In this document: positions 1-64,000 of the stretch, in pieces | How the letters are laid out: the number at the start of each line of letters is the position of its first letter | Position numbering within the stretch: position 1 is the stretch's first letter | NCBI GenBank assembly: GCA_044892525.1 | Contig: CM097885.1 | Coordinates: 19,470,001-19,534,000 of the forward strand | Source: Schmidtea polychroa | Lineage: Eukaryota | Reading direction: 5' to 3' | Length of the DNA: 64,000 bases | Notes under the pieces: model-generated | The model's input: the letters and a program-made list of their open reading frames with translations, nothing else | What the model was told of the DNA's origin: nothing | The model's database searches: none | Translations under genes and position numbers: made by a program

Positions 1-51
1 AAAAATCATCGCAGTTTTCCATTTTTTAATGCATTGTTAAAGGCCCCGAGT

Positions 52-324
52 ATGAAAAGAATGAATATATTGCAATCATTCCCAAATGTTGTTGTCGATG
101 ATTTACTCGATATTATACTTAAAGTAGTCAAAGGCAAAATTAAAATCAGTAAATCAAAAAAGCATTTATTGAGCAAACATAGGAAACCATTGTTATCTTT
201 AGTAAATAATAAAAATCGTAAGCAAATGAGGAAAATTATATATAAACAACAAGGTGGATTTATTGGTGCATTGATACCTCTGGCATTATCATTATTAGGT
301 GGAGTTGTAGGAAATCAATCATAA
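52..324 (+). CDS. Small basic core protein, adenovirus pX/mu-like
   Basis: Lys-rich body followed by QQGG^FIGALIPLALSLLGG, resembling the adenain site and hydrophobic tail of adenovirus pX (xGG-F/ILPxLIPxIAxAIG). Lies just upstream of the integrase. Confidence 0.65.
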   Translation: MKRMNILQSFPNVVVDDLLDIILKVVKGKIKISKSKKHLLSKHRKPLLSLVNNKNRKQMRKIIYKQQGGFIGALIPLALSLLGGVVGNQS

Positions 325-385
325 ACAATGGGTGCTAATCCTTCATTGCCCGACATTAAATTTAATTTTAAATCTTCTTGTTGTA

Positions 386-1494
<1,109 letters not shown>

Positions 1495-1498
<4 letters not shown>

Positions 1499-2512
1499 AT
1501 TTTTATACTATTTTGCCAAGCAATAGTTGTCCATTAATTCATCCAGAAAATCAAGCAAGCAAATTCATCATCGAACTCAAAAAACCCCATCTATCTGGAT
1601 ATTGACTGGGAAGTTGCTCTGTTGGATTTTACATTTGTATACAATTTATTCCCAATCTATAGCAAATCAGTTATTGAATATAATAAGAAAGTAGCAGTAA
1701 CGGAATATATTAGTGTTCTTATTGATAAAGATAGTTATAACTTGACGAGTTCATCGAAATCAAGGAAACCTATAATTTATGATGATGGTCAATATTTATA
1801 CATGAATTGCTTGAATAAGCCATTCGAAATTTTATTTTCTACAGTGGCTGATGCTAAACGTCTTGGATTTACTGATTTACGTAATGTATTTAATGATACA
1901 GTCAAAATAAATCTCTCTACACTTCCAAAAACTAATAATTTAGTGGAATTCAAATTTAAGCTATCATACTTTGAAATAACAGAGCATGCATATACTTTTA
2001 AAGATAATTTATATATTACAGACCTCGAACAATTACAAACTTATTTAGCTGACAATTGTAGCGAGATTTTTACAGTTTTCGAGCTTCAAAAAGATAAAGT
2101 ATTTAGATTTAGTATAAATTCTAATCTTAGTCAAGTTAAATTTGACTCAAATTTGGCAAAAACATTAGGATTGACTAAACCAGTATGTACACAAAATGAA
2201 CAAATTTGTGAAGGAACAAACAAACCGAAAATCCTTAAACATCATCAGCAAATGTTCATTTACAGTAATATCGTGGAACCAGTTATTGTTGGCGATTCTA
2301 GTGTTCCTTTAATGAAATCTATATGGATTAAAAAACATGATCAAGATGAAGTTGTACAAATCAATGTAGAAAATCCCATGTATTTACCTGTTTCAACATC
2401 TTGTATAAACAATATAGAAATAAATATAAGAGATGATTCTGGTCAATTAATCGAATTTCCAAAAGGTTCAAAAACTCATTTGACATTACATTTTCGTAAA
2501 ATAAATGGCTAA
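1495..2512 (+). pseudogene. Minor capsid protein (penton, Polinton PX); frameshift near 1590
   Basis: N-terminal FYTILPSNS..PENQASKF..(frameshift)..WEVAL; C-terminal FIYSNIVEP..VGD..PL..YLPV..INNIEINIRDDSG..LTLHFR. Confidence 0.85.
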
Positions 2513-2879
2513 TTCTGATATTATTAGTATGTATAGTGGTAGCCAATCTGGTGGTGAATTACCATATTTTATTGGTAAACAGTACGGATCAGGATGGTTG
2601 AGAACAATTGGCAGATTTGCCCTGCCTATTCTTAAACGTATTGGTAGTTTTGGTATGAAAACTGCAAAAGATGTTATTATGAATGAACAGAAAATATTAC
2701 CATCTCTAAAAACAAATGCTTTAGCAGAATTAGGGAAAGTTTTACCCGGGGTTGCAGGTATGTTTCAAAAAGAAAAACCTCCAGCTCCAGCTCCAGTTCA
2801 TGCTCCAAAACGTAAAAGACATGGAATATCACGTATAAACAAACGAATGAAAGGACATGGAACTATATTTGCAAAATGA
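2505..2879 (+). CDS. pVI-like amphipathic/basic virion protein
   Basis: QSGG, QYGSG and MKGHG adenain-type sites, amphipathic WLRTIGRFALPILKRIG, basic C-terminus. Lies between penton and hexon. Confidence 0.7.
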   Translation: MANSDIISMYSGSQSGGELPYFIGKQYGSGWLRTIGRFALPILKRIGSFGMKTAKDVIMNEQKILPSLKTNALAELGKVLPGVAGMFQKEKPPAPAPVHAPKRKRHGISRINKRMKGHGTIFAK

Positions 2880-4093
2880 TTATTGGTAAATCTGAATTAT
2901 GTATATTTGATAGACCGTTGCCCCAGGCTGTAATAGAATTTGGGGCATTTGAGGAAGTTTTTCCTATGAATTCAATTACCGATAGTAGAAATGATATCGA
3001 GTTTTATATTAATGGTTCGCAAACCGAATATTTAGATTTGAACGATACTTTATTGACTGTTCAGATTAAGGTTGTAGATAAAGATAGAAAAGTTTTGGAT
3101 GCCAATGCAGATGTAATACCGAACAATTTCCTGTTTCATACTGTTTTTAAAGATGCAGTGTTGGGATTTAATAATATCAAGGTTGAGGGCGGAAATAATA
3201 CATTCATTCACAAGGCATTAATAGAAACTATTTTAAATTACAATTCTGATACTAAAATACATGTCTTACTCCTATGGGCTATGGCAGTGATGATGAAAGA
3301 AAAAAGTGGGTAAAAGGCTCAAAGGTTTTCACCATGTGCTCATCATTACAACTTGATTTTATGGATCAACCGAAATATTTACTACCGGGAGTTAATGTAC
3401 ATATTAGACTGAAAAGGTCTGATTCTGCATTATCTCTTACTAGTGCAACTACTACACCAATATGTCAATTAGTTGATGCAAAATTATTGGTGAGAAGAGT
3501 TCGAGTAGACCCCTCAGTATTAGCAGGTCATTAATTGGGTCTTAATTTAAAACATGCAATTTATCCATTAAAAACAAAGGAAATTGTACAATTTGCTATT
3601 GCTAAAGGTGCTTCATCATTCTATAAAGAACAAATATTTGGTGACAGAAGAATGCCTAATTTTATTCTGATAACATTTCAAAGTGAAGCACAATATAATG
3701 GATCATATACTGCGTCCAGCTCAATTTTCAAAAACTTTAATGTTACTTCATTGACTTTGTCGAAAAATACTGATTATAGAGAAACATATTCAAGATTTCG
3801 AGAATGACAATTACTGTGCGACATATATGCAGAGTATTGTTAGAAATCTGGGTTATTTAGATAAAAATTTGAATTGCGGAATAACACTAGAAGATTTTAA
3901 AAGCAAATACCCATTTTTTACATTTGTTTTAGCCCCTGATTTTGATTTAAATCAAAGTCAATTACCTCAAAATGGAAATTTACGACTGGATATAAAGTTT
4001 GCAAAAGCTATTACTGAACCAGTACATGTTATAATATATGCAGTATTTGAAAATGAAGTTCAAATTACTGCAAATAGAACTGTGTTGGTATAA
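2876..4093 (+). pseudogene. Major capsid protein (hexon, double jelly-roll, Polinton PY); two frameshifts and a stop at 3532
   Basis: Four ORF pieces join up: SELCIF, IEFYI..EYLDLNDT, QPKYLLPGV..IRLKR, LLVRRVRV, AIYP, FKNFNV, GNLRLDIKFA..VIIYAVFEN. Confidence 0.92.
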
Positions 4094-4120
4094 ATGTATA
4101 TTGAAACACAAAAAGTTGTC

Positions 4121-4505
4121 ATGGAGTAAGTTGTTTTTTATACTCTGGATTTATTTAAGTAGTTCTGTTCAGGTCAATAAAATCGGAAAACAGATATTGG
4201 GAAATGAATTTGTTGGAGTTTTTCCTCTTGATAAAATTCCATATTTGAGCAATAATCAAGCAATAATCGTCAATACTCAATCGTCTCATCTTTGTGGAGA
4301 ACATTGGATAGCTATATATGTGAAACCTGGTAATATATTCGTGTTCGATCCTATGGGTTTTTATTACCCGGCTTTGTTGATTTCAAAACTACAAACAATG
4401 GGGAAACCTATTGTGTATAATAAAACTATGTTTCAAAATCCCTTGACCCAAACATGTGGTCAACATTGTTTAGCTTGGTTATTGTACAAAAAATTTGATG
4501 TTTAA
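4121..4505 (+). CDS. Adenain-type cysteine protease; 37-nt intron 4126-4162 just after ATG-GA
   Basis: Spliced start MDSVQVNK; FVGVF, IVNT..GEHWIA (His), FDPMG (Asp), Q..TQTCGQHC (Cys). The same intron is present in the second copy. Confidence 0.9.
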
Positions 4506-4547
4506 TAAATGTATCCTTTCCTTTGTTGTTGTGATTATTATTATTAA

Positions 4548-4605
<58 letters not shown>

Positions 4606-4870
4606 ATTATTTTGAAAAATATTATTATTTTTAATTAATTTTATTATTATTTACATAAATATTATTAATTCTACATAAAGACCACCTTTGCCTGAGGCAT
4701 GCACAGTGCAAGTTAACAAAGGCATGACTAACAAAGGCAGTCACATGTAATTTCTGAGTGATTTACATTACATATATGCATGCGTGTGATTGGTTGAGAG
4801 AGTAAAATATTCAGTGTATATGTGTGTGTGTCTATATTCTCATTGGCTGGGACAGGAAAATATTCATTCT

Positions 4871-4897
4871 CTTTATAAACATTGACAAATCTAAAAT
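4871..4897 (+). promoter_or_regulatory. TATA-box promoter of the intron-rich gene
   Basis: CTTTATAAACATTGACA..TTTGTCACAATT is conserved on the minus strand at ~36830-36867, upstream of the equivalent gene. Reverse CCAAT boxes at ~4789 and ~4843. Confidence 0.6.
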
Positions 4898-4945
4898 TTG
4901 TCACAATTATTTCAAAATTTTAAAAATTCAATTTACCTATCTAAA

Positions 4946-5608
4946 ATGGAAAACAATAATAATCGCGTTTTAAGAAATCTGTTGACGACTGGTAATTTAT
5001 TTTATTATATTTTATTTTATTTTATTCTTTTAGATGTGTTCGACTGGTACAAAGTTACCGAAGACGAATCTATGTTAAATGTCGATAAGATCTTCGGTAA
5101 ATTTCTTATTTTAATTTTTATTAAATTAATTTTTTCATTTCAGAAAATGATAATGAGAATAGCGACGATGATGTCGTTTTTCTTGGGCAAACTGATGCCC
5201 CTAATAATGAAAATGACAAGATCTTTGGTAAATTTATTATATTAATTTTTATTAAATTAATTTTTCATTTTAGAAAATGTTTTAAATAGCGACGACGATG
5301 ATGTCGTTTTTCTTGGGCAAACTGATGCCCCTAATTATGCCCCAGTTTTCAAAGAAAGAAGTAAATTTATTTTATTTTAGTATTTTATTTTTAAAAACTT
5401 TTTAGTGTTTAATGTCGACATTGATGCAGAAATTGATGCGGATAATGCCCTCGCTTCTGTCGAGGAGGACTCAAATATATCAATTGCAGATAATGCCCTC
5501 ACTTCTGTTGAGGAGGTTGCTGAAGACTCAGATTCCGATATGGAATCACAATGTAAGATTTATTTATTTTTATATATATATTTTTTTAAATATATTAAAA
5601 TTTCGTAA
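4946..5608 (+). CDS. Multi-exon acidic protein with SIM-like motifs (exons 4946-4991, 5034-5096, 5144-5227, 5274-5360, 5406-5552+); 3' end uncertain
   Basis: Four 42-47 nt GT..AG introns, all phase 1, give one open frame: MENNNNRVLRNLLTTDVFDWYKVTEDESMLNVDKIFENDNENSDDDVVFLGQTDAP..SDDDDVVFLGQTDAP..DSDSDMESQ. Confidence 0.75.
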
Positions 5609-5659
5609 TCACTTTTTAAAATATTTTGATACAAATTTTCTTAAATATTTTGATAAAAT

Positions 5660-6060
5660 TATGATGAAACTTATGACGAAAATTTATGAAGAAAATTTAT
5701 GACGAAAATTTATGAAGAAAATGATGATGAAAATGATTTATGCCCAAAATTATGATGAAAATGATTTATGCCCAAAATTATGAAGAAAATGATTTATGAT
5801 TTATGATGAAAATGATTTATGCCCAAAATTATGATGATGAAAATGATTTATGAAGAAAATGATGATGAAAATGATTTATGATAAAAATGATTTATGCCCA
5901 AAATTATGGTGAAAATGATTTATGATTTATGACCAAAATTATGATGAAAATGATTTATGATGAAATTATGACGAAAATTTATGAAGAAAATGATTTATGA
6001 TGAAAATGATTATATGAAGTAAATACTACGTTTTTGAAATATAATGAAATTATTATGAAA
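5660..6060. repeat. Polinton subterminal minisatellite (ATGATTTATGCCCAAAATT / ATGAAAATGATTT units)
   Basis: Short tandem units visible directly. Confidence 0.85.
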
Positions 6061-6266
6061 ATATTTAAAAAAGTGATTACAAAATTATAGTTATAAAATA
6101 AATCCTTGTAGTTTGCAATGTGCATCTACAATAGTTAAAATGAGCTATCGATTATTAATTTTCGTTGACGGGAACTTTGAAAAAATTAAAAATAAAATAA
6201 TAATATTTTTTAAAAATAATAATAAAAATAATAATATTTTTTAAAAATAATAATAAAAATAATAAT

Positions 6267-6642
6267 ATGACCTTGATGACTCATCGCGATGACTCTTATG
6301 ACCTTGGGAATGACCTTGGATGAGCCATAGGATGACTCAGATGACCTTGAAAAATTTTGATGAGTCATAGTATGAGTCATTTGACCTTGAGAATGACCTT
6401 GATGAGTCATGGCCTTTGTTTAAATGACCTTGACAATTTTTATGACTCATTGGATGAGTCATATGACCTTGAAAATGACCTTGATGAGTCATAGTGTGAG
6501 TCATATGACCTTGAGAATGACCTTGATGAGTCATGGTCTTTGTTTAAATGACCCTGAGAAATTTTATGCATCATCGGATGAGTCGTGGTATTTGTTTCAA
6601 TGACCTTGATGAGTCATATGTCTTTGTTTAAAATTTGACCTC
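6267..6642. repeat. Polinton TIR/subterminal array of TGACCTTG and TGA(G/C)TCA motifs
   Basis: About a dozen copies of each motif, often as ATGACCTTGATGAGTCAT. Confidence 0.85.
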
Positions 6643-7299
6643 GAAAAAATTTTTATAAAAAAAATTTTACGACCGGGGGGGGGGTACTGTGCTAGCGGTG
6701 CCCTGTGCCAGCGGTGCCCAATCCATCTACTACAATGGTCTCAGAAGAATGTCTAAATCGAAAAAACAGTTAAGGACATATCAATTATTATGTAAACTTT
6801 GATGCGCTTTGTGAGATACTTAAAAATAAAATATTTAAAGATTCTTAAAAATTAATTTTAATAAAAGAAATTATGACAATTATGACAATAGACAATATGA
6901 TACTGAAAAAAGGCGAAGTTAAGAAAGTTAATGAGAGACCCAATAGGCGTATGGCTTCTTCAAAGCATATTGCAAGAAGAGTTTACAACAAAGCGAAAGG
7001 ATCACCGGAACCAGAATTGCACCTCTTACAACTCGGTCAATGTTACTGTTGTGGTGAATCAGTGTTGTTTAATATGTGGTAAAATGATCATTTTATAATA
7101 ACTGCCCTCTATTAAGAAGTAATAATACAAGGAGAATTCACTGGATTCAAGAAGAAAATAATTGTAAGGTGTTGGGACTCAACAACACTCGACGGAATTT
7201 TCGCAAATGGAAATACTATTTGGAAGAAAGGTTAATATGCATGGAATGAATTCATTCATAGATTTTAATCGAGATAAAGTATTATTGGCATATCACAAA

Positions 7300-8300
7300 A
7301 TAATATTATGGTAGCAGCAGATAAAATGAAATCAAGAGATGCAAATAAGAAAAGTCATCAGAATTTTGAGGTGGGTCAAAGAGTAAAAATGGATCTACAT
7401 AAGCGATCAAAACATAGTAAAAATTATTGGTTTTTTTTCTGTAAAGAATATCCAGAAGGGAAAAGATCCCAAAGAATTGAATGGCTGAAAGAGTATCATA
7501 GTTTTTAAAGAAAGGGAGAGTGACAATATTTACTCTGTTATTTTGTTTAAATATTCGGATTTTATATTATAAACATTATTTGGAAATAGATTGTTATATT
7601 TAATGAATATTAATGGAAATGTTACTCAATTAACACCCGAAATTCGGGAAATAATTAAACACGCTGTTGGCAAATTGTGTCGAACAACCAAAACGTTTCG
7701 AAATGGGCCAAGATATCTACAAGGTTTTAACAGATATCGAGATTTTATATGGATGGTTCAATTGATGGTTCAATGGATTGTTCGAAACATTTTAAAAAAG
7801 GTCAATTATCATAATATGAAAATTAGTGAAGTGATAGTGAATGCTGATTACAAAGCCTCTGAAGACTATATTAAAGAATTCGATACTAGTATTAGAAAAT
7901 AAGAATATTCGATGAAACATATAGTGTGGAAGTATCTAGACGTTCCAATATTTATAAACAAGCGAAAAGTGAATTTGATATACAGAGATCAGATATGCAA
8001 CAAGACAATGCTATACTCTGGAAGTAAAAAAAGACTACGAGAATCAACAAAACAAGAGAAAGACGGAAATGTTTGGACTTGTCACATGATCACATGCTTC
8101 GGTTGTAGGAAAGAGGGACATATCAGAAGAGAATACCCAAATATAAGATGCAGGAGATGCAATATGAATGACCGTAGAGAAGCTGAGTGCTACACAACTT
8201 TAAACTTACAAGAAACAAGGTAAAGGTAAGTGGAATGCAACTGATGAAAGTATAGATATTAAGGAAATAGATGAACAGAAACCTAATAAAAAAAGATATT
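7300..8300 (+). pseudogene. Decayed Gypsy-like fragments (integrase C-terminus and PPT; Gag zinc knuckles)
   Basis: FEVGQRV-type integrase tail, purine run AAAGAAAGGGAGAG followed by TG at ~7521, degenerate CFGCRKEGHIRREY and CRRCNMNDRREAEC knuckles. Confidence 0.45.
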
Positions 8301-8391
8301 ACAGTATTCAGGGCCGACCAAATGTAACAATCTAGGACACGAAAAGGAACATTTAATAACTTGCCTAAAAGTGACTGTAGTACCTCTACTT

Positions 8392-8505
<114 letters not shown>

Positions 8506-8510
8506 TAAAT

Positions 8511-10889
8511 CAGGGTTTCTTAACCTGTGGTTCATGCACCCTTGGGGGGTCCATGGATCATATTTTGGGGGTTCGCCGACTGCTCCTAATTTTTAAAATT
8601 TCTTAAAAAAAAATTTTTTTTGTCAAAATTTGAAAATTTGAAACACTGAGTAGCCTTAGATTTTTATTTCACTTGCGTTAGAATCAGTTCCGCAAAGTTC
8701 TTGCAAATTCTTAAAGCGAAATATTTGTTCGTAAAGTATTGTATTTACTAGTATTTTTTTTTCGAGTGCTTTTTTTGTATCATAGTTTTTTCTAGTGTTT
8801 TTTTGTGTTATCAACGGTGTTTTCAAGTAAAGGTGAGTTCAGTCAAGTAATTCATTTGTGAACAATTTCAATTTGAATTCTTAATAATTTATTGATATTT
8901 TTTCCTAATAATTTCTTGATATTTAATTCTTGATATTTTTTGTAGCCCAAAATGTCCAAAAAAAGGAAGTACGATGAAAGTTACGTTAAATATGGATTCT
9001 GTTGCATGAAGGAATCGGACGATGTTGAAAAGCCACAATGCTTTCTATGGGGAAAAATTTTGGCAAACGCCAGTATGAAACCGGCAAAATTGATAGAGCA
9101 TCTCAAATCTCTTCATCCTGAAAATGCATCTAAAGATCTAGAATTTTTTACAAAGAAGAAAGCCCAGTTTTCGAAATCTGGAACATTAACCAAAATTGGA
9201 TTTGGTATTCCACAAAAATCTTTGGTTGAAGCATCTTTCAGAGTTGCATATCGTATTTCCAAAAGTAAGAAACCGCAAACTATTGGAGAGACATTAATTA
9301 AGCCATGTGCGCTAGAAATGGTTGAATTAGTTTGTGGACTGGAACAGAGAAAAGAACTTGAGGCTATTCCATTATCCAATGATGTGATAAAGTCAAGAAT
9401 AGTTGAAATTTCTTGTAGTATTTTGAAACAGATCATCAATGAATTGAAAGCATCGCCTGTTTTTGTTCGTTACATGTCAGCTGATACTATCAAAGAAGAA
9501 TTCTTATTTTGTGAGCCTCTTTTGCAAACTACAAAAACAGTTGATGTTTTAGCGATTTTGAATGTTTTCTTTTCCAAACACGATTTCGAGTGGAAACAAA
9601 AACTTCATTCGCTTTGTACCGATGGAGCACCTGCAATGCTTGGCAATAAATCTGGTTTTGCACATTTGGTAAACAAAGAAGCTCCTAATGTTATTATTAC
9701 GCATTGTTTTTTACATAGACATGCGATGGCTACAAAAACTCTTCCAACCAGCTTAAAAGATGTATTGTCAATAGTTATTAAAACCGTGAATTTTATTAGA
9801 AGTAGAGCTCTTAATCATCGTCTTTTTAAAACATTGTGTCAAGAAATGAACGCAGAACATGAGGTACTTCTGTACCACACGGAAGTGCGCTGGCTGTCTT
9901 GAGGGCAGGTTTTGAAACGAATTTTCATGTTGAAGACAGAAGTATCACTATTTTTGGAAGAAAAAGATAACTCGCTCTTCGAATATTTCAATAACAAAGA
10001 TTTTATATGTAAATTGGCTTACCTGGCAGACATTTTTAACCACATGAACGATATAAATATTTCAATTCAGGGGCTTGATACAACAATTATGGATGTCACT
10101 GAAAAACTACAAGCATTTTAATCGAAAATGTCCGTTTGGAAAATTAGAATTCAAAATGGGATATATGCAAACTTTCAAATGTTGGACGAATTAATTTTGA
10201 AAATGGATCTCGGCAAGATAATTTGTTATTGAATAACTTGAAGGATGTAATCTGTGAGCACCTGGAAGTACTTCAAGTTTCATTTGAAAAATATTTCAAT
10301 TTGGATGAAATAACTAAACAAGATGAGTTGTGGATTCGTAATCCTTTTCTTTGTGATATTGACTGTATCGATGACATAAACCTTGCCAACGACGAGTTAA
10401 TTGATTTGAAAACAAATTCCTTGTTAAAAATGGATTTCGATTTGGTCTTCTTTAAGAGAAGCCTACCCATTGCTAATAAAACGAGCTATGGCAGCCATTT
10501 TACCATTTGCTACGGTATATCTTTGTGAATCAGGATTTTCCACACTCGTAACAATAAAAACAAATCATCGAAATCGACTGAATGTCCAACATGATATGCG
10601 CGTTGCGTTGTCGAAAACCATCCCTCAATTCAATCTCTTAACCAAGGAAAAGCAGCAACAGCCTTCACATTGAAAATTTTATTTTCTTCAATTACATTTA
10701 TTATTTTATATCCAGGAACATAAAGATATCTGTCAACAGTTATATTATTGAAATAAAAATATTTAAATAATAAAATAGAATATATTTTGTAATAAATGAC
10801 GTTTAAACAAATTTTTTTTACAGAGGGTTCCGTGACATATTTAAAATTTTTAAAGGGGTCCATTGCACGAAAAAGGTTAAGAAACCCTG
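8511..10889 (+). mobile_element. hAT DNA transposon, Buster/Charlie type
   Basis: Perfect 16-bp TIR CAGGGTTTCTTAACCT / AGGTTAAGAAACCCTG; 8-bp TSD ttataaat / atataaat (7/8 match). Confidence 0.95.
8952..10673 (+). pseudogene. hAT (TcBuster/ZBED5-like) transposase, disrupted
   Basis: BED-like N-terminus, CTDGAPAM, HCFLHR, EVRWLS*G, LAYLADIF, FATVYLCESGFS, QQQPSH. The segment with the first catalytic Asp is deleted (KASP|VFVRY); stops and a frameshift follow. Confidence 0.93.
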
Positions 10890-12408
10890 ATATAAATAAA
10901 AAAACGTTTTATTTTATTCTAATAATTAGAAAAGGAGAAAACAGATCTTTTTAAAATGTAGAAAAGATCGAGCTTACCAATATTTTAGATAAAAATGAAG
11001 TGCGTTTAAAAGATGAAGCTAAATTGCAATAGAGATAGATTCTTTCTGCCAAATCATAACCAGCTACGGATCAAATACAAGGACCTACTCCAAAAATCTA
11101 TAATAAATAAATATTGTACAATTTCAATCGTTGTATTTTCCTAACCACGATAGTAACGTAAGTTACTCAACTAAATAAAAACAAATAAATGTTAGCGGAA
11201 CTAAATGCTAATTTGTATATAAAGTGTTTAAAAATTATTTAAAAAGACTCACTTACGAAATTTTCTATATTTTTAAACAAAATAATAAAATGAATACCAT
11301 TGATGAAATTTTCAACTAAAAATAAAAAATTATTAAATCTTTCAATTTAAATTTTACTTGAATATTTTACCAACCTTGAGGAAAATTTTGAAAATTTTTA
11401 AATTAAAATTTAATTGAAACTTAAAGTTTTCTATTATGGATACAATAAATACTTAAAATACGAAGTTAAATTAAAAAAAAATCATTAAATGCATGATAAT
11501 TAAAATAAATTTCCAAAATACATATGAATAATTTTTTTAAAAGTTAAAATAAAGAAATTATTATTTCTTTATAAAACTAATAAAATAAAATGTTTAAAAT
11601 AGATTAAAATATACATTAAAACAAGTTAATTTCAAGTTAAGATTTTATTACAATTTTTATTAATATAATTATTAAAAAATTATGCTTGTTTTTTAAAAAA
11701 TATATAAATATATATATTTGAATTCTTTTTAAATAATTTTTTTTAAATTTGTATATATATAATAAAATAAAATATATATAAGAAAATAAAATTCTTATCG
11801 AAATACTTTTCGAATGTCTTTTTACATATTAAATGTTTAATCTTTCAGGTGAAATTTAAATAAAACTAAAAATCTAGAAATTATTTAGTAAGTTTTTTGA
11901 AGTAAATTTTTAATTTAAAAAGGAATTATTATCACGAAATGAAATTCGGTTAGAACTTTTCCCTTTTGATTTTCCTATAAATGTCTCATTAAAGTAAAGA
12001 ATTTCAAGATCAACATAAATTTTATCTGATAAATGTATATTATTACATTATCTTTAAATTCATGATTTTAAACAAAAGAAACTTATTTGTTTTTGAAGTC
12101 AAAAGATCAAAATCCTTTTAAATATAATTGAGAATATAATAATTAATTTATTATATTTTAATAAAACTTTCAAAAATATTTGAAAAATAAATTATAGTTT
12201 TTATGATTGAAAATTTTAAATATGAAATAAGAGTATTGATTACAAAGAGTGGATATTTCTGAGACCAAAATTTTATTGTTTATTAGGTAACACAAATACG
12301 ACAAAAGCGAAAGGTGTAACATTGAAAAATGTAGACATTAAACCTCAGTAGATGGATATGTCCTTTCCACACCATGTCCCATTCACACCACTATCCCTTT
12401 ACCACACA

Positions 12409-14047
12409 CTACATCTTTTCCGGAGCAAGAGGGAAATCGTTCAAATAATTATGCAACAGAATGGGGATATTTATATTGACTTCAATAGTGTAACCAATAT
12501 CCGAATTTATACACTCGTGCAATATAGATTCAAAATTATTATAAACCCAAGTAAAATCGGCATGTGGAAGTTTTTGGCTAAGAGCCCAACCATACAAATT
12601 ATTAATATCAATATATAATAATTCTGTATTCTCTGAAGTTGAAACATGATGCTTGTTAACAAATGTCAAACTACCTCGTATTCCTCCCTCATAAAAATTG
12701 AACATTTCCATATCCTGCAAAATTTCAATCGACTCTTGTAACGTCATGAGTGCTGATATCCATGACATACCAGGAATGCCATAGAAATTCAGAGGTTCAA
12801 GACCATTGTAAGCAATGACCTTTGCGCGGAATCGTTGGATATAATCAGCCAAGAGAAATACATCTAATTTAAGATAAGTTAACATGTAGTCCAAAAGATT
12901 ATTACAATTTGTTGAGCAGTAGCATATTCATCTGCCGTAACACCATCCCAAATTGGTGGCAATTCAAGAGTAGATTCTAGAATTTCTAATGAAGTAGCAA
13001 AATTATAAGGGAAAATGCCTTTACAAGTCATAATAGAACCTTCAAAAGCAGATGGTGTCAAAGAAAGATCCAACAGCCTTTGCCAAAGAACAGTTCGATA
13101 AAACGAACAGGTAATATTTTGATATAAGAGATTAATGATATATAAATAATATTCAACTCCCACGATGGAAAATAATCAAGACCAAATTTCAAAATATGAT
13201 GAAGATCATATCCCTTCAAGTTATGAAAGACTACAGGATACTGTTTTTGAATTCGGCGAGAAATATTAAATTTACTACAGTCAGCACCAAGATACTTGCC
13301 AGAGAAATGATCATGATCTCGAACTTTGCGAATAATAAATTTTTTACAAAGGTAACAGGTTGTAAAGAAATTGAAAGCACGATTTTGGGCCCAAGTCATA
13401 GTTTTTAAAGGTGTTTTGCCACGAATTTCACAATAAGGGATAAATGCTAAATGCTAAGGGATAAATGTCAGCAATCTCTTCAATTTTACGCAAAAATTTC
13501 CAAAACACAATCAGTACCAATGAAATTATAATATGATTTTGTATTTGTGTAGTTGTTAATTAGTAAAAGGCCTGCGGATATTGGATGAATTTGACGATGT
13601 ATTACATCTTTAGGTAAAAACGATTCGAAATCGGCATAAATTAAAATTGGTGGGTAATTGTATTTGCAAAATTTTCGAATTGCAAGTTTTTATTTGTAGG
13701 AAGAGTGTAAAGAATCGTTCGTATCTGATTTTTACTACACAATGTAACATATCTATCAAAATCATGTAATCGAAATTCATTAAGGCAATGAGGGCACCAA
13801 TTAATTCTTATTCTTATCGAGCAATCTATATTATTAGGATGACAATTCATTAAACGTTGCAAGTTGATAATGGCCGTATAATGATAGTTATCATCATCTT
13901 CAAGAAGTAGCAAGTACACAGGTATGCCATCAATAACTTTGGATCTATGTATAATATCAAGGTGAGGATGATGTGGCACATAAGCATCATCATTATTACT
14001 GTCATTGTCCATAATAATTACATGTTTGTATGAAAATACACTTATAG
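12409..14047 (-). pseudogene. Protein-primed family B DNA polymerase A, middle part, 3'-truncated against the TIR
   Basis: YADFES (ExoI), CYLC..RDHDHFSGKYLG (endonuclease VII-like), FHNLKGYD, YLKLDV, YIDINNLYG, FPLAPE; many disruptions. Confidence 0.92.
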
Positions 14048-17000
14048 TGTTGGGCTAGAACTGATTTCTAGACCCAAAGTTAGGAATGGGACGAAATGTG
14101 TCAGTACACAACACGCATACCCAGCATTAAGTTTACTTAAATAAAAATATATAAAACACCAAGTAAACAATGATAATAGAGAGATAATATACCCAAAAAT
14201 AAAACATCTGAATTAAAAATAAAATAAAACACGAGCAAGAAGTATTACATGAAAACTTACTCAAATATAACCAAAAGACATAAAACAACAAAAAACAAAT
14301 TCGAATAAAGGCAATTAGTAAAAATTAAAAAAGAAAATTAAAGAAAATCTTCATAAAATCTTACGTAAAGAAAATTATATCGATATTTTGAATAAAAATC
14401 CAGAACAATTCATAAAAATGGCGAAATCCATCATGACGGCCAAACGACCCAATAAAATTTATAAAAAATAAATATTTTAGTTTAAAAAATAAATATTTTA
14501 GAAAAGAAATCATAAAAAACAATTTAAAAATAAGAAATAGATTAAATTTAGCATGGAATGTTCTGGAAATGCTGAAATCCATCATGGAGGCAAATTTAAT
14601 AAAAAATAATTCGAAAATAAAATTTCAAAAATAAAAACAAAAATTCTTACTGAAAAATCGCCATTAAAATCGATAAAAATTAAAAATCGAATGTTCGAGA
14701 ATTAAAATAATCCGAATTTGTTTTACTGCATCAATGCACGCATGTATACTTACACGTCAAACAGAGGCTATATAAACTAACACATTTCGTCACTTTTGAA
14801 GCAAGAAAAATATGCTAATGTTTACTCTTATGCCAAATTTTTGATTTTGATTTTTCTGAGATTGTAGGTAAGGACGATTTCATTGTGAATTATAAATTAT
14901 TATTATTGAAACCTTGTTTTCATTATTTCTTTTTAACTATAGAAATGTAGGTTTGAGTGAGATCGTCGGTTATCATTGATTTTGGAGCGAGATCCCAGTC
15001 AACCCTGCACCTATGCACTTTATCATCGATGATTAAACAGCCCACAATGATTGCAGGTCACTGCCTGGCACGCACTTATCAATATCATTTGTTTTTTTTT
15101 TTTTTGTTTTGTTCAGGTCATTCGGAGGTCGCACCACTTCATGGTTCTGCCATGGAGTTAAGTCGATGAAATCCTCCGTCTGACTCTACCTATTTATTAT
15201 AGGTCAGTCGTAAAGGGTTGACTTACCACACAACAGTAAGGTTTGTCGTAGTGGTCACAGTGGGGCCGCGAAAGCAAACACTCCTCCCGACTTTCAATGC
15301 ATGAATAATTTACATAGTTAAAATCTACATCCAAAATCATCACAATACAATACACTAAGGTTAATAAACAGAGTAGATCTCAGACCTAAATTAATCACAA
15401 CTCTACAATTCACAATTAATGTAGACGGTTAAATATCATCAAGAACCAACTCTACCTATACGTTTGTCGAATCTAGATTTATAAATGTCCTAAATAAATT
15501 TTCTAGTAATAATGTAAAGTAAAGATTTTTTTTTCTAAATGATTGATTTAGTAGCGATAGTATTCATAAAGGTGTTCGACATGCGTACCGGCAAGACTTG
15601 GATTTTAAATTGAATAGACTCTGAACTAACTATAAAAATACAAATCGTAAACCCATAAAAGTATAAATTATCATCTCAATTGCATAAAAATATGAATTGT
15701 ACTTATAGATTTAATTTCTTCAAAATATAAATTATGATTAGTTATAAAGGTATAAATTACAAATTTAATTTTTCAAAAATATAAATTACAAATCTATATT
15801 GACGGTAAAATTATAAATTATAACTCTAAGTTGATTGTAAAAGTATAAATTATAATCTTAATTTCTTCAAAATATAAATCATGATCTTAAAAGTATAAAT
15901 TATAAAATTATATTAGCTACAAAATATAAACTATAAATTTACCTTAACTTCATAAAAATATAAATCATAAACTTAAAAATATAACTTATAAAATTATATT
16001 AGCTTTAGAAATATAAACTATAAATTGAACTTCACCAAATATAAATTATACACTTAAAAAAAAAAAAAAAAAATTATAAAATTATATTAGCTTTAAAATA
16101 TAAACCATAAAATTAGCTTCATAAAAATATAAATTATAAACTTAAAAATACAAATTATAAAATTATATTAGCTTTGGGAATATAAACTATAAATTGAACT
16201 TCACCAAATATAAATTATAAACTTAAAAGTATAAATTATAAAATTATATCAGTTCTAAAATATAAACTATAAATTTAACTTCATAAAAATATAAATTATA
16301 AAATTATATTAGCTTTAAAATATAAACTATAAATTTAACTTAACTTAGATTGCCTTTAACATCATAGTTGAAAATTTTTCATCAAAGACCCCCCATAAAC
16401 CATATAGTCATCAACTACCACCTAAATATACTAAATTAGCTTATCTTAATATACATTTAACTTATATTATATTTAAAACTATAAATTGTAAAATTTCATG
16501 AATGACCCCCCTCAAAATTATACAGTCATTACCCATTACCTAAGCATACTAAATTGACTTATTTTTAATATATATTTAACTTACATTATAATAAAAAATA
16601 TAAGTTGTAAAATTTCATGAATGACCCCCCCTCAAAATTATACAGTCATTACCCATTACCTAAGCATACTAAATTGACTTATTTTTAATATATATTTAAC
16701 TTACATTATAATAAAAAATATAAGTTGTAAAATTTCATGAATGACCCCCCTCAAAATTATACAGTCATTACCCATTACCTAAGCATTTTAAATTAACTTA
16801 TCTTAATATATATTTAACTTATATTATATTTTAAAATATAAATTGAAAATTTTCATAAATGACCCCCCTTCAAATCATGTAGCCATTAACTATTCCTTAG
16901 GTACACGAAATTATATCATCTTCGTATAGAGCTAAATTATATTTCAAATCAAACCAAAAAATAAATAATTCCATAATTTTCGCAAAAGATACCCCCATAT

Positions 17001-19159
17001 GTGGGAATCTTGTAAAAAAATAAACTTACATTTATTATTATCATTAACATTATTATTATTATCGTTATTAATATTATTATTATTATTATTACTATTATTA
17101 TTATTATTAGTATTATTACCATTAACATTACCACTCTTATCATTATTATTACTATTATCATTACTATTATTATTATATTATTAAAATAATTATCTTTATT
17201 TCAAAAAATAAAATTATAAAACCGATTATTGATTTTGGGATTCCCCTATCTCTAAATTTAGTCTCAATGGCCCTATCTTCCAATAAAATTACGGAAAATC
17301 ACTAAAATCTATTTTTAGCAACACCCCCCCCCGGAAAACGACATCAATATTATTAATTTAAATTATATCCATATATAGGTATGTGTGTATATGTATATGT
17401 ATATATACATGTGTGTGTGTATATATATATATAGGTGTGTGTGTGTATGTACATACAGATTTATAAAGCAACCTTATAAAAATACGATAACCTTCCCCCT
17501 CAAGACCCCTGTTATGTGATGGTCACAACCCCCTTAAGGTGATGGAGCGAGGTTAGAGTAGTTTACTGAAGTAATTTAGTAGAATCATTTATTGATTTAT
17601 TAGAATTATTGGATTTATTTTTAACTAAATCAAAAGAGACTAAATTTATTTTTAACTAGATCAAAAAAAAAAAAAAGAAAAACAAAGACCAAGTTTATTG
17701 ATTTCGATCATCAACTTTATTCATATAATTGTTTCTTTGAATCATAGTTATACCAAGGTCCTTCGAGCACGGTTGATGGACCATCCCAATGAAATACATT
17801 TCCTGGAGTTGGAAGACTTCTGGGTAATTCCTTATTTTCTGCTTCGTTCCTTTTGGTTCAATGACTTACATATTGATTTGACGTAATATTGTTGGATGGC
17901 CAACTATATTCCTTGCATCTCTTTTTGAGTAGTCATTGTCAGATAATTCCGCCAGGAAGATTAGTTGGTGGAGCTGACCTTGGGGCAATCAAACCTTCGT
18001 ACCTCACTGAATTATTATCAACTCGATTGCTAAGGAAATTAATGAAGTTAATTAATTAAATTAAGGAAGTTAATTACAATTTTCTCATTGGTGTTGTCAA
18101 ACGATCTTTGCTCATTCGAGATGTCATAATACATTATTGATCAATAGTAATTGTTCGGAGATTCGGCCAAATGCTGATATTCCTGAAATATTATGAAATT
18201 TTAGGATATAAATGCTTAAAATTTTAATTTATTTACATTATTATATCAAAGTTAACTAAAATCATATATTTATTCAAAATTTGTTATTTAACATTAATTA
18301 TAATTACTATAATAAAACAACGAAAATTTAAATAATGTTAAATAACTTTAACAAAACAAAAAGTAATAATGAAATCAAAATTCCATTACTTTATTTAAAT
18401 TATTAGTTACCAACTTGTTCTAGTATTTTAACATAATGAATTCAAGTATATTACGGAGTTAGTTTGGTCATTTGAGGAATATTATAAATTGAAAATTTAA
18501 GTAGATTAGAATTATTTACTCTTCATAAGAACTTTTATGATTGTAATGAATCTAAACTTCATATATTAATATTACCCATAATTTACAAGTGATATTTGGA
18601 TTATGTTAAAATAGGTTGTAAGTTAACTTAACTAAATTGAAATTTTCTTTTGATCAGGTTATCGTGGGGAATGCATGTTATCTTTATCATTTCTATTGTT
18701 TCAGTTTATTAAGTTTTTTTTTTTTTCTAATTAAATTCATTAGTCTCAGAAATTTCTTGAGGTTTGTTTAATAAACTATGGTTATGTTTCACTTAATTTA
18801 TATTCAAACATTTTAGATGTGGTGTTGTATGAACAGGCTTTAATAGAGTAATGTATGATTCCTGATGACTTATGATCGTTTGAGGATAGAGAGTTTGTAT
18901 AGGCATAGTTGAGGAAGTGATTATAATAAGGGACCTGCGTAAATCGGACATACATCTTCTAACGATAGTCCGTGAACCCATTAGAGTGCTCGACAATTAC
19001 AGTGCAAGTAGTGCGCTCACTTTTTGCGAGTACTCACCCTCTTGATACAGTACCAACGTTGATCGTTCAACGGGTATCAAGCGGTAAACAATGTTGTATC
19101 TTGGGTTACGCTGGTAACAGCACTAAAGAGCAAAATATTTGATCATCAGTAACCCACCA
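14048..19159 (+). repeat. 5' LTR (5112 bp)
   Basis: TGTTGGGCTAG..AACCCACCA; near-identical to 30033-35057. TATA-like GGCTATATAAAC at ~14766. Confidence 0.97.
15650..16900. repeat. Minisatellites inside the LTR (AT-rich AAATATAAATTATAAA units, then ~120-bp ATGACCCCCCTCAAAATT units, about 5 copies)
   Basis: Visible tandem units; the same arrays occur in the 3' LTR at ~31636-32800. Confidence 0.9.
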
Positions 19160-19167
19160 TACAAATT

Positions 19168-19185
19168 TGGGGGCTCAGCCGGGAT
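19168..19185 (+). promoter_or_regulatory. Primer-binding site, tRNA-Pro type
   Basis: TGGGGGCTCAGCCGGGAT versus the MLV tRNA-Pro PBS TGGGGGCTCGTCCGGGAT (16/18), 8 nt downstream of the LTR end. Confidence 0.85.
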
Positions 19186-20046
19186 ATTTAAACTTTCTTG
19201 GTAAAGAACCTGTAAGTAGACGGGAATGCATAGCGGTTTTTTGATCAGAAAATGAAATGCTTTATGCAAGAGTAAGAAAGATTGTTTTCTCAAATAACTA
19301 GACATGATGTGTGAATATGCGTGTATGATCAAAATGAATGTTGAATGTTGTACATGATGAATAAAATGTTTTAAATTATGTAAATATAGAAAATCGATAA
19401 AACTGGGTATGAGAATAATGTATGAGCGTTCCGTGTTGATGGGACAGAATGTTGATGGGTAAGAAATGAAATAAAAATCAAAAATAATAAAAATTGTAAA
19501 TATAAACAACTAATACTTTGGATATAAGAAAATAATAAAAAATTCAAAAATAGGGAAAAGGGGGGGATAGAAAATAACGGTATAAAGAAAAAGGGGATAA
19601 AGCATAAAACAGTGAATTGCGAAATAGAAATGGATAGATGATGCAATTACTTAAAAATAGGGGGAAGATGTAAAACTACGTTAAAGATTAAAGGGGTATA
19701 TTGAGTATTTGATAAAATGACTAAAATTATGGACAAGCTGGGATCAAAAGGGTTATGTAGACTAAGATAATAAACTAGAGGGAACGGATAAGAATGCGCG
19801 GAACATCAGTTAATGGATTGGGAGCCTAAACTAACAGGGTAAAACAGCTATTGAACTTACATAATTTGAATAAGGAAATAAATGGGTAGAGGTAAGCTAA
19901 TTAAAGGGGAATAAGAACACTTAATAAAATGCTGAATTAATAAAGTATAACTTGATGGAATTAACCGGCTACATTATAAAGAAACTTGAAAATTCGTAAA
20001 TTTAACTAACAACTCACTACAAAGATTGAATTGAAAAGCAGAGCAG

Positions 20047-20458
20047 TTGGCAAACACTCAAGAAGGACTGATCTTAAAACCAAGACCAGTAGATGATGAA
20101 TTGTGTATAATGACGAGAATTGCTACACCAAATGTGGAATTAACTACTCAAAGAGTATATCAGATTCAGAATTTACATTTAGATAAGGCCAAATTTAACA
20201 TCAAATGGCAAGAATTAAAGATAAAAATTTAAACGGTTGAAGATGCGATAAGAGAGGCGATCGATAATGAATTCAAATGTTGTGTGTGTAGAAGCAATGA
20301 GATAAAAATAATGATGGTACCTTGCGGACATCTATGTTATTGCCAAGATTGTGCATTGAAACTGAAGCGATTGTAATGTATGTGACGCAAACATGAGAGA
20401 AAGAGTAGTAGTGTACCTCCCTGAGGGAGATGTAGAAAAATTGAAGATGATGAAATGA
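20047..20458 (+). pseudogene. IAP/MIB-type RING-HC E3 ligase remnant in the LTR-element leader
   Basis: After a stop at 20230: CCVCRSNEIKIMMVPCGHLCYCQDCALKL-(1-nt frameshift)-DCNVCDANMRERVVVYL, the C3HC4 pattern of IAP-type RINGs. Confidence 0.8.
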
Positions 20459-21849
20459 ATTGCAGCCGAGTGTGAGTTAGTAAAATGTTAGTAAAACTAA
20501 TTCCATAATAGCAACCGAAAGGTATAAAACATACGTTGAACATAGACATATGAAATACACAAAAGCCGTTAAATAAATAGACAAGCAACACACAAATTAA
20601 ATTGGCGAAAGCCGTGAATTAAATACAGGACTGGCTGGGATCGCATCAAGTGTGAGCTGATCTATAAGATCAGTACGATTACCATTTTTTTCCTGTTTTT
20701 TTTTTTTTATTTTTGGCATAGAGAGACAGGACCATAAGGGGATGAGAAGCATATCGTCCCTACGATGCTTACCCGGATGGGGAAATCCTGATCACCTTGA
20801 TGAGAAGAGTATAGTAGGGCCCATCGCAAATGTTGGGGAGTTTCTGTCGAGTGACTGATCACCACTTGTGGGAAATGAACCAACGCGATTATTATATTTT
20901 TTGAATTTGGGAGACAAGGACAAACTAGAAAGGTAAATAAAAAGAAAAAGATAAAAAATAAAAATTGAAAAGGTGCACCAAAAGATAAAAATTTTAATTA
21001 TCCGAGAGCAGCTGCGGATTTGAAGAAACCGTTTTTGGACTTCAAATCGGATGATATGAATTTTCCCTAGCGAGTGATGAGGCACCCGAGTACAGCGGCT
21101 AACCACCGGACTGTAGTGTCCAGGAGATTATCAGCCAAGGGACTGATGATGCTGGATCACCCAATACAAAAACCCGGATACCCACACCGAGTATTGGGTG
21201 CAATTTTTTTTTGATTGGCTAGCGGGACTTGATACAAAAACCCGGAGGGTAGCGAGCGAGAGAGACCCAGTTACCTACACCGAGTATTAAGGAGCCCAGT
21301 GAAACGGTTGTGAGATGCGGGTCAACCGGTAAAGGACTCGTACTCAACAGGCAACCAAGATTGGACCAGTTGTGAGGCGGGAGACCGAGAGTCAACTGCA
21401 TATCCAATTTCCTTTTATCTTCACTAGTCGGGAGATCTGGTTCATCACTTTTGAGAATCAAGATCGAGGCGATTAGGCATTTCCGTGTTTTTTAAATCCT
21501 GATAGATAGGATGTTTTTTCTTCGTGATTATTGCTAGCAGGGGTCGGTACAAAACCCGGATGCCCACACCGAGTACCGATAGGCCCAGTGAAACGGCGAT
21601 GAGATTAGGGTTACCGGTATTAAACTCTTTTCAATAGGCGGCCAAGAATTGAGCTAGTTGTGAGGCCTCAGCAGATTAATAATTTGAGTAGGAGGAACCT
21701 TAAATTTTTAATTGGTCCGAAAGTCAACTGTCAACTCAATTTAATCGCGGTAGGGACGATAGTAGGTGTAAAAACTGAAGGCGTCTGGGGGTTGAAGAAA
21801 CCTCATTTAGGGCATTTGAAACCGATCAGGGACCGAAGACCGCGAATAC

Positions 21850-22480
21850 GGCGTAAAGGTGTAAAAGCCCAGGCGTCTAGGAGTCGTAAAAGACTTCAAA
21901 GATTAAAAGTATAATTAAACCGGCCGGAAGCCGATGCCGACGCGGAGGTCGAATAAACCGAAGCGTTGATGGTTGATAGTGAATTATATGGCGTAACGGT
22001 GTAAGAACCCAGGCGTCTAGGAGTCGTAAAAGACTTCAAAGATTAAAAGTATAATTAAACCGGCCGGAAGCCGATGCCGACGCGGAGGTCGAATAAACCG
22101 AAGCGTTGATGGTTGATAGTGAATTATATGGCGTAACGGTGTAAGAACCCAGGCGTCTAGGAGTCGTAAAAGACTTCAAAGTTTAAAATATGATTAAACC
22201 GGCCGGAAGCCGATGCCGACGCGGAGGTTTAATAAACCGAAGCGTTGATGGTTGATAGTGAATTATATGGCGTAATGGTGTTAAAGCCCAGGCGTCTAGG
22301 AGTCGTAAAAGACTTCATGAGATTAAAATGAGTTGATTAAACCGGCCAGAGAGCCGATGGTAATTGAATGAAAATAAATGATTTAAATGAAATAAGAGAG
22401 GTGATTAAACCAGCCAGGGAGCCGATGGTAAATAAATGTAGACGTAGAGGTCGCGCGAACCGAAGCGTCGATGATTAACT
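21850..22480 (+). repeat. 140-bp GC-richer tandem repeat (3 full copies plus degenerate ones)
   Basis: Units start at 21850, 21990, 22130 and 22269. Confidence 0.95.
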
Positions 22481-23295
22481 ATGAACGAAATAAAAGAGAT
22501 AAACGATTAAGATGAAATCGATTAAATTGACATAGATTAAGTGCGACAAAGAGGTAATGATTAAAGGAAAATTATGATAGAGCGCCGGCGCAAGAGAAAC
22601 TGAAACCAAATTTTTGAATGGGGAAAAGCGAAGAGAGATTAAGTTACTGATGAGTTTAATATGTATATGACTAATGATATATATTTTTTAATTATATAAT
22701 TGATGTTGTGATTATATGATAGATAATTGATACGACGATATAGATAATTCATACGAGTTATAGATAATTAAAAATGGACTTAAATTCAAAGGGGGGTGAG
22801 TAGCAAAAAGTAAAAGCGTACCATCAATTAGAAAAGGAACAGCGAGAGAAATAATGAGTAAAGAGTAGTATAAAATAAAGAAAATAGGGAAATAAATGAA
22901 GGGTAGGATAAAATGAATAAAATATTATGATATGTACTAGGAGTGTTAATTATTTTAGAATAAGTCAATCAATAAGTCAGAAGGAAGTCAATACAAGCCA
23001 AGAATTCAAGAGAAATAAAGAGAAATCAAAAATTCAAAAGAAAACAACTAAGGAATCAAGAGAATCAAACGAGGATAGAAGAAAGGTAAACAAAGTCAAA
23101 TTAAATAACAAGAGGAAAATTAAAGCGTTGGCCAACGAAACACAGTGAAATTCAAAAGAGATTATTAAAGCAAGAAAAATTGATAATCAAGCCAATCGAA
23201 CGAGATCGCAGAGCAAAGGAGGCTCTAGTTTATTAGGAAACGCAGGGAGACAAAGAGCCAAGAGAAACAGAAGAATCAATAAGAAACCAGCGTCA

Positions 23296-26200
23296 GTGAA
23301 AACATTATTTGAATCAGACAGCTTAACCAACGAAGGTGAAAACAGCGACGATATTAAAAGAAACGAATTATATCCGGTAACTGATATCAAACCAACAGAC
23401 AAGGAAGATAGTAGTTCAGGCATGACAAGTTCGTGTCGAGATATAATGTTAGACGGAAACCAAGTGAACAACCCGAATGGGTCAGAGTCGACATACACAC
23501 CCGAGATAAACCATGTCAACGTCAATGTTGGAGAATTTAGAGAAAGATTTCGAGGAGAACCATTCGATGGGAATATTAATGAACTAGAAACGTTTATAAA
23601 AGAATTCGAGGTATATATTACGATATGTCACTGGCCAGACATAGTCGTACGAGAGCGAATACCATTATATTTAAGAGGAAGTGCACAAGATGTATATTTA
23701 GAGGCAAAGTGTGATACAACAAAACTAAAAACATGGAAATCAATAAAGAATTTTTTAATAAAAACATTCGGTAGCAAAAGGGAAGTAAATCGCAAAATGT
23801 TGGATTTTCTGCATCGAAAGCAGAAATACAATGAGTCAAACGCACTATATGCAGGTGAATTAAGACGACTGGCAAAAGAAGCATTCGATTCAAATCAAAC
23901 AGTTCCGGAAGACAAGATAATAGCCGTATTCGTAGAGGGTATGAAAAGAAAGGACATACGAGCAACAGTGGGTTGCCGAGCGCCAGACACGCTCGAGGAA
24001 GCATTAAAAATCGCTAATAAATGTGAAAACTACTTGACTCCAGTACAAGTAGCAGCAATGGCAGCAGTACCAATAGCTACAACACCAACAACGACAACCG
24101 AAATTAATCAAACCAACAATGAAAATCTAGGAATGAATCAATTTATCTCAGAATCGCAACAGTTGTTCAAGGCGCCAAAAACGACAAATCCAGATAACAG
24201 AGGTAATATTCAATTTTACACTAATAATTTCAGGAGCAACGAGAACAATAATCGGAAGTGTAACATATGTCAACGACTAGGACATTGGAGCAACGAGTGT
24301 TATAAGACAAGGATGTGCCAAAATTGCGGTAAAAGGGGTCACACAGAAAATATATGCCGAGGACCAATGATGTCGATGAGAAGAGGAAGGACTAGAACCT
24401 GCTACAGTTGCAACCAACTTGGACATGTGGCGAGAGAATGCGCGATGAAGACAAAACATAATCAACCAAGAGCAAACGATCCAAGTCAAAATATACAAAT
24501 CAACATCATGCAGAAAATTGAACAGTTGAAAAAGATGATCCAACGGATACCAGAGGATATCCGGAAACGACCAACAAGAGAACAACAAGACCAGCAACGA
24601 ATCGAAGGGCAGAGACCACTAAACGAAAAAGCCAGAGAAATTCAAAAAAGATGGAAAAAGCGAGAAACCAACACCGGAAGAATAAATATGATGAGATTAA
24701 TGAACAAAGGGGAACCGCACACTGCGGAGCAGTGTGTTAACAAGAAAGGGAGCGATATGACCGTAATCAACGAGACAAAAGTGATAAAAGAAAATGGGTC
24801 ACATCAATTGACGGAGCAATTGACAGAACTGAGTAGCGAGGATAAAATAAAAATAATACAAGGGTTCACCAAAGAAGAAAAAGAAAAGAGACGAAGAAGA
24901 GATGAAACAGGGCACGAACCAAAAAGCAACGAGATTGTTACAAAGAATCGAATTCAGAGGGTATTACTACAAAAAATTGAAGATAGAATTAGAAGAGAAG
25001 AACCAAAATTAACGGATGAGCAAGTAAAAGAAAAAGTAAAAGACAACTGGTTCAGGAAAAATGAGTGGTTCGAAAAAGAACCAAGTAACAGAGCCAATAT
25101 AAACATGCTGAGACAAATACAGAATGATCAGACGGATCAGGAAGACGGGAAAAGTGCGATGAGTAGCCTGAGAAGTGAATTATCTCAATCAAGTGATGAA
25201 AATAATGAACAAGGAACACCTCAAAATAACGAAGAGGGTGAGAGCGACGATATGGGATCACTGATAGAAAATGACGATGAGGAAATATTCGAGGAAATTT
25301 CCGACATGGTATCGGAAAGAGAACGAAATGAGAGCTATATCAACGAACCAACATACAGAAAATGTATAAAACTGATAACTCAAGCATACCAGTGGGAAGG
25401 AGATATATTAACGGCAACATGGAAAGATTTGGTGACGAAATATAAAGGAAAATTGAAAGAAGTTGATCCAGATCAATACCAAGTAAGTATTCAACACCCT
25501 GAAACTCAGATACAGATTATTGAATTAAAAGTAACAAATACCGATAAACTGTATAATTGGGTACAACAAAAGATGGGAACAAGTCATAAAAATAAACAGC
25601 TATACGACAATGGTTATAAAGTTAAAATGAGCATACATTTAGTAGATATGATGAGATGGCCAAACGAAGTTAATATCTTAATCTTAAAGAAAAACAGAGA
25701 CAGCGAATCAGTAACGGAAATACTGAGGAAAATCCAACAGATATTCAACAATGAAGTGGAACCAGAAATAGAAAAGACTGAACAAAAGATAATGAAGGAA
25801 AATCAAATAATCTTAGTAAAACAAGCAATCGATCAAACGAAGAAATATATTAACAGATTTAGGGAAAGATGGCCGCAGCTAATGAAACAGTTTGTCAAAG
25901 ACGTACGGGATACTGAGATTATGGGATTTGAATATAAACGAGCAACGGAGTTGATATCAAAATATGGTGAATACGAGAGAATCAGATGTGAACAAGAATT
26001 ACCATGGCCATCCAACAGAAAAGTGACAATAGTAAGAGAATCACTAAAGAATAGTCATTTAAATAAACACGAAGAAATGATCAAAACATCACATGTCGAA
26101 GACGACATTTTTGGAAAAGGCCGGAGTGGAAAAAATGACAAAGACCATAACGACAAAAATGAGGAAGACGACGGGAACCATGAAAGGAACAACATAAATG

Positions 26201-27861
26201 GGAACTCAAACGAACGAGATAATGAAGAAGACAAGGAGTCAGAAGATGACGACGAAGACTTGAAGGATACTGAGGACAACTCAGACCAAAGTGAAGACAA
26301 CCAACTTAATGAAACAGAGAACGACAAACGAAAGTCCCCACTGCATAACATAGTAATGCGGAAGAATCTAAACCAGTCACTCCTACTACAAATTATCCTA
26401 ATAATACTAACGTCAATTTGCCTAACAGAAACGAAAAATACGCGAATTACGAGAGGAAATCTGAAAGAAGGCGAACTATTCATGATAAAAGTCAGCGGCA
26501 ACAACGGAAACGCGGTCGGGATATGCATCCAATTGATGGAAGGAACCGGAGTAAGTTGTGATTTTAGAACGATAACAAAAGGGAGGATTTTCAATAGTCA
26601 AAATGTAGAACCTGAATTATGCGGAGACTACAACATTTGCGAAGACATAACATCAGAAGAAAAAGAATTGGAAAGAGCTAACGAAACCGGAGTACATGTC
26701 GCAATTAAAGCTACAATGGAAGGTATCGAAATAATAGATAAAGGAAATTTGCCAACAACGCAAATATGTTTTAGAGATGACGAAGACATATGTATAACGG
26801 TGGACATGAAACGAGATCGCGAATTTTTTTGGACAAACGTAAAACCAAACACCAACATGGTGGTATGCGCAGGTACCCAGGCAATAGTGGTATGTAAAGC
26901 AGTTAAAACCGCGCAAATAAAAAGCAGGCCAAAAAGTATGGCTAGTAAACGATATCAACCAAGGATCAAACCGGCAATTAAGAAACGCCAGAAACAATCC
27001 CGTAGGGGAATGATAAGAGGACAGCACCAAACCAAGAAAAACAAAACAGTAATATGGATCAAAGATGAGAGACGAGAAGTACTAGTAAATGTCGAATTCA
27101 ACAAGAAAAGAGAAGAAGTAATCACGGTCAGAAACCAAGGTGAAGAACCAATAGTAAGAGTATGTGTACTAAACAGGACAGGAATAGTCGACTGCATAGA
27201 AACACTACTTGACAAAGGTGCAGAAGTTAAAATGACAATAGGAGAAAGAAAGGGACGATATCACATATGCGTTCTTAAAAACGGAAGCGATTTAAGTTCA
27301 TGCCAAGCAATAACCAGACAACGACCACGGATGATAAACATACTATTGACAACCAGAAAACCAAAAGAAGTGGAAAAGCCAAAAGGAAACGAACATCTAA
27401 CGGCAGAAGAAACGAAACAGTTATACCAGATGCTCAAGAAAAATAAAACACAAGAGGCAACTACAACAGAAACTAAAATGATGATAACGACAGGAAAATT
27501 CAACGAGACACTGATAACCGTTAAAATGATGTGGATCGCTAGCGCAATAATGAGTGCAGTGATAACATCAATAATAATCCAATGGATAAGAACCTCCAAA
27601 ATATGTAAACAAAAACCTAAAGGCAGAAAAAGATGGCCACAAGTGGAGAATTCCGAATATGGTATTCCAACCGAAGACCCGAATCCAGAAGAGTACGAAG
27701 CGATTGAAGATCCAAGGTCAAGCAGACTATGGACGCAAGAATTACTCAGAATACAAACCCTAGACGATTGGGTAAACGAATTTGACATATACCGGCTAAC
27801 GGATGAAAGATATGGGGGAATGCGCACATTGCATTCAGGTCCCCTGGCAACAATGGTATAA
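23296..27861 (+). CDS. gag: Gag polyprotein (capsid plus 3 CCHC knuckles) fused to acidic/coiled regions and a Cys-rich type I membrane (Env-like) module; no PR/RT/RH/IN recognised
   Basis: PFDG..FIKEFE..W..LRGSAQ and RKQKYNESNALYAGELRRLA (capsid/MHR-like); CNICQRLGHWSNEC, CQNCGKRGHTENIC, CYSCNQLGHVAREC; hydrophobic segments at ~26377 and ~27526. The same frame extends upstream to 22927 through one TGA at 23146. Confidence 0.9.
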   Translation: MKTLFESDSLTNEGENSDDIKRNELYPVTDIKPTDKEDSSSGMTSSCRDIMLDGNQVNNPNGSESTYTPEINHVNVNVGEFRERFRGEPFDGNINELETFIKEFEVYITICHWPDIVVRERIPLYLRGSAQDVYLEAKCDTTKLKTWKSIKNFLIKTFGSKREVNRKMLDFLHRKQKYNESNALYAGELRRLAKEAFDSNQTVPEDKIIAVFVEGMKRKDIRATVGCRAPDTLEEALKIANKCENYLTPVQVAAMAAVPIATTPTTTTEINQTNNENLGMNQFISESQQLFKAPKTTNPDNRGNIQFYTNNFRSNENNNRKCNICQRLGHWSNECYKTRMCQNCGKRGHTENICRGPMMSMRRGRTRTCYSCNQLGHVARECAMKTKHNQPRANDPSQNIQINIMQKIEQLKKMIQRIPEDIRKRPTREQQDQQRIEGQRPLNEKAREIQKRWKKRETNTGRINMMRLMNKGEPHTAEQCVNKKGSDMTVINETKVIKENGSHQLTEQLTELSSEDKIKIIQGFTKEEKEKRRRRDETGHEPKSNEIVTKNRIQRVLLQKIEDRIRREEPKLTDEQVKEKVKDNWFRKNEWFEKEPSNRANINMLRQIQNDQTDQEDGKSAMSSLRSELSQSSDENNEQGTPQNNEEGESDDMGSLIENDDEEIFEEISDMVSERERNESYINEPTYRKCIKLITQAYQWEGDILTATWKDLVTKYKGKLKEVDPDQYQVSIQHPETQIQIIELKVTNTDKLYNWVQQKMGTSHKNKQLYDNGYKVKMSIHLVDMMRWPNEVNILILKKNRDSESVTEILRKIQQIFNNEVEPEIEKTEQKIMKENQIILVKQAIDQTKKYINRFRERWPQLMKQFVKDVRDTEIMGFEYKRATELISKYGEYERIRCEQELPWPSNRKVTIVRESLKNSHLNKHEEMIKTSHVEDDIFGKGRSGKNDKDHNDKNEEDDGNHERNNINGNSNERDNEEDKESEDDDEDLKDTEDNSDQSEDNQLNETENDKRKSPLHNIVMRKNLNQSLLLQIILIILTSICLTETKNTRITRGNLKEGELFMIKVSGNNGNAVGICIQLMEGTGVSCDFRTITKGRIFNSQNVEPELCGDYNICEDITSEEKELERANETGVHVAIKATMEGIEIIDKGNLPTTQICFRDDEDICITVDMKRDREFFWTNVKPNTNMVVCAGTQAIVVCKAVKTAQIKSRPKSMASKRYQPRIKPAIKKRQKQSRRGMIRGQHQTKKNKTVIWIKDERREVLVNVEFNKKREEVITVRNQGEEPIVRVCVLNRTGIVDCIETLLDKGAEVKMTIGERKGRYHICVLKNGSDLSSCQAITRQRPRMINILLTTRKPKEVEKPKGNEHLTAEETKQLYQMLKKNKTQEATTTETKMMITTGKFNETLITVKMMWIASAIMSAVITSIIIQWIRTSKICKQKPKGRKRWPQVENSEYGIPTEDPNPEEYEAIEDPRSSRLWTQELLRIQTLDDWVNEFDIYRLTDERYGGMRTLHSGPLATMV

Positions 27862-28299
27862 GAAAGTGATGAGTCGATGTAAATAGTGTGTATATAAACG
27901 TGAGGGTAAAAGTAGTTTAGTAGATTAGTAATATGTTCAAAAAAAAAAAAGGTACAAAAAAAATGGGTAGGATAACTACGTATTATGAATGAATCAGAGA
28001 AACGAGGATCAAGTATATCAAACGAGGATACCACATGTTGTTGAATTGGGAAATCAACCACTAGTAAACATTAATCAGACATAAATAGTAGAAATTGATA
28101 CAAGTACAACGATAAACCAACCAAGTTAGTCAGCAGGATCAATGTGAAGAACACAATGTGAATTAATGACAAATGACAAATCATACCCAAGAATATCGGT
28201 TACGTAATTAGAATGCGTTAATGGAGAGCATCAATAGAAACTCGATATATATAACAAGAATAAAAGAGCAATAACAAATAATCGCACAATTAAAATACA

Positions 28300-29350
28300 A
28301 TAACAAACAGTTGATAAGCCAAATAAAATGGGAGGCAGGAGAAATCGGGAGATTACACGAAAACCATCAGCATGATGATATAACGAGTTAAGTTGAATGG
28401 ATAACCGGCCTACCAGGAACTGGGGAACCGGACTCAACGAGAGAGGCATAAAAGAAGGGAAAAGTAGCCCTGTAAACAAACAAAATTATAGCCAAAGTAG
28501 AAAATCCGAAATTAAACGCTATCATGGCAGAATGCCGAGGGAAAGTGGAGAGAAGTGGAGGAACAAAACTATTAATTATGAGCTGATAAGAAAATATTAG
28601 GTCAAGTCAGATGAATTCGAGGAGAGACTATTGTGTGTGGACAAAGTGTGTAGAAGATTATTAATAGGACACGTCAAACCCTATGAGGATGTAGATTATG
28701 CCATGGAGGTACTACACGAATTGTAACGAGAAAAGCAGAAATTAAAGAGAGAACCACAGCAAGAATCAGCCACATCCCAGATGACAATAATAATAAAAAT
28801 CTTAGAAGAAATAAAGCAGCGAATAATGATGACTGTCAACGAATGTCCGAGCAACTATGAAACAAAGACGCTCGAAGAAATAAAGGAAAGAATAAATAAC
28901 GCAGTCAAAGAAAAGACAATTACTCAAGATGAAATAATAAAAACATTGAGAGAGATATAGATGGAAATAATAACAACTATTGACAAAATCCCGATGAACC
29001 ATGAGACAATGACCAAAACTTTAGAAGGAATAAAGAGGAGAATATCAACTACCTTCAACGAAGACTTCGCATACTAAAATGTCCTAATAAAGATGTTCAC
29101 GGAAATCTGGAAAGGAGTAATGACGACAGTAAACAATACCCTACACACTGAATCAAATAACCTCGAAGAGGAACTCAACTCGACTGATACAATCCAACTA
29201 ATGAAAACAGTGAGCACGTTGCGAGAGATATAGAAAGAAGTGACAATCAAAACAAGGTCAGCAGAAAAAAAAAAAATTGAATGTAAAGAAAACCCAGAAT
29301 CCATAACAGTACTGATCCTGTCAGCAGCGAATCTCATGATAAATAACAAT
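28300..29350 (+). pseudogene. Probable decayed second ORF of the LTR element
   Basis: Same purine-rich coding bias as gag, with protein-like pieces (ECPSNYETKTLEEIKERINNAVKEK.., MFTEIWKGVMTTVNN) broken by stops. No family recognised. Confidence 0.4.
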
Positions 29351-30032
29351 ACTGAGCTTGATAGCCCTTAAACCCACTCAAATCCATGAAAGCACCAAAA
29401 TCTCTCAAGTTGAAAGAACAATTCCGAAGCATTCGCATTCTAATAGACGAACCAATACCCAGAGACCAAATCTATCAAATCTATCAAATCTATCTTCTAC
29501 AACCTTCAAAACTAGAACCGTCATCGAGACGAGATCCCGAACAACCGAGTGTTTAAATCCTGATATAAACCGACAATGATCTTGATATAATATGACAACG
29601 ATATTGAGTTGATTGACAATGTTCTTATTATGTGTTGACAATGATCCTGATTCGATTGACAATGATCTGAAAATGATCTAGATGTGATTTAATAATGATC
29701 CTGACATGATACAACAATGATATGATTTGATTATTATTGTGATTTGATGCCAATATTATATATTACTATGATATTATTTGAGCATAACAATTTGATTAAA
29801 TTTTGTGTGGACCGACCTTGGTCTTCTTTCTCTTCATCTGTAAACCAATCTGTAGCATGTAGCTTATCAGTAGAAACTTTTTATGTATGTGGGTATTGAG
29901 GTCACGACCCTGTAGCTCGTGGACCCAATTACATGTAGGCACTTGTAATACAGTGCAACCAATTCTGTCTAATTATATCTTGAACATTGATTAAATTGCG
30001 GGTCGCAATTTTATGGGCCCCCGAGTGTTTTA

Positions 30033-33000
30033 TGTTGGGCTAGAACTGATTTCTAGACCCAAAGTTAGGAATGGGACGAAATGTGTCAGTACACAACACG
30101 CATACCCAGCATTAAGTTTACTTAAATAAAAATATATAAAACACCAAGTAAACAATGATAATAGAGAGATAATATACCCAAAAATAAAACATCTGAATTA
30201 AAAATAAAATAAAACACGAGCAAGAAGTATTACATGAAAACTTACTCAAATATAACCAAAAGACATAAAACAACAAAAAACAAATTCGAATAAAGGCAAT
30301 TAGTAAAAATTAAAAAAGAAAATTAAAGAAAATCTTCATAAAATCTTACGTAAAGAAAATTATATCGATATTTTGAATAAAAATCCAGAACAATTCATAA
30401 AAATGGCGAAATCCATCATGACGGCCAAACGACCCAATAAAATTTATAAAAAATAAATATTTTAGTTTAAAAAATAAATATTTTAGAAAAGAAATCATAA
30501 AAAACAATTTAAAAATAAGAAATAGATTAAATTTAGCATGGAATGTTCTGGAAATGCTGAAATCCATCATGGAGGCAAATTTAATAAAAAATAATTCGAA
30601 AATAAAATTTCAAAAATAAAAACAAAAATTCTTACTGAAAAATCGCCATTAAAATCGATAAAAATTAAAAATCGAATGTTCGAGAATTAAAATAATCCGA
30701 ATTTGTTTTACTGCATCAATGCACGCATGTATACTTACACGTCAAACAGAGGCTATATAAACTAACACATTTCGTCACTTTTGAAGCAAGAAAAATATGC
30801 TAATGTTTACTCTTATGCCAAATTTTTGATTTTGATTTTTCTGAGATTGTAGGTAAGGACGATTTCATTGTGAATTATAAATTATTATTATTGAAACCTT
30901 GTTTTCATTATTTCTTTTTAACTATAGAAATGTAGGTTTGAGTGAGATCGTCGGTTATCATTGATTTTGGAGCGAGATCCCAGTCAACCCTGCACCTATG
31001 CACTTTATCATCGATGATTAAACAGCCCACAATGATTGCAGGTCACTGCCTGGCACGCACTTATCAATATCATTTGTTTTTTTTTTTTTTTGTTTTGTTC
31101 AGGTCATTCGGAGGTCGCACCACTTCATGGTTCTGCCATGGAGTTAAGTCGATGAAATCCTCCGTCTGACTCTACCTATTTATTATAGGTCAGTCGTAAA
31201 GGGTTGACTTACCACACAACAGTAAGGTTTGTCGTAGTGGTCACAGTGGGGCCGCGAAAGCAAACACTCCTCCCGACTTTCAATGCATGAATAATTTACA
31301 TAGTTAAAATCTACATCCAAAATCATCACAATACAATACACTAAGGTTAATAAACAGAGTAGATCTCAGACCTAAATTAATCACAACTCTACAATTCACA
31401 ATTAATGTAGACGGTTAAATATCATCAAGAACCAACTCTACCTATACGTTTGTCGAATCTAGATTTATAAATGTCCTAAATAAATTTTCTAGTAATAATG
31501 TAAAGTAAAGATTTTTTTTTCTAAATGATTGATTTAGTAGCGATAGTATTCATAAAGGTGTTCGACATGCGTACCGGCAAGACTTGGATTTTAAATTGAA
31601 TAGACTCTGAACTAACTATAAAAATACAAATCGTAAACCCATAAAAGTATAAATTATCATCTCAATTGCATAAAAATATGAATTGTACTTATAGATTTAA
31701 TTTCTTCAAAATATAAATTATGATTAGTTATAAAGGTATAAATTACAAATTTAATTTTTCAAAAATATAAATTACAAATCTATATTGACGGTAAAATTAT
31801 AAATTATAACTCTAAGTTGATTGTAAAAGTATAAATTATAATCTTAATTTCTTCAAAATATAAATCATGATCTTAAAAGTATAAATTATAAAATTATATT
31901 AGCTACAAAATATAAACTATAAATTTACCTTAACTTCATAAAAATATAAATCATAAACTTAAAAATATAACTTATAAAATTATATTAGCTTTAAAATATA
32001 AACCATAAAATTAGCTTCATAAAAATATAAATTATAAACTTAAAAATACAAATTATAAAATTATATTAGCTTTGGGAATATAAACTATAAATTGAACTTC
32101 ACCAAATATAAATTATAAACTTAAAAGTATAAATTATAAAATTATATCAGTTCTAAAATATAAACTATAAATTTAACTTCATAAAAATATAAATTATAAA
32201 ATTATATTAGCTTTAAAATATAAACTATAAATTTAACTTAACTTAGATTGCCTTTAACATCATAGTTGAAAATTTTTCATCAAAGACCCCCCATAAACCA
32301 TATAGTCATCAACTACCACCTAAATATACTAAATTAGCTTATCTTAATATACATTTAACTTATATTATATTTAAAACTATAAATTGTAAAATTTCATGAA
32401 TGACCCCCCTCAAAATTATACAGTCATTACCCATTACCTAAGCATACTAAATTGACTTATTTTTAATATATATTTAACTTACATTATAATAAAAAATATA
32501 AGTTGTAAAATTTCATGAATGACCCCCCCTCAAAATTATACAGTCATTACCCATTACCTAAGCATACTAAATTGACTTATTTTTAATATATATTTAACTT
32601 ACATTATAATAAAAAATATAAGTTGTAAAATTTCATGAATGACCCCCCTCAAAATTATACAGTCATTACCCATTACCTAAGCATTTTAAATTAACTTATC
32701 TTAATATATATTTAACTTATATTATATTTTAAAATATAAATTGAAAATTTTCATAAATGACCCCCCTTCAAATCATGTAGCCATTAACTATTCCTTAGGT
32801 ACACGAAATTATATCATCTTCGTATAGAGCTAAATTATATTTCAAATCAAACCAAAAAATAAATAATTCCATAATTTTCGCAAAAGATACCCCCATATGT
32901 GGGAATCTTGTAAAAAAATAAACTTACATTTATTATTATCATTAACATTATTATTATTATCGTTATTAATATTATTATTATTATTATTACTATTATTATT

Positions 33001-35057
33001 ATTATTAGTATTATTACCATTAACATTACCACTCTTATCATTATTATTACTATTATCATTACTATTATTATTATATTATTAAAATAATTATCTTTATTTC
33101 AAAAAATAAAATTATAAAACCGATTATTGATTTTGGGATTCCCCTATCTCTAAATTTAGTCTCAATGGCCCTATCTTCCAATAAAATTACGGAAAATCAC
33201 TAAAATCTATTTTTAGCAACACCCCCCCCCGGAAAACGACATCAATATTATTAATTTAAATTATATCCATATATAGGTATGTGTGTATATGTATATGTAT
33301 ATATACATGTGTGTGTGTATATATATATATAGGTGTGTGTGTGTATGTACATACAGATTTATAAAGCAACCTTATAAAAATACGATAACCTTCCCCCTCA
33401 AGACCCCTGTTATGTGATGGTCACAACCCCCTTAAGGTGATGGAGCGAGGTTAGAGTAGTTTACTGAAGTAATTTAGTAGAATCATTTATTGATTTATTA
33501 GAATTATTGGATTTATTTTTAACTAAATCAAAAGAGACTAAATTTATTTTTAACTAGATCAAAAAAAAAAAAAGAAAAACAAAGACCAAGTTTATTGATT
33601 TCGATCATCAACTTTATTCATATAATTGTTTCTTTGAATCATAGTTATACCAAGGTCCTTCGAGCACGGTTGATGGACCATCCCAATGAAATACATTTCC
33701 TGGAGTTGGAAGACTTCTGGGTAATTCCTTATTTTCTGCTTCGTTCCTTTTGGTTCAATGACTTACATATTGATTTGACGTAATATTGTTGGATGGCCAA
33801 CTATATTCCTTGCATCTCTTTTTGAGTAGTCATTGTCAGATAATTCCGCCAGGAAGATTAGTTGGTGGAGCTGACCTTGGGGCAATCAAACCTTCGTACC
33901 TCACTGAATTATTATCAACTCGATTGCTAAGGAAATTAATGAAGTTAATTAATTAAATTAAGGAAGTTAATTACAATTTTCTCATTGGTGTTGTCAAACG
34001 ATCTTTGCTCATTCGAGATGTCATAATACATTATTGATCAATAGTAATTGTTCGGAGATTCGGCCAAATGCTGATATTCCTGAAATATTATGAAATTTTA
34101 GGATATAAATGCTTAAAATTTTAATTTATTTACATTATTATATCAAAGTTAACTAAAATCATATATTTATTCAAAATTTGTTATTTAACATTAATTATAA
34201 TTACTATAATAAAACAACGAAAATTTAAATAATGTTAAATAACTTTAACAAAACAAAAAGTAATAATGAAATCAAAATTCCATTACTTTATTTAAATTAT
34301 TAGTTACCAACTTGTTCTAGTATTTTAACATAATGAATTCAAGTATATTACGGAGTTAGTTTGGTCATTTGAGGAATATTATAAATTGAAAATTTAAGTA
34401 GATTAGAATTATTTACTCTTCATAAGAACTTTTATGATTGTAATGAATCTAAACTTCATATATTAATATTACCCATAATTTACAAGTGATATTTGGATTA
34501 TGTTAAAATAGGTTGTAAGTTAACTTAACTAAATTGAAATTTTCTTTTGATCAGGTTATCGTGGGGAATGCATGTTATCTTTATCATTTCTATTGTTTCA
34601 GTTTATTAAGTTTTTTTTTTTTTTCTAATTAAATTCATTAGTCTCAGAAATTTCTTGAGGTTTGTTTAATAAACTATGGTTATGTTTCACTTAATTTATA
34701 TTCAAACATTTTAGATGTGGTGTTGTATGAACAGGCTTTAATAGAGTAATGTATGATTCCTGATGACTTATGATCGTTTGAGGATAGAGAGTTTGTATAG
34801 GCATAGTTGAGGAAGTGATTATAATAAGGGACCTGCGTAAATCGGACATACATCTTCTAACGATAGTCCGTGAACCCATTAGAGTGCTCGACAATTACAG
34901 TGCAAGTAGTGCGCTCACTTTTTGCGAGTACTCACCCTCTTGATACAGTACCAACGTTGATCGTTCAACGGGTATCAAGCGGTAAACAATGTTGTATCTT
35001 GGGTTACGCTGGTAACAGCACTAAAGAGCAAAATATTTGATCATCAGTAACCCACCA
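30033..35057 (+). repeat. 3' LTR (5025 bp)
   Basis: Copy of 14048-19159, differing visibly by one ~88-bp minisatellite indel and homopolymer lengths. Confidence 0.97.
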
Positions 35058-35935
35058 ATAGCAAGGTTTAGATGACAATTTTTCTTCTCAAATTTCGATC
35101 AGTTATAGGGTCATAATTAATCTCATTCAAGAAACCGGTATACTTACTCACTCTATTCCAATGATTTCTAATCTGATCATGTTTTAATACAGCAAGTACA
35201 CTATATATAAAAAGCACATATTGTCTGTATTCTTAATGTTCACTATTGCAGTTTTATTATACAACGATGTTGGTGTTGGTATATATAAATGGCCGGATAA
35301 GCGATTAATTGGATAATATTTTGTCAAGATAAACACAATTTCTTTAATTTTATTTATTCGCCACCCACTACCGAGATATGTAAATTTATCTATTTTCTCG
35401 TTTGATTTTTGTGACCCTTTAATAATAAAATCATCCGAGAAAACAAGTGCTGTATTTGAAAAATAGTTGTCCCTAATTTCTCCATCTTTTTCAAATTGTA
35501 TAAAAACTGTAAATTGTATTTTTTCAGACCCGATCTTGCTTATTTCTAATGCTAGATGAACCCTAATTTTATCCGTTAAAGATATTTGAATCAATTGATG
35601 TTTAGAAACATCAAATCGTAGATTTTTTCGAGCACTTTGAAACTCGATAGTTATAATAGGATCATCATCTACATGTAAAGACCCTCCTACTTGATTAATA
35701 GGAATACGAGGGGAATCAGCAACACCTGCTTCATTGTCACTTTTTTAATAATTTTAGTTGAGACAACTTCATTTTTATTTTTTACAGACCTTTTATTGTT
35801 ATTATTATTAATTATGTTAAAGAATTGCCTATTAAAGATTTCTCTAAACATTTCCTTCCTATTTGATGAAAACTGATTTATTAAATGTATTCACTGTAAA
35901 ACTCTTTAAAAGTAGAATGGTTAATAGTCTTGCAT
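35058..35935 (-). pseudogene. pPolB A, N-terminal part (continues at 14047); 5' limit approximate
   Basis: KIQF..GSGWRINKI..YIPTP..AIVNIKNTDNMCFLY, the Polinton pPolB N-terminal motifs. Confidence 0.88.
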
Positions 35936-36213
35936 TTATGATATAAAATATTCGATTCTGTTGAATCTACGACCGTAATATGATGTCATTAGAGCATGGC
36001 ATTTGGAGTTATGCTCGATTCCAGATACGCCGTATCGAGGATATAAAAAACCCGATAAATATAAAATAAACAAGTCGTAGTTATATATTATTATTAATAT
36101 TTTGTGGCAAAATTTATATCTTGAATTTATATTTCATTTTATTAAATATATACTTGACAACAAATGCCAAAATTATCATTTAATTGTTTAATATTATTAT
36201 CGTTATCATTATT

Positions 36214-36364
<151 letters not shown>

Positions 36365-36437
36365 CATCATCATTATTATAAAAATTATTAATATTATTAC
36401 TACTATTATTAACATATAAAATAAAAATAGAAAAAAA

Positions 36438-36813
36438 TCAACATTTTTCATGGACATCTTTGGCTTCCATAATTATTTCATCGGAGACATAATTTATTTC
36501 TTCATTAATTACATCTAAAAAATGCAGTTTTAAAAAATATATAAAATTAAAATAATTTACCATTTTCAAAAATTCTGGAAATATCCAGGAGATATTCATT
36601 TTCTGTGATCTCGAACGAATCTCCGATAAAAAAATCTAAAATAATATTAATAAAATTAATTGAAAAAATAAAATTTACCATTTCCTTCATGTTCATTCGA
36701 ATTTCCACGAAATTGTAGAGAATTAGCTTGACTAGTTTCTAAATAATAAAGTAAATATCTATATAAAATTAAAATTTAAAATTACCACCGACAACTTTTG
36801 AATTATTAGCCAT
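36438..36813 (-). CDS. Multi-exon acidic protein (exons 36813-36786, 36738-36679, 36635-36561, 36514-36438), positional equivalent of 4946-5608
   Basis: Three phase-1 introns of 47, 43 and 46 nt give MANNSKVVGETSQANSLQFRGNSNEHEGNDFFIGDSFEITENEYLLDISRIFENDVINEEINYVSDEIIMEAKDVHEKC*. Same promoter motif as the first copy. Confidence 0.7.
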
Positions 36814-36960
36814 TTGTGAATTTGAAAATAAATTGTGACAAAACTACCAATGTCAATGTTTATAAAGTGATTGTGACTTTAAAAATCAAACAATCAACAA
36901 CATATACATTTTAAAATCAATAAAATAGATTAAACAATAAAATAAAACCAGAAACATTTA

Positions 36961-37345
36961 TTATAAATCAAATATTTTATACACCAACCATATTAAACAG
37001 TGTTGACCCCATGTTTGAGTCATTGAATTTTGAAACATTGTTTTATTATATACAATAGGTTTACCCATTCTTTGAAATTTCGATACCAATAACGCAGGAT
37101 AATAGAATCCCATAGGATCGAATACATGTATCCTATCGGGTTTTACATAGACTCCAATCCAATGTTGACCACCAAGATGTGATGAATGGGTATTGACGAT
37201 TATGTCTTGATTATTACGTAAATATGGTATTTTATTCAATGGATATACTCCAACAAACTCATTTCCTAAAAACTGTTTTCCAATTCGATTGACCTGTATA
37301 AAACTACCTCAATAAATTAGATAATACACAAAGAACTTACTCCAT
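36961..37345 (-). pseudogene. Adenain-type protease, copy 2 (37-nt intron 37304-37340; catalytic Cys replaced by Trp)
   Basis: MDFIQVNRIGKQFLGNEFVGVYP..GQHWIG..FDPMG..QTWGQHC. Confidence 0.9.
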
Positions 37346-37379
37346 GACAAATTTTTAATATTACCAAACGCATTTTTAC

Positions 37380-38267
37380 CTATACCAGAACAGTTCTATT
37401 TGCAGTAATTCGTACCTCATTTTCAAATACTCCATATATTCTAACATGCACAGGTTCTGCAATAGCTTTTGCAAACTTTATATCTAATCGTAAATTTCCA
37501 TTTGGAGGTAATTGACTCTGATTCAAATCAAAATCAGGTGCGAAAACAAATGTAAAGAACGGTTATTTGGTTTTGAATTCTTCAGGAATTATTCCACAAT
37601 TCAAATTTTTATCTAAATAGTCCATATTTCTTGCAATACTTTGCATATATGTAGCAGAGTAATTATCATTATCAAAATCTTGATTATATGTTTCTCTATA
37701 ATCAGTATTTTTCGATAGTGACAAGGATGTAACATCAAAGTTTTTGAAAATTGAGCTTGAAGCAATGTATGATCCATTATATGGAGTTTCAGATTGAAAT
37801 GTTATCAGAATCAAGTTTGGCATTCTTCTATCTCCATATATTTGTTCCTTATAGAAGGAAGAAGCACCTTTGGCTATTGCAAATGAAACAATTTCTTTGG
37901 TTTTCAGTGGATAGATCGCATGCTTAGAATTAAGACCCAACTGATGACCTGCTAATACCGACGGATCAACTCGAACTCGTCTTACTTGTAATTTTGCATC
38001 AACTAATTGACATATTGGTTGACCATTAGCACTAGTTAGTGACAATGCAGAATCGGTTCTTTTCAACCTAATGTGCACATTGACTCCTGGAAGTAAATAT
38101 TATGGTTGATCTAGAAAGTCAGCTGTAATGATGAACACATGGTAAAAATCTTTGAGCCTTTAATCCACTTTTTTCTATCGTCATCAGTTCCCGCATAGCC
38201 CATAGGAGTAAGATATGTATTTTTAGTATCGGTATTATAATTTAAAATAGTTTCTATTATCGCCTTG

Positions 38268-38270
<3 letters not shown>
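37380..38270 (-). pseudogene. Major capsid protein, copy 2; 5' part lost at a (TA)n tract
   Basis: Closely similar to 3205-4093 (HKAIIETILNYN..VRRVRVDPSVLAGH..GNLRLDIKFAKA); frameshifts. Confidence 0.93.

Positions 38271-38331
<61 letters not shown>
38271..38331. repeat. (TA)n microsatellite at the deletion junction
   Basis: Visible directly. Confidence 0.97.
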
Positions 38332-38337
<6 letters not shown>

Positions 38338-38415
38338 CCTTAATTAACCTATAACATTTAAAATTCATTTCTTTGTATACCAAAAATCATTTCAGACTTT
38401 GTTAATTAGCATAAA

Positions 38416-38960
38416 ATGGATCACGTTTTGGTCATGTCTGTCTGTCACTTGAAACTTTGTTTACAATTCATCTGTTTCAATTCATTAGATATTACAACTA
38501 CAAATGGACCATCAAATTACAGGTTTGTTGTCATTTGCAAATATTCCATTTAATAGTTTTTAAATTTAGGAGTATTGAAGAGAAAAATACAGATGCCGCT
38601 CAGGAATTCGGAAAACGGAAATTTAAAGAATCGACATTATCCCTGGAAACCTTGCTCAATGTTCGAGTGGATACAAAAAAGCCAATAGAATTCTTGCAAT
38701 ACAAACTAAATTATTTGTATTGTCCAATTTCTTATATATTTAAGGTAAGTTTGTTTAAATTATTTTGGATTTTATTATTTATTTATTGTTAGGAACCAGC
38801 AACTTTAGAAAAATGTTTCTACAATGTTCGATTTTCCAAAATCAAGTTCAATGATAACATGATATTGGGACAATTATTTCAGAGAATGAACGAAAATATT
38901 GAATTCAATGAAGAAGATTTGTTTATTAAATGCGATTTGGATATGATTCTCAACTCCTAA
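38416..38960 (+). CDS. Spliced hypothetical Polinton gene (exons 38416-38522, 38570-38744, 38793-38960), ~149 aa
   Basis: GT..AG introns of 47 and 48 nt keep one frame: ..GPSNYR|SIEEKNTDAAQEFGKRKF..YCPISYIFK|EPATLEKCFYNVRF..DMILNS*. Confidence 0.55.
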
Positions 38961-39325
38961 CCCAGTCAATAGTTTCAATAAATTCTTTAGTTTTTCACAT
39001 CTGGCATCATTCTCCTTTGCTTTATTAGCTAGTCTAATCATGATAATTCATCCACCATGATCATCGACCCATGGCATAATTTTTGATTCAGTAATCTAAA
39101 TAATGTTGATGTCAATTTGATCAATCAAAATAATACCTCTACAGACCTTTGAAAATAATTTTCAAAGTCTAAGCCCGATTTTTCCAAAAAATGTTTCATA
39201 CACATGAAAGCTATAATAATTCGAGACCATGTAATTTCATCATCGAATAATGTATAAAATATTTCCTCGAATAATTTTTTCACATCGGGAGTGTGACTTA
39301 AATGGTTCTCGTGTTGAATTGACAA
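38950..39325 (-). pseudogene. Bcl-2-family homolog (BH1 and BH2), 41-nt intron 39096-39136, stop in BH2; both ends uncertain
   Basis: LFEEIFYTLFDDEITWSRIIIAF (BH1: LFxDxxxWxRI), then after splicing ITESKIMPWVDDHGG* (BH2: WIxxxGGW with TGG>TGA at 39048-39050). Confidence 0.8.
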
Positions 39326-39339
39326 GCGATGTATCTGCG

Positions 39340-42300
39340 ATTAATTCTCCTGACATTGTTGTTCCAGATTGTCTCATTAAAGAAATAGAAGATCATATTC
39401 AACGAATGGGGACAGTAAAAATACAATTTGGACTTTGTGCAGAGTTTATCAACGAGGATGGTGAAATTAAAAAATGGTGTTTGTCGAATAAAGCAATTAC
39501 AATGTCATCTTCATTTATTAATGATGGAATTGAAAAAATTAAAAGAAAAGTTGGAGAAATACACTCAACAAAGTAGTGGGTGGAGAATTCATAAAATATT
39601 AGAAGTTACTATGATTTTAACTAAATTATCAGACATAATACATGTATCTGGTACGTTTTAAACATTATTATATATAAATCAAGTTATTTACTTAGGTTCA
39701 AGTTACGTTAAAACGCCAAATTACCTGAAAAACTGTAATTTACTGTTAATGTTCAAAACAATGATCAATTCTGTTTTTTATATAGCATACTAGCCGTGTT
39801 ACGTTATGATGATATACGCCGGGATAGAGAAAGAACAACAAAATATAACTTAAGTGGTAATATATATATATTAATAAATGTCATAAATCATTGAATTTTG
39901 TTTTTAAGATTTAAAATGGAAATTTGAATGGTTTCCCATGAAGTTGGTTAACATTTGCCAATTTGAAGCAATGAATCCAAATCTAGCGATCAATGTTCTC
40001 AAATATAATAAAGATCCAATTAAACAAAAAACTAATGATATTTTCAAGAATCCGTTCGTTGACTTGGTATATAGAAGTACTTCGACGGGATCTCAGATAT
40101 ATCTCCTATTGATTGAAGAAGGTAATATTTTCTTTAATCATTAAAAATATTAACTAAACTTTAGAATTAAATTATCATTTTTTGGCTGTAACCAATCTCG
40201 ATCGACTGCTGAATTACAGAGATAGAGTAGAAGGAGTCAGAATCCAATCACAATGGTGTCATACATGTCTTCATGGGTTTCGAAAACGTCCTGCTTTTGA
40301 AAGACATATAGGTCTTTGTAGGAAGAATGTGGAGCGGACGACTCTATACTCAATGCCAGAGAATAAATATATCGAATTTAAAGACTGGAGTAAAACTATA
40401 AAACAACAGTTTGTTGTCTACGCGGACTTTGAATCGATATTACCTCTAGATGACAAGCACTTCCAAAAACATGAGCCGATTGCATCTGAATTTGTGCTTC
40501 TTCATCAAGGTTGTCCGATCCGAAATGAAACATTTGTTGGGAAAAACTGTATCATTCAGTTTATACAAGCATTGGATGATATAGCTACAGACATAGTTTA
40601 TCCGTGGTATAAAACTAATGGATCAAAGGAAATGATGGAACTCACCTGGGAACAACAGGAAGAATTCACGACTCAAACTCATTGCTACCTTTGTAAAAAG
40701 ATTATTAATATACCTATTCGAGATCATGATCATTTTACTGGTCAATATCTCGGAGCAGCATGTCAAGATTGCAACTTGGCTAGAAGAATCAATCCGTCTT
40801 TACCTGTTGTATTTCATAATCTTCGTGGATATGACATTCATCATATATTAAAATATGCAATTGGAAAATTCCACGATTGGAATTTAATTGTTATTCCTCA
40901 ATCAACAGAAAAGTTTCTCACACTTACAGCGACATCGAAAGGCAGAAGAATTAGATTCATTGATTCTTTACAATTTTTAAATAGCAGCTTGGCAAATTTA
41001 TCAAAAAACTTGCCACGTCTTCCACTGACCTCAGATGTTTTCGAATCGCAGATGATGACTTGTAAAACCATTTTTCTTTATGATATGGCTACGTCAATGG
41101 ATGTTTTACAGTCAATAACAGAATTACCAACGATTTGGGAAGGAGTTAGTCAAGAAGATTATATACATGCAAATCAAATCTGGCGACAATACAACTGTGA
41201 GACACTGCTAGATTACATGCTCGTATATCTCAAGTTGGATGTTTTTCTACTAGCAGATATTGTTGAGGCTTTCAGAGAAAAAAACATTTGACGAAGATGG
41301 ACTTGAGGCTCTGTTGTTTGTTTCCATACCTGGATTAAGTTGGGCATCAGCAATTAAACAATTAGCTGAACCGATAGAACTTATTCAAGATCCAGAGCTT
41401 TACCGTTTATTTGAAGCTGGTATTCGCGGTGGAATGACATTTATCAACAAACATCATGTTGAAGCTGATGAATCCACACAAATGTCATACCTAGATGTTA
41501 ATAATTTATATGGATGGGCAGTGTCGCAAAAACCTCCTATTAGTGAATTTAGATGGTTAGAAGATCAGACTGAAATGGATAGTATTATTAAAAGATGTAT
41601 GAATGGAGATGAGTTTGATGGAGATCGTGGATATGTTTTGGAGGTTGATATCGTCATTCCAGATAGTATACAGGATAAACTAGAAGATTTACCTATAGCT
41701 CCTGAGCTTTTTTATCCGCCTGGAAGTAAAGTTGAAAAGTTGTTATTAACACACGAACCAAAGACCAATTATGTTATTAATAGTAGAATTTTGACTGAAT
41801 GGTTGAGTTATGGCGCAAAAGTCACAAAAGTTAATCGTGCTGTAGAATTCAAGCAAGTAGCTATTTTCAAAGGCTATATTGATTACAATACTCAAATGAG
41901 AGCAGCTAGTACAGATTCATTTCAGCGAGATTATTATAAGTTAAAGAACAACAGTTTATACGATAAAACCGTGGAAAACCTTAAGAAACGTATAAATTTG
42001 AGATTATGCAGCAAAAGAAAAAGATTGATAACTTATTGTAGTAATCCTACGTTTCGTCGTAGCATCAAGATTGCGGATGATCTCATTGCTGTTATACTTG
42101 ATAAGGAAATGGTGTGTTTAGATAGACCAATGTACATTGGACAAACCGTACTTGATTTATCTAAACTTCGCATGTACCAGTTTCAATATAAAGAACTACA
42201 GAGTTACAGAGAAGAATTTAATTGTCAAATTAATATCGTAGTCGGTGACACAGATTTCTTCTTTTTAGAGTGTAAAAATGTTGATTTACGCTTACAACTG

Positions 42301-42771
42301 TATCCAAAAATGATTGCCGATGAGCTTCTAGATACTTCAAATTATCCAGTCGCTGATCCATTGTTCTCAGATAAAATTTGTTCGGTAATCTGGAAATTCA
42401 AGGTTTTGAATAAAGGAAATCAATATAAAGAATGGGTGTTTCTTCGACCCAAGTGCTACTAACTCCAAGGCGATAAAAAACACTCTAAAACCCAAAGGAA
42501 TAAGACTTACAAATTCTAATCTTACACATGAAGCCTATAAAAAAGTGTATACTAATGTGGAACAGTGAGCATCCCACAAAAAAGAATAGGAAGTGTCAAT
42601 CATCAGTTGTATACTTTCATGACAGAAAAACGAGCTCTCCAATGTTTGGACGATAAAAGGTATTGGTACCATTGTAATGAAAGTTATGCCTACGGTCACT
42701 ATATGATTCGTCAAATGCATATTGCAACTGCTATGTCTAGAAATGAATGCAAATCGAAACAAGCACTTTAA
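39340..42771 (+). pseudogene. Protein-primed family B DNA polymerase B; three introns (39651-39695, 39857-39908, 40122-40164); frameshifts and stops
   Basis: SGWRI, NVQNNDQFCFLYSILA, VYADFES, RDHDHFTGQYLGAACQDCN, FHNLRGYD, FIDSLQFL, YLDVNNLYG, KLKNNSLYDK, GDTDF, LRPKCY, DDKR..AYGHY. Confidence 0.95.
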
Positions 42772-45700
42772 CAATTAAATTTATGTGAATAATAAAATAT
42801 ATATTGTGAATTATTTGACTTAGTTAATTAAAATGTGTTTTATCATTTAATTATTCATTTGTCCAATTAATTTAGATAATTAGTTACAAGTAAGAAATAT
42901 TATTTTTGTGTTTATTTTATTTATTTATTTATTTTTTCCGAAAAATTAATATCCGGTTTATCTAAAATTAACTCAGCGTTTTATTTTCTAATAAATTAAA
43001 TAATTTCTAATTAAAATTTTATTCAAATTGAAATATTATTGTTATAATTTACGTTCTTGTTAGAATATAATGTAAATGTAAAATTAAAAAAAAATAAAAA
43101 ATAATAATAAATAAATAAATAAAATAAATAATAATAATAATTAAATAACGTTAGTAATTAAAATAAAATATTAATAAACTAATTAATTAAGAATATTAAA
43201 AAGAAAAAAAATAAATAGAAGTAATTAAATAAAATTTAAATTAAAAAATAAATAAATTAATTAAAAATAATAATAATAATAATTAAATAGCGTAAGTAAT
43301 TAAAATAAAATATTAATAAACTAATAAATTAATTAAATGTAATAAATTAAAATAAAACATAATAAAATAATTAATTAATAAAATTAAAAAGAAAAAATTA
43401 AAAAGAAGTAATTAAATAAAATGTTAATTTAAAAAATAAATGATTCGATTGGTCTATATTTGATCTTGATATTCCATGACCTTGAAAGTGCCGCTGGAGT
43501 CCTCATTATATACTACTATAATTTTGGGAAATATCTGAGTTGGAAAATTTTTAGAAATTTATTTTGGGGATTTTTTTTTGATTTGGAAATATTTTGTAAA
43601 TATTCCATGTGATTTTTTCTAGTAATTTGTTGATTTTTTCCAAGTATTTTTATATAAAAATTTCTAAGTGGTGTGACCTTAAAATTTTCAAATTTATCCA
43701 GGCATTTATATTTTTCAAATTTTTTTCTTAGTCAAGTGGTGTGATCTTCACTTTAAAGTGCTTTCATATTTAAAAAAAAATTTTTCTAAGTATATTATTA
43801 AAACTTTTGTTCATTGTCCCACCCTGTGTTGTAGAATATGATTTTATTTCTATAATATAAGATTTTCTGTTTGATAATATATGAATGATGTTATTCACTG
43901 TCTCGTCGTGTGTTGAAGTATACGATTTTAATTCTATAATATAAGGCTGGTGTAATCATCATAATATATAGAAGTTGTTAAATTATGGCGTAAATTTAGA
44001 GACTTTGAAGCTCATTTCCATGGAAACTATGCATTTTGTTCTATATATAGACTATATTTTCGTGTCCGTTATAAAATTCCTAGTTTAAAAAATATCTCCA
44101 GGGGGGGTTGTGGTGTGGAAGGGACATATCTATCAACTAACATCAGTCTTAGCAATCTTAGTTGTATAGTTTTCAAACTGATTAACTCGCCCTTACATAT
44201 AATGATAATAAAAGGATCTAGGAGGAGAAGAATGAAAGTCTGGCATATGATCATTATATAATACCAAATTGTGGTAAATTTGCAGAATAATCATCAAACT
44301 GTTCCTTAAACCGTTCACTTCTCATATCGATTTAATATATGTCTACTTACATATTTGTTTTGTTGTTATTATTGTTGTAATTAAACAATTAAAAATTCAC
44401 TTATTAAGTATGGAATATTTATCGATTACTGTTATTTAGTAAGTAGTAAACAGAAAAAATATCCTTATCAAATAACTACTCAGTTTATTTTAGAGATGAT
44501 ACAGTTAAGGAAAAATTACCAATTGTTATATTACCAATCCAAAAAGATCCATCCATAAACTATGTTTGTACCAAGAGAGGTGGGTGTTCTGAAATAGGAA
44601 ATTTGCTGCATCAATTTATATAGAGAAGCGATGTACGAATTGAGTTCAACCAATAAATTTACAATTACCTATTCTAGATATTTTATTCATTTTTCTTCTG
44701 GCAAAAAATAAAAATTAATTCTGTGTAACCCAATTCTTAGGCTTTGCTATTATTAAGTGTTATTACCACTTGATTAATGAAAAACCGGCAATTTGTGTTT
44801 CATAAAAATAATTTTTGATTTTTTGTCATAATGAAAACAAATGAAATATCAAGAAAAGAAAACAGAACAAAGGTGACCAAAAAATATAAAGGACTCACTG
44901 ATAGGAATTACTTATTCGTTATTCACCATTCTAATATTATTTATTATTTTTGCCATTTTCAGAAAATTAGATAATAAGCAAAGATTTTAAAGTGCAATAT
45001 TTATTTTTAAATATTAAAAAACTATGCAATATTAAAACAAAAGAAATGGTCAATCATGATTGAAATAAAAGAATTTGGTTTTTGTAAATTTTACAAAGCA
45101 TTTTTAGTGCCTGAATTTCTTTTATTAAATTAATTTAAGGTTAAATGATCACATTTTGAATTTGAATGGGTAAAGGTTTAAGTTATAAATATAAAATGAA
45201 TTTTTTTGAAAATAAAATTTTGTAACAGATAGAGTGACCACTTCGGTTTCACACGAAGATCTAATATTTTGTCGATATATCTCCGGTCTCCGGTCGGGTC
45301 AAGCCATTTCTTCAGTTATTTTATATCAGTTCGTTAAAAGGGACTTAAAATATTTTAAATCAGAAATTTAAATATTATATATTATATCTAATGAAATTTT
45401 AAATAAAGACATACTAAAAATAAAGGAAACATATACATTTCTGGCGGAAGTTTCTTAGTTTTTGAGCCTTATCATAGACATGGACTTCTATAAAGAATAA
45501 ATTTCTAGTGATACACTCGACCAAATTAGATACATAAGATGGCAAGTCCTTTGGTATTGGACACTATAAAATAAATTATGATAAAGATAATATCAGATAG
45601 AGACAAAGGAACTTTGACAATTATTGATACTAGAATCAGAAATACAAAAGCCGATTTATTGAAAATTTGGGTACAATTAAATCCTTATTGGAAACACTGC

Positions 45701-45859
45701 AAGTTGTAGTTGATATTTCAAGAATTGACCAATTTAGAGTTGGCTTCTTTTTATCCTATTTTATGTGAGATAATACTCGTTCCAAGTTTTACAGTTTCTG
45801 AATCACTTTTCAGGTCAAAGAGACATCATAATATATATTCCCGATGTTTAATATTATAA

Positions 45860-46112
<253 letters not shown>

Positions 46113-46999
46113 TATTATAAAAAATTTTAATTTTTTTTGTTGTTCAATACTTATAGATCAATAAAATTCTTAAAATTTAAAACCTAAATAAAAATTAAAA
46201 AATGTACTCTAGATCGAAGGAAATATTTTAACAGAGATTTTCTAAGAAAAGTCAAATTTTCAGTTTATTTATACAAATTATTCTTGCTCATTTATTTTTC
46301 AATTTATTTCTAATAAATAATGTAAATAATTTTTTATTGAAAAATCTTTTATTTTGTAAATTTTAAATCTTTTATTTTAAATAAAATATATTTAAAATAA
46401 TTTAAATTTAAATTTCGAAGTAAACATAACTATTTTGAAAATAATTCACTTCCCAGTAATGACAAAGAGATTTCTATTAAAACAAGTAAATTACTTTATT
46501 TGTAACGAAAAATTCATAATTTAAATTCTTGATCTAGATTATGATCAGATTGAACTTCTTAAAAGATTATCCATTTGAAAATTCACAGAAAATAATTTTC
46601 ATTTAAATTTTCTCCAGACAAAATCTGAATTTATGAAGCAGCTTTCCCATTTTGAAATTTTGTGATAGTATGTTGGTTATGTCGATGTATTTTATTGAAA
46701 TATTTAAGCATTTTTTTTTATTTTCTCAAAGATATATTTCTATTACCCTTTAGACGTTTTTGACCACAGGTACTCATTGGGAATTTACAAGGTTAAAACT
46801 TGTAAATAATTATGAAGTTTTATTCACATTGGGCATAATGTTTTTATTATTAATTGAATATTTATTGAAATACGCATATTAATTTCATAGTTTGCATTAA
46901 TTATGTTGGAAACTTAAAATAAAAATTATTTTAAAATAATTTTGAATGGAGACCAAATAAAATGGAGATAAAAAATATGATCAGGATAAAATTTAAAGC

Positions 47000-47141
<142 letters not shown>

Positions 47142-48170
47142 TGTGGTTAATTCTGATTACTCACGTCTGTGTGCGCACACCTTTTCTTGTTTGTGCACAG
47201 AAAACCAAATACTGGACCAGAACGGGAAGTAAAACAATATATACATTATTTTTAATTATAATTAATTTCAATTTCAAAAAAAATTTTTGTTTTTAATTAA
47301 TTAATTAATAATTAAATTTCAATCAATTAATAATTGATTTGGTGCTTGATGCGGAAATTTAAAGGAAATTTTGATTAATCTAAAGCAGAAATCAATCGAT
47401 TTTAATCACAGATATTCTCACAATAAACTTTTAGAAAAAATCTCTCAAAAAATTTCACAACCAACCAAGCGAATAAATTGATTTCTGCGCCAGAAATTCA
47501 TAGATTACCGCTTCAGAAAATAAAAATAAAAAATCCCTTCTTTCATGTACTATGGAAGAGCGACAAACAAGGAAAAAATTATATTTTTGATGATTGAGAA
47601 AAGACTTCAATTATAAAATATAAAATAATTTTAATATCTAAAAAATAAAATTAAAAAATAAAATTTTTCATTAAATTACCTGAAATTTATTTTTCAGTTT
47701 TTCCTTGATATTTTGATGATATGAGCTTTTGATGTTAACTTAATCTCTTCATTGTTTGACCAGTTTTTTTTTACTTACTTCGAAAATTCTTCAATTCTTT
47801 AATACTTAACGTTCATTAAAAAGACTTTAGTCAATATCAACTTGTTCTGTCTTTTTATAGGCTTCAATTAGATTTATTTACCTTTATAAAAGTACACAAT
47901 TAATTTAATTTTTATTTAAAAGATGCATAATAAAATGCTATACTGCCACCAGAGTTGTTTACAGTACTCCTTATATTAGTGTTCATTTTTCACTGAGTTC
48001 TCTGTTGAGTGTTTAATAAAATGGCTATAATAATAATTTGAATAAGATACCTTCAAAATTATATATTTTTTAATACAATAACATTCAGATTAGATTCAAA
48101 ATTATTTTTTAAAAAATATATTAAAACCTAAAAACGAAAAGTGAAATTTTAAAACTTCAAAATTTGAGTC

Positions 48171-48380
<210 letters not shown>

Positions 48381-48389
48381 AACCATCGA

Positions 48390-50336
48390 CTGGGATGCTA
48401 CCCGAAATTAGAAAAACCCGCTACCCGATAGTAATTTCTTACCCGACTCTGCGGGACCCGACCATATTAGAAAAAATACCCAATGCCGGTAATAGGTTTA
48501 TTTCTTTTTGAAAAAACTTAAAAGAATTTATTTAGTATTCAAAAAGTCAATAATTTCAATATAAATTATAATAGATGGCGAAATTAATACAGTTGTTTCA
48601 ATGAAATAATAATAAATTCCATATTTCTTTTGCAAGGGTATTAGGCGTGTTGAATTGAATTTCTTTTCTATCTATCCATCATATTTTATCGAGGTTTTAT
48701 TAAAAATGGAAAGAACAAAACAAACTGATGAAGAAATCATTGCAATAATAACTCCAATGTCTAATTATTCATATTTTTTTGTTATCAACAATGTTCTAGA
48801 TGTCGCTATATGCAAAATGCGTTCTTCAAAACTTTCGTATAATCGGAAGAAAACAGGAACAAGCTGTCGTTTGAAATATTTAAAAAGCAAGCATCAGAAA
48901 GTGGCATCAGAGAAGTCGAAATGTTCAATATCTTCTAATCAACCTAGTCTACTCAAATTCAATTTTCAAAATTCTTCTGAGAATGCAATATCAATTATGT
49001 CTCCAATTAAAAGATGTGTATTAGCTCTATGTTCAAGTCGACACGTACTTTCATTTCAATTATCCCGTAGTTTCAATCTTCCAAAAATTTCAAGAGTGAT
49101 TGTTAGAAATGAAATTATTCAAAAAGCTCGAGAGAAACGTGAATTTTTGTTTTCTCAAAATAGAGGACAATGGATAACTTTAGCGTTAGATGGATGGGAA
49201 AACCCATTTTCAAATGACAAACATCTATCTTTAATATTTTTCTTTTGCAATCGACCATCAATACCTGTGTTCTTCAAAAGCTTCCAAATTCATGATTCAA
49301 CTGCAGATACAATTTCAAATTGTGTTTTTGAAGCAATTCAATTTTTGAGTATGTATGAAATTACAATTATTGCTATCGTTACTGATAATCCCAGAAATAT
49401 GATAGCTGCTACTAATAATATATTCGACTTGAATCCTTCAATTCTTCCTTTACGTTGTGCAGCTCATATTTTGAACTTGATTATAAAAGATTCATTTAAA
49501 GAAGTAGAGCTGTTGAGGAACTCATTGAGTATTTTGCAAGAATTCATCAATAATGGAACGATATCAAGATGCTGTGAAACACATTGGAATAGTGTCTTTG
49601 ATAAACTAATTAAACTTTTGAAATTAATTGAACAAAATTCAAATTATAATGAAGAATTAATTCATAGAATTCAAAATGCTATCACCACGATACAACCAAT
49701 TATTAATGCTCTAAATTATAATCAAAAAGATTGTTGAAATTGGATTGACTTTCATAAAATATTTGAAGGTGTGATTACACAAATTCGTGAATCTGAAAGA
49801 AATTCATTGATGCAAATTATTGAAAAAAGAATTCCTTTAATTGCTAATCCTATTATTAAATTGATTCAATTTGTAAATGAAAAAAAATTCGTTAAATGAT
49901 AATGATTACTCAATTCTATCTAGATAGCTTAATTCATTGAATATTCCTGAATTTAATCAAAATGCAGCTGATATTGAATTCAATCCCTATGCGAACATTT
50001 CTAAAAGATTGCAATTACTTTTGAATAATAAAATTCTTGAAATTTCTATAAGAAAAGCAGCTGTTGAAAGATGTTTTAATGTTCATAAACATATTCATAC
50101 TCCAATAAGAGCTAATCTTTCATCAAATCTTGTTGATGATATTTTATTTTTGAGATATAATTATAATTTAGTTCTTATTTAAAATGATCAAGATAACTTT
50201 GATACCATGCTCCCTTTGATTGAAGAATAAAAAATGAGTTTATTTGAATATTACCCGAATTCGGGTCCCGTTACCCGATAATAATTACTCGCTACCCGAA
50301 ATAAATACCCGGGTACCCGCTCAGGTAGCATCCCAG
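48390..50336 (+). mobile_element. hAT DNA transposon 2
   Basis: 13-bp TIR CTGGGATGCTACC / GGTAGCATCCCAG; subterminal TACCCG repeats at both ends; 8-bp TSD accatcga / atcatcta (6/8 match). Confidence 0.88.
48706..50230 (+). pseudogene. hAT transposase, disrupted
   Basis: LALDGW (D1), IVTDNPRNM (D2), RCAAHILNL (CxxH), ETHWNS, AAVERCF..RANLS (E, dimerisation domain); stops and a frameshift. Confidence 0.9.
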
Positions 50337-50627
50337 ATCATCTATCAACGTTCAACTAACTTAATTTTAAGGGATATTTAAACTTCTAAAATTCAATATT
50401 ATTTAAATTTAAAATTAACATATAATATCAATATAAAATAAATTTATTTTTTCTCTATTTTCTATAAAATCAATAGATAATGATTAAAATTACTTGAAAA
50501 AGACTGCCGAAAATTTATGAATATTAAAAAGACATCGATATCTTTACTGATTCATAGTCAATTTTTTAATAAATATAATGTCCATTGAAACTGAAAAGAA
50601 ATCATAGATAAAAATGAGAAGTTCTTA

Positions 50628-50895
<268 letters not shown>

Positions 50896-52185
50896 AAATA
50901 AAATTTGATCGTAATTTTAGTCCTACGGAATCATAACATTTGAATATTTCCACTTTAAAGAAATAATATCTATATTAATTTAAAACCCAAAAATGTCAGT
51001 GTGAGATAAAAACCTTAAAATCAATTACTAAATTCAAATATATTTTTATAAATTTAAAATATAATAAAAATGACACCAAATTGACATTTAGGAAATAATG
51101 TTTTCATTATAATTTTAAAAATTAAATTAAACAAAATAAAATATAAAATATTTTCCATTATTATACATATAAATTTGTTTTATAGAATTTGTATAGTCAA
51201 ATTAAACATCATTAATCTTTTAAATAAATCTTTCTTTAATAACTTCTTAACAATTCATTAAAAATTTTCCAATAAAAGTTAATAATTTTCAAATTAAGGT
51301 TTTTCGAAAACAAAATATTTAACAGAAAAAAAACAATGAGATTATAGCCGAATCCGACAATTCTGAAAGATATTTACGAAGGAAATCTAGAAGTACATTC
51401 AAATTTTGTTTTACTGAATAAAAACAAATTTCAATATTTTTGAAATTATTTGTTCCACGTAATGATTTTTGGAAATTAAATTTTTCATTTGCAAAAAAAA
51501 ACTAATTCTATTTCAATAATTAATGTGAGATAGTGAGAAAATTGATAAATTCTCACTTAAAATTAATTATTAATGGAATAAATTTTATGGCTGCCAAATT
51601 TTGGGAGAAATTTTCGTCTTCTTTAATTTTTATAGACAACTTATGATTTTTCGGACAAATTTCTTAAAAAGAAATACATCTCTGTTTTTAATTCAAAATA
51701 AAATTACAATAAAAATTTAGCCTAAAATGTAAAATGTGACGTCAGTTAATAAACAAATTTGATTTAAATTTAATTATTAGAATTTGCATTAGTTAATTAA
51801 AATATCACGGTGTGAAATGATTAGATAAAAGAAAATTGAAGTTCTAAATTTTTTCAAGTTTTCACAAAAAACCTTTTTAAAAATTTGTAATTATAATTTA
51901 AATTATTAATCACACTATTTTTTAATTATTAAAATTCCTATGAATAACAGCAATTTTTCAGCACAATCTTTAGCACTGACCTACTGGTATTTAGTAAAAA
52001 TTATTCTAATTTCAATTAAAGATAAATATAAAATTAAATATTTTTCTGGTAATTCAATTTTAAAAATCTTTTTAAAATTTTTAAAATTATTTTTATTTTA
52101 ATAAGAAATTTTTTTCACTAGATTAAGAGCTTTAAAATCCAAACAAATTCTAATATTGTCTTTTCCTTTTTTTCTTAACACAAAC

Positions 52186-52320
52186 TAGAGGTGAATTACA
52201 TTTTCGATAATTCCATTCTCTTCCATTTTCATAATATTTTCATATATTTTACTTAGTAAATGCACAGATTGCCGTTTAGGATTAATCGCTATAGAAGGTC
52301 CTGTCGTTTCACATTCTCAC
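52186..52320 (-). pseudogene. Short Gypsy pol fragment (segment preceding RT)
   Basis: CETTGPSIAINPKRQSVHLLSKIYENIMKMEENGIIE resembles the P..PRR....I..M...GII pre-RT motif. Confidence 0.45.
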
Positions 52321-55300
52321 TTCAATCAATAAAAGTTTGAATAAGTTAGCTAGTTTTTAATATTTTCAATGCACGTTTTAACTAATCGATAAACATTTTA
52401 GCCTTCAAATTGTCAAATAAAGAGAAGGGAGCACCACCAAAGAAATATTATTCATCGTTTTAGAACTGAACGCAGGTTTCCATATCTATTTCAAATATCC
52501 TACAACGATGTTTCTTACAACTCTCCTTTTTCTAGAAATGTACCAACCACGTTGCAGGAGTTTTACATGTATACAAATTTAACACTTTTGAAGCCTTTTT
52601 TTAAACTAGTCTTTAAAGTTTTAAAAACTGCTCACAGGTCTTAAAGTAAATATTAATCAAACAATATTTACTTTATCATCTCATAATGGTTAAAACATTG
52701 AGAATGCTGTCAAATCCGTAATTGATTAAAACACTTAAAACTGTATAATGGGAAAAAATGAAATAATACTAATAAAAAGAAAACGAAGATGATTTTAAAT
52801 ATTTATTTAATTCTTACTTTTAAATTCTTTTAAATTCTTACTTTTTGACAACATGAATAACGACATGAGGTCCTCAAGATCCACTTCTAATACTTCATTA
52901 TTATCGATATTAAAATTGGGATCATCAATGTTGTCATCTTCGTAAATGGATCGGCCAAAGTGGTCCAATTGAGTGGTCTACGCGTTCTCCTGAAATAGCG
53001 ATTTCTTTCTCTGAGGCTACCTGAAGGATATATTAAATAGGTAGAATGTATCTGCAATCGAGGATATTTGCGACCGTATCACTACTGTATGGACAGAGAT
53101 ATCCATCAAAACGTGCAAGAATGTATGCAGAAGTGTACTCCAAAGACTAAAGAACTGCCATGATGAAAGTGAAAGTCAAGATAAATAATTCTTTGTATTG
53201 ACAAATGTTTACATCATTATACTATTAAAGAATATATACTATTAAAAAATACATTTAGTCTATTTTATTTTTGAGAAATTTGAAAATAATTGCACACACA
53301 CACTACTTACTAATGTCTCTATAATTGCAACACTATTTATAGTGCTTCTAATTTGATAATAATGAAAGGTTTTATTAGTTTAAAAGTTATTATTGATACA
53401 GATCAATCAGACACATGTATTCTTACTTCTTATAATTGTACACACAAATATTTCAGTATTACTCATCATATATTGAGGTCATAGTGATGGGATTAAGTTA
53501 TTGTTAAAGATTCTTTACAATTAATAATAATAATAATTATTATTATCATTATTATTATTATTATAACTACTGCAAAATTAGTCACTTTGCAACAATTAAA
53601 AGTTTTACTAACGGTAATTATTGTTGAGTAAATCCTAAACTAAAATGCTAATTGTTTTTCTTTCTGAATTACTGAGATTGAAGAGCATTTGACAGAAAGT
53701 CAGTGCTACGAAGATGGTAAAATGTGAGAATAATTTAATCCGCATAAAGTAATGCCAAATGAATAATTTCATTTCTGCCGATCAAGTTAAAAGGAATAGC
53801 ACGTAATTAAATAATTTTTAAAAATTCCGATCAGGCAAATTTTGAAATAATTTCGATGTACTTTTCTCTGATTGTCAAATAAATTTCGATTTTGTTTTTG
53901 TAATTTTGAACACAGTTTATTAAAACTGATTATTTTGAATATGCAAATCAAAATCTCGAGTCTCTATAACCCGTTGGCAATTAGGAAACTGTTTCATGAT
54001 CATGGTGTAATAATTACACAATGACTTTCATTTCGATCTGTTTTTATTTTTTTTCGACATTTCATTTATTTTCATTACAACTATAGATCAATTTTTTTTT
54101 ATATAACACAAAATCGTGGCATTACCTTTTCCAAGTGATCCATAATCATAATGAAAATAAATTAAACGTTGAGAGAAAATTACATAATAACAAGTAAAGA
54201 TTTTATAATGATTGTATAAAAGTAACTTAATTTTTTTTGCAAATATTGTACAATACTTTGTATGATCGATTCGGTTAAACAATAATGTCATAATAATTCT
54301 ATAATAATATTATAACAACCAGTAAAATTACCGTTCGTAGGAAGTTGTAAGAAAATATCAGAGGTTCCATCACTACCAATTGGAAACTTTTTAAATGGTT
54401 ATAACTTACATCGCTTCTCTTTGCTTCTCTTTGCTTCTCTTCTACACTTGGAAATATTTGGAATATAATAACGCATTTCAATTATCTTCAAGTTGCAGAT
54501 TTATAATACTTGTTCCTCTATATGCTTTATTATAATGGTGTTGTGTGCAGTAATTGCGTGTTTATATTTTATGTTTTAATCAAGATTAGTTTTCAGCTAA
54601 ATTAAGTGAATACACTTAATTTATTCCGATCGCCCATAATATTTGTCTTTATTTCAAAGGGTGTGTATATATTTTTATTTATAAATTAATTATCTAAATA
54701 CATAATTCTCTACGTATGTATGTAAATGAGTGATTATGGAATAACGCTTAATTAAAATCACCAAATGGCAAATTTTATTATTACTTTTAATTTTGATCGA
54801 CAACATGGTCTTTTTATTTTAATGTTATCTGAAAATCGACTTTCCTCTATTGAATGATGCATAATTTGTCCAATTTGCACCATTGGTTATTTTTTAACTG
54901 TTACCTAATATTTAATAATACCAAAAATATTGTCATTAAAGAGTTATTTTATTAAAATTAATATGAATTAAACCACATATTGCCATTTTTGAACATACAA
55001 ATCTATGGATAATTTTGTTTTTGGATTGATAACATAATTCCGTCATTTTTGATGGATTATAGCTAGTATCTTATATTTGACTTTAATTAGTAGCTACAGT
55101 AAATTTGTGTGCTTTGGTGTAATAGTTTTAAAACCAATACTTGAAATAATTAGATAAATTATGCATCGTTTAATAAAAAAAGTTTACCACATGTCCCTTG
55201 AACTTTACTCTATGTAATAGGGTTTTAACATTTTTGCTTATTTTTCCAATACTGGGGTCTCTATTTGAATGAATTTTTTTGAATCATTTGTTTAATTAAC

Positions 55301-58300
55301 CTACACAATGTGCTTTCTTGAATCGTAAAACGAAGATACAAAGATATATATATATATATATATAGACTCCTATTAATTTGACAGTCTTATTATAAAAAAT
55401 TCAAATTGTCATTAAAATCTTAAACCACCTTCACCTTTGATCTGTTTTTATTTATAACTTTGTTGATCTTCATTTCATTCGGACTGCAGATCAAGCTTTT
55501 CTTCAGAAAAACAGAACAGAATGAAAATATACAAAATTGTAAATTTAATTTTTGTTAGATTTTATTTCAAAAATAATCCCTTGATCGCAAATATCTTTGG
55601 TCAAAATATACAGGTTTCAGTCATGTGTTTAAGAATACTCAAAGTATCGAAGTTTGAGTAAATTTATATCAAAATTTATACAACATGATAAAAATTATAA
55701 AATTATAAACAAATATTGTAAAGTCTTTTACAAAAATTTATAAATTATGTTTTATAACAAAGTTTCAGGTGATTATAAACTTCAAAGAGGAGATTTTCTC
55801 TCAATTGACTATGAAAATAGTTTCTTTCATCTCAAAAAGAATTTATCGGTAACCGTAATGAGATGAGACTTCACAAAACCTTTGTCACAAAGAAAAGCTT
55901 TTGTGATTTGAAACGGTATTTAACCAACCAAAAAAAAATTATAATTAATTCAGAAATAAAAAAATAATATATTACTATAAAATTATTATTAAAATTAATT
56001 GAAACTTTTAATTTTCTAAAAATAATAAATAATAATAATAATCGCCATTCGTACATCTTTTTCACTATATATTTCGATAGCATCACTATCATCATCAGGT
56101 TACCTACATTCACGACGGATGAATAACTATACTATATTGATAATTTATAAATAATAATAAATATTTAAGTATAGAAATTATGAAATTATATCAAAAAGTA
56201 AAAATCGAATAAAAATTTAAAAATAATTATTAAATTTCAAACATAGATTGGGAAAGAAAATAATTTTTAAAAAGGCCATAAAATTGATAAACAATAGTAG
56301 GGAAACTCTTTCATTGAAATCAAAAAATTTGAGTACTGAATTTTCCCGCATATAACCCACGGGTTTTACATACCCCACGGGGTGTGGGGTAATTATGGGT
56401 GTGGGTTATATCAAACCGATTTTACACGTATTGATTAATTTTTACACAAAAATTAAAATTCCAAGGAGTAATGAGGGTGCCGGTTATCTTCGTATGCGGT
56501 TCATATGCGGGAAAATGAAAGCAAAATTCCAAGGATTTAAAAAGAAATTTGCTTTAGTCACATTATTAGTCTAAGAAATTAAAAAATAACTCTTCTGTCA
56601 TGTCGAATTTATAACATATTTGTTAGAAAGAAAAACTACTTTTATTATATATATTGTTCTATTAATAAAATATATTATACAAATATTTTTATATTAAAAT
56701 TTACTAATAATTTATATTGTAAAAGACCTGCTTGCACGGAATAATGTATATAACACAGGTCTTTGTGGAAACTAACAAATGAGTCATTAACTATTAACTG
56801 ACAAAATATTTGTTTTTTTTTGTTTTTAAATTTTACTTTCCAAATTTGTAAATTATAGAGCTAAAAGTAATTTTTTGTATTCTTAATCGTTTAAAATGAA
56901 ATTCATCACCAACAAAGTTTTCGGCATTTAATTTAAAATATTTATCTGTCATTGTCTCTTCAAAAAAATAAAGTACTCAAACAACTTTTAAACGATTTAA
57001 ACTTTATTTAAAAACTAAATGTCCTTAAATTAACGTTAATAAAACAAGCTAATACCATATTTGTAAAATTATTTACAACTTTTCAAAACTAACCAAAAAT
57101 ATTTAAAAAAACATTTTATTTTAAATAATGTTGAGGTCAGCAAATTAAAATAAATTTAAATAAAATGTAGGTCGAATGAAAAATACAAATAAAAGTGTGG
57201 TCATGCACAGAATTGATAGTAAAGGAAATTATGATGGAAACAGTATTAAGAAATAGCAAAAGCAGTTTCGAAAGGCAAAAATTCGAAAAAATTCAATAAA
57301 TTGTGAATTTATCGAAATTGAATTAATCACGATATGGTTCAAACAATGTTCGAGGAACCGGTTGTCAAACCATTGTCAGATAGAATCAATACGGTCAAAA
57401 ACCAAATAATCAAAGTGACTATTTTAGTATAAAAGCAAAGTCGAAATTCAAAATAATCGGCATTCTGCCTTAGCTAGGGACACGAAGAAACCGAGCTTAA
57501 GGTAATCAGGAAGTTAGGGAAACGAACGGATAGAGTTAGGAAATATTCCAGACGTGAGAAGAAAATTGAATTGAAAGTGGACCAGATCAAATAGTAAAAG
57601 TTCGATTAAAAGGTGAATATTGATAAAGATTTTGACAAAGCATCAGCGCCGAGCGGAGAACCGATTAAACTTGTAAAACTCTGTCGTTGATTGTATCTTT
57701 GGATTTTGAGACATTTTTGTGATTCAAATATACGTTGGGTAGTTTATTGTTTTGCTATTTACGATTAAAGGGACACATGGAGTCAGAGGTTACCGATTTG
57801 AATTAATAAAATCCAACACTAAGTTGTATTTATTAAAAAGCTAGACTATGAATCAGTAAATATATTAAAAACATCGATATATTTATTAATTCATAGTCAA
57901 GCTTTTTAATAAATACAATGTCAATGAAAAAGAAATAAGTGGTGAAATTTTAAAAAAAGTTCTTATAATGTACAACTGAGTTGTTCAATTTTTTAAAATT
58001 TAGTTAATATATTTATGTAATAAAAAGTTTTACCCAATTTTCATATATAACAAATTTTATTTACATTTCAAATATTAAAACAAAAATTTTCACTTAACTT
58101 TAATCTAATCAGAGCCAACAATAAATAATTCATAACATTCATAACAAATGGTAAAATATTTACATAATATGCAGCCAATAAATTAAATGAAATAAATCAG
58201 TTAATTAAAACACTAAATCAAAATTCAATGTTAATAAATCTTGGATAATAAATGTCAATAATTCACATCAAAACAATCACAATACAAATTAATTGTCAAA

Positions 58301-58984
58301 AGTTTACTAATAAATTTAATTACTTTTACAAATTCTGTTGCATTCAAGTGACAATTTACTGAGAATGCAAAATAATCCGTATGCGATATATGAATTTGTG
58401 GCACTGCACAATCGGATTCCGACGCCTCAGTTCTTATATTTAATTTTAAAAAAAATAAAAAAAAATAATAATTTATTATTTTTTCATATTTAATAAATTG
58501 CAATTGGTTAAAATTTATTGTTTATACAAATGCAAAGTTTATCGGAATCTCAACTTGATAATATGTAAATAACAAAGATAACACTGGTTAACAAATCTTT
58601 ATTTAATATAACAAATAACCTTTGGTAAAAATATACAAAATGTTGATGAGTATATTCGTATGTCTACCGCATCAAGGTATACCTGGTTTTATGAAATAGT
58701 ATCATCTATTATATAAAATATCAATAAGTTCATATGATAGAAACATGCAAACTTACATGTGTTTATTTTTAAGATGGCATGGAATAACATTAATAAAGAA
58801 ATCGAAAAAGTAGTAGAAAAAATAAATGTAACACAGAAACACAGCATATATTAATGCTAGAATTTGAGAAAAAAGACAATAAAAATAAAAAGAACAAAAA
58901 CTAAGTAAAAATATATGAAAACATCAAAAATTAAAAACTAACTGTTAAAAATAGTTTTTAAGACTATATCTCACTCTCACCATA

Positions 58985-59425
58985 CAGAAGATTTTGGCTA
59001 AGAGCCCAACCTTACAGATTATTCTTATCTATATATAATAATTCTGTATAATCAGAAACTGCAATGTAATTTTTGTTAGCAAATGTTAACCGACACCGTA
59101 TTCCTCCCTCGTAGAAATTATAAATTATACATATCCATGTCCTGTAAAAGTTCCATGGGTTCTGTTAATGTCATGAGTGCTGAGGTCCATGACATACCCG
59201 GAATACCATAGAAATTTAGAGGTTCAAGACCATTATATGCAATGAACTTAGCCTGTAACTAATTGCTGAAAATAATCTGCAAAGAAGAATACGTCTAATT
59301 TTAGGTAAGTTAACATATAGTAACGCAAAATTAATACAGTTTTGCTGAATCAAAATTAGCTGTGCCTTAGCGTAATCGTCTTCCGTAACATCAAACCAAA
59401 TAGGAGGCAACTCATAAGTAGTCTC
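58985..59425 (-). pseudogene. Third pPolB fragment, same lineage as pPolB A
   Basis: Nucleotide-level similarity to 12570-12975 (ELPPIW, GLEPLNFYGIPGMSW, FYEGGIR, WALSQ). Confidence 0.85.
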
Positions 59426-60251
59426 ATATATTGTTATTGTTATAAGTAACTTAAACGAATAAATAAATAATAATAATTAATTTTTATTATATTATATTAT
59501 TGCATTCTATATTAACCCCATAACCATATAGGTATATGAGGCCACATTGAACAGTCAAAATCAATAGTGTTTTAACACTATCAATTTTCTAGACTCTCAA
59601 TAATTTGCGGGCAAATGCTATCTAACATAGACAGACCAAAAAACGACCCTTAAAACGCATTTTTTTCAGGGAAAATTTGCTTGAAAATATTCTAAAAATT
59701 TTAATACAAATATCCGTATAATTTGGGTGTAGTTTGTTGAATCTAAAATCTCAGATGTTCTATTTTGGAACCGAATTTTACGATGGGAAGCCGATTTCTT
59801 ATGCAATTTTCAGTAGTGCAATGTATAGATGGAATTTAAAGACGAATATATAAATATTAAAAATATAAATGCCTTGCGTCATACGTGCGTTTTTGACGCA
59901 AACTAATATGTTTCTCTTAGATTATGACGTGTAATGCAATTTACAGTATTGCAATGTATAGATGGAATTTAGAATCAAGTATATTTGCATTTTAAAGTTT
60001 TGAAAAATATCAATGCGTTGCGTCATACGGGCGTTTTTGGTTTTGAACACACTGATTCGAACGCATGCAATAAAATTCACGTGAAGGACTTGGAATTTTG
60101 GAAAAAAGGGCGCCCGGGAAAAACCTAATTTATTATATATATCATCGATATCAATTCGTATTTCATCACTTTTTATTATAAAAAAAAGATATAAATATAA
60201 CGTAATACTGAATTCACCTGGAGGGTAGAAATTAAATTGATATTATTATTT

Positions 60252-60300
60252 TTTTATTATTATAATTATTATTATTATTATAATTATAATTATAATTATA

Positions 60301-60348
<48 letters not shown>

Positions 60349-60369
60349 ATTATTATTATAATTATTATA

Positions 60370-60441
<72 letters not shown>
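60252..60441. repeat. (ATT)n / (ATTATA)n microsatellite
   Basis: Visible directly. Confidence 0.97.
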
Positions 60442-60442
<1 letters not shown>

Positions 60443-62499
60443 GCACGTGAAATGATTTCTACGGAATGTTTTTCATGAAATTAAAACAAAAGTTAATTTT
60501 AAAATAACGTAATACATATTTTTTAAAGTTTTTTCATGATGTCTTTTATTTATTAAAAAAACTACAATGACCACTCGACTTTTATTGAAAGTCTATCTTT
60601 TGTTTTTTAATAATAGATTAAACCTAAAATAAATTATTAATTACGATATAGTTATAAATCAAAAATTATGACATGAATGTCACAAGAGAATAAAGTAATT
60701 CATTTTCTCATTAAAATAATTGTTTATATCGAAAGGATTTACATAAGTAAAGACAAATTGATAAATGTTTATATTTCAGTTATTTTCATTTTGACAAAAA
60801 AATAAAATATTAATTTTCTGCAACACAAATTTTTTCCGGCATTTATTTTAACATATTTAAGATAAATATAACTTTTGGTAACACACCCATCCTTTGTTTA
60901 ACAAAAAAATTTTTTATAAAAAATTTCGATTTACAAACAACTTTTCGTGAACGAAATTATTTCGTTAAGCAACGGATGGGTGTATGTTTATTTGAGTTGG
61001 ATTTTACAAATGTAGTGTTAATAAAAAAATTAATAATAAAAATTGTTAGACGCAATTAAATTCAAATCTTCTTCAAGCATTTATTTTTATAACAACTTCA
61101 AAATTGTGCCGTTTACTAGCGTATTTAAACACCGAGGTGTGATAATTATTAATATTAATGTAATTACTGGTCATACATTTAATTGATTTAATTTCATATA
61201 ATTTAATATAACATGATATAATTTAATATAGAATTTAAATATAAAAATTTAACAGAATCAATTATTTCTACTAACTGATCTCACTTCTACCATTTAACCA
61301 TAATAAAACCATAAAAAAAAAATAATAATAATTAAAATTATAATAATGAAGATAATAATAATTACAAGTATAGAAAAATGCAGCTTATTTTAATAAAGTT
61401 TATTTTTAGTTTCAATATCGGTACAATATGCTTTGTGGTTCTGGAATAAAAGGATATGTACAAATTTATTTCTCTTGACAGAACTGGCATTTAGAGAAGC
61501 ATCTCTTGTCGGATCCTTGAAAATAATCAACTTGTCAACACATCATAAAGTGTCATTCAAGCTCAAAAGGTCTTCTATCATTTGGAACGAATTGTTAACT
61601 TTGTGAATTAACAGAAGTTTTGATTTATTCAAAATAACTATATCTTCATTAAATTTCCTTAATGTGATTTTTATGTTGTTATAACATATTGAAGTTATAA
61701 TTTCAGTTTAATAACAGAATTATCTATAAGTGCCATTAGATCGCAGGCTATATAAATGAAACAGAGCTTGGATTATGAAACACAATTTTTAAAGGAAACA
61801 AACGGACTAGAAATGAGAAACGAAAACTCGAGGATAAAACAAATTACGAAATTTTTGGAGAAAACATTGACAGGTCGGAAAAATATTTGAAGCGAATTAT
61901 TAAATTTAATTATCGTGAAAATCTAAAATTTCAAATTAAAACCAGGAAAGCAAATAGTTCGATTCCACAACTTTTCAAAAACTGAAACACCAGTTAAATT
62001 GTTCTGAATTCCAATTTGTATTGCAGACGTGCTTTTCCGCTCGAATGATTACAATAACCACTAAAAGTCACTGTTGTAATATCGAATAATTTTGTATTGT
62101 TGTAAATTGATAATTAATTATGCTGACCAATAAAAGTTTATATTGTCTGGAATTTGTTATTGTTGTCAATTACACCCGTTTGTACTGAATAAACGCATCT
62201 ATAATATGGGTTGGTGTTTACAACCAATTATAGATGCGTCATTATTTGTGATGGGATAGTTAATTTAACATGTATTCAGTTTATACATATTTTATACAGG
62301 CTTTGTTTTCATTCCTTTATTAGTATTACTTATGGAATTTTTGTTCAATACCAATTATGTTGGCGATTTATTTCTACCTGATATGCCAAATGTAATCTTG
62401 AAAGAAATGTGGGGTTATCGAGATATCAATTCTTTAGACGTCATTGAAATTGTTATTAAAGTTCCTGACTAAACCTTAGTTAATATGAAAAGTCGTTCG

Positions 62500-63560
62500 G
62501 AAAATCGTATTGTTTCCACCTCTTTATTAAATTCAAATTTCCTATATGGATTTAATGTAGATTATTTGAATAAGTTTCGACATTATTTCACAACAATCAA
62601 AGGCTTGCTGTCAAACCGATTATAAAAGCAACTATAAACAGTATATCCATGGTTTCAAATATCCCATTAGGGATTCATTTTGTTGAAGATATATTTCTAT
62701 GGAAATGATTAAAAATTGAAGGGACTTCTAATTCAAATTTATTGAATGATTTTGATCTTACATTTCTCGACAATGATCCAGATGTTTTATCAATGATCTA
62801 TTCGGATATAAATATTCTTTTTCGCATTTCGTTTCATTGGAAATATTTTTTGAATCGTCATTCAGATATTGAAAAATGCTTATCAGTCATGAAGGACCAA
62901 ACCACAACATGTATTTCAGATTTTGGTGTATTTAGCCATTTTAACAATTTGTATATGGCCTTTAAGTAATTTATTTTATTTAAAGTAAACTTTAATGCTT
63001 GGATTTTGATCCATATAGATATGAGACCATTATTCAAACTCATAAATACTACTTTTAAATCAACAATTTTCATTATAAGTTATTCTTATTAATTTTTCAG
63101 GATTTTTAGATGTTTATTAATAAAAATTTGGAATTATTTCAATATAATGTGAGTTTTATTATTTTTTAAGTAATTAAGTAACAAATCGAATTTATTAATC
63201 CCCAAAAATATCTATTATTTTAAAGCATTTAGGGAAATCAAACTATTTTTCAAAAATCTGCAAATTGTTGCTTTTGAAGCAATACAATTTTATTGCATCA
63301 TGTAATTGCACATTTCTTAAAATGATGCATAGAAGTTTTCCACGTAATCTTGTAATTGATTTCCCTGTATTTCGGAAATTTTTTGATTGCTGCCACCTCG
63401 TCTTCCTGTGGATATTTCTCCAAAATTTTTATATTTATAATTTATATTTCTGATTAATTCTTTGTGAATTCCTAATAATCGCCCGATATTATAATAATCT
63501 TCCCCATTTTCCATTGCATTGACTAATCTGATATTGTCAAGTTCTGAAATTATATTAATT
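62500..63560 (-). pseudogene. Decayed Tc1/IS630-like transposase
   Basis: HTH IGRLLGIHKELIRNINYKYKNFGEISTGRRGG..SKATICRFLK and a degenerate (Y)STLNP motif near 62550. TIRs not identified. Confidence 0.5.
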
Positions 63561-64000
63561 TTTAAATTTAGGTTAATAAAATTTACGGATTTCTAGTTTT
63601 TCTCTAAACATCAACATCAGCAAATTTGAAATTGCAGGGTAAGGTAAAATACTAAAAAACTATTAAATTTATTAAAAATTTAAGATAAATCTTAAGAAAT
63701 AATGTCTTCATCATCTATACAACTCAAAGAGTTTTCGGAATTTTTGTTAAAATTTTTTCTGTCATTTTTTTAAAAAAAATTCTAAAAATGTCTGTAAATG
63801 ATTTATTATAATGCGTTTATTCATTACAACGATATATCGAAATTTTGCATGCATTTTTTACTATGTGTTGTGTTTGTATGTGTCAGTTTATTTTTTCTAC
63901 TACTTTCTCACTTTCTATATTAAATGCGTTTATTCATTGCAACGCTAAATATCAACACACAGATAAGTTTGTATGTTTATATAATATACACATATTGATT

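Follow-up and report, generated by a model that had tools for sequence, protein, structure and literature searches.

The DNA of Schmidtea polychroa analysed here (the window, 64,000 nucleotides on the forward strand) contains a series of short exons between positions 4871 and 5608, which code twice for an acidic run followed by VVFL, a motif that resembles a SUMO-interacting motif (SIM). The question was whether these exons form a gene of their own. A sequence-only reading had proposed a fast-evolving accessory or anti-silencing gene built by exon duplication. The comparison with other copies points with high confidence to a different answer: the exons would be the leader of a pPolB gene, orphaned in this copy by deletion of the gene body, and complete copies would splice this acidic, likely SUMO-binding leader onto a polymerase polyprotein.

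In the window, the leader starts with the ATG at 4946 on the plus strand and consists of five exons of 46, 63, 84, 87 and 147 nt, separated by four introns of 42, 47, 46 and 45 nt. Every one of these introns has GT-AG ends and is in phase 1. The features of the leader are the following.

4789-4879, plus strand: likely pPolB promoter, with ATTGG at 4789-4793 and 4842-4846 (two reverse CCAAT-like boxes) and TATAAA at 4874-4879
4946-4991, plus strand: leader exon 1, with the ATG; MENNNNRVLRNLLTT
5034-5096, plus strand: leader exon 2, VFDWYKVTEDESMLNVDKIF; the best conserved exon, with a length of 63 nt in all 30 intact copies and a pN/pS of 0.12
5084-5345, plus strand: tandem duplication, two 131-bp units, each with the end of exon 2, an intron and the motif exon
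5144-5227, plus strand: leader exon 3, with the SIM-like SDDDVVFLG (codons 5164-5186); a chimeric exon, its last codons being duplicated from the exon 2 end
5274-5360, plus strand: leader exon 4, with the second SIM-like motif SDDDDVVFLG (codons 5294-5316)
5406-5552, plus strand: leader exon 5, acidic, with internal repeats; 147-336 nt and in frame in all intact copies

The claim of at least five exons with symmetric phase-1 introns was borne out, as the chain is open in most sister copies. The same is true for the claimed tandem duplication of exons 3 and 4, each coding for SDDD(D)VVFLG: positions 5084-5209 and 5215-5339 are 88% identical at a spacing of 131 bp. Because the duplicated unit begins 13 nt inside exon 2, exon 3 ends in DKIF like exon 2. 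Exon 5 had no match in Pfam. The TATA region ahead of the leader recurs in the other element copies examined, and the region 4789-4879 likely functions as a promoter.

The conservation of the chain was followed in two samples from the same genome. A similarity search gave 1397 candidates, of which 40 were scored (the window and 39 sister loci), and for the second sample the motif codons were matched exactly (871 matches) and the first 20 loci on contig C1 were taken. The open chain with all introns in phase 1 was kept in 30 of the 40 similarity-picked copies, window included, and in 16 of the 20 position-picked copies. In the 30 intact copies the exon lengths differed by multiples of 3 only (exon 1, 43-52 nt; exon 3, 69-84 nt; exon 5 in the range given above), and the introns were free to vary between 34 and 50 nt. 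The leader chain is conserved beyond chance.

When the distinct variants were compared pairwise, exon 2 had a pN/pS of 0.12; the value was 0.38 in the motif block of 15 codons and 0.19 in its VVF[LI] core. In the 62 motif exons the second Val was encoded by all four codons and the residue was never altered, position 4 of the core toggled between Leu and Ile, and the core substitutions were almost all between hydrophobic residues. Since the copies are related, the counts are not independent events and the pN/pS values describe the family. As judged from these values, the leader is under purifying selection. The term 'fast-evolving' is appropriate for the exon 5 repeats and the number of motifs; exon 2 and the motif itself (0.19-0.38) do not fit it.

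The number of motif exons per element was 1, 2 or 3, so the exon copy number across elements, which had been suggested as a check, is variable. The duplication breakpoints differ, giving a chimeric exon in the window type, a whole exon in the L088 type, a duplication within the exon in L096 and L101, and a triple exon in L045 and L055. One duplicate motif of L096 and L101 has decayed to ENEDVIFIG, with the hydrophobic core after acidic residues still kept.

The sequence following exon 5 was then compared in the sister loci. Downstream of the exon 5 donor, pPolB sequence in sense orientation was observed in 36 of the 39 loci: in 29 it was present from its first (Zn/Cys-His) exon, in 4 the body was found without that exon, and in 3 there were distant matches only; the last 3 loci had none. 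In the position-picked sample, the Zn exon lay downstream of the leader in 20 of 20 loci. The frame of L059 encodes a family B polymerase (Pfam DNA_pol_B_2, PF03175, E 7.4e-31), and DNA_pol_B_2 was matched in frames of L036, L059 and L068. Whole-frame scans missed this domain in 7 of 8 frames or pieces, and of the trimmed frames two matched and two did not. The terminal-protein and OTU domains were not matched by Pfam in the polymerase frames; both were assigned by eye from motifs and the published order. A PDB sequence search with the polymerase core was without match.

The fifth intron spans 876-1617 nt in the sister loci. Its acceptor was located in 25 of the 39, and in 24 of these it read AG/GT or AG/GC with a Cys junction codon; the Cys-yielding acceptor occurs in two different sequence contexts. 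Exon 5 ends with a phase-1 T; in complete copies this base opens the codon for the first cysteine of the Zn-type domain. By this comparison, the five exons belong to the pPolB gene as its 5' coding leader. The proposed separate accessory gene was not supported, since the exon 5 donor leads into the pPolB body in 29 of the 39 sister loci and in all 20 position-picked loci. What remains of a gene built by exon duplication is a spliced multi-copy coding region that is partly built in this way, but is not a gene of its own.

The reason for the unusual appearance of the window copy was found in the structure of the element. It comprises 12,304 bp with matching ends, and its left end lies 5.6 kb upstream of the window. 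The relevant features are listed here.

4038-4505, plus strand: adenain-type cysteine protease gene (Pfam Peptidase_C5, E 5.5e-05, over the cut-off), directly upstream of the leader
5553-6141, plus strand: 5' remnant of the fifth intron, acceptor lost
6135-6141, no strand: deletion junction, 7-bp microhomology TTAAAAT, where intron 5 is joined to the right terminal repeat
6135-6731, no strand: right terminal inverted repeat, matching the left end of the element
6732-6737, no strand: target-site duplication of 6 bp, ACAATG, identical at the left end

Compared with six sisters, 6.2-7.4 kb including the pPolB body is missing, and a tblastn search with pPolB against the 12.3-kb element gave no match in this copy. 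Sister copies carry TTAAAAT at both corresponding places, and among the 40 scored matches the deletion junction was spanned by the window copy alone. Most simply, a one-off deletion at the 7-bp microhomology removed the polymerase body. The five exons look like a stand-alone gene here because of this loss.

A micro-exon accessory gene that stands alone would end at the stop at 5606-5608, perhaps by polyadenylation inside intron 5. Such a gene would agree with the missing polymerase in this copy and with a 51-bp block of intron 5 that contains AATAAA and recurs with up to 2 mismatches in 29 of the 39 similarity-picked sisters, but the block was that close in only 5 of the 20 position-picked loci. 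Nor is the stop conserved. Reading through the exon 5 donor gave 44 different tails of 1-75 amino acids among 59 copies, with an immediate stop in 4, and 13 of the 59 tails end in KIS, one of these at another place. The tails vary in sequence and length, so the gene does not end at 5608; this is a read-through stop inside the fifth intron, whose GT donor lies at 5553. The donor, in contrast, is conserved in 59 of 59 copies (GTAAG in 55, GTTAG in 4), its acceptor yields a conserved Cys, and the junction without polymerase is unique among the 40 scored copies. A stand-alone gene is therefore very improbable. A first count suggested that this stop keeps the frame in many copies (20 of 37), which the count of the actual read-through tails did not confirm.

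The other genes of the element were also inspected. Of 29 loci tested, 27 carry the protease upstream of the leader. The ORF at 650-1495 gave a weak integrase match (rve_3, E 0.0057; Chromo, E 0.00026; each under the curated cut-off), and an (ATT)n run lies inside this frame at 773-880 of the window. The region 2876-4093 is split over four frames and was without Pfam match; by its position it is a putative capsid gene. In L031, an ORF at 9115-9780 is Walker-A-like by eye and resembles a packaging ATPase. Like Polintons, the elements have terminal repeats, a 6-bp target duplication, a putative, weakly matched integrase, an adenain-type protease, packaging-ATPase-like and capsid-like ORFs and, in the sisters, a PF03175 polymerase with motifs resembling terminal-protein and OTU domains. 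The element family is Polinton/Maverick and the window copy is a defective member.

The Cys/His exon that follows the long intron was used for a profile search, which gave 48 distant proteins. In P0012, P0013, P0015, P0038 and P0010 the protein starts with M-x-C at the junction cysteine, and several of the distant relatives run on into terminal-protein-like and polymerase sequence. In its spacing, C-x6-C-x5-H-x3-C ... C-x2-C-x14-H-x2-H, the domain bears little resemblance to a RING; it likely binds Zn and precedes the terminal protein. Its structure model is of low confidence (pLDDT 57) and a PDB fold search was without match. No matches were obtained with this exon in a word-indexed search, and the scores of an Atlas search were all under 0.9. 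A likeness of exon 2 to the start of P0002, seen by eye, was dropped, as its score was -1.5 and many shuffles scored higher.

Two further observations were made with the distant relatives. The Cys/His domain is present in 2-3 tandem copies in P0007, P0018, P0019, P0034, P0035, P0037 and P0046, some with classical C2H2-like fingers ahead. P0021, P0026, P0028, P0030, P0033, P0040, P0043, P0044, P0047 and P0053 end or turn hydrophobic directly after the domain, with runs of the G-K/N/T-x-F type. Such ends resemble the read-through of a phase-1 intron, and polymerase introns may be more widely spread.

The motif was compared with the SIM-r consensus [DSE]3-[ILVM]-x-[ILVMF]2, as given in the available text of PMC3631770. 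It fits in 61 of the 62 motif exons, and the likeness of the acidic run plus VVFL to a SUMO-interacting motif, seen in the sequence-only reading, was supported for this published class. By chance, one SIM-r match arises in 8.6% of the shuffles of this acidic leader. The two window motifs share a single origin, and exon 2, the best conserved exon, has no SIM match. The single-exon subfamilies code for PI[IT]ISDDDDVVF[IM]G, in which SIM-a and SIM-r stand back to back (shuffle P 0.012).

SIM-like peptides were also found in the linker ahead of a QxGG site. The duplicated-exon subfamilies have VIVISKD, VIVIND or IVISDD ahead of QIGG. At the single-exon loci with a QxGG site, the linker motif was absent in 7 of 8, and L093 has both. 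In a second Polinton family (family B), EIIIISDDE stands ahead of QVGG in the single readable locus, L076, and no DDDVVF exon was seen in the 14 loci inspected. In the 48 distant relatives, a linker pattern fixed beforehand was found in 2, with 0.04 expected (4 of 2000 shuffles), and in P0012 it lies directly before QIGG. The strict published SIM patterns gave 3 matches against 1.1 expected, which is not significant (47 of 500 shuffles reach 3), and a broader SIM pattern gave 4 against 1.4 (30 of 500 shuffles). A triplet motif gave 6 against 0.8, but was chosen after the fact and is not counted as evidence.

The turnover of the motifs is a stronger argument for the SIM reading than the fit of a single match. 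On balance, we slightly favour that the leader motif binds SUMO. A host SUMO gene was not found in the same genome with the Pfam family and three patterns; six loci and one top match were ubiquitin-like or unclear. This genome contains at least 150 ubiquitin-like matches, many in long open frames, and an array of ubiquitin-like units at L116.

The leader could also be real without DDDVVF[LI]G binding SUMO, the motif being part of an acidic activation-type region or a dock for another host or element protein. The SIM consensus is loose, according to the accessible part of PMC12751080, and the chance rate of a single match, the lack of a clear enrichment of the strict patterns in the relatives and the absence of a SIM match in the best conserved exon all fit such a role. 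It accounts less well for both published SIM orientations around one acidic run, for core substitutions that are almost all among hydrophobic residues, and for the recurrence of similar motifs ahead of QxGG, seen in three types of linker and in two of the distant relatives. We regard this as a serious possibility, though somewhat short of an even chance. The exon duplications themselves might be neutral slippage in a tolerant disordered spacer, where frame and acidity alone matter. In every subfamily exon 5 has indeed grown through unrelated repeats, the duplication of a symmetric phase-1 exon carries no cost, and the duplicate in L096 and L101 has decayed. Against neutrality, the motif block is under purifying selection across both duplicates, the duplication recurred with different breakpoints, and even the decayed copy keeps its hydrophobic core after acidic residues. 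Neutral slippage is rather unlikely.

For the preferred reading, a SIM-bearing leader of pPolB, the following pathway is proposed. Transcription would start from the TATA region and splicing would join the leader to the polymerase body, with the long-intron junction creating the first Cys of the Cys/His domain. The predicted polyprotein would consist of the acidic leader with 1-3 SIM-like motifs, the Cys/His domain, a low-complexity linker with 0-2 further SIM-like motifs, QxGG, the terminal protein, the OTU-like protease and the exonuclease-polymerase. The SIM-like motifs might bring the precursor to nuclear sites rich in SUMO, or have their effect once released. A protease of the element, for which the adenain-type enzyme at 4038-4505 is the candidate, would cleave at QxGG and so release the front part. 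Besides this site, QxGG or QxGxG is found in two further ORFs of the element and in 7 of the 48 relatives, many of which are fragments, and therefore the element protease may cut there. The adenovirus pre-terminal protein, which is cut by the viral protease, serves as the model for this cleavage. The window copy would make a short dead-end product at most. Clustered SIMs bind poly-SUMO better than single SIMs, as stated in the available portion of PMC3631770. More speculatively, the detachable front module, with its SIMs and the new Cys/His domain, could be freed at QxGG as a SUMO decoy or anti-silencing factor, and mini-exon duplication could tune the SUMO avidity via host splicing; we hold this to be doubtful.

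For Polinton/Maverick elements (eupolintovirus, 'Alpha' adintovirus), the pPolB order TP-vOTU-EXO-PALM is described in the accessible text of bioRxiv 10.1101/2024.03.18.585575 and PMC8502044. Unlike the pPolB described in the former, a spliced acidic leader, a Cys/His domain and QxGG precede the terminal protein here, and the words 'intron' and 'zinc' occur 0 times in its available text. No such leader was found in the available parts of PMC8502044, bioRxiv 10.1101/2023.08.22.554363 and PMC12220804, nor did one appear among the papers, largely from outside the subscription literature, that were listed for Polintons with introns, SUMO or SIMs. According to the available text of PMC8097293, intact vertebrate Mavericks have no introns; in contrast to these, a core Polinton gene is likely dependent on host splicing here. 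Viral SIM proteins include ICP0, K-bZIP, LANA and BGLF4, and the host SUMO-targeted ligases of the RNF4 type are multi-SIM proteins (PMC3631770, PMC12751080, accessible portions). Like multi-SIM proteins, the leader has hydrophobic cores in a cluster, with acidic residues and serines on their flanks, beside a Cys/His domain. Unlike in RNF4-type ligases, no RING pattern was found in this domain, and the predicted motifs sit on a polymerase precursor.

New here are the turnover of the SIM-like motifs and the orphaning of the leader. The true start of these polymerases escapes ORF-based annotation, which can take the leader for a separate gene, as happened in the window. If the motifs bind SUMO, they provide a testable link of Polinton replication to the SUMO system that hosts use in silencing, and natural variants with 1, 2 and 3 motifs coexist in one genome. 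In the adenovirus E2B unit, a small upstream exon, joined across a long intron, supplies the protein start of the polymerase and of the pre-terminal protein, the latter being trimmed by the viral protease. That upstream exon gives only a few residues, whereas 4-6 exons here give more than 100 acidic residues with repeated motifs, and the terminal protein and the polymerase are in one frame.

Splicing of the leader was looked for in two sequencing runs, X1 and X2, which are only guessed to be RNA and were available as contigs, one per joint; unspliced intron sequence was also present. In X2 (depth 12.8), one contig skips 5095-5147 (53 nt), a stretch that would comprise intron 2 and the 6-nt repeat with which exon 3 begins in this copy. 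The 27 letters beyond the joint were placed at 5148, with a T-to-A difference at 5151. Given the 6-nt repeat, this joint is as expected of a copy with exon 2 ending in TG spliced to exon 3. In X1, one contig returns from 5201 to 5144, the joint that splicing of exon 3 to exon 4 would produce. Neither joint was seen in the DNA-like run X3, and X7 barely covered the stretch. The long-intron junction was in no contig on the window, whose element copy is unable to show it. The contigs give weak backing to the splicing of the leader.

Further observations concern the element family. The proteases are mostly 95-100% identical across copies (L001-L030) and the polymerase N-termini only about 50% (Cys/His exon of L036 and L059), a divergence that suggests an exchange of polymerase modules. 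The 51-bp block in the long intron, at 6091-6141, contains an imperfect palindrome, TTGTAG...CTACAA. The terminal motif of the element, CCATCTACT, also occurs internally, just before the ATG in L002, L003, L005, L006, L009 and L012 and in the long intron of several loci; these copies are possibly binding sites for an element protein. L033 (C3:138519000-138528999) holds two partial element copies in inverted arrangement with the leaders facing outward. The second Polinton family is present in the window at 35086-36800 on the minus strand and in L074-L087. Its polymerase leader has an exon, DWFEITENEDLLDISRIF, that by eye is similar to leader exon 2; one exon occurs in only some of the copies, and downstream lies the same Cys/His exon. 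A third polymerase at 38500-42705 of the window, on the plus strand, has apparent short GT-AG introns, seen by eye, both towards its 5' end and close to where the terminal-protein and OTU parts meet.

Follow-up and report, generated by a model that had tools for sequence, protein, structure and literature searches.

The reading that we favour for the locus described here, at a probability of about 45%, is that the 10.8-kb Polinton part of a unit at 12347-44138 of the 64-kb window (the whole stretch of Schmidtea polychroa DNA analysed) combines parts of two lineages in a defective, non-autonomous mosaic, which would have formed beforehand and integrated in one piece. Joints that cut genes are present at J1, between pPolB A and the left end, and at J2, on the side of the putative hexon gene that faces pPolB B; that these joints preceded the integration is part of the favoured reading and as tentative as the mosaic itself. 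The features of the locus are as follows.

1..6731, plus: element 1, used for comparison
12226..12346, plus: left flank, C-terminal piece of pPolB D (profile columns 1034-1069)
12341..12346, plus: left copy of the 6-bp target-site duplication (TSD), aacctc
12347..12412, plus: left terminus remnant, ~66 nt, of which 28 nt match the right end; three 16-18-nt sub-repeats
12415..14047, minus: 3' part of pPolB A (profile columns 230-794 of 1150)
14048..35057, plus: young LTR element inside pPolB A, 21,010 bp, TG...CA ends
35058..36046, minus: 5' part of pPolB A (profile columns 37-207)
36100..36131, minus: TATA-like box from the motif list, seen by eye, candidate promoter of pPolB A
36216..36377, no strand: (ATT)n microsatellite separating the acidic gene from pPolB A; may be a joint
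36438..36813, minus: small acidic gene with three predicted GT-AG introns (47, 43 and 46 nt)
36961..37308, minus: open part of an adenain-type cysteine protease (PF00770, E 5e-5, above cut-off)
37383..38269, minus: putative major capsid (hexon) gene, residues ~111-408 only
38271..38330, no strand: (AT)n run at joint J2, where element-1 homology ends
38415..38960, plus: ORF remnant with one predicted 48-nt intron
39128..39300, minus: piece of a Bcl-2-like gene, meeting pPolB B at joint J3
39295..42771, plus: pPolB B (profile columns 29-1132), five frameshifts
43440..44138, minus: right arm and right terminus (inner limit estimated by eye); 44111-44138 matches the left end
44139..44144, plus: right copy of the TSD, aacatc
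44145..44269, plus: right flank, continuation of pPolB D (profile columns 1097-1130; E 5e-5 to 0.016)

The two ends of the unit belong to one terminal family: 12347-12374 (plus) and 44111-44138 (minus) are identical at 25 of 28 nt, a match given by 0 of 100 shuffles. To that extent the matching terminal inverted repeats of the original prediction stand, but the likeness stops after 28 nt, long terminal inverted repeats are absent, and the right end has a single sub-repeat against three in the left. With the vertebrate (AG)3 or (AGT)2 motif as yardstick, the ends start with AGTAG and AGTTG, a single AGT each. No third copy of the terminus was found within the 64-kb window at a tolerance of up to 9 mismatches, the terminus of element 1 has only its first 11 nt in common with the left end, and viral contigs scanned with the terminus pattern gave 0 matches. 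The 6-bp duplication claimed at 5/6 was recovered as aacctc and aacatc, with a chance of 0.007 given the local base content; this evidence is weakened by the loss of about 60 nt of target at the junction.

The target of the insertion was a third, older pPolB gene, pPolB D. Its left piece matched 4 of 4 full-length homologues (tblastn, E 2e-9 to 1e-4), and the pieces on the two flanks, 31.8 kb apart, are co-linear and in the same strand and frame, which makes the unit one insert in one locus; at the junction 7 codons are present where 27 profile columns are expected. These flanks had been overlooked by the original prediction. The ends might instead come from separate events: two elements of the same family could have entered pPolB D some 60 nt from each other and been fused by a deletion, the hexamer match then being due to chance, or the assembly could be chimeric. 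In keeping with this, the missing nucleotides of pPolB D lie precisely at the junction, the duplication is only 5/6, and six bases preserve the frame either way, so that continuity of frame is no proof of a duplication. We nevertheless regard such an origin as very improbable, given the low chance of a 5/6 match and the improbability of two insertions within 60 nt unless there was target preference; flanks that are again co-linear at this distance are not what a chimeric assembly should yield, and pPolB A continues across the LTR element, which has its own 4-bp duplication. Misassembly of the locus is unlikely. The LTR element arrived much later than the unit; its LTRs (14048-19159 and 30033-35057; duplication ATAG) show 0 substitutions over 5023 aligned nt, with 4 gaps, and its long ORF encodes Gag and a zinc knuckle.

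pPolB A had been placed from 35935 to 12409, divided by the LTR element. Its minus strand and its division by 14048-35057 hold, whereas its extent does not: coding reaches at least 36046, the N-terminal zinc-motif region at 35940-36046 matching two homologue N-termini (tblastn, E 0.003 and 0.011), and the gene is incomplete, the stop at 12409 being supplied by the terminal sequence and not by pPolB A. In total the gene spans profile columns 37-794 of 1150, about 340 C-terminal columns being missing; joint J1 (~12412-12418) truncates it after polymerase motif A, at a distance of 66 nt from the left end. It keeps the exonuclease motifs and motif A only, motifs B and C being absent. Its match to PF03175 (E 3e-5) is under the family cut-off. 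Judged by its motifs, pPolB A is catalytically incomplete, and the ends do not enclose two complete pPolB genes. In the mosaic reading, pPolB A may never have been whole in this unit and need not have functioned.

pPolB B, which matched PF03175 with E 1e-10 and its best homologues at 65%, retains all six motifs, although motifs B and C each have one conserved position altered. Three phase-1 GT-AG introns are predicted (39651-39695, 39857-39908 and 40122-40164; 45, 52 and 43 nt), each of which gives a stop if read through. Of the proposed limits, 39340-42771 on the plus strand, the end at 42771 was confirmed, but homology begins near 39280-39298. The gene is probably truncated at its 5' end at J3, as is probably the Bcl-2-like gene; J3 itself resembles a simple deletion. 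The Bcl-2-like piece matched PF00452 under the cut-off (E 8e-4), its PDB matches are weak, with the best Bcl-2 match (E 0.024) behind those to PPR repeats, and its relative P0141 aligns over 39128-39280 only. The ORF at 38415-38789 had no match in Pfam or Atlas.

pPolB A and pPolB B, which do point outwards as predicted, come from different lineages. They are 44.6% identical over 684 columns, and their grouping as sisters was rejected (delta logL 148, AU p<0.001; 31 rows, fast search, 2000 replicates), which bears out the original description of the two as clearly diverged; these results also rule out A as a duplicate of B. The two genes are equally decayed: of the 129 conserved columns that they share, 12 are changed in A and 10 in B, and over the whole genes the counts are 12/130 and 20/236 (Fisher p 0.85); among intact homologues the median share of changed conserved columns is 1.6% (n = 56, max 7.8%). 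An old dead passenger is ruled out for A by a decay equal to that of B.

Between the two polymerases, the gene order hexon-protease-acidic gene is common to element 1, as had been stated, with 82% nt identity over 1373 nt and a promoter box in both. Element 1 contains, in order, a small ORF, integrase, penton-like gene, small ORF, hexon, protease, acidic gene and right end. The acidic gene of the unit is the positional counterpart of that of element 1; the promoter regions align with a score of 58 (shuffles 27.8 +/- 4.7, max 41), whereas the coding part aligns no better than chance. As to whether the acidic gene might be a spliced leader of pPolB A, it carries a promoter box and a stop of its own, and a separate candidate promoter lies upstream of A. 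The putative hexon gene, which had no match in Pfam and which we take to be a hexon from its position, following the label of the original prediction and the usual gene order, is 45-62% identical to the gene adjoining the protease in four related loci (L006, L013, L016 and L034). Its first ~110 codons are missing, the 5' part being lost at J2, and no element-1 homology was found past the (AT)n run (score 46 against a shuffled maximum of 60). That pPolB A was added to this block, as originally proposed, is favoured by element 1, with no pPolB beyond its acidic gene, but not by the close related loci showing both genes, 4 of 4 of which have a single pPolB at the protease end, like A.

There is no integrase between the ends, the integrases of L006 and L016 matching only element 1 in the 64-kb window; nor is there a penton, penton-like matches being confined to element 1, and a packaging ATPase had no match anywhere in the window. 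With pPolB, protease, putative capsid gene and 6-bp TSD, the unit is Polinton-derived. It is not an intact autonomous Polinton, which has an integrase, ATPase, minor capsid gene, long terminal inverted repeats and intronless core ORFs.

A dual-polymerase Polinton lineage, the first of the two origins offered by the original prediction, finds no positive support and appears improbable to us. Here a complete A at the protease end and a complete B at the opposite end, both pointing outwards, would have been stable, and a deletion would have removed the 3' third of A and the middle of the element in this copy; the lineage, with an intronless zinc-motif A and an intron-split B beside Bcl-2, would represent an intermediate of polymerase displacement, captured here after it had replicated and spread. 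It requires no deletions beyond those observed, A is no old dead passenger and has a candidate promoter and an N-terminal region, and no joint between the acidic gene and A is proven. However, A is incomplete, J1 and J2 interrupt the unit, and neither the link of A to an end nor that of the capsid block to B consists of native sequence. A second pPolB was found in 0 of 82 related loci, most of them short and none proven to span both ends (13 are of at least 8 kb, and just two, L006 and L016, are both close and near-complete). One pPolB is able to replicate from both ends. No such lineage is described in the parts of the literature that were searched.

Other relatives were sought as well. A single-protein scan of viral contigs found none, and an alignment scan 2 distant loci at 31-32%. 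Among homologues one capsid-polymerase pair was obtained, P0134 with P0014 (of the clade of A), both in records of 16,321 nt; the P0134 capsid is 54-66% identical to both window capsids, so that the pairing is uninformative, and the closest capsid, P0121 (82-93%), has no linked polymerase. Of the sequencing runs listed, 20 of 24 share part of 35058-44600, with a best word share of 0.49 and no RNA run among them; these runs were left out of the evidence.

A more serious competitor, possible although we doubt it, is nested insertion in place: an element of the B family would have entered pPolB D and then itself received a second Polinton, which brought A and perhaps also the capsid block. Deletions would later have taken the termini of this inner element and the 3' third of A, as well as most of the left arm and the region from integrase to hexon. 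The unit is already a Polinton inside a Polinton gene, three pPolB lineages and element 1 lie inside 64 kb, and every joint cuts a gene, as deletions do; in addition, tandem integration followed by deletion has been proposed for replicase reassortment (10.64898/2026.10.13.758929), and clustered, rearranged Polinton insertions are described (10.1101/2024.01.15.575659). Against nesting, both inner termini would have to be lost, and none was found by motif scan or by aligning the joint regions to either arm (35940-36200 scored 48 against the arm of element 1, equal to the shuffled maximum, and was left uncounted); the A and B insertions would be needed at nearly identical times, and if A alone had nested, the (ATT)n run would have to be a fourth joint.

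The mosaic, which corresponds to the second original proposal, a recombinant integrated as one unit, is supported by the shared ends, distinct from that of element 1, by the TSD, the co-linear flanks and the equal decay, by the lack of inner termini, by A and B not being sisters, and by the absence of integrase, ATPase and penton between the ends; nesting with deletion stays its rival. Polintons replicate by protein-primed strand displacement. Two of them co-replicating in this way might have allowed a nascent strand to change template or recombine at J2 and J1, giving a short genome with two usable ends, into which A and B would have been brought together; an integrase acting in trans from elsewhere would have inserted it with a 6-bp duplication, after which A and B would have decayed together. 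Several observations weigh against this scheme. Nesting is common locally (pPolB D holds the unit, A holds the LTR element, and a hAT element lies 1.5 kb away), local deletions arose without template switching (in pPolB D and at J3), and equal decay is also compatible with two insertions close in time. Furthermore, the ends differ past 28 nt and fresh replication should have evened them out; slippage among the sub-repeats after insertion would have to account for this difference.

Compared with vertebrate Polintons/Mavericks, as far as the available part of that study extends (PMC8097293), the unit is alike in pPolB, protease, putative capsid gene, AGT-starting ends, 6-bp duplication and degraded state, 96% of the loci studied there being degraded. 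It differs in having two pPolBs of different lineages, one of them incomplete, in lacking integrase, ATPase and penton, in its 28-nt end match and in the predicted introns of B, intact vertebrate Polintons being intronless. A second replicase in related elements is already reported: in the accessible portion of a 2026 preprint, multi-replicase polisuvirus genomes have one in a single element or locus, for which tandem integration and internal deletion are proposed (10.64898/2026.10.13.758929). The emphasis there is on different replicase classes (PolA, AEP, pPolB), with repeats or integrases bracketing the second module, whereas the unit has neither and both its replicases are pPolBs of one broad group; Figures 6C and 6E of that preprint may include two pPolBs at one locus. 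For nematode Polintons, displacement between pPolB1 and pPolB2 by recombination has been inferred (10.1101/2023.08.22.554363, seen in part); these are two element classes with one polymerase each, 16% identical, while A and B are 45% identical and in one unit, which by analogy could be debris of a similar exchange. At C. elegans eri-6/7, in the portion of the source available (10.1101/2024.01.15.575659), several Polinton insertions, partial pPolB-end remnants and rearrangement occur as here, but it is host genes that were rearranged, and the target of our unit is the polymerase gene of another Polinton.

Specialists would be surprised only by a repeated, intact two-polymerase arrangement, which this unit does not show; it is most likely a one-off mosaic rather than a two-polymerase virus. 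Polymerase exchange between Polintons is known by inference from trees, and intermediates are rarely seen. Should nesting and deletion be the correct account, the locus would represent ordinary decay in a Polinton-rich genome. If the mosaic predates integration, it would preserve, as a fossil, a recombination event in which two co-replicating lineages took part in an animal-type host, and an end of 66 nt may be enough for mobilisation in trans.

The Polinton-derived stretch at 12347-44138 (the unit) is a broken mosaic, in which two lineages of the polymerase gene pPolB, A on the minus strand and B on the plus strand, are enclosed by a single pair of related ends. PMC8097293 describes intact vertebrate Mavericks as carrying TIRs, 6-bp duplications and ORFs without introns, and reports that 96% of the loci are degraded. 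In the literature covered, which included parts of PMC12721341, PMC12220804 and PMC8502044 and few subscription papers, no account was found of two pPolB genes sharing one pair of ends.

Features of the unit and its flanks (window coordinates, strand, description)
12226-12346, plus: left piece of a third pPolB (D), profile columns 1034-1069
12347-12374, plus: left end, the part matching the right end
14048-35057: LTR element, 21 kb, with 5.1-kb LTRs
37383-38269, minus: last three-quarters of the hexon (putative major capsid gene), its 5' part gone at an (AT)n run
following the hexon, minus: protease, then a small acidic gene predicted to be spliced, in the gene order of element 1
beyond the hexon break: ORF remnant, then a Bcl-2-like piece (Pfam E 8e-4, below the cut-off; one relative), then pPolB B
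39651-39695, plus: predicted phase-1 GT-AG insert in B, 45 nt
39857-39908, plus: predicted phase-1 GT-AG insert in B, 52 nt
40122-40164, plus: predicted phase-1 GT-AG insert in B, 43 nt
44111-44138, minus: right end, the part matching the left end
44162-44269, plus: right piece of D, profile columns 1097-1130

Both polymerases were placed by frameshift- and intron-aware alignment on a profile of 1150 columns, built from 66 homologues picked for likeness to B (64 of the 120 listed, plus related loci L006 and L016). pPolB A covers columns 37-207 and 230-794, with an N-terminal zinc-motif region extending to 36046 (E 0.003 and 0.011); it retains motif A and all three exonuclease motifs, is without motifs B and C, and ends abruptly at ~12415, directly adjoining the left end (joint J1). 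pPolB B spans columns 29-1132; it has five frameshifts, and motifs B and C each have a single conserved position altered. The clear divergence originally noted was borne out, identity being 44.6% over 684 columns and A and B falling into separate supported clades of a 79-row tree. A tree forcing them to be sisters was rejected (delta logL 148, AU p<0.001; fast search on 31 rows with 2000 replicates, a number flagged by the program as few). Of the 129 conserved columns that both cover, 12 are changed in A and 10 in B (median 1.6% in 56 intact homologues), and fragment C (58970-59464) has changes at 13 of 45; A and B have decayed to a like degree, both less than C. Fragment C is a fourth pPolB piece, on the minus strand, which matches A at 74% (nt) and 65% (aa) and is its sister in the tree.

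The three inserts of B, with 82-87% A+T versus 69% in exons and a stop met by read-through in each, are predicted to be spliced introns; none was found at those columns in A or in open full-length homologues. Five homologues listed begin at profile column 341, right after the last of these introns, a possible sign that relatives have introns too.

A second pPolB segment was found in none of 82 related loci (80 of 265 matches kept from a metagenome scan, plus 2 from a viral scan), of which 13 reach 8 kb or more (two of them seemingly one contig) and none demonstrably spans both ends. This absence, in loci of such extent, and the incompleteness of A count against a stable dual-polymerase lineage, one of the two readings originally offered, which is improbable. 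In each of L006, L013, L016 and L034, the four close loci where both genes are present, the only pPolB is directed towards the protease end in a tail-to-tail arrangement; A is likewise at the protease end, but oriented the same way as the capsid block. The idea that A was added beyond the acidic gene agrees with element 1, the comparison Polinton at 1-6731, which is without a pPolB there, but not with these four relatives. The capsid block may therefore belong with either polymerase. The close relative L006 (6512-8583, 11330-11779) holds two tandem penton-like genes; judged by eye, it also has a TBP-like ORF, present in L016 too, and a terminal ORF resembling a ubiquitin-conjugating enzyme.

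Minus the LTR element, the unit measures 10,778 bp. Its hexon-protease-acidic gene order is indeed that of element 1, the capsid-side blocks being 82% identical in nucleotides with a common promoter. The hexon breaks off at the (AT)n run (joint J2), past which the likeness to element 1 does not go on, and the Bcl-2-like and B homologies meet on opposite strands at ~39280-39300, a contact that we infer to be a third deletion. Between the unit's ends, integrase, ATPase and penton queries from close relatives matched nothing; internal TIR remnants, expected of nested elements, were sought and no inner terminus was found. The acidic genes after the protease (4874-5560 and 36438-36864) have predicted introns of 42-47 nt and share a TATAAAC promoter box, and their coding parts align no better than chance. 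Microsatellites have grown within viral genes, as in-frame (ATT)n in the element 1 integrase (777-875) and (AT)n at the hexon break (38271-38330).

The left end and the reverse complement of the right are identical at 25 of 28 nt, a match found in none of 100 shuffles, and the window holds no further copy of the terminus at up to 9 mismatches. The hexamers flanking the unit agree at 5 of 6 positions (chance 0.007). One pair of termini around both pPolBs is favoured by these matches, but the likeness goes no further than 28 nt; three 16-18-nt sub-repeats lie in the ~66 nt of the left end and only one in the right end. Since no more than the first 11 nt of the element 1 end at 6731 recur in the left end, the unit's ends are nearer each other than to element 1. 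That end (6731-6737) may run three bases longer, giving a near (AGT)2 motif; the other end of element 1 is outside the window.

Both flanks carry D, as successive C-terminal parts of full-length homologues. Between the aligned pieces lie 21 nt (one hexamer counted) versus 27 codons expected; the frame is therefore kept, with ~60 nt missing. The flanks are co-linear, which places 31.8 kb at one site and makes a chimeric assembly unlikely. Misassembly, or falsely paired ends, is an improbable account of the unit. The co-linear flanks are no proof of duplication, because six bases preserve the frame either way. They do show that Polinton nesting occurs at this locus. Nested insertion with deletions is a possible origin, if a less likely one than a recombinant: both nesting and deletions are clearly frequent at this locus, and equal decay of A and B is also compatible with two insertions close in time. 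That ambiguity, the commonness of nesting and deletion, and ends unlike past 28 nt all count against a recombinant.

The LTR element splitting A has 0 substitutions between its LTRs over 5023 aligned nt and is therefore far younger than the decay of A and B. Its single long ORF (1479-1570 aa) matches Gag and a zinc knuckle in Pfam, and no reverse transcriptase or integrase family; the element is possibly non-autonomous and very recent. A DNA transposon at 8511-10889 has inverted ends of at least 15 nt and an 8-bp duplication (7/8); its broken transposase, without Pfam match, is presumably hAT Buster-like. A 373-aa ORF (48616-49737) carries DUF659 (E 4e-11), a transposase-associated domain, and an ORF at 63317-63592, a Tc1-like remnant, weakly matches a Sleeping Beauty HTH (E 0.004).

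For nematode Polintons, 10.1101/2023.08.22.554363 infers polymerase displacement through recombination, and a 2026 preprint describes elements with a second replicase, with tandem integration plus deletion as the proposed route (10.64898/2026.10.13.758929). What is demonstrated at our locus is that the ends are of one family, that the polymerases are of two lineages, that joints J1 and J2 cut genes, and that the unit inserted in D, with the LTR element arriving later. We tentatively read the unit as a recombinant integrated as one piece (probability about 0.45). Polintons replicate by protein-primed strand displacement. Two of them co-replicating in one nucleus could recombine or switch template, yielding a short genome in which both ends are usable and which an integrase acting in trans would insert. 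Such a recombinant would explain both the equal decay and the missing inner termini without extra events.

Follow-up and report, generated by a model that had tools for sequence, protein, structure and literature searches.

A 21-kb LTR element with a long Gag-containing frame and no recognisable pol occupies positions 14048-35057, on the plus strand, of the 64,000-nucleotide stretch of Schmidtea polychroa contig CM097885.1 analysed here (the window). From its sequence, we judge it moderately probable that this element inserted very recently and belongs to a non-autonomous LTR lineage, related to Burro, that has kept its Gag.

Insertion into a decayed Polinton

Comparison of the window with itself returned 14048-19159 and 30033-35057 as a single long direct repeat. 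The 5' LTR (plus strand, 5112 bp) runs from TG to CA and contains AT-rich and 120-bp tandem arrays; the 3' LTR (plus strand) measures 5025 bp, and the interior between the two is 10,873 bp long. A 4-bp sequence, ATAG, adjoins the element on the left (14044-14047) and on the right (35058-35061), both on the plus strand, and is the sole matching length among the lengths of 3 to 8 bp that were tested. The element thus has the two direct LTRs, TG...CA ends and 4-6 bp target-site duplication (TSD) of an LTR retrotransposon. In a global alignment of 5114 columns the LTR pair shows no substitutions and four indels, one of 88 bp within the AT-rich tandem array and three of 1 bp in homopolymers. Divergence between the LTRs is at most 0.0006 (95% upper bound), a value to be read in the knowledge that assembly polishing or gene conversion can homogenise LTRs. 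A first-pass annotation, made from the sequence alone, had described LTRs that are identical apart from one repeat indel of about 88 bp and homopolymer lengths, an exact TSD, and recent mobilisation. The alignment, the flanking ATAG and the divergence bound agree with these descriptions, the last of them barring gene conversion.

The element is inserted into a decayed Polinton and splits its polB gene. One portion of the decayed polB lies to the left of the insertion (12418-13889, minus strand), and an upstream portion of the same region lies to the right (35140-35645, minus strand). Both flanks are collinear on the minus strand with a Polinton polB region elsewhere in the window (Pfam DNA_pol_B_2). 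Since collinear pieces of one decayed polB are found on both sides, the element truly inserted here and did not arise by segmental duplication. Gene conversion aside, the insertion is very recent.

Giant repeats are a known problem in planarian assemblies, as noted in the accessible part of PMC11410931, and the three 1-bp homopolymer differences resemble sequencing error; the structure might in principle be a collapsed or mis-joined repeat from which pol was dropped or in which one LTR was duplicated. We find such an artefact scarcely credible, given the exact TSD, the collinear polB flanks, a frame that stays open across 4.7 kb, and the 88-bp unit, which distinguishes the LTRs and so indicates that they were assembled separately. 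It is also very improbable that the insertion is older, with LTRs homogenised by gene conversion and an ORF for Gag and membrane protein kept by the host through co-option or as a restriction factor. The intact ORF beside decayed remnants (see below) would fit this history, and co-option of Gag and Env is known in animals. However, conversion would hardly leave 5 kb fully identical up to both termini while the TSD stays intact, and the location is a graveyard of Polinton and DNA-transposon pieces.

The neighbourhood includes a Polinton/Maverick cluster at 650-4552, broken in places, with an integrase carrying a chromodomain, capsid-like pieces and an adenovirus-type C5 protease; 3198-4552 has an inverted copy at 36912-38280 (82%). 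The second Polinton polB region, which served as the reference for the target site, spans 40158-42462, where two frames overlap, and includes a zinc finger like that of Endonuclease VII. A 435-bp repeat (12567-12973 and 58987-59421, 74% identity) is another polB-related fragment. Decayed DNA-transposase-like frames at 8946-10528 are hAT/Buster-like by eye, with no Pfam match at E<=0.05 in 8946-9899, and a 373-aa frame at 48616-49737 contains DUF659, a hAT-related domain (E 3.6e-11).

The Gag-containing frame and its membrane unit

On its plus strand the element has a single long frame, P0001, which extends intact from stop to stop over 1570 codons (23149-27861). Its first ATG, at 23422, aligns with a Met of the homolog P0002. 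A further 75 codons are open in frame upstream (22921-23148), separated from the main ORF by one stop at 23146, and the N-terminus of P0002 is longer than that of P0001, which leaves the true start of P0001 uncertain. Pfam identified Retrotrans_gag (aa 172-266) and zf-CCHC, and the frame contains three CX2CX4HX4C knuckles (aa 371-431); the Gag domain and the knuckles are encoded at 23662-24441 on the plus strand. The earlier proposal that the element keeps its own Gag is upheld by these domains in the open frame, and the element retains far more than Gag.

Protein searches yielded two homologs in total, P0002 and P0003, both MetaClust records. P0002 matches the Gag of P0001 and onward to aa 919 in two blocks (44% and 37%). 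P0003 matches aa 593-944 at 44% identity and then continues into a full MATH domain (E 3e-28). The unnamed region common to P0003 and P0002 is encoded at 24925-25980 (plus strand). A search among proteins of near length gave one match in 3327 candidates and a search of representatives gave one, neither match reaching aa 945-1570; no homologs were found among longer or among shorter proteins, and tblastn of P0002 and P0003 against the leader and tail gave no match. Exactly where the homology to P0003 ends, aa 945-961 of P0001 match the middle of the P0003 MATH domain, with about 290 residues skipped. We interpret this segment (25981-26031, plus strand) as a probable MATH-domain stub, about 290 aa having been lost in frame by comparison with P0003. 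The 16-aa match was reached in 1 of 3000 shuffles within the 56 aa after the break and in 91 of 500 over all 626 remaining residues, the latter not significant.

A cleavage-like motif, [IV]N[MVILA][MVIL], occurs five times in P0001, a number equalled in 5 of 2000 shuffles, and five times in P0002 (0 of 2000), in a shuffle test that is lenient since the motif was defined after sight of the sequences. Four of the motifs stand at matching places, and these are kept in P0001 although no protease is encoded.

In frame behind Gag, in the position of Env in Burro elements, hydropathy and the cysteine positions delimit a type I membrane-protein-like unit (26368-27588, plus strand). It consists of a signal-like hydrophobic segment (aa 1074-1092), a beta-rich region with 12 cysteines and a basic insert, a transmembrane helix (aa 1460-1480) and a tail of about 90 aa; the two hydrophobic segments are the strongest in P0001. 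Searches with the unit gave no Pfam or PDB sequence match, no gypsy Env (class I) and no homolog. In language-model features, aa 1070-1500 come closest to clusters of class II fusogens (top score 0.90, 185 of 256 features common); removal of the hydrophobic segments lowers the score to 0.81, which a third of shuffled proteins also reach. Single-sequence structure models were poor, with a pLDDT of 37.6 for a 503-aa model (unusable) and 58 for another. A 100-aa model gave generic beta-sandwich matches only (best Z 6.3, rmsd 4.0, 96 aligned), with no viral fold match at E<=0.001 and no class II fusogen among the fold matches. The predicted resemblance of the membrane unit to class II fusogens, the group of Phlebovirus Gc, flavivirus E, HAP2 and EFF-1, is a weak lead. 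Three repeats noticed by eye in the Cys-rich region fell short of significance (478, 347 and 1106 of 3000 shuffles).

By its nearest feature clusters the unit would resemble that of nematode BEL/Pao elements with a Phlebovirus-G2-like (class II) Env. It differs from these in the score obtained without hydrophobic segments and in having no Pfam or PDB sequence match, and the three canonical CX2CX4HX4C knuckles of P0001 presumably depart from the BEL/Pao Gag knuckle pattern.

Absence of pol and origin of the element

The first-pass annotation recognised no protease, reverse transcriptase or integrase in the interior, and an HMM scan gave the same result. No protease (PR), reverse transcriptase (RT), RNase H (RH) or integrase (IN) was found by Pfam at E<=1 in the six interior frames, with stops read as X, or in the three plus-strand LTR frames, the LTRs being scanned on this strand only. 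The element thus lacks the PR-RT-RH-IN coding region of an autonomous Ty3/Gypsy element. P0001 contains neither D[ST]G nor YxDD; its sole [YF]xDD match is FRDD at aa 1208, inside the Cys-rich region. A PDB search of two of the three plus-strand tail frames returned no pol enzyme. Inspection by eye picked out protease-like and integrase-end-like words in the tail; these had no Pfam or PDB support and were rejected as pol remnants. The approximately 830 bp behind the ORF stop are closed in all three frames (30, 15 and 21 stops per ~276 codons), which leaves no junction flanked by an intact piece of pol.

Two further plus-strand frames have decayed. One, at 19900-20385, is an accessory ORF with eight stops in 162 codons that ends in an IAP-type RING finger (20269-20382; Pfam zf-C3HC4_3 E 3.9e-7, best PDB match BIRC3 E 2.8e-7). 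This broken C3HC4 RING was the only match above the curated cut-off in the stop-masked scan of interior and LTR frames. The other, at 28691-29371, is coding-like, with four internal stops in 226 codons and no family match. Compared with 0 stops in the 1570 codons of the main frame, these counts differ by Fisher test (p 5e-9 and 2.4e-4, respectively, for frames chosen by eye). Since the remnants carry stops and the LTRs and main ORF carry no such damage, the decay predates the insertion and spared the ORF. For the non-autonomous satellite put forward in the first-pass annotation, this contrast provides indirect support. No BIR, ankyrin or BCL2-like domain was detected in the element.

A probable relationship to Burro/GYPSM1, the giant gypsy-like elements of dugesiid planarians, is supported by architecture, as distinct from comparison with a named Burro sequence. 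The accessible part of PMC6431247 describes Burro as encoding Gag with three CCHC knuckles, MATH, a BCL2-like domain, Env and pol in one 4873-aa frame, together with BIR and ankyrin motifs. Both elements have very long LTRs and a Retrotrans_gag domain and three CCHC knuckles that open one long frame. In frame behind Gag, the present element has a membrane-protein-like unit where Burro has Env. It also has an IAP-related accessory remnant in its decayed RING, and it is collinear with the MATH-domain protein P0003, itself keeping only the stub. The Burro connection drawn from LTR size in the first-pass annotation gains from this, in that the homologs carry the Gag with three CCHC knuckles and the MATH domain reported in the accessible part of PMC6431247. 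The element differs from Burro in size (21 kb as against more than 30 kb, 1570 as against 4873 codons), in lacking PR, dUTPase, RT, RH and IN, in the reduction of MATH to a stub, in having no BCL2, BIR or ankyrin match, and in a membrane unit that does not match gypsy Env (class I), the reported Env type of Burro.

The absence of LTR substitutions means that pol was either supplied in trans for this copy or lost later. An autonomous Burro-type element could have lost pol in one event, whether by template switching in the reverse transcription that produced this copy or by deletion after insertion, and its ORF would then reflect selection on the parent. A single copy has been seen, in keeping with this. 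Active elements can carry dead accessory ORFs along, and a parent that already had the dead RING ORF, the dead 3' ORF and the MATH stub would leave the same picture. Burro has Env and pol in frame after Gag (PMC6431247, in its accessible part), and one deletion behind the transmembrane segment would remove all of pol. Nevertheless, no intact pol fragment remains on either side of any candidate junction, the BCL2-like and other Burro cargo domains are also undetected, and a deletion after insertion must have occurred before one substitution accumulated in 5 kb of LTR. We regard such a one-off deletion as rather unlikely, if deserving of weight. The MATH stub, as a second in-frame loss, suggests step-wise shrinkage in which the frame was kept. 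With no intact pol at any junction and this probable second loss, a pol-less replicating lineage is the simpler reading, drawn here from one copy; P0002 and P0003, at only 44% identity, represent a different family and date none of the losses.

DNA nearly identical to 22900-30100 (ORF and tail) was present in part in 20 of the 24 listed runs. At least half of its words occurred in nine runs from five studies, with shares of at most 0.73 that may be almost wholly ORF; these figures record presence, as distinct from junctions or copy number, and one run may be the source sample. None of the listed runs with this DNA was an RNA run. In collection scans, 0 of 4 pattern matches were confirmed in viral contigs and 0 of 85 in metagenome contigs, and the LTR-PBS junction pattern gave 0.

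Gag-keeping non-autonomous LTR elements have been described mainly from plants. Plant TR-GAG and LARD elements similarly combine intact LTRs, primer-binding site and TSD with a retained Gag and absent enzymes, in what the accessible part of PMC13570524 calls a 'semi-autonomous' manner. In contrast to these, the present element has an animal host, is far larger, has no detected protease remnant and no polypurine tract, and fuses Gag to some 1100 additional residues, a transmembrane unit among them. We found no earlier description of a pol-less Burro form in a literature search whose scope lay outside Grohme et al. 2018 and Repbase Reports, which may list truncated or non-autonomous forms; the accessible parts of PMC13238120, PMC8532177, PMC11410931 and bioRxiv 10.64898/2025.12.11.693146 do not describe one. 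From a 21-kb animal case with its long cargo and membrane unit, one would learn what a giant retroelement needs in cis when its enzymes come in trans. It would amount to a natural minimal Burro, suited to asking which of the cargo domains are important and if Burro particles exit cells; a single deletion copy would be routine.

RNA ends, leader and possible replication in trans

A tRNA primer-binding site (PBS) is present by virtue of a PBS-Pro core at 19168. The PBS-like site (19168-19185, plus strand) begins 8 nt after the LTR, and the first 9 of its 18 nt are the conserved core of proline-tRNA primer sites given in the accessible part of PMC10602909. No tRNA gene was found within the window. 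A polypurine tract is absent before the 3' LTR: over the final 150 nt, 13-nt windows contain at most nine purines, and no window with nine adjoins the LTR. At the position expected for this tract lies a 13-nt near-complement (30014-30026, plus strand) of the PBS flank (19165-19177). In plus-strand RNA the two could form a 13-bp helix with three G.U pairs, as computed on one copy; the helix ranks first among the duplexes of 2701 interior windows and is equalled in 6 of 2000 shuffles. The interior is bordered at its two ends by near-inverted repeats, a PBS complement taking the place of the polypurine tract. The arrangement is reminiscent of Ty1 CYC5/CYC3 cyclisation, in which a stretch at the PBS has its complement close to the RNA 3' end (PMC3681743, accessible part). 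Here, unlike in Ty1, the partner overlaps the PBS itself and its complement lies just before U3 in place of the polypurine tract, in a pairing computed on one copy.

If the element does belong to a pol-less lineage, an ancestor would have shed pol, along with parts of its polyprotein cargo, several replication cycles back, after which the accessory ORFs decayed and the Gag-containing frame stayed open. The 5' LTR would drive the genomic RNA, which the element's own Gag would package into mixed particles that also contain the polyprotein of a helper, an autonomous element of Burro type. At the retained I-N-(M/I/V)-(M/L) sites the helper protease may cut, and the helper RT may prime on tRNA-Pro, perhaps aided by the 5'-3' pairing of RNA ends; the helper integrase would then insert the cDNA with a 4-bp TSD. 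A more far-reaching picture would be a spreading family of enzyme-less satellites that encode, within one polyprotein, both a capsid and a class II-like envelope or fusion protein of their own, borrow PR, RT and integrase from Burro, close their RNA by PBS-complementary pairing without a canonical polypurine tract, and pass as particles between cells. We consider this picture, taken as a whole, improbable.

Rfam gave no match at E<=1 in 18500-31000. The leader contains a 140-bp tandem repeat in 3.7 copies (21846-22359, plus strand). Before this array, at 21169-21666, are short direct repeats (115 bp at 73% and 25 bp at 96%), possibly packaging or promoter elements.

Follow-up and report, generated by a model that had tools for sequence, protein, structure and literature searches.

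Packaging and dimer-linkage regions of retroviruses are among the closest described systems for the sequence analyzed here, and the comparison made below includes those of MLV, with its palindromes and repeated GACG loops, of HIV-1 (SL1), and of MMTV (PMC516450, PMC8096270). As far as the excerpted sources go, retroviral dimer linkages hold repeated loops together with palindromes (PMC516450), and the Gag site of MMTV is a purine loop (PMC8096270). In LTR retrotransposons, palindromes drive the dimerization of Ty1 (PMC6844567, in excerpt), and a review of Ty1 and Ty3 states, in the part cited, that packaging sequences in this class of elements are not precisely defined (PMC4974528). Repeated loops are also found in MPMV's constitutive transport element (CTE), described in the cited part as a stem-loop with two internal loops recruiting NXF1 (PMC7551171). 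In pararetroviruses, autonomous and dependent partners carry a noncoding region that, according to the excerpt used, has been homogenized by recombination (PMC5491270). Burro and GYPSM1, giant gypsy-like elements of planarians, have been described in terms of their proteins and tandem repeats, and leader RNA structure does not figure in the portion of that account drawn on here (PMC6431247).

The window, a 64,000-nt stretch of the Schmidtea polychroa genome (contig CM097885.1, positions 19,470,001 to 19,534,000), contains an element of this planarian type, with three copies of a short RNA unit in its leader. We conclude that the three units are a real, selected, and repeated RNA stem-loop of the element leader. 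Positions given below are those of the window, and all features of the element lie on its + strand.

The host element

The element is an intact LTR insertion, and its 4-kb leader contains the units. The 5′ LTR (14048–19159, TG...CA) is preceded by a target-site duplication of 4 bp (14044–14047) and is 97.8% identical to the 3′ LTR (30033–35057), after which the duplication recurs. The primer-binding site (PBS) at 19168–19185 is presumably directed to tRNA-Pro; a tRNA scan of the window returned none. By eye, no clear polypurine tract is apparent at 29990–30033, before the 3′ LTR, and the stretch 29778–30098 is 84% identical to a full-length element. An upstream RING-finger ORF (20035–20376) is interrupted by a stop in the window copy and is open for 160 aa in a full-length element. 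Downstream, an open frame of 1,570 aa (23149–27861) begins with Gag, in which Pfam identifies retrotrans_gag (PF03732) and CCHC zinc knuckles (PF00098) as in a Burro-like Gag, and runs in frame into a C-terminal polyprotein part, without MATH, env, PR, RT, RH, or IN.

Many relatives have instead an open frame of 4,791 aa with MATH, a fusion glycoprotein, PR, RT, RH, IN, and ankyrin, and downstream of it come TRAF and BIR/RING ORFs. It is thus the full-length relatives with the same leader, and not the window copy, that show the Burro-like polyprotein and accessory ORFs. Their architecture is that described for Burro and GYPSM1 in the portion of that work consulted, with Gag knuckles, MATH, env between gag and pol, PR, RT, RH, IN, and ankyrin, and the likeness extends to the BIR/RING and TRAF ORFs and the 5-kb LTRs (PMC6431247). 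The window copy differs from these elements in the deletion of MATH, env, and pol. Since its frame matches the polyprotein only over the first ~950 residues, at 71%, and the last ~600, at 55%, the window copy is, judged from its sequence, a pol-less, non-autonomous in-frame deletion derivative of a Burro-type giant gypsy element.

The subfamily represented by 14048–35057 is young, high-copy, and non-autonomous, with one open frame of 1,570 aa. Its best 30 matching copies are 97–100% alike in the flank, and some family copies lie ~16 kb apart, as tandem arrays would. Two loci first read as a sister family (L147 and L148) turned out to be rearranged copies without the leader. Elsewhere in the window, mobile remnants are found at 650–2512, 12409–12927, 40158–41291, and 48616–49737, comprising a gypsy piece with chromodomain/integrase, two Maverick-like PolB pieces, and a DUF659 frame, which we take to be hAT-like.

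Three copies of a stem-loop unit

An earlier note on this DNA had described three copies of a core closed by different stems, and its coordinates and sequences agree with the window as written. A pattern search of the 64 kb yields exactly these three, on the + strand only. The variable part measures 5, 30, and 5 nt in units 1, 2, and 3, and the 30-nt part folds into the hairpin that had been proposed. In the predicted fold, each unit is closed by a stem of 8 bp and comprises an A/C-rich internal loop (7×1 in units 1 and 2, 6×1 in unit 3), an inner 3-bp helix CGG/CCG, which the note did not mention, and a variable top.

Unit 1 (21160–21198) has a short terminal loop above the CGG/CCG helix. The claim that the closing stems pair is borne out; the 10-bp stem assigned to unit 1 is not, as pairing across 21158–21200 holds for the window copy, but 21159:21199 is A.C in 65 of 97 elements, so that the stem is 8 bp family-wide and all three units have an 8-bp closing stem. 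Unit 2 (21228–21291) combines the same core with a different 8-bp stem and the inserted 30-nt hairpin, its stem being likely extended by GGG/CCC at 21224–21297, and unit 3 (21543–21580) has a third 8-bp stem, likely extended at 21540–21586. Units 2 and 3 each belong to a module of ~135–160 nt that is present in duplicate (21218–21666; copies 21218–21378 and 21533–21666), in which a palindromic hexamer comes first and the unit is followed by a second hairpin common to both copies. The hairpin 3′ of unit 2 is long (21306–21356) and carries a palindromic hexamer in its loop (21325–21330); its paralog 3′ of unit 3 (21595–21643) keeps the loop palindrome (21613–21618) on a changed stem and, taken alone, is weakly predicted (z +1.2; −0.2 for a full-length copy). 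By eye, 21028–21040 and 21486–21497 could pair with the A-rich loop and the CGG of the core, which may be an alternative fold or chance in U-rich linkers.

The exact core has 1,180 matches in the genome, against 0 for a reversed control, and all of the 100 matches listed of these 1,180 are units of the window element's family. A covariance model of units 1 and 3, the kind of check that the note had called for, finds no fourth copy in the window; its next match is unit 1 on the minus strand (E 0.022), and the remaining ones have E 0.15 or worse.

Pairing is kept while the stems change

The earlier proposal of a selected RNA structure in the leader is sustained by the way in which the stems change pairwise between units and by the fact that variants shared between elements mostly keep pairing. 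While the cores (23–24 letters) are alike letter for letter bar one A, the outer five pairs differ between the units at 5, 7, and 8 of 10 letters, and 15 of 15 cells pair. Own cells hold a Watson–Crick pair in 13 of 15 cases and cross-unit cells in 10 of 30 (p 0.0012); once wobble pairs are counted too, the figures become 15 of 15 and 19 of 30. For randomly placed changes, the probability of leaving all five pairs intact comes to 0.025 between units 1 and 2 and to 0.014 between units 2 and 3 when 60% are transitions, and to 0.071 and 0.048, respectively, when 80% are; both comparisons use unit 2. When units 1 and 3 are aligned in five rows, four pairs are changed on both sides; 1 of 500 shuffles reaches this count, a fraction that is not a probability.

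Within the family, 101 hand-picked loci were aligned and 97 were kept, four that covered <600 nt being dropped. The three closing stems are paired in 2,318 of 2,328 cells across these 97 elements. For 17 helices, chosen from the fold and the paralog comparison, variant pair types present in at least two elements keep pairing in 11 cases and break it in 4, as opposed to 13 and 29 for singletons (p 0.006). The four commonest pair-keeping variants toggle between Watson–Crick and G.U on the + strand; such toggling is strand-specific and thus points to the sense RNA rather than to DNA. The two loop palindromes have 0 shared variants over 12 columns in the 97 elements, and pairs of the palindrome hairpin are broken by one variant in 6 elements and by another in 3. 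Double changes within the family occur at only two pairs of a 31-row fold, each in one copy. Inside the motif, covariation is provided by the three units as paralogs of one another and by a single double change among family members, which does not yet make a deep alignment. Folding z-scores are modest, −3.5, −1.5, and −1.0 for units 1, 2, and 3, and −1.2 for the 641-nt region, where 2 of 20 shuffles are as good.

A second organism, organism B, was compared through contigs of four sequencing runs aligned at 80% likeness. Its contigs (run X5, RNA only by guess) cover unit 1 and leave 21230–21649 without cover. Changes are found in the 5′ arm at 21157, 21159, 21160, and 21161 in 4–5 contigs, together with a 1-nt gap in the variable loop, and no core change is listed, three rows being hidden. 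The contig pieces end at 21194–21196, where the partners of the changed letters begin. These data fit a conserved core on a changed stem.

A block shared with the full-length subfamily

The units are embedded in a block (21000–22560) that is near-identical between the pol-less and full-length subfamilies, at 92–100% per 100 nt over 21000–21899 and 86–95%, gaps aside, to ~22560. Compared with one full-length element, the 250-nt bins at 21048–21797 are 94–97% identical, the highest of all alignable bins over 14048–30100 (several LTR bins do not align), the others being 59–90%. For Gag residues 126–300 in the same comparison, 154 of 175 match, and only 36 of 54 fourfold sites do. Forty other loci show a mean identity of 93–97% over 21000–21799 versus 64–82% in the upstream leader, and the stretch adjoining gag is among the least conserved between subfamilies (54–83%). 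In unrooted trees of 48 rows (L158 dropped), which recent exchange and extreme constraint fit alike, the short subfamily is set off by a branch of 0.021 for the block and of 0.40 for the flank. Whether by exchange or by constraint, the dependent subfamily matches its helper in this block more than anywhere else. In the excerpt available, the non-autonomous pararetroviruses show the same pattern, a noncoding block of the dependent partner that is closer to the helper's than its genes are; these are plant systems, and the likeness considered here is one of pattern (PMC5491270).

The G+C content of the block is 0.46, versus 0.29–0.38 in the flanks. Tandem 140-nt repeats at 21846–22317 are predicted to fold as hairpins, and a stable hairpin (z −3.3) lies at the 5′ edge (21002–21056), with an 8-nt palindrome at 21008.

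Palindromes and a second Burro lineage

The same genome contains a second Burro lineage (20 loci), which shares with the window family the PBS, the RING ORF, and an island at 20779–20889. Within this island lies the strongest evidence for dimerization, a hexamer at 20817–20822 that is 340 nt upstream of unit 1 and outside the motif. Its anchor was found in 116 of 121 loci, and the hexamer is palindromic in 114 of these 116 copies, in three forms (34, 60, and 20 copies) that differ in their middle letters and extend across subfamilies and the second lineage, with two single exceptions; organism B shows the second form. Intramolecular folding is not open to a self-complementary hexamer, so that pairing between two molecules is likely, and the hexamer is a candidate dimer-initiation sequence. 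The adjacent hairpin (20823–20889), with an invariant palindromic apical loop (20856–20861), is likewise shared with the second lineage. In 13 rows, 11 of them distinct and all related, 6 of its 23 pairs are changed on both sides, and 99.6% of cells are paired, versus 19–50% in slid controls. Together, hexamer and hairpin (20817–20889) are the best candidate for a dimer-initiation site, and they are older than the three-unit motif.

The motif itself is found by pattern in 0 of the 20 second-lineage loci, and the covariance model, run on 16 of the 20, gives a best E of 1.3. Where the window family has the three-unit block, the second lineage has its own tandem hairpin array (L171:4161–4599; L164:4030–4330), formed by repeats of ~73–80 nt with paired hairpins whose stems differ and whose A-rich loops are similar. 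Given that the motif is absent from the second lineage and the island is shared, the three-unit motif is a lineage-specific module on an older core. Both lineages also have repeated AGATAA-type words upstream of gag (22719–22779), which could be GATA-factor sites of an internal promoter or enhancer.

Searches beyond the family

The earlier remark that the family is not recognized holds against Rfam. Its covariance models give three weak matches over 18000–25000 of the window (E 3.2–4.8), none on the motif, and none at E up to 1 on three further loci (L164, L171, and L203). C/D-box-like words occur at 21074 and 21143, with no Rfam snoRNA match there. Genome-wide patterns for differently closed cores yield 0 matches, four candidates being family copies with one change. 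A relaxed pattern gives 32 matches versus 26 for its control, and the 30 inspected are family copies, chance, or the coding stretch of an unrelated repeat. In viral contigs, 23 matches have no consistent closing stem in MFE folds and are attributed to chance. In metagenome contigs, a strict pattern finds 0, and the 78 matches to a loose one have closing stems of 2–6 bp, none of 8. Thus, the viral and metagenome contigs hold no convincing match outside the window element's family. No paper on Burro leader structure was found by a search of a library that carries few subscription journals. The host element and the kind of signal are already known, and the motif and its arrangement appear to be undescribed.

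Packaging and dimer linkage as a probable function

Four functions had been proposed for the motif, and packaging is the one that gains specific support, from the helper-matched block and the palindromes, as a candidate role. We give a probability of about 0.55 to the reading that the units are repeated protein-binding loops within the packaging and dimer-linkage region of the element. The leader hairpins would fold in the genomic RNA, and palindromes would then pair between two RNA molecules, starting dimer formation. Zinc knuckles of Gag could bind the repeated loops, several copies providing avidity, and the dimer would be drawn into particles. The pol-less subfamily would need particles with the enzymes of the full-length element and would be selected to keep a block matched to that of the helper, renewed most likely by template switching between co-packaged RNAs. 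That palindromes link genomes, Gag binds the loops, and the pol-less subfamily keeps the helper version for co-packaging, all jointly, we likewise hold slightly better than even.

The position is that of a packaging signal, with the units between the PBS and gag on the strand of the genomic RNA, as told from G.U toggling, in an element with a CCHC Gag, and conserved self-complementary sequences are present in the three-form hexamer and the loop palindromes. A fixed loop on a free stem supports a packaging role, as does the tandem hairpin array of the second lineage at the same place, to the extent that sequence comparison can speak to function. With the retroviral regions, in the cited portions, the leader shares the PBS–gag position, palindromes in or beside hairpins, and repeated stem-loops with identical loops (PMC516450, PMC8096270). 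Unlike in MLV, there is no GACG within the three units or the module, and the loops are A/C-rich 7×1 internal ones; unlike retroviral packaging regions, the region lies 1.6–2.5 kb after the PBS and is without Rfam likeness. With PAL1 and PAL2 of Ty1, as excerpted, the leader has in common the palindromes of an LTR retrotransposon, a proposed genome linkage, and Gag binding nearby (PMC6844567, PMC4974528), whereas Ty1, a copia element, has short signals close to the 5′ end and no repeated internal-loop module.

Several observations count against packaging. A Gag of its own is encoded by the short subfamily. The second lineage is devoid of the motif, which is therefore no universal signal of Burro elements, and the best evidence for dimerization lies outside the motif. 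The unit loops are A/C-rich, unlike described Gag sites, many of which are purine- or G-rich, and packaging signals are usually nearer the PBS than 1.8 kb, the distance at which the block begins. The near-identical block could stem from recent recombination near a dimer site, with the loops unselected, and the folding z-scores of units 2 and 3 and the region are weak, with variants that break pairs in the palindrome hairpin.

Alternative explanations

A host export factor bound by the repeated internal loops, so that unspliced RNA leaves the nucleus, is a possible but unlikely function. Its design would be that of the MPMV CTE as described in the excerpted source, and the MPMV/SRV element likewise has repeated internal loops on unspliced retroelement RNA, but the window has three separate 5′-leader hairpins rather than one long hairpin, and AAGACA, the hexamer named there for the gamma-CTE, is absent from 20700–22560 (PMC7551171). 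A genomic RNA of ~20–30 kb would need export, and fixed loops on free stems suit such a site; however, a host-factor site need not match a helper at 94–97%, and the palindromes are left without explanation. A translation element, either an IRES, whose structure abuts the start codon and allows cap-independent initiation, or a ribosome shunt, by which Gag would be translated past an upstream ORF and a lengthy leader, is quite doubtful. The 107 ATGs between the PBS and the Gag frame, the 160-aa RING ORF that precedes the block in full-length elements, and the higher G+C content of the block than of its flanks would suit it, yet the end of unit 3 lies 1.57 kb upstream of the Gag frame and 1.84 kb upstream of the first ATG in that frame, the stretch adjoining gag is poorly conserved between subfamilies, and splicing or an internal promoter could supply the Gag mRNA instead.

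The ribozyme suggested in the earlier note gains no support and is very improbable. Invariant loop letters on covarying stems within ~40 nt are what a small self-cleaving RNA might show, minimal ribozymes span 31–35 nt in the cited account (PMC11620745), and a new class is conceivable in that no Rfam family fits. However, no Rfam ribozyme matches at E up to 5 (window 18000–25000) or 1 (L164, L171, and L203), and the loop is 7×1 or 6×1, unlike the 5×6 loop with CA cleavage of TS-like (lantern) ribozymes as excerpted (PMC11620745). Cut at three places between the PBS and gag, the genomic RNA would be severed in elements whose 4,791-aa frames are still open and of which near-identical copies exist. 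The hammerhead core consists of CUGANGA and GAAA joined by stems I–III, with a UH site; words resembling it occur at 21143 and 21301/21590, but by eye there is no stem III with UH, and Rfam gives no match. That the hairpin has no function of its own, being a duplicated passenger dragged by recombination at the neighboring dimer site or a DNA-level repeat, is improbable. The block is young-looking (mean identity 96%), the covariation comes mainly from three paralogs of a motif absent from the second lineage, and columns with a shared variant number 2 of 35 in the core loop versus 65 of 428 elsewhere, which are small numbers. Against this, the arms are changed at 5–8 of 10 letters with all pairs kept and the core unchanged, G.U toggling is strand-specific, and the second organism keeps unit 1, with 5′-arm changes listed and none listed in the core. 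A bolder reading, which we regard as rather unlikely, makes the 40-nt unit a new small-RNA class, either a self-cleaving ribozyme that is inactive in packaged genomes or an export or translation module of a new kind, present three times in an env-bearing giant retroelement with cassette exchange between helper and parasite.

Implications

Self-cleavage or RNA export by the unit, if real, would place it in a new class of small RNAs, which the evidence does not favor. On the packaging and dimer-linkage reading, natural variation marks candidate signals to the nucleotide in an animal gypsy element, namely the 40-nt repeated loop, the palindromic loops of two hairpins, and a hexamer that varies and yet stays palindromic. 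The block common to the pol-less subfamily and its helper would then map out naturally which parts have to match in trans.

Follow-up and report, generated by a model that had tools for sequence, protein, structure and literature searches.

A predicted membrane protein at the C-terminal end of a Burro-type polyprotein, retained behind Gag in a deleted LTR retroelement family of Schmidtea polychroa

The window described here, a 64,000-nt stretch of the Schmidtea polychroa genome (GCA_044892525.1, contig CM097885.1, positions 19,470,001 to 19,534,000), contains an LTR retroelement of about 21 kb at 14048-35057, flanked by the two copies of a 4-bp target-site duplication (TSD), ATAG, at 14044-14047 and 35058-35061. 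All features of this element are read on the forward strand. The 5' LTR (14048-19159; 5,112 bp, TG...CA) and the 3' LTR (30033-35057; 5,025 bp) showed no substitutions over 5,023 aligned bases, and the element is a young insertion. A PBS-like stretch at 19168-19185, a putative tRNA-Pro match, is identical at 17 of 18 bases in a larger, autonomous element of the same genome (the partner element, described below), and LTR ends, PBS and 3' border are common to the two. Neither domain searches nor alignment with the partner revealed a protease, RT, RNase H or integrase in the window element. We observed instead three broken relics of partner genes outside its main open frame: the upstream RING-finger ORF at 19990-20422, which carries stops and a frameshift and is broken in 6 of 6 other copies examined; the TRAF ORF at 28496-28669, broken in 20 of 20 copies; and, by comparison with the partner, its last accessory ORF (341 aa) at 28730-29549.

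The only long coding region left is a single frame of 1,570 aa from stop to stop (23149-27861), which corresponds to a deleted Burro-type polyprotein. It starts with Gag, comprising a capsid at 23560-24036 (Ty3_capsid, E 8e-7; Retrotrans_gag, E 2e-6) and three CCHC zinc knuckles found by Pfam search at 24259-24444. It then passes through an 18-codon relic of the partner's MATH domain (25999-26052), placed by partner alignment between two in-frame deletion junctions, and an acidic linker (26149-26337) that is homologous to the linker 3' of the partner's ankyrin repeats. Three recurring motifs between Gag and the membrane anchor described below are possible protease sites. The last 501 codons (26356-27861), referred to here as the module, continue this frame without a stop, as had been proposed from the sequence alone.

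Along the whole frame, hydropathy rose to a peak at two places only, aa 1074-1092 (Kyte-Doolittle 2.04) and aa 1460-1481 (1.83). The first corresponds to a predicted internal signal peptide or signal-anchor at 26368-26427, assigned from hydropathy and charge and preceded by 5 basic residues; the second is a predicted TM helix with a basic stop-transfer sequence (27526-27591), followed by 7 basic and no acidic residues. Between them lie block A (26446-26676; 4 Cys), the most conserved part of the ectodomain; block B (26677-26916; 4 Cys), weakly similar to block C in profile comparison; a poorly conserved linker (26917-27063) that is basic in the window and Thr/Lys-rich in the partner; and block C (27064-27330; 4 Cys), a predicted Ig-like beta-sandwich. 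A predicted cytoplasmic tail with four conserved Tyr residues and a class I PDZ-type C-terminus, T-M-V, occupies 27592-27858. By these sequence properties (signal, domain rich in Cys and sequons, one TM segment, basic stop-transfer) the module looks like a type I surface protein of a kind not described before, lying within a polyprotein. The sequence-only reading had recognized the signal-like and TM segments and the Cys pairs, and all 12 ectodomain Cys are indeed kept in the partner. It had also seen three Cys-paired units; likeness among the blocks was weak in pairwise profile comparisons (B with C, E 0.017; A with C, E 0.14; A with B, E 0.45). Several sequons are likewise present: the 365-aa ectodomain has 6, where shuffled sequences gave 2.7, and the tail has none. 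The excess is modest, and only some positions coincide between window and partner.

Other parts of that reading did not hold. The sequence RQRPR, proposed as a furin-like site, does not fit R-x-[K/R]-R and reads RQKPQ in the partner; a motif scan found no such site anywhere in the module. The frame has no third hydrophobic peak that could serve as a fusion peptide, and Pfam and structural searches matched the module to no fusogen family. The module is thus, as had been stated, unlike F-type or retroviral Env in that it lacks a fusogen match and the combination of a furin site with a hydrophobic fusion peptide behind it. Nor is a private start at ATG 26356 supported: this ATG is not conserved in the partner family, where the position reads either Val in 26 and Met in 2 of 28 copies, or Phe, according to whether it is placed by alignment or by the neighboring invariant residues, and the Met taken as the module start in the partner example copy is Val in 26 of the 28. 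In both families the module is in frame with the polyprotein, with no separate ORF after pol. Contigs of uncertain type covered the element evenly, and none showed a joint ending near 26356. The likeliest reading of the hydrophobic segment at the start of the module is that of an internal signal, and the same holds for the segment that precedes the partner's Env.

The partner's example copy (G000:C1:32655001-32695000) is 35.5 kb long with 5,048-bp LTRs, and encodes a polyprotein of 4,791 aa in the order Gag, zinc knuckles, MATH, Env, protease, RT, RNase H, integrase, ankyrin repeats and module, together with accessory ORFs for TRAF (465 aa), BIR-RING (392 aa) and RING (160 aa) proteins. Its Env, at aa ~1890-2500, matched PF24664, the Monjiviricetes/chuvirus-type fusion glycoprotein, with E 4e-71; no PF24664 match was found by Pfam in the module, which lies at aa 4288-4791, downstream of the integrase and ankyrin repeats. 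The partner thus has a distinct Env of gB/chuvirus type, lying in frame after Gag and before the protease, and the proposal that the module is the element's env is not borne out. In the partner, the hydrophobic core of the module's signal segment is short and contains an Arg, and this signal may be a weak one or escape cleavage. Of 16 loci sampled by way of the BIR domain, 14 belonged to the same autonomous family, with modules 91-99% identical where covered, and no third lineage was found among the 16. An RT search of the genome returned other families, and genome searches with Baculo_F and dUTPase yielded nothing informative.

Burro, or GYPSM1, elements are giant Gypsy LTR elements reportedly described from planarians by Jurka in 2007 and by Grohme et al. 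in 2018. The partner agrees with the Burro description in its size (>30 kb), ~5-kb LTRs, ~4,800-aa ORF and BIR cargo, and in the succession of Gag, three CCHC knuckles, MATH, in-frame env before the protease, Pol and ankyrin repeats (PMC6431247, excerpt); in Burro polyproteins, too, env lies in frame between gag and pol/protease (same excerpt). By description, the partner therefore matches a Burro element. It differs in that the excerpt of that description mentions no membrane protein after integrase and ankyrin repeats and no non-autonomous family. Compared with Burro, the window copy is shorter (21 kb) and is without Env, Pol, most of MATH, the ankyrin repeats and intact accessory ORFs.

Alignment showed that the window frame consists of partner aa 6-967 (71% identical) joined to aa 4184-4791 (54%), with aa ~968-1250 and ~1270-4185 removed by two in-frame deletions. 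The true Env and Pol having been deleted, the module, which is the C-terminus of the parent, came to sit behind Gag; by alignment, the Gag-'env' fusion arose through deletion and the module is no env, contrary to the view of a Gag-Env polyprotein as a design in its own right. What stands of the earlier proposal of a new type of surface protein is the predicted, apparently undescribed type I protein within a polyprotein, without the env identity. An assembly artefact in a single copy can be dismissed, since the junction was identical in 20 of 20 further copies, picked mostly for open frames, and the family numbers at least 86 copies, all 94-100% identical (86 scored of 668 genome-search candidates). 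The frame reaches at least 1,560 aa, with an uninterrupted module, in 55 of the 86, and in 10 a stop falls inside the module; the Gag-module fusion is therefore the family's normal form. A Gag query gave 110 matches at 94-100% identity whose longest frame was 1,587 aa, frames of 4,791 aa appearing first at 89%. There are multiple independent insertions with TSDs. On sequence grounds, the window family is a Pol-less and Env-less, non-autonomous derivative of a Burro-type element. We are highly confident of this anatomy and origin, in which the module is the native C-terminal end of the parental polyprotein, retained in a deletion family.

We compared selection on the module in the two families. 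In the partner, shared variants comprised 56 synonymous and 31 non-synonymous changes (pN/pS 0.15) in 28 copies, 2 of 30 loci having been set aside because their start was shifted. None of the 28 varied at any of the 12 ectodomain Cys or at the C-terminus; the module is therefore a working protein in the partner. Its tail is among the best conserved parts, including the four Tyr, and the last 25 codons are 92% identical between window and partner, with pN/pS 0.10. In the deleted family, by contrast, 21 copies gave 12 synonymous and 38 non-synonymous shared variants (pN/pS 0.86, p 0.6) and the 30 closest copies 5 and 24 (pN/pS 1.3), so that selection on the module was not detectable in either sample; the two families differ at p 7e-6. 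Thus the dN/dS test across copies proposed from the sequence alone gave purifying selection in the partner family only. The between-family dN/dS of the module, 0.26 (CI 0.19-0.34), does not establish that the deleted family is under selection: the broken relics gave 0.12-0.13, and most of the signal therefore predates the deletion. Still, the frame is unbroken over the 608 codons that follow the junction, against ~9 breaks in 450 codons of the three relics (Poisson p 5e-6, valid only if relics and frame decayed over equal time). Upstream of the module, aa 434-950 of the deleted family's frame had pN/pS 0.47 (p 0.002), and the module did not differ significantly from the remaining frame (p 0.22). 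Three insertions whose TSDs differ carry an identical stop at module codon 30, and a second stop is common to two of these three; two insertions share a stop at codon 82, and a single copy has one at codon 12. Stop-bearing copies at several insertion sites argue that the module is not needed in cis, and the deleted family probably tolerates it as a passenger, or it acts there in trans only.

Folded as a single sequence the module gave a poor model; with 29 natural copies as the alignment, block C formed a beta-sandwich (pLDDT 67-87), and blocks A and B stayed below 50. The best structural match of block C (Z 9.1, rmsd 2.5, 76 aligned residues) was one of many tied Ig-like domains, ten chains of unrelated beta-sandwiches reached Z 8, and Foldseek against PDB returned nothing at E 0.001; the fold of block C is therefore uninformative on function. 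FN3 domains of CD45 and IFN receptors, at Z 7.0-7.3, were tied with many unrelated sandwiches. The module's Y-x-hydrophobic-C strand with a second Cys, together with the TM and PDZ-type tail, may resemble the membrane-proximal FN3 of LRFN, FLRT and LRRN proteins; unlike these LRR-FN3 adhesion proteins, the module has no match to Pfam fn3 or, by sequence, to PDB. Two BFVD rows at E <0.001 had rmsd 25-31 and were set aside as noise from the unfolded part, and a CofB_beta-rpt match on block A (E 7e-4, 30 residues) was below its own cut-off.

Sequence searches with the module were empty in Pfam (nothing above cut-off), in the PDB, in a word index of proteins of 878-2,505 aa and of 2,749-5,000 aa, and in HMMER, where a profile built from two sequences matched none of 1.84 billion representatives at E 0.001. 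ESM Atlas gave no usable match for the whole module or block C. The module thus matched no known accessory domain, in agreement with what had been supposed. The searched libraries did not return Burro proteins either, so that these empty results reflect poor coverage as much as novelty.

Three further families from the same genome, B, C and D, were found through their Env or module and bear on the position of the module. Their polyproteins, of 3,334, 3,419 and 3,437 aa, contain Gag, a related Env (31-34% identical to the partner's) and Pol (44%), Env lying after Gag and before Pol, and their C-terminal part consists of a signal, an ectodomain, a TM segment and a very short tail ending in E-T-x-L/V. 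The B, C and D modules are 34-50% alike among themselves and show no significant profile similarity to the module studied here (E 0.19-0.29); a profile of the B/C-family modules found nothing among proteins of 211-714 aa. All four Env-bearing families examined in the genome thus end in a predicted C-terminal membrane protein, which suggests, from sequence comparison, a recurring accessory slot beside the gB-type Env. Given the missing similarity, convergence or coincidence may account for the common slot.

The class I PDZ consensus is S/T-x-hydrophobic-COOH (PMC4810129, excerpt). The module ends in TMV in the window and TLV in the partner, and families B, C and D end in TRL, TWV and TFV, so that by consensus the C-terminus is a candidate class I PDZ ligand; these occurrences count as two independent lineages and not as five events. 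The terminus was of this type in 30 of 30 deleted-family and 28 of 28 partner copies. Within the proteins the pattern has a background frequency of 0.024-0.036, and none of 6 partner accessory ORFs ends in it.

In the aggregate, we favor the reading that the module is a second type I membrane glycoprotein, native to the C-terminus of the polyprotein, that serves as an attachment or positioning partner of the gB-type fusogen (probability about 0.5). The attachment or positioning role by itself, proposed by analogy, falls slightly short of an even chance. By this mechanism, the internal signal would re-enter the ER after the cytosolic Pol-ankyrin part, and signal peptidase would free a protein with two or three disulfide-stabilized beta-sandwiches outside, one TM segment and a tail with Tyr and PDZ motifs inside. 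The ectodomain might then bind a neighboring cell and the tail attach to PDZ scaffolds, bringing Env and capsids to cell contacts, which is the weakest step. The deleted family would be copied in trans by the partner's Pol. Transfer between cells, as first suggested for the module, may still occur, the module then acting alongside the real Env and not in its place.

Known systems offer parallels. Errantiviruses with gB-type Env in the order GAG-ENV-POL occur in Platyhelminthes, Nematoda and Bryozoa, with six Schmidtea entries in supplement 1 (PMC13524379, excerpt). The partner likewise has a chuvirus/gB-like Env between Gag and Pol, and the window element has no env. Herpes gB requires gD, gH and gL, and the entry of gB-type errantiviruses is called unknown in the same source. 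The excerpt of its main text describes no second membrane protein and contains no mention of accessory, fibronectin, immunoglobulin, PDZ or Burro. How such retroelements enter without the herpes helper glycoproteins is called unknown there, and the predicted second membrane protein, under selection in the partner and placed alike in the polyproteins of all four families examined, is a concrete candidate for a part in gB-type retroelement entry. The likeness to gB with gD/gH/gL is a functional analogy, that of a class III fusogen and a separate Ig-like surface protein. HTLV-1 Env and rabies G resemble the module in having a class I PDZ motif at the glycoprotein C-terminus, which in HTLV-1 Env serves localization to cell contacts, according to an excerpted account. 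The herpesvirus, HTLV-1 and rabies glycoproteins give no sequence or specific structural match to the module, and the partnership is one that we infer. More speculatively, entry may have two components throughout, a class III fusogen and an exchangeable attachment glycoprotein in two unrelated versions, both PDZ-ended, with the deleted family supplying the latter and borrowing Env and Pol; we consider this rather unlikely.

The main rival to an attachment role is that the module mimics a receptor and tunes host survival or immune signaling, its tail recruiting PDZ and SH2 proteins and working with TRAF, IAP, RING, MATH and BCL2-like cargo, with no part in entry. The partner's TRAF, BIR-RING, RING and in-frame MATH fit signaling equally well, as do the BCL2-like motif of Burro elements (PMC6431247, excerpt) and the highly conserved tail with its four Tyr, and rabies G is described, in an excerpt, as using a PDZ motif to control neuron survival. 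Against these points, the membrane proteins of B, C and D have very short tails, no MATH, TRAF or BIR homologues were seen aligning to their polyproteins, and inspection by eye found no canonical TRAF-binding motif; we hold such mimicry to be improbable, at about the level of the two-component scheme. Interference is a further alternative, in which the module on the producing cell occupies a receptor or blocks re-entry by Env, possibly used by the deleted family against its helper. Env fragments of endogenous retroviruses are an established cause of receptor interference in vertebrates, and the predicted Ig-like ectodomain, the endocytic-type Tyr motifs and the open frame kept in most copies are in keeping with a decoy. 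But the deleted family shows no detectable selection on the module, which leaves interference with a small chance.

Two explanations concern the deleted family itself. The membrane anchor alone might be useful there, if the internal signal held the Gag precursor at ER membranes for assembly, with ectodomain and tail merely carried along: copies with the codon-30 stop keep Gag and the signal segment and were mobilized, and aa 434-950 are constrained where the module is not. However, one copy has its stop as early as module codon 12, the difference between module and rest of the frame has a p of only 0.22, and cleavage at the possible protease sites between Gag and anchor would release mature Gag; an anchor function is thus doubtful, a little more so than receptor mimicry. 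The sequence-only reading, that the module is a fusogen or env substitute by which an Env-less family moves between cells on its own, we regard as the least probable of all. It can point to the module being the sole membrane protein left in a family whose copies number at least 86 and keep the full frame open in 55 cases, to the frame having stayed open against the decay of the relics (under equal decay times), and to Env-less Drosophila elements that spread by means of a small TM protein (PMC11952523, excerpt). Yet the parent carries the module alongside a true Env; furin site, fusion-peptide peak and fusogen match are missing; stops at codons 30 and 82 are shared by three and two insertions; and a Pol-less family must be co-expressed with its partner anyway. 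The Drosophila protein, sORF2 of the MDG1 group, is like the window family's in being a TM protein of an Env-less LTR element, and differs in being short, FAST-like and encoded by a separate ORF in autonomous elements (same excerpt). The module, of ~480 aa with an ectodomain of ~365 aa, is part of a polyprotein with no ORF of its own and derives from an Env-bearing parent, and identity with FAST/sORF2-like fusogens was rejected on these grounds.

The element class and its in-frame env were already known; the C-terminal membrane protein, its recurrence and the non-autonomous family did not turn up in the literature searched, and annotation of the Gag-'env' fusion is corrected to that of a deletion product. 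The excerpts available of PMC8532177, PMC13238120, PMC11410931 and PMC11952523 mention no such C-terminal protein, and Grohme 2018 or Repbase may annotate the domain. As to expression, Burro transcripts have been mapped by FISH in a planarian (PMC8532177, excerpt), and one raw RNA run, from another organism, contained 5 partial reads matching the element.

We observed that the polyprotein frame of the window remains open for 99 codons ahead of its first conserved Met (window 23149-23446), as does that of the autonomous partner element, and that dN/dS over this upstream stretch is 0.39; translation of the frame may therefore begin at a non-AUG codon. The long non-coding leader carries tandem 140-bp repeats together with other GC-rich repeats (window 21846-22359 and 21000-21700), which share 84% identity with the partner and possibly serve as a packaging signal.

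Three copies of an R-I-N-M-M-like motif are present in the window frame (window 24496-25110), and in the partner polyprotein the motif also occurs where one domain borders on another; we regard these motifs as candidate protease sites. None was found between the ankyrins and the signal of the partner polyprotein, so the ankyrin part may remain tethered to the membrane. The last accessory ORF of the partner (341 aa, positions 2259-3281 of extracted sequence L034) looks like a third membrane protein, with a hydrophobic N-terminus followed by a Cys cluster, a coiled region, a hydrophobic segment and a tail; a Pfam search with it returned no family above cut-off.

In a family-C copy at G000:C52:148576-152874 of the S. 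polychroa genome (extracts L074-L075), nearly all of pol is gone, and a single 1,433-aa frame still holds Env and the C-terminal membrane module. This copy is a second, independent Pol deletion in which the module was retained. The family-B tail bears a late-domain-like PPxY motif directly ahead of its PDZ-type end (extract L066:9100-9191).

Copies of the window's family also occur in pairs ~16 kb apart, at G000:C1:85870672 and 85887082, G000:C2:16295277 and 16311278, and G000:C1:199549081 and 199565097. Since this spacing equals the element length minus one LTR, the pairs are probably tandem elements with a common LTR.

Elsewhere in the window, we recognised by eye decayed Polinton/Adintovirus-like pieces (650-4552 and 36912-42462), containing an integrase-chromodomain, small ORFs and type B DNA polymerase fragments and accompanied by an inverted 1.4-kb pair (82%), and hAT-like transposase remnants (8946-9902 and 48616-49737).

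Follow-up and report, generated by a model that had tools for sequence, protein, structure and literature searches.

Within the window, the whole 64 kb stretch of Schmidtea polychroa DNA analysed here, a short Bcl-2-like sequence lies on the minus strand in direct contact with the gene for a protein-primed DNA polymerase (pPolB B). The following features were recognised in and around it:

36912..38280, minus strand: cysteine protease and part of a putative major capsid gene, an inverted fragment (82% alike to element A in blastn)
38504..38953, plus strand: spliced gene, truncated at its 3' end by the left junction (open reading frames and a GT-AG intron at 38745-38792; start placed by eye)
38951..38953: left junction, where the plus-strand gene and the Bcl-2 block overlap by 3 nt (contig ends)
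38951..39095, minus strand: BH2 exon, cut at 38951 (second-ranked six-frame match)
39050-39048, minus strand: stop codon inside BH2
39074-39051, minus strand, second frame: BH2-like motif
39136-39096, minus strand: probable 41-nt phase-0 GT-AG intron (the better of two stop-free joins)
39137..39281, minus strand: surviving part of the BH1 exon, 5' side cut (PF00452, profile-profile comparison and top six-frame match)
39250-39215, minus strand: BH1-like motif
39281: right junction, where the Bcl-2 block and pPolB overlap by 1 nt (contig ends)
39281..42770, plus strand: gene for the protein-primed DNA polymerase B, frameshifted and without its 5' end (PF03175, E 1.2e-10)
39651-39695 (45 nt) and 39857-39908 (52 nt), plus strand: short GT-AG introns in pPolB B, absent from its metagenomic relatives

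The setting is that of a Polinton, as the sequence-only reading had proposed: the polymerase adjoins the Bcl-2 block and an adenovirus-type protease (PF00770, E 4.7e-5, 36964-37308) lies 2 kb away. The protease shares its fragment, which ends at an (AT)n run and may belong to another family, with a gene that has no match in Pfam and that we take to be the capsid gene from Polinton gene order. The plus-strand gene that follows (38504..38953) found no match in Pfam or Atlas, and other copies of it extend past 38953. A contig from public run X13 skips approximately the intron 38745-38792 of this gene (joint from 38745 to 38809, with 16 letters between) and may represent a spliced form. Integrase signals, a weak rve_3 match (E 0.0057) and a chromo domain, were found in element A only, and none among the open reading frames beside pPolB B. 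Neither the longest 25 of 3279 inverted pairs nor a scan for end motifs included terminal inverted repeats or a 6-bp target duplication around this copy.

Several other mobile sequences occupy the rest of the window. The integrase of element A is broken at 775-880 by an in-frame (ATT)n run with GT on one side and AG on the other, which is probably a microsatellite-containing intron, and a 21-kb LTR element (14048-35057, with 5.1-kb LTRs that are 97% alike and a 4-bp target duplication) sits inside the polymerase of element A. The one long open reading frame of this LTR element (23149-27861, 1570 aa) encodes gag and CCHC and has no reverse transcriptase or integrase match in Pfam. A third, heavily decayed pPolB remnant lies on the minus strand at 58970-59464. 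Two open reading frames resemble DNA-transposon transposases, one with a DUF659 match (48616-49737) and one without a Pfam match that is presumably a transposase (8946-10673).

The sequence-only reading had seen a Bcl-2-like gene here, and this gene is real: both motifs lie on the minus strand, and the in-frame 41-nt join between them is free of stops and scores above chance against controls. From the sequence comparisons, an origin of the block in the Bcl-2 family is very likely. The only Pfam family matched by the 71-aa open reading frame with BH1 was Bcl-2 (PF00452, E 7.6e-4), with the BH1 exon alone scoring 20.4 bits over profile positions 25-65 of 100, below the curated cut-off of 31.4. 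An independent profile, a narrow one built from 120 proteins (117 vertebrate BCL2 and three of herpesvirus type), ranked the BH1 piece (9.5 bits) and the BH2 piece (6.2 bits) as the top two in a six-frame scan of the 64 kb, the next-best score in the window being 4.3 bits. With the same profile the 41-nt join reached 15.2 bits, against a maximum of 7.4 among 382 control blocks put through the same splice search. Profile-profile comparison gave E 2.5e-4 and a probability of 43% for the BH1 exon, and E 0.046 and 1% for the BH2 exon alone. The predicted 48-residue model consists of three helices and is too small for fold searches. Bcl-xL and canarypox Bcl-2 appeared in a PDB sequence search at E 0.02-1.2, singly non-significant; the four PPR designs that topped this search were rejected as summed repeats. 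P0001, the sole match in a search of 1.84 billion representatives, is a repeat protein aligned upstream of BH1 and was put down to chance. Other protein searches with the BH1 exon yielded no true relatives, either among the eight candidates of one or in another, and Atlas returned no usable matches for it. A locus search with the same exon confirmed none of seven viral stretches and none of 493 metagenome contigs.

The BH1-like motif is contained in a 71-codon minus-strand open frame (39340-39125), the first 20 codons of which are antisense polymerase sequence, 39282-39340 lying beyond the right junction. Around the motif six of the invariant columns are kept (L, F, D, W, R and I) and the Gly positions are altered, with Ser at the position of the conserved Gly. 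BH2 follows downstream of BH1, collinear on the same strand and interrupted by the stop codon, and the spacing between the BH1 and BH2 Trp residues is 39, compared with 44 in 113 of the 115 references measured. After the stop the BH2 exon stays open for 32 further codons, ending in the apparent start of a tail anchor (38990-38952), which takes up the 13 codons next to the left junction and resembles the BCL2 consensus by eye only. BH3 and BH4 are outside the surviving block and would fall beyond 39281. With a stop in BH2 and both ends gone, this copy makes no working protein.

The limits of the block were obtained by comparing window positions 38340-41340 with contigs of four public runs (X1, X8, X13 and X17). 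The Bcl-2 sequence occupies 331 nt (38951-39281) and is bounded by two junctions, past each of which other copies continue differently, and the junctions are visible from both sides in all four runs compared. On the left, matches of X8 record 24 and X13 record 9 end at 38953, and those of X8 record 25 and of 20 X1 contigs start at 38951. On the right, contigs of X8, X17 and X13 match rightward only, those of X8 and X17 having loose ends before 39281 and X13 record 10 starting there, and 15 X1 contigs match leftward only, with loose ends behind 39281. The block is repeated in run X1, these 15 and 20 contigs having loose ends at its two edges, and one X1 contig connects 38941 to 39249 with undefined letters between. 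Read by hand, the 30 unmatched letters beyond each end of the Bcl-2 block give nine stop-free codons in the Bcl-2 frame, which is a weak hint of longer copies because both would be open with a chance of about 1/5 at this base composition; those at the 3' end prolong the hydrophobic stretch. No contig bridging Bcl-2 and pPolB in an intact layout is among the contigs listed. The head-to-head contact with pPolB that had been described is present and is a product of the junction, not an intact layout. Likewise, of the suggestion that the 5' end of the Bcl-2-like gene is lost or overlaps pPolB, the loss stands and a true overlap does not, since 39282-39340 is antisense polymerase past the junction, the one junction at which the 5' ends of both genes were lost. 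At 38951 the Bcl-2-like gene has likewise lost its 3' end.

Sixteen related polymerase loci were available from metagenomes, and three of them (L008, L009 and L014) have unbroken polymerase frames of 1224-1276 codons, to which the 3' part of pPolB B is 56-61% identical. All three have about 110-135 extra residues upstream of the residue that matches 39280-39295, and by this comparison pPolB B lacks about 110-135 N-terminal residues. The polymerase match of element A starts near the same residue, so that the alignment edge alone is no proof of truncation. A polymerase-leader profile from the three relatives found nothing near the junction and is insensitive, having missed the leader of element A too. 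Queries with pPolB and capsid in viral contigs gave no confirmed locus. In L014, an open reading frame upstream of pPolB (52-738) has a Cys/His motif that by eye is like the N-terminus of the same element's polymerase.

The best explanation, to which we assign a probability of about 60%, is that the block is the deletion remnant of a Bcl-2 accessory gene of a Polinton. It would be the dead middle of a two-exon Bcl-2-family gene of an adintovirus-like element, which in intact copies would stand antisense to the polymerase and upstream of it. Two deletions, with overlaps of 1-3 nt, would have removed sequence on each side of the block, and in doing so would have shortened the neighbouring gene at its 3' end and pPolB at its 5' end. 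Deletion is favoured by the cutting of all three neighbouring genes at the junctions and by the repetition of the block in X1, unlike a single host gene. The position is also that of the adintovirus ‘Oncoid’ accessory genes, which, according to the sections consulted of PMC8502044, typically sit upstream of PolB. Bcl-2 matches were found in none of 18 related polymerase loci (best score 3.7 bits), the upstream flanks of which are short: five reach the equivalent of the junction, with 99-1359 nt present upstream.

The intact product would be a small tail-anchored Bcl-2-fold protein that restrains Bak/Bax-type or BH3-only proteins of the host during replication of the element. BH1 and BH2 followed by a tail anchor are the usual layout of pro-survival proteins, and, by analogy with viral Bcl-2 proteins, the intact copies would most likely encode a pro-survival protein with a tail anchor, which would postpone the death of the host cell during replication. 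It is conceivable, if doubtful, that the intact protein, though derived from Bcl-2, is not a classical apoptosis blocker, having an altered BH3 selectivity or a role in autophagy or innate signalling, a proposal compatible with either origin of the block. The helix 5-6 region is five residues short, and Ser for the BH1 Gly changes BH3 selectivity in mouse Boo, as described in the part consulted of PMC8998228. However, BH1, BH2 and the probable tail anchor of the block keep the pro-survival order, and the Ser may be decay in the window copy, for which three of the block's differences are listed.

Deletion and insertion both yield the same loose ends, and we infer the former from the state of the neighbouring genes. 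It appears unlikely that the block instead comes from another repeat or from a sister Polinton family and was pasted, through a template switch or a repair event, into a polymerase family that normally has no Bcl-2 gene. Such an insertion would account for a depth that is lower over the block than over either flank: the summed contig depth in X1, which is not a copy number, is 30,000-54,000 over the block versus 69,000-331,000 and 282,000-808,000 over the flanks, the depth in X13 is below 1 in two of three bins, and X17 gives no cover. Yet depth is a poor guide, because it is also near zero in the flanking gene (38421-38469), where the window copy has diverged. The surroundings are rearranged, the capsid/protease fragment facing away from pPolB and being convergent with it in L014 and element A, and short overlaps are also produced by template switches. 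On the other hand, insertion would need the loss of both neighbours' ends in addition, and the X1 contig noted above connects both sides of the block.

Removal of 39136-39096 joins the BH1 and BH2 frames in phase 0, with a donor AG/GTATTA and an acceptor TTATTTAG/A. Only one other of the 13 GT-AG joins considered between the motifs is likewise free of stops, and this 47-nt join has a poor donor; from the sequence the exact 41-nt intron is likely. It is plausible because the lineage of the element has GT-AG introns of 45-52 nt without counterpart in relatives: the pieces of pPolB B flanking the 45-nt intron map to residues 240/242, 302/304 and 271/273 of the three relatives L008, L009 and L014, and the 52-nt stretch 39857-39908 is without a counterpart in L009. 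A splice test of the whole pPolB gave scores of 123-132 with the introns removed versus 242-309, lower because a further frameshift was unmodelled. The short polymerase introns represent either a gain in the window lineage or a loss in the relatives. A different account of the Bcl-2 block, in which the 41-nt stretch is no intron and the frame change between BH1 and BH2 reflects decay or the use of another splice, is rather improbable. The top-scoring join is in fact a 35-nt one (21.7 versus 15.2 bits), but it contains two inner stops and the profile is narrow, whereas the 41-nt join is stop-free and has a good donor and acceptor. The 41-nt intron is also shorter than the other introns of the element (45, 48 and 52 nt) and less AT-rich (78% versus 82-87%), and its splice is absent from the 15 of 40 contig joints listed. 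Of the contigs over this stretch, X8 record 25 includes the intron letters, and a minority of other copies have one letter missing inside the intron (place 39123).

The intron also bears on the idea that the block never was a gene of the element and instead stems from a host Bcl-2 gene or pseudogene, part of which was captured by repair; a spliceosomal-type intron would fit such a fragment, but the block is repeated in run X1 and lacks the intron that, according to the part consulted of PMC7527217, splits BH2 after a Trp codon in nearly all animal bcl-2 genes, so that we consider this very improbable. In the window BH2 is continuous, and the 41-nt intron lies seven codons before it. Returning to a remnant of a Polinton accessory gene, the intron was probably gained inside the element, given that its position differs from the conserved BH2 site of host genes and that it is similar to the short introns of the polymerase. 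The simplest reading of the sequence would be a capture via an intronless copy followed by intron gain in the element, as in the polymerase. A fuller and more tentative version holds that a host Bcl-2 entered this Polinton lineage as an intronless mRNA copy, that the new intron arose in the same wave of gain as those of the polymerase, and that a Ser-type BH1 groove tuned to the invertebrate host was selected. If true, a virus-like element would be generating its own spliceosomal introns in captured cargo. The position of the intron is a useful clue in either respect, as it bears on the route of capture and on intron gain in virus-like elements.

Apoptosis regulators are known as cargo of other selfish elements of planarians, and the consulted sections of PMC6431247 describe BCL2-like and BIR domains in Burro LTR retrotransposons. 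There the BCL2-like domain is inside a polyprotein, whereas the gene in the window is separate, predicted to be spliced, and located beside pPolB; the window's own LTR element gave no Bcl-2 match in the six-frame profile scan. Since planarian Burro retrotransposons have it too, Bcl-2 cargo alone does not demonstrate a viral lifestyle, and the earlier argument that the captured gene supports such a lifestyle for this family is weak. The capsid and protease genes are the better sign. With cellular multi-motif Bcl-2 genes (PF00452), the block shares the order of BH1 and BH2 along a single strand and, probably, a C-terminal anchor; it differs in having no BH2-splitting intron, Ser in place of Gly in BH1, and a shorter BH1-BH2 spacing. 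The vNr-13 gene of turkey herpesvirus, as presented in the part consulted of PMC7199394, is a viral Bcl-2 gene likewise divided into two exons by a single intron, and it encodes BH motifs and a tail anchor. However, vNr-13 keeps the exon/intron structure of host Nr-13 and has 64% identity to the chicken protein, unlike the window gene, for which no close cellular relative was found and the intron of which is off the conserved BH2 site.

A parallel in kind is found in the adintoviruses, for which Bcl-2 cargo is already published: the consulted portion of Starrett et al. 2021 (PMC8502044) reports homologues of Bcl2 and IAP, and in panel B of its Fig. S2 the figure text has Bcl2 labels close to the maps of Astyanax and Steinernema. 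In both cases the Bcl2 gene is carried by a Polinton-type element of animals that also has pPolB and an adenovirus-like protease. The main text of that paper, in the sections consulted, makes no mention of splicing, whereas the window copy is predicted to be spliced, is interrupted by a stop and has lost both ends. In the literature covered, which lies outside subscription journals, we found no description of a spliced Bcl-2 gene from a Polinton, and the searched parts of PMC11071296, PMC10748475, PMC8532177 and PMC11410931 do not mention Bcl-2. The block adds to the known cases in which animal Polintons carry an apoptosis regulator, and it illustrates why such cargo escapes notice: the gene is small, probably spliced, and had no counterpart in the protein libraries searched.
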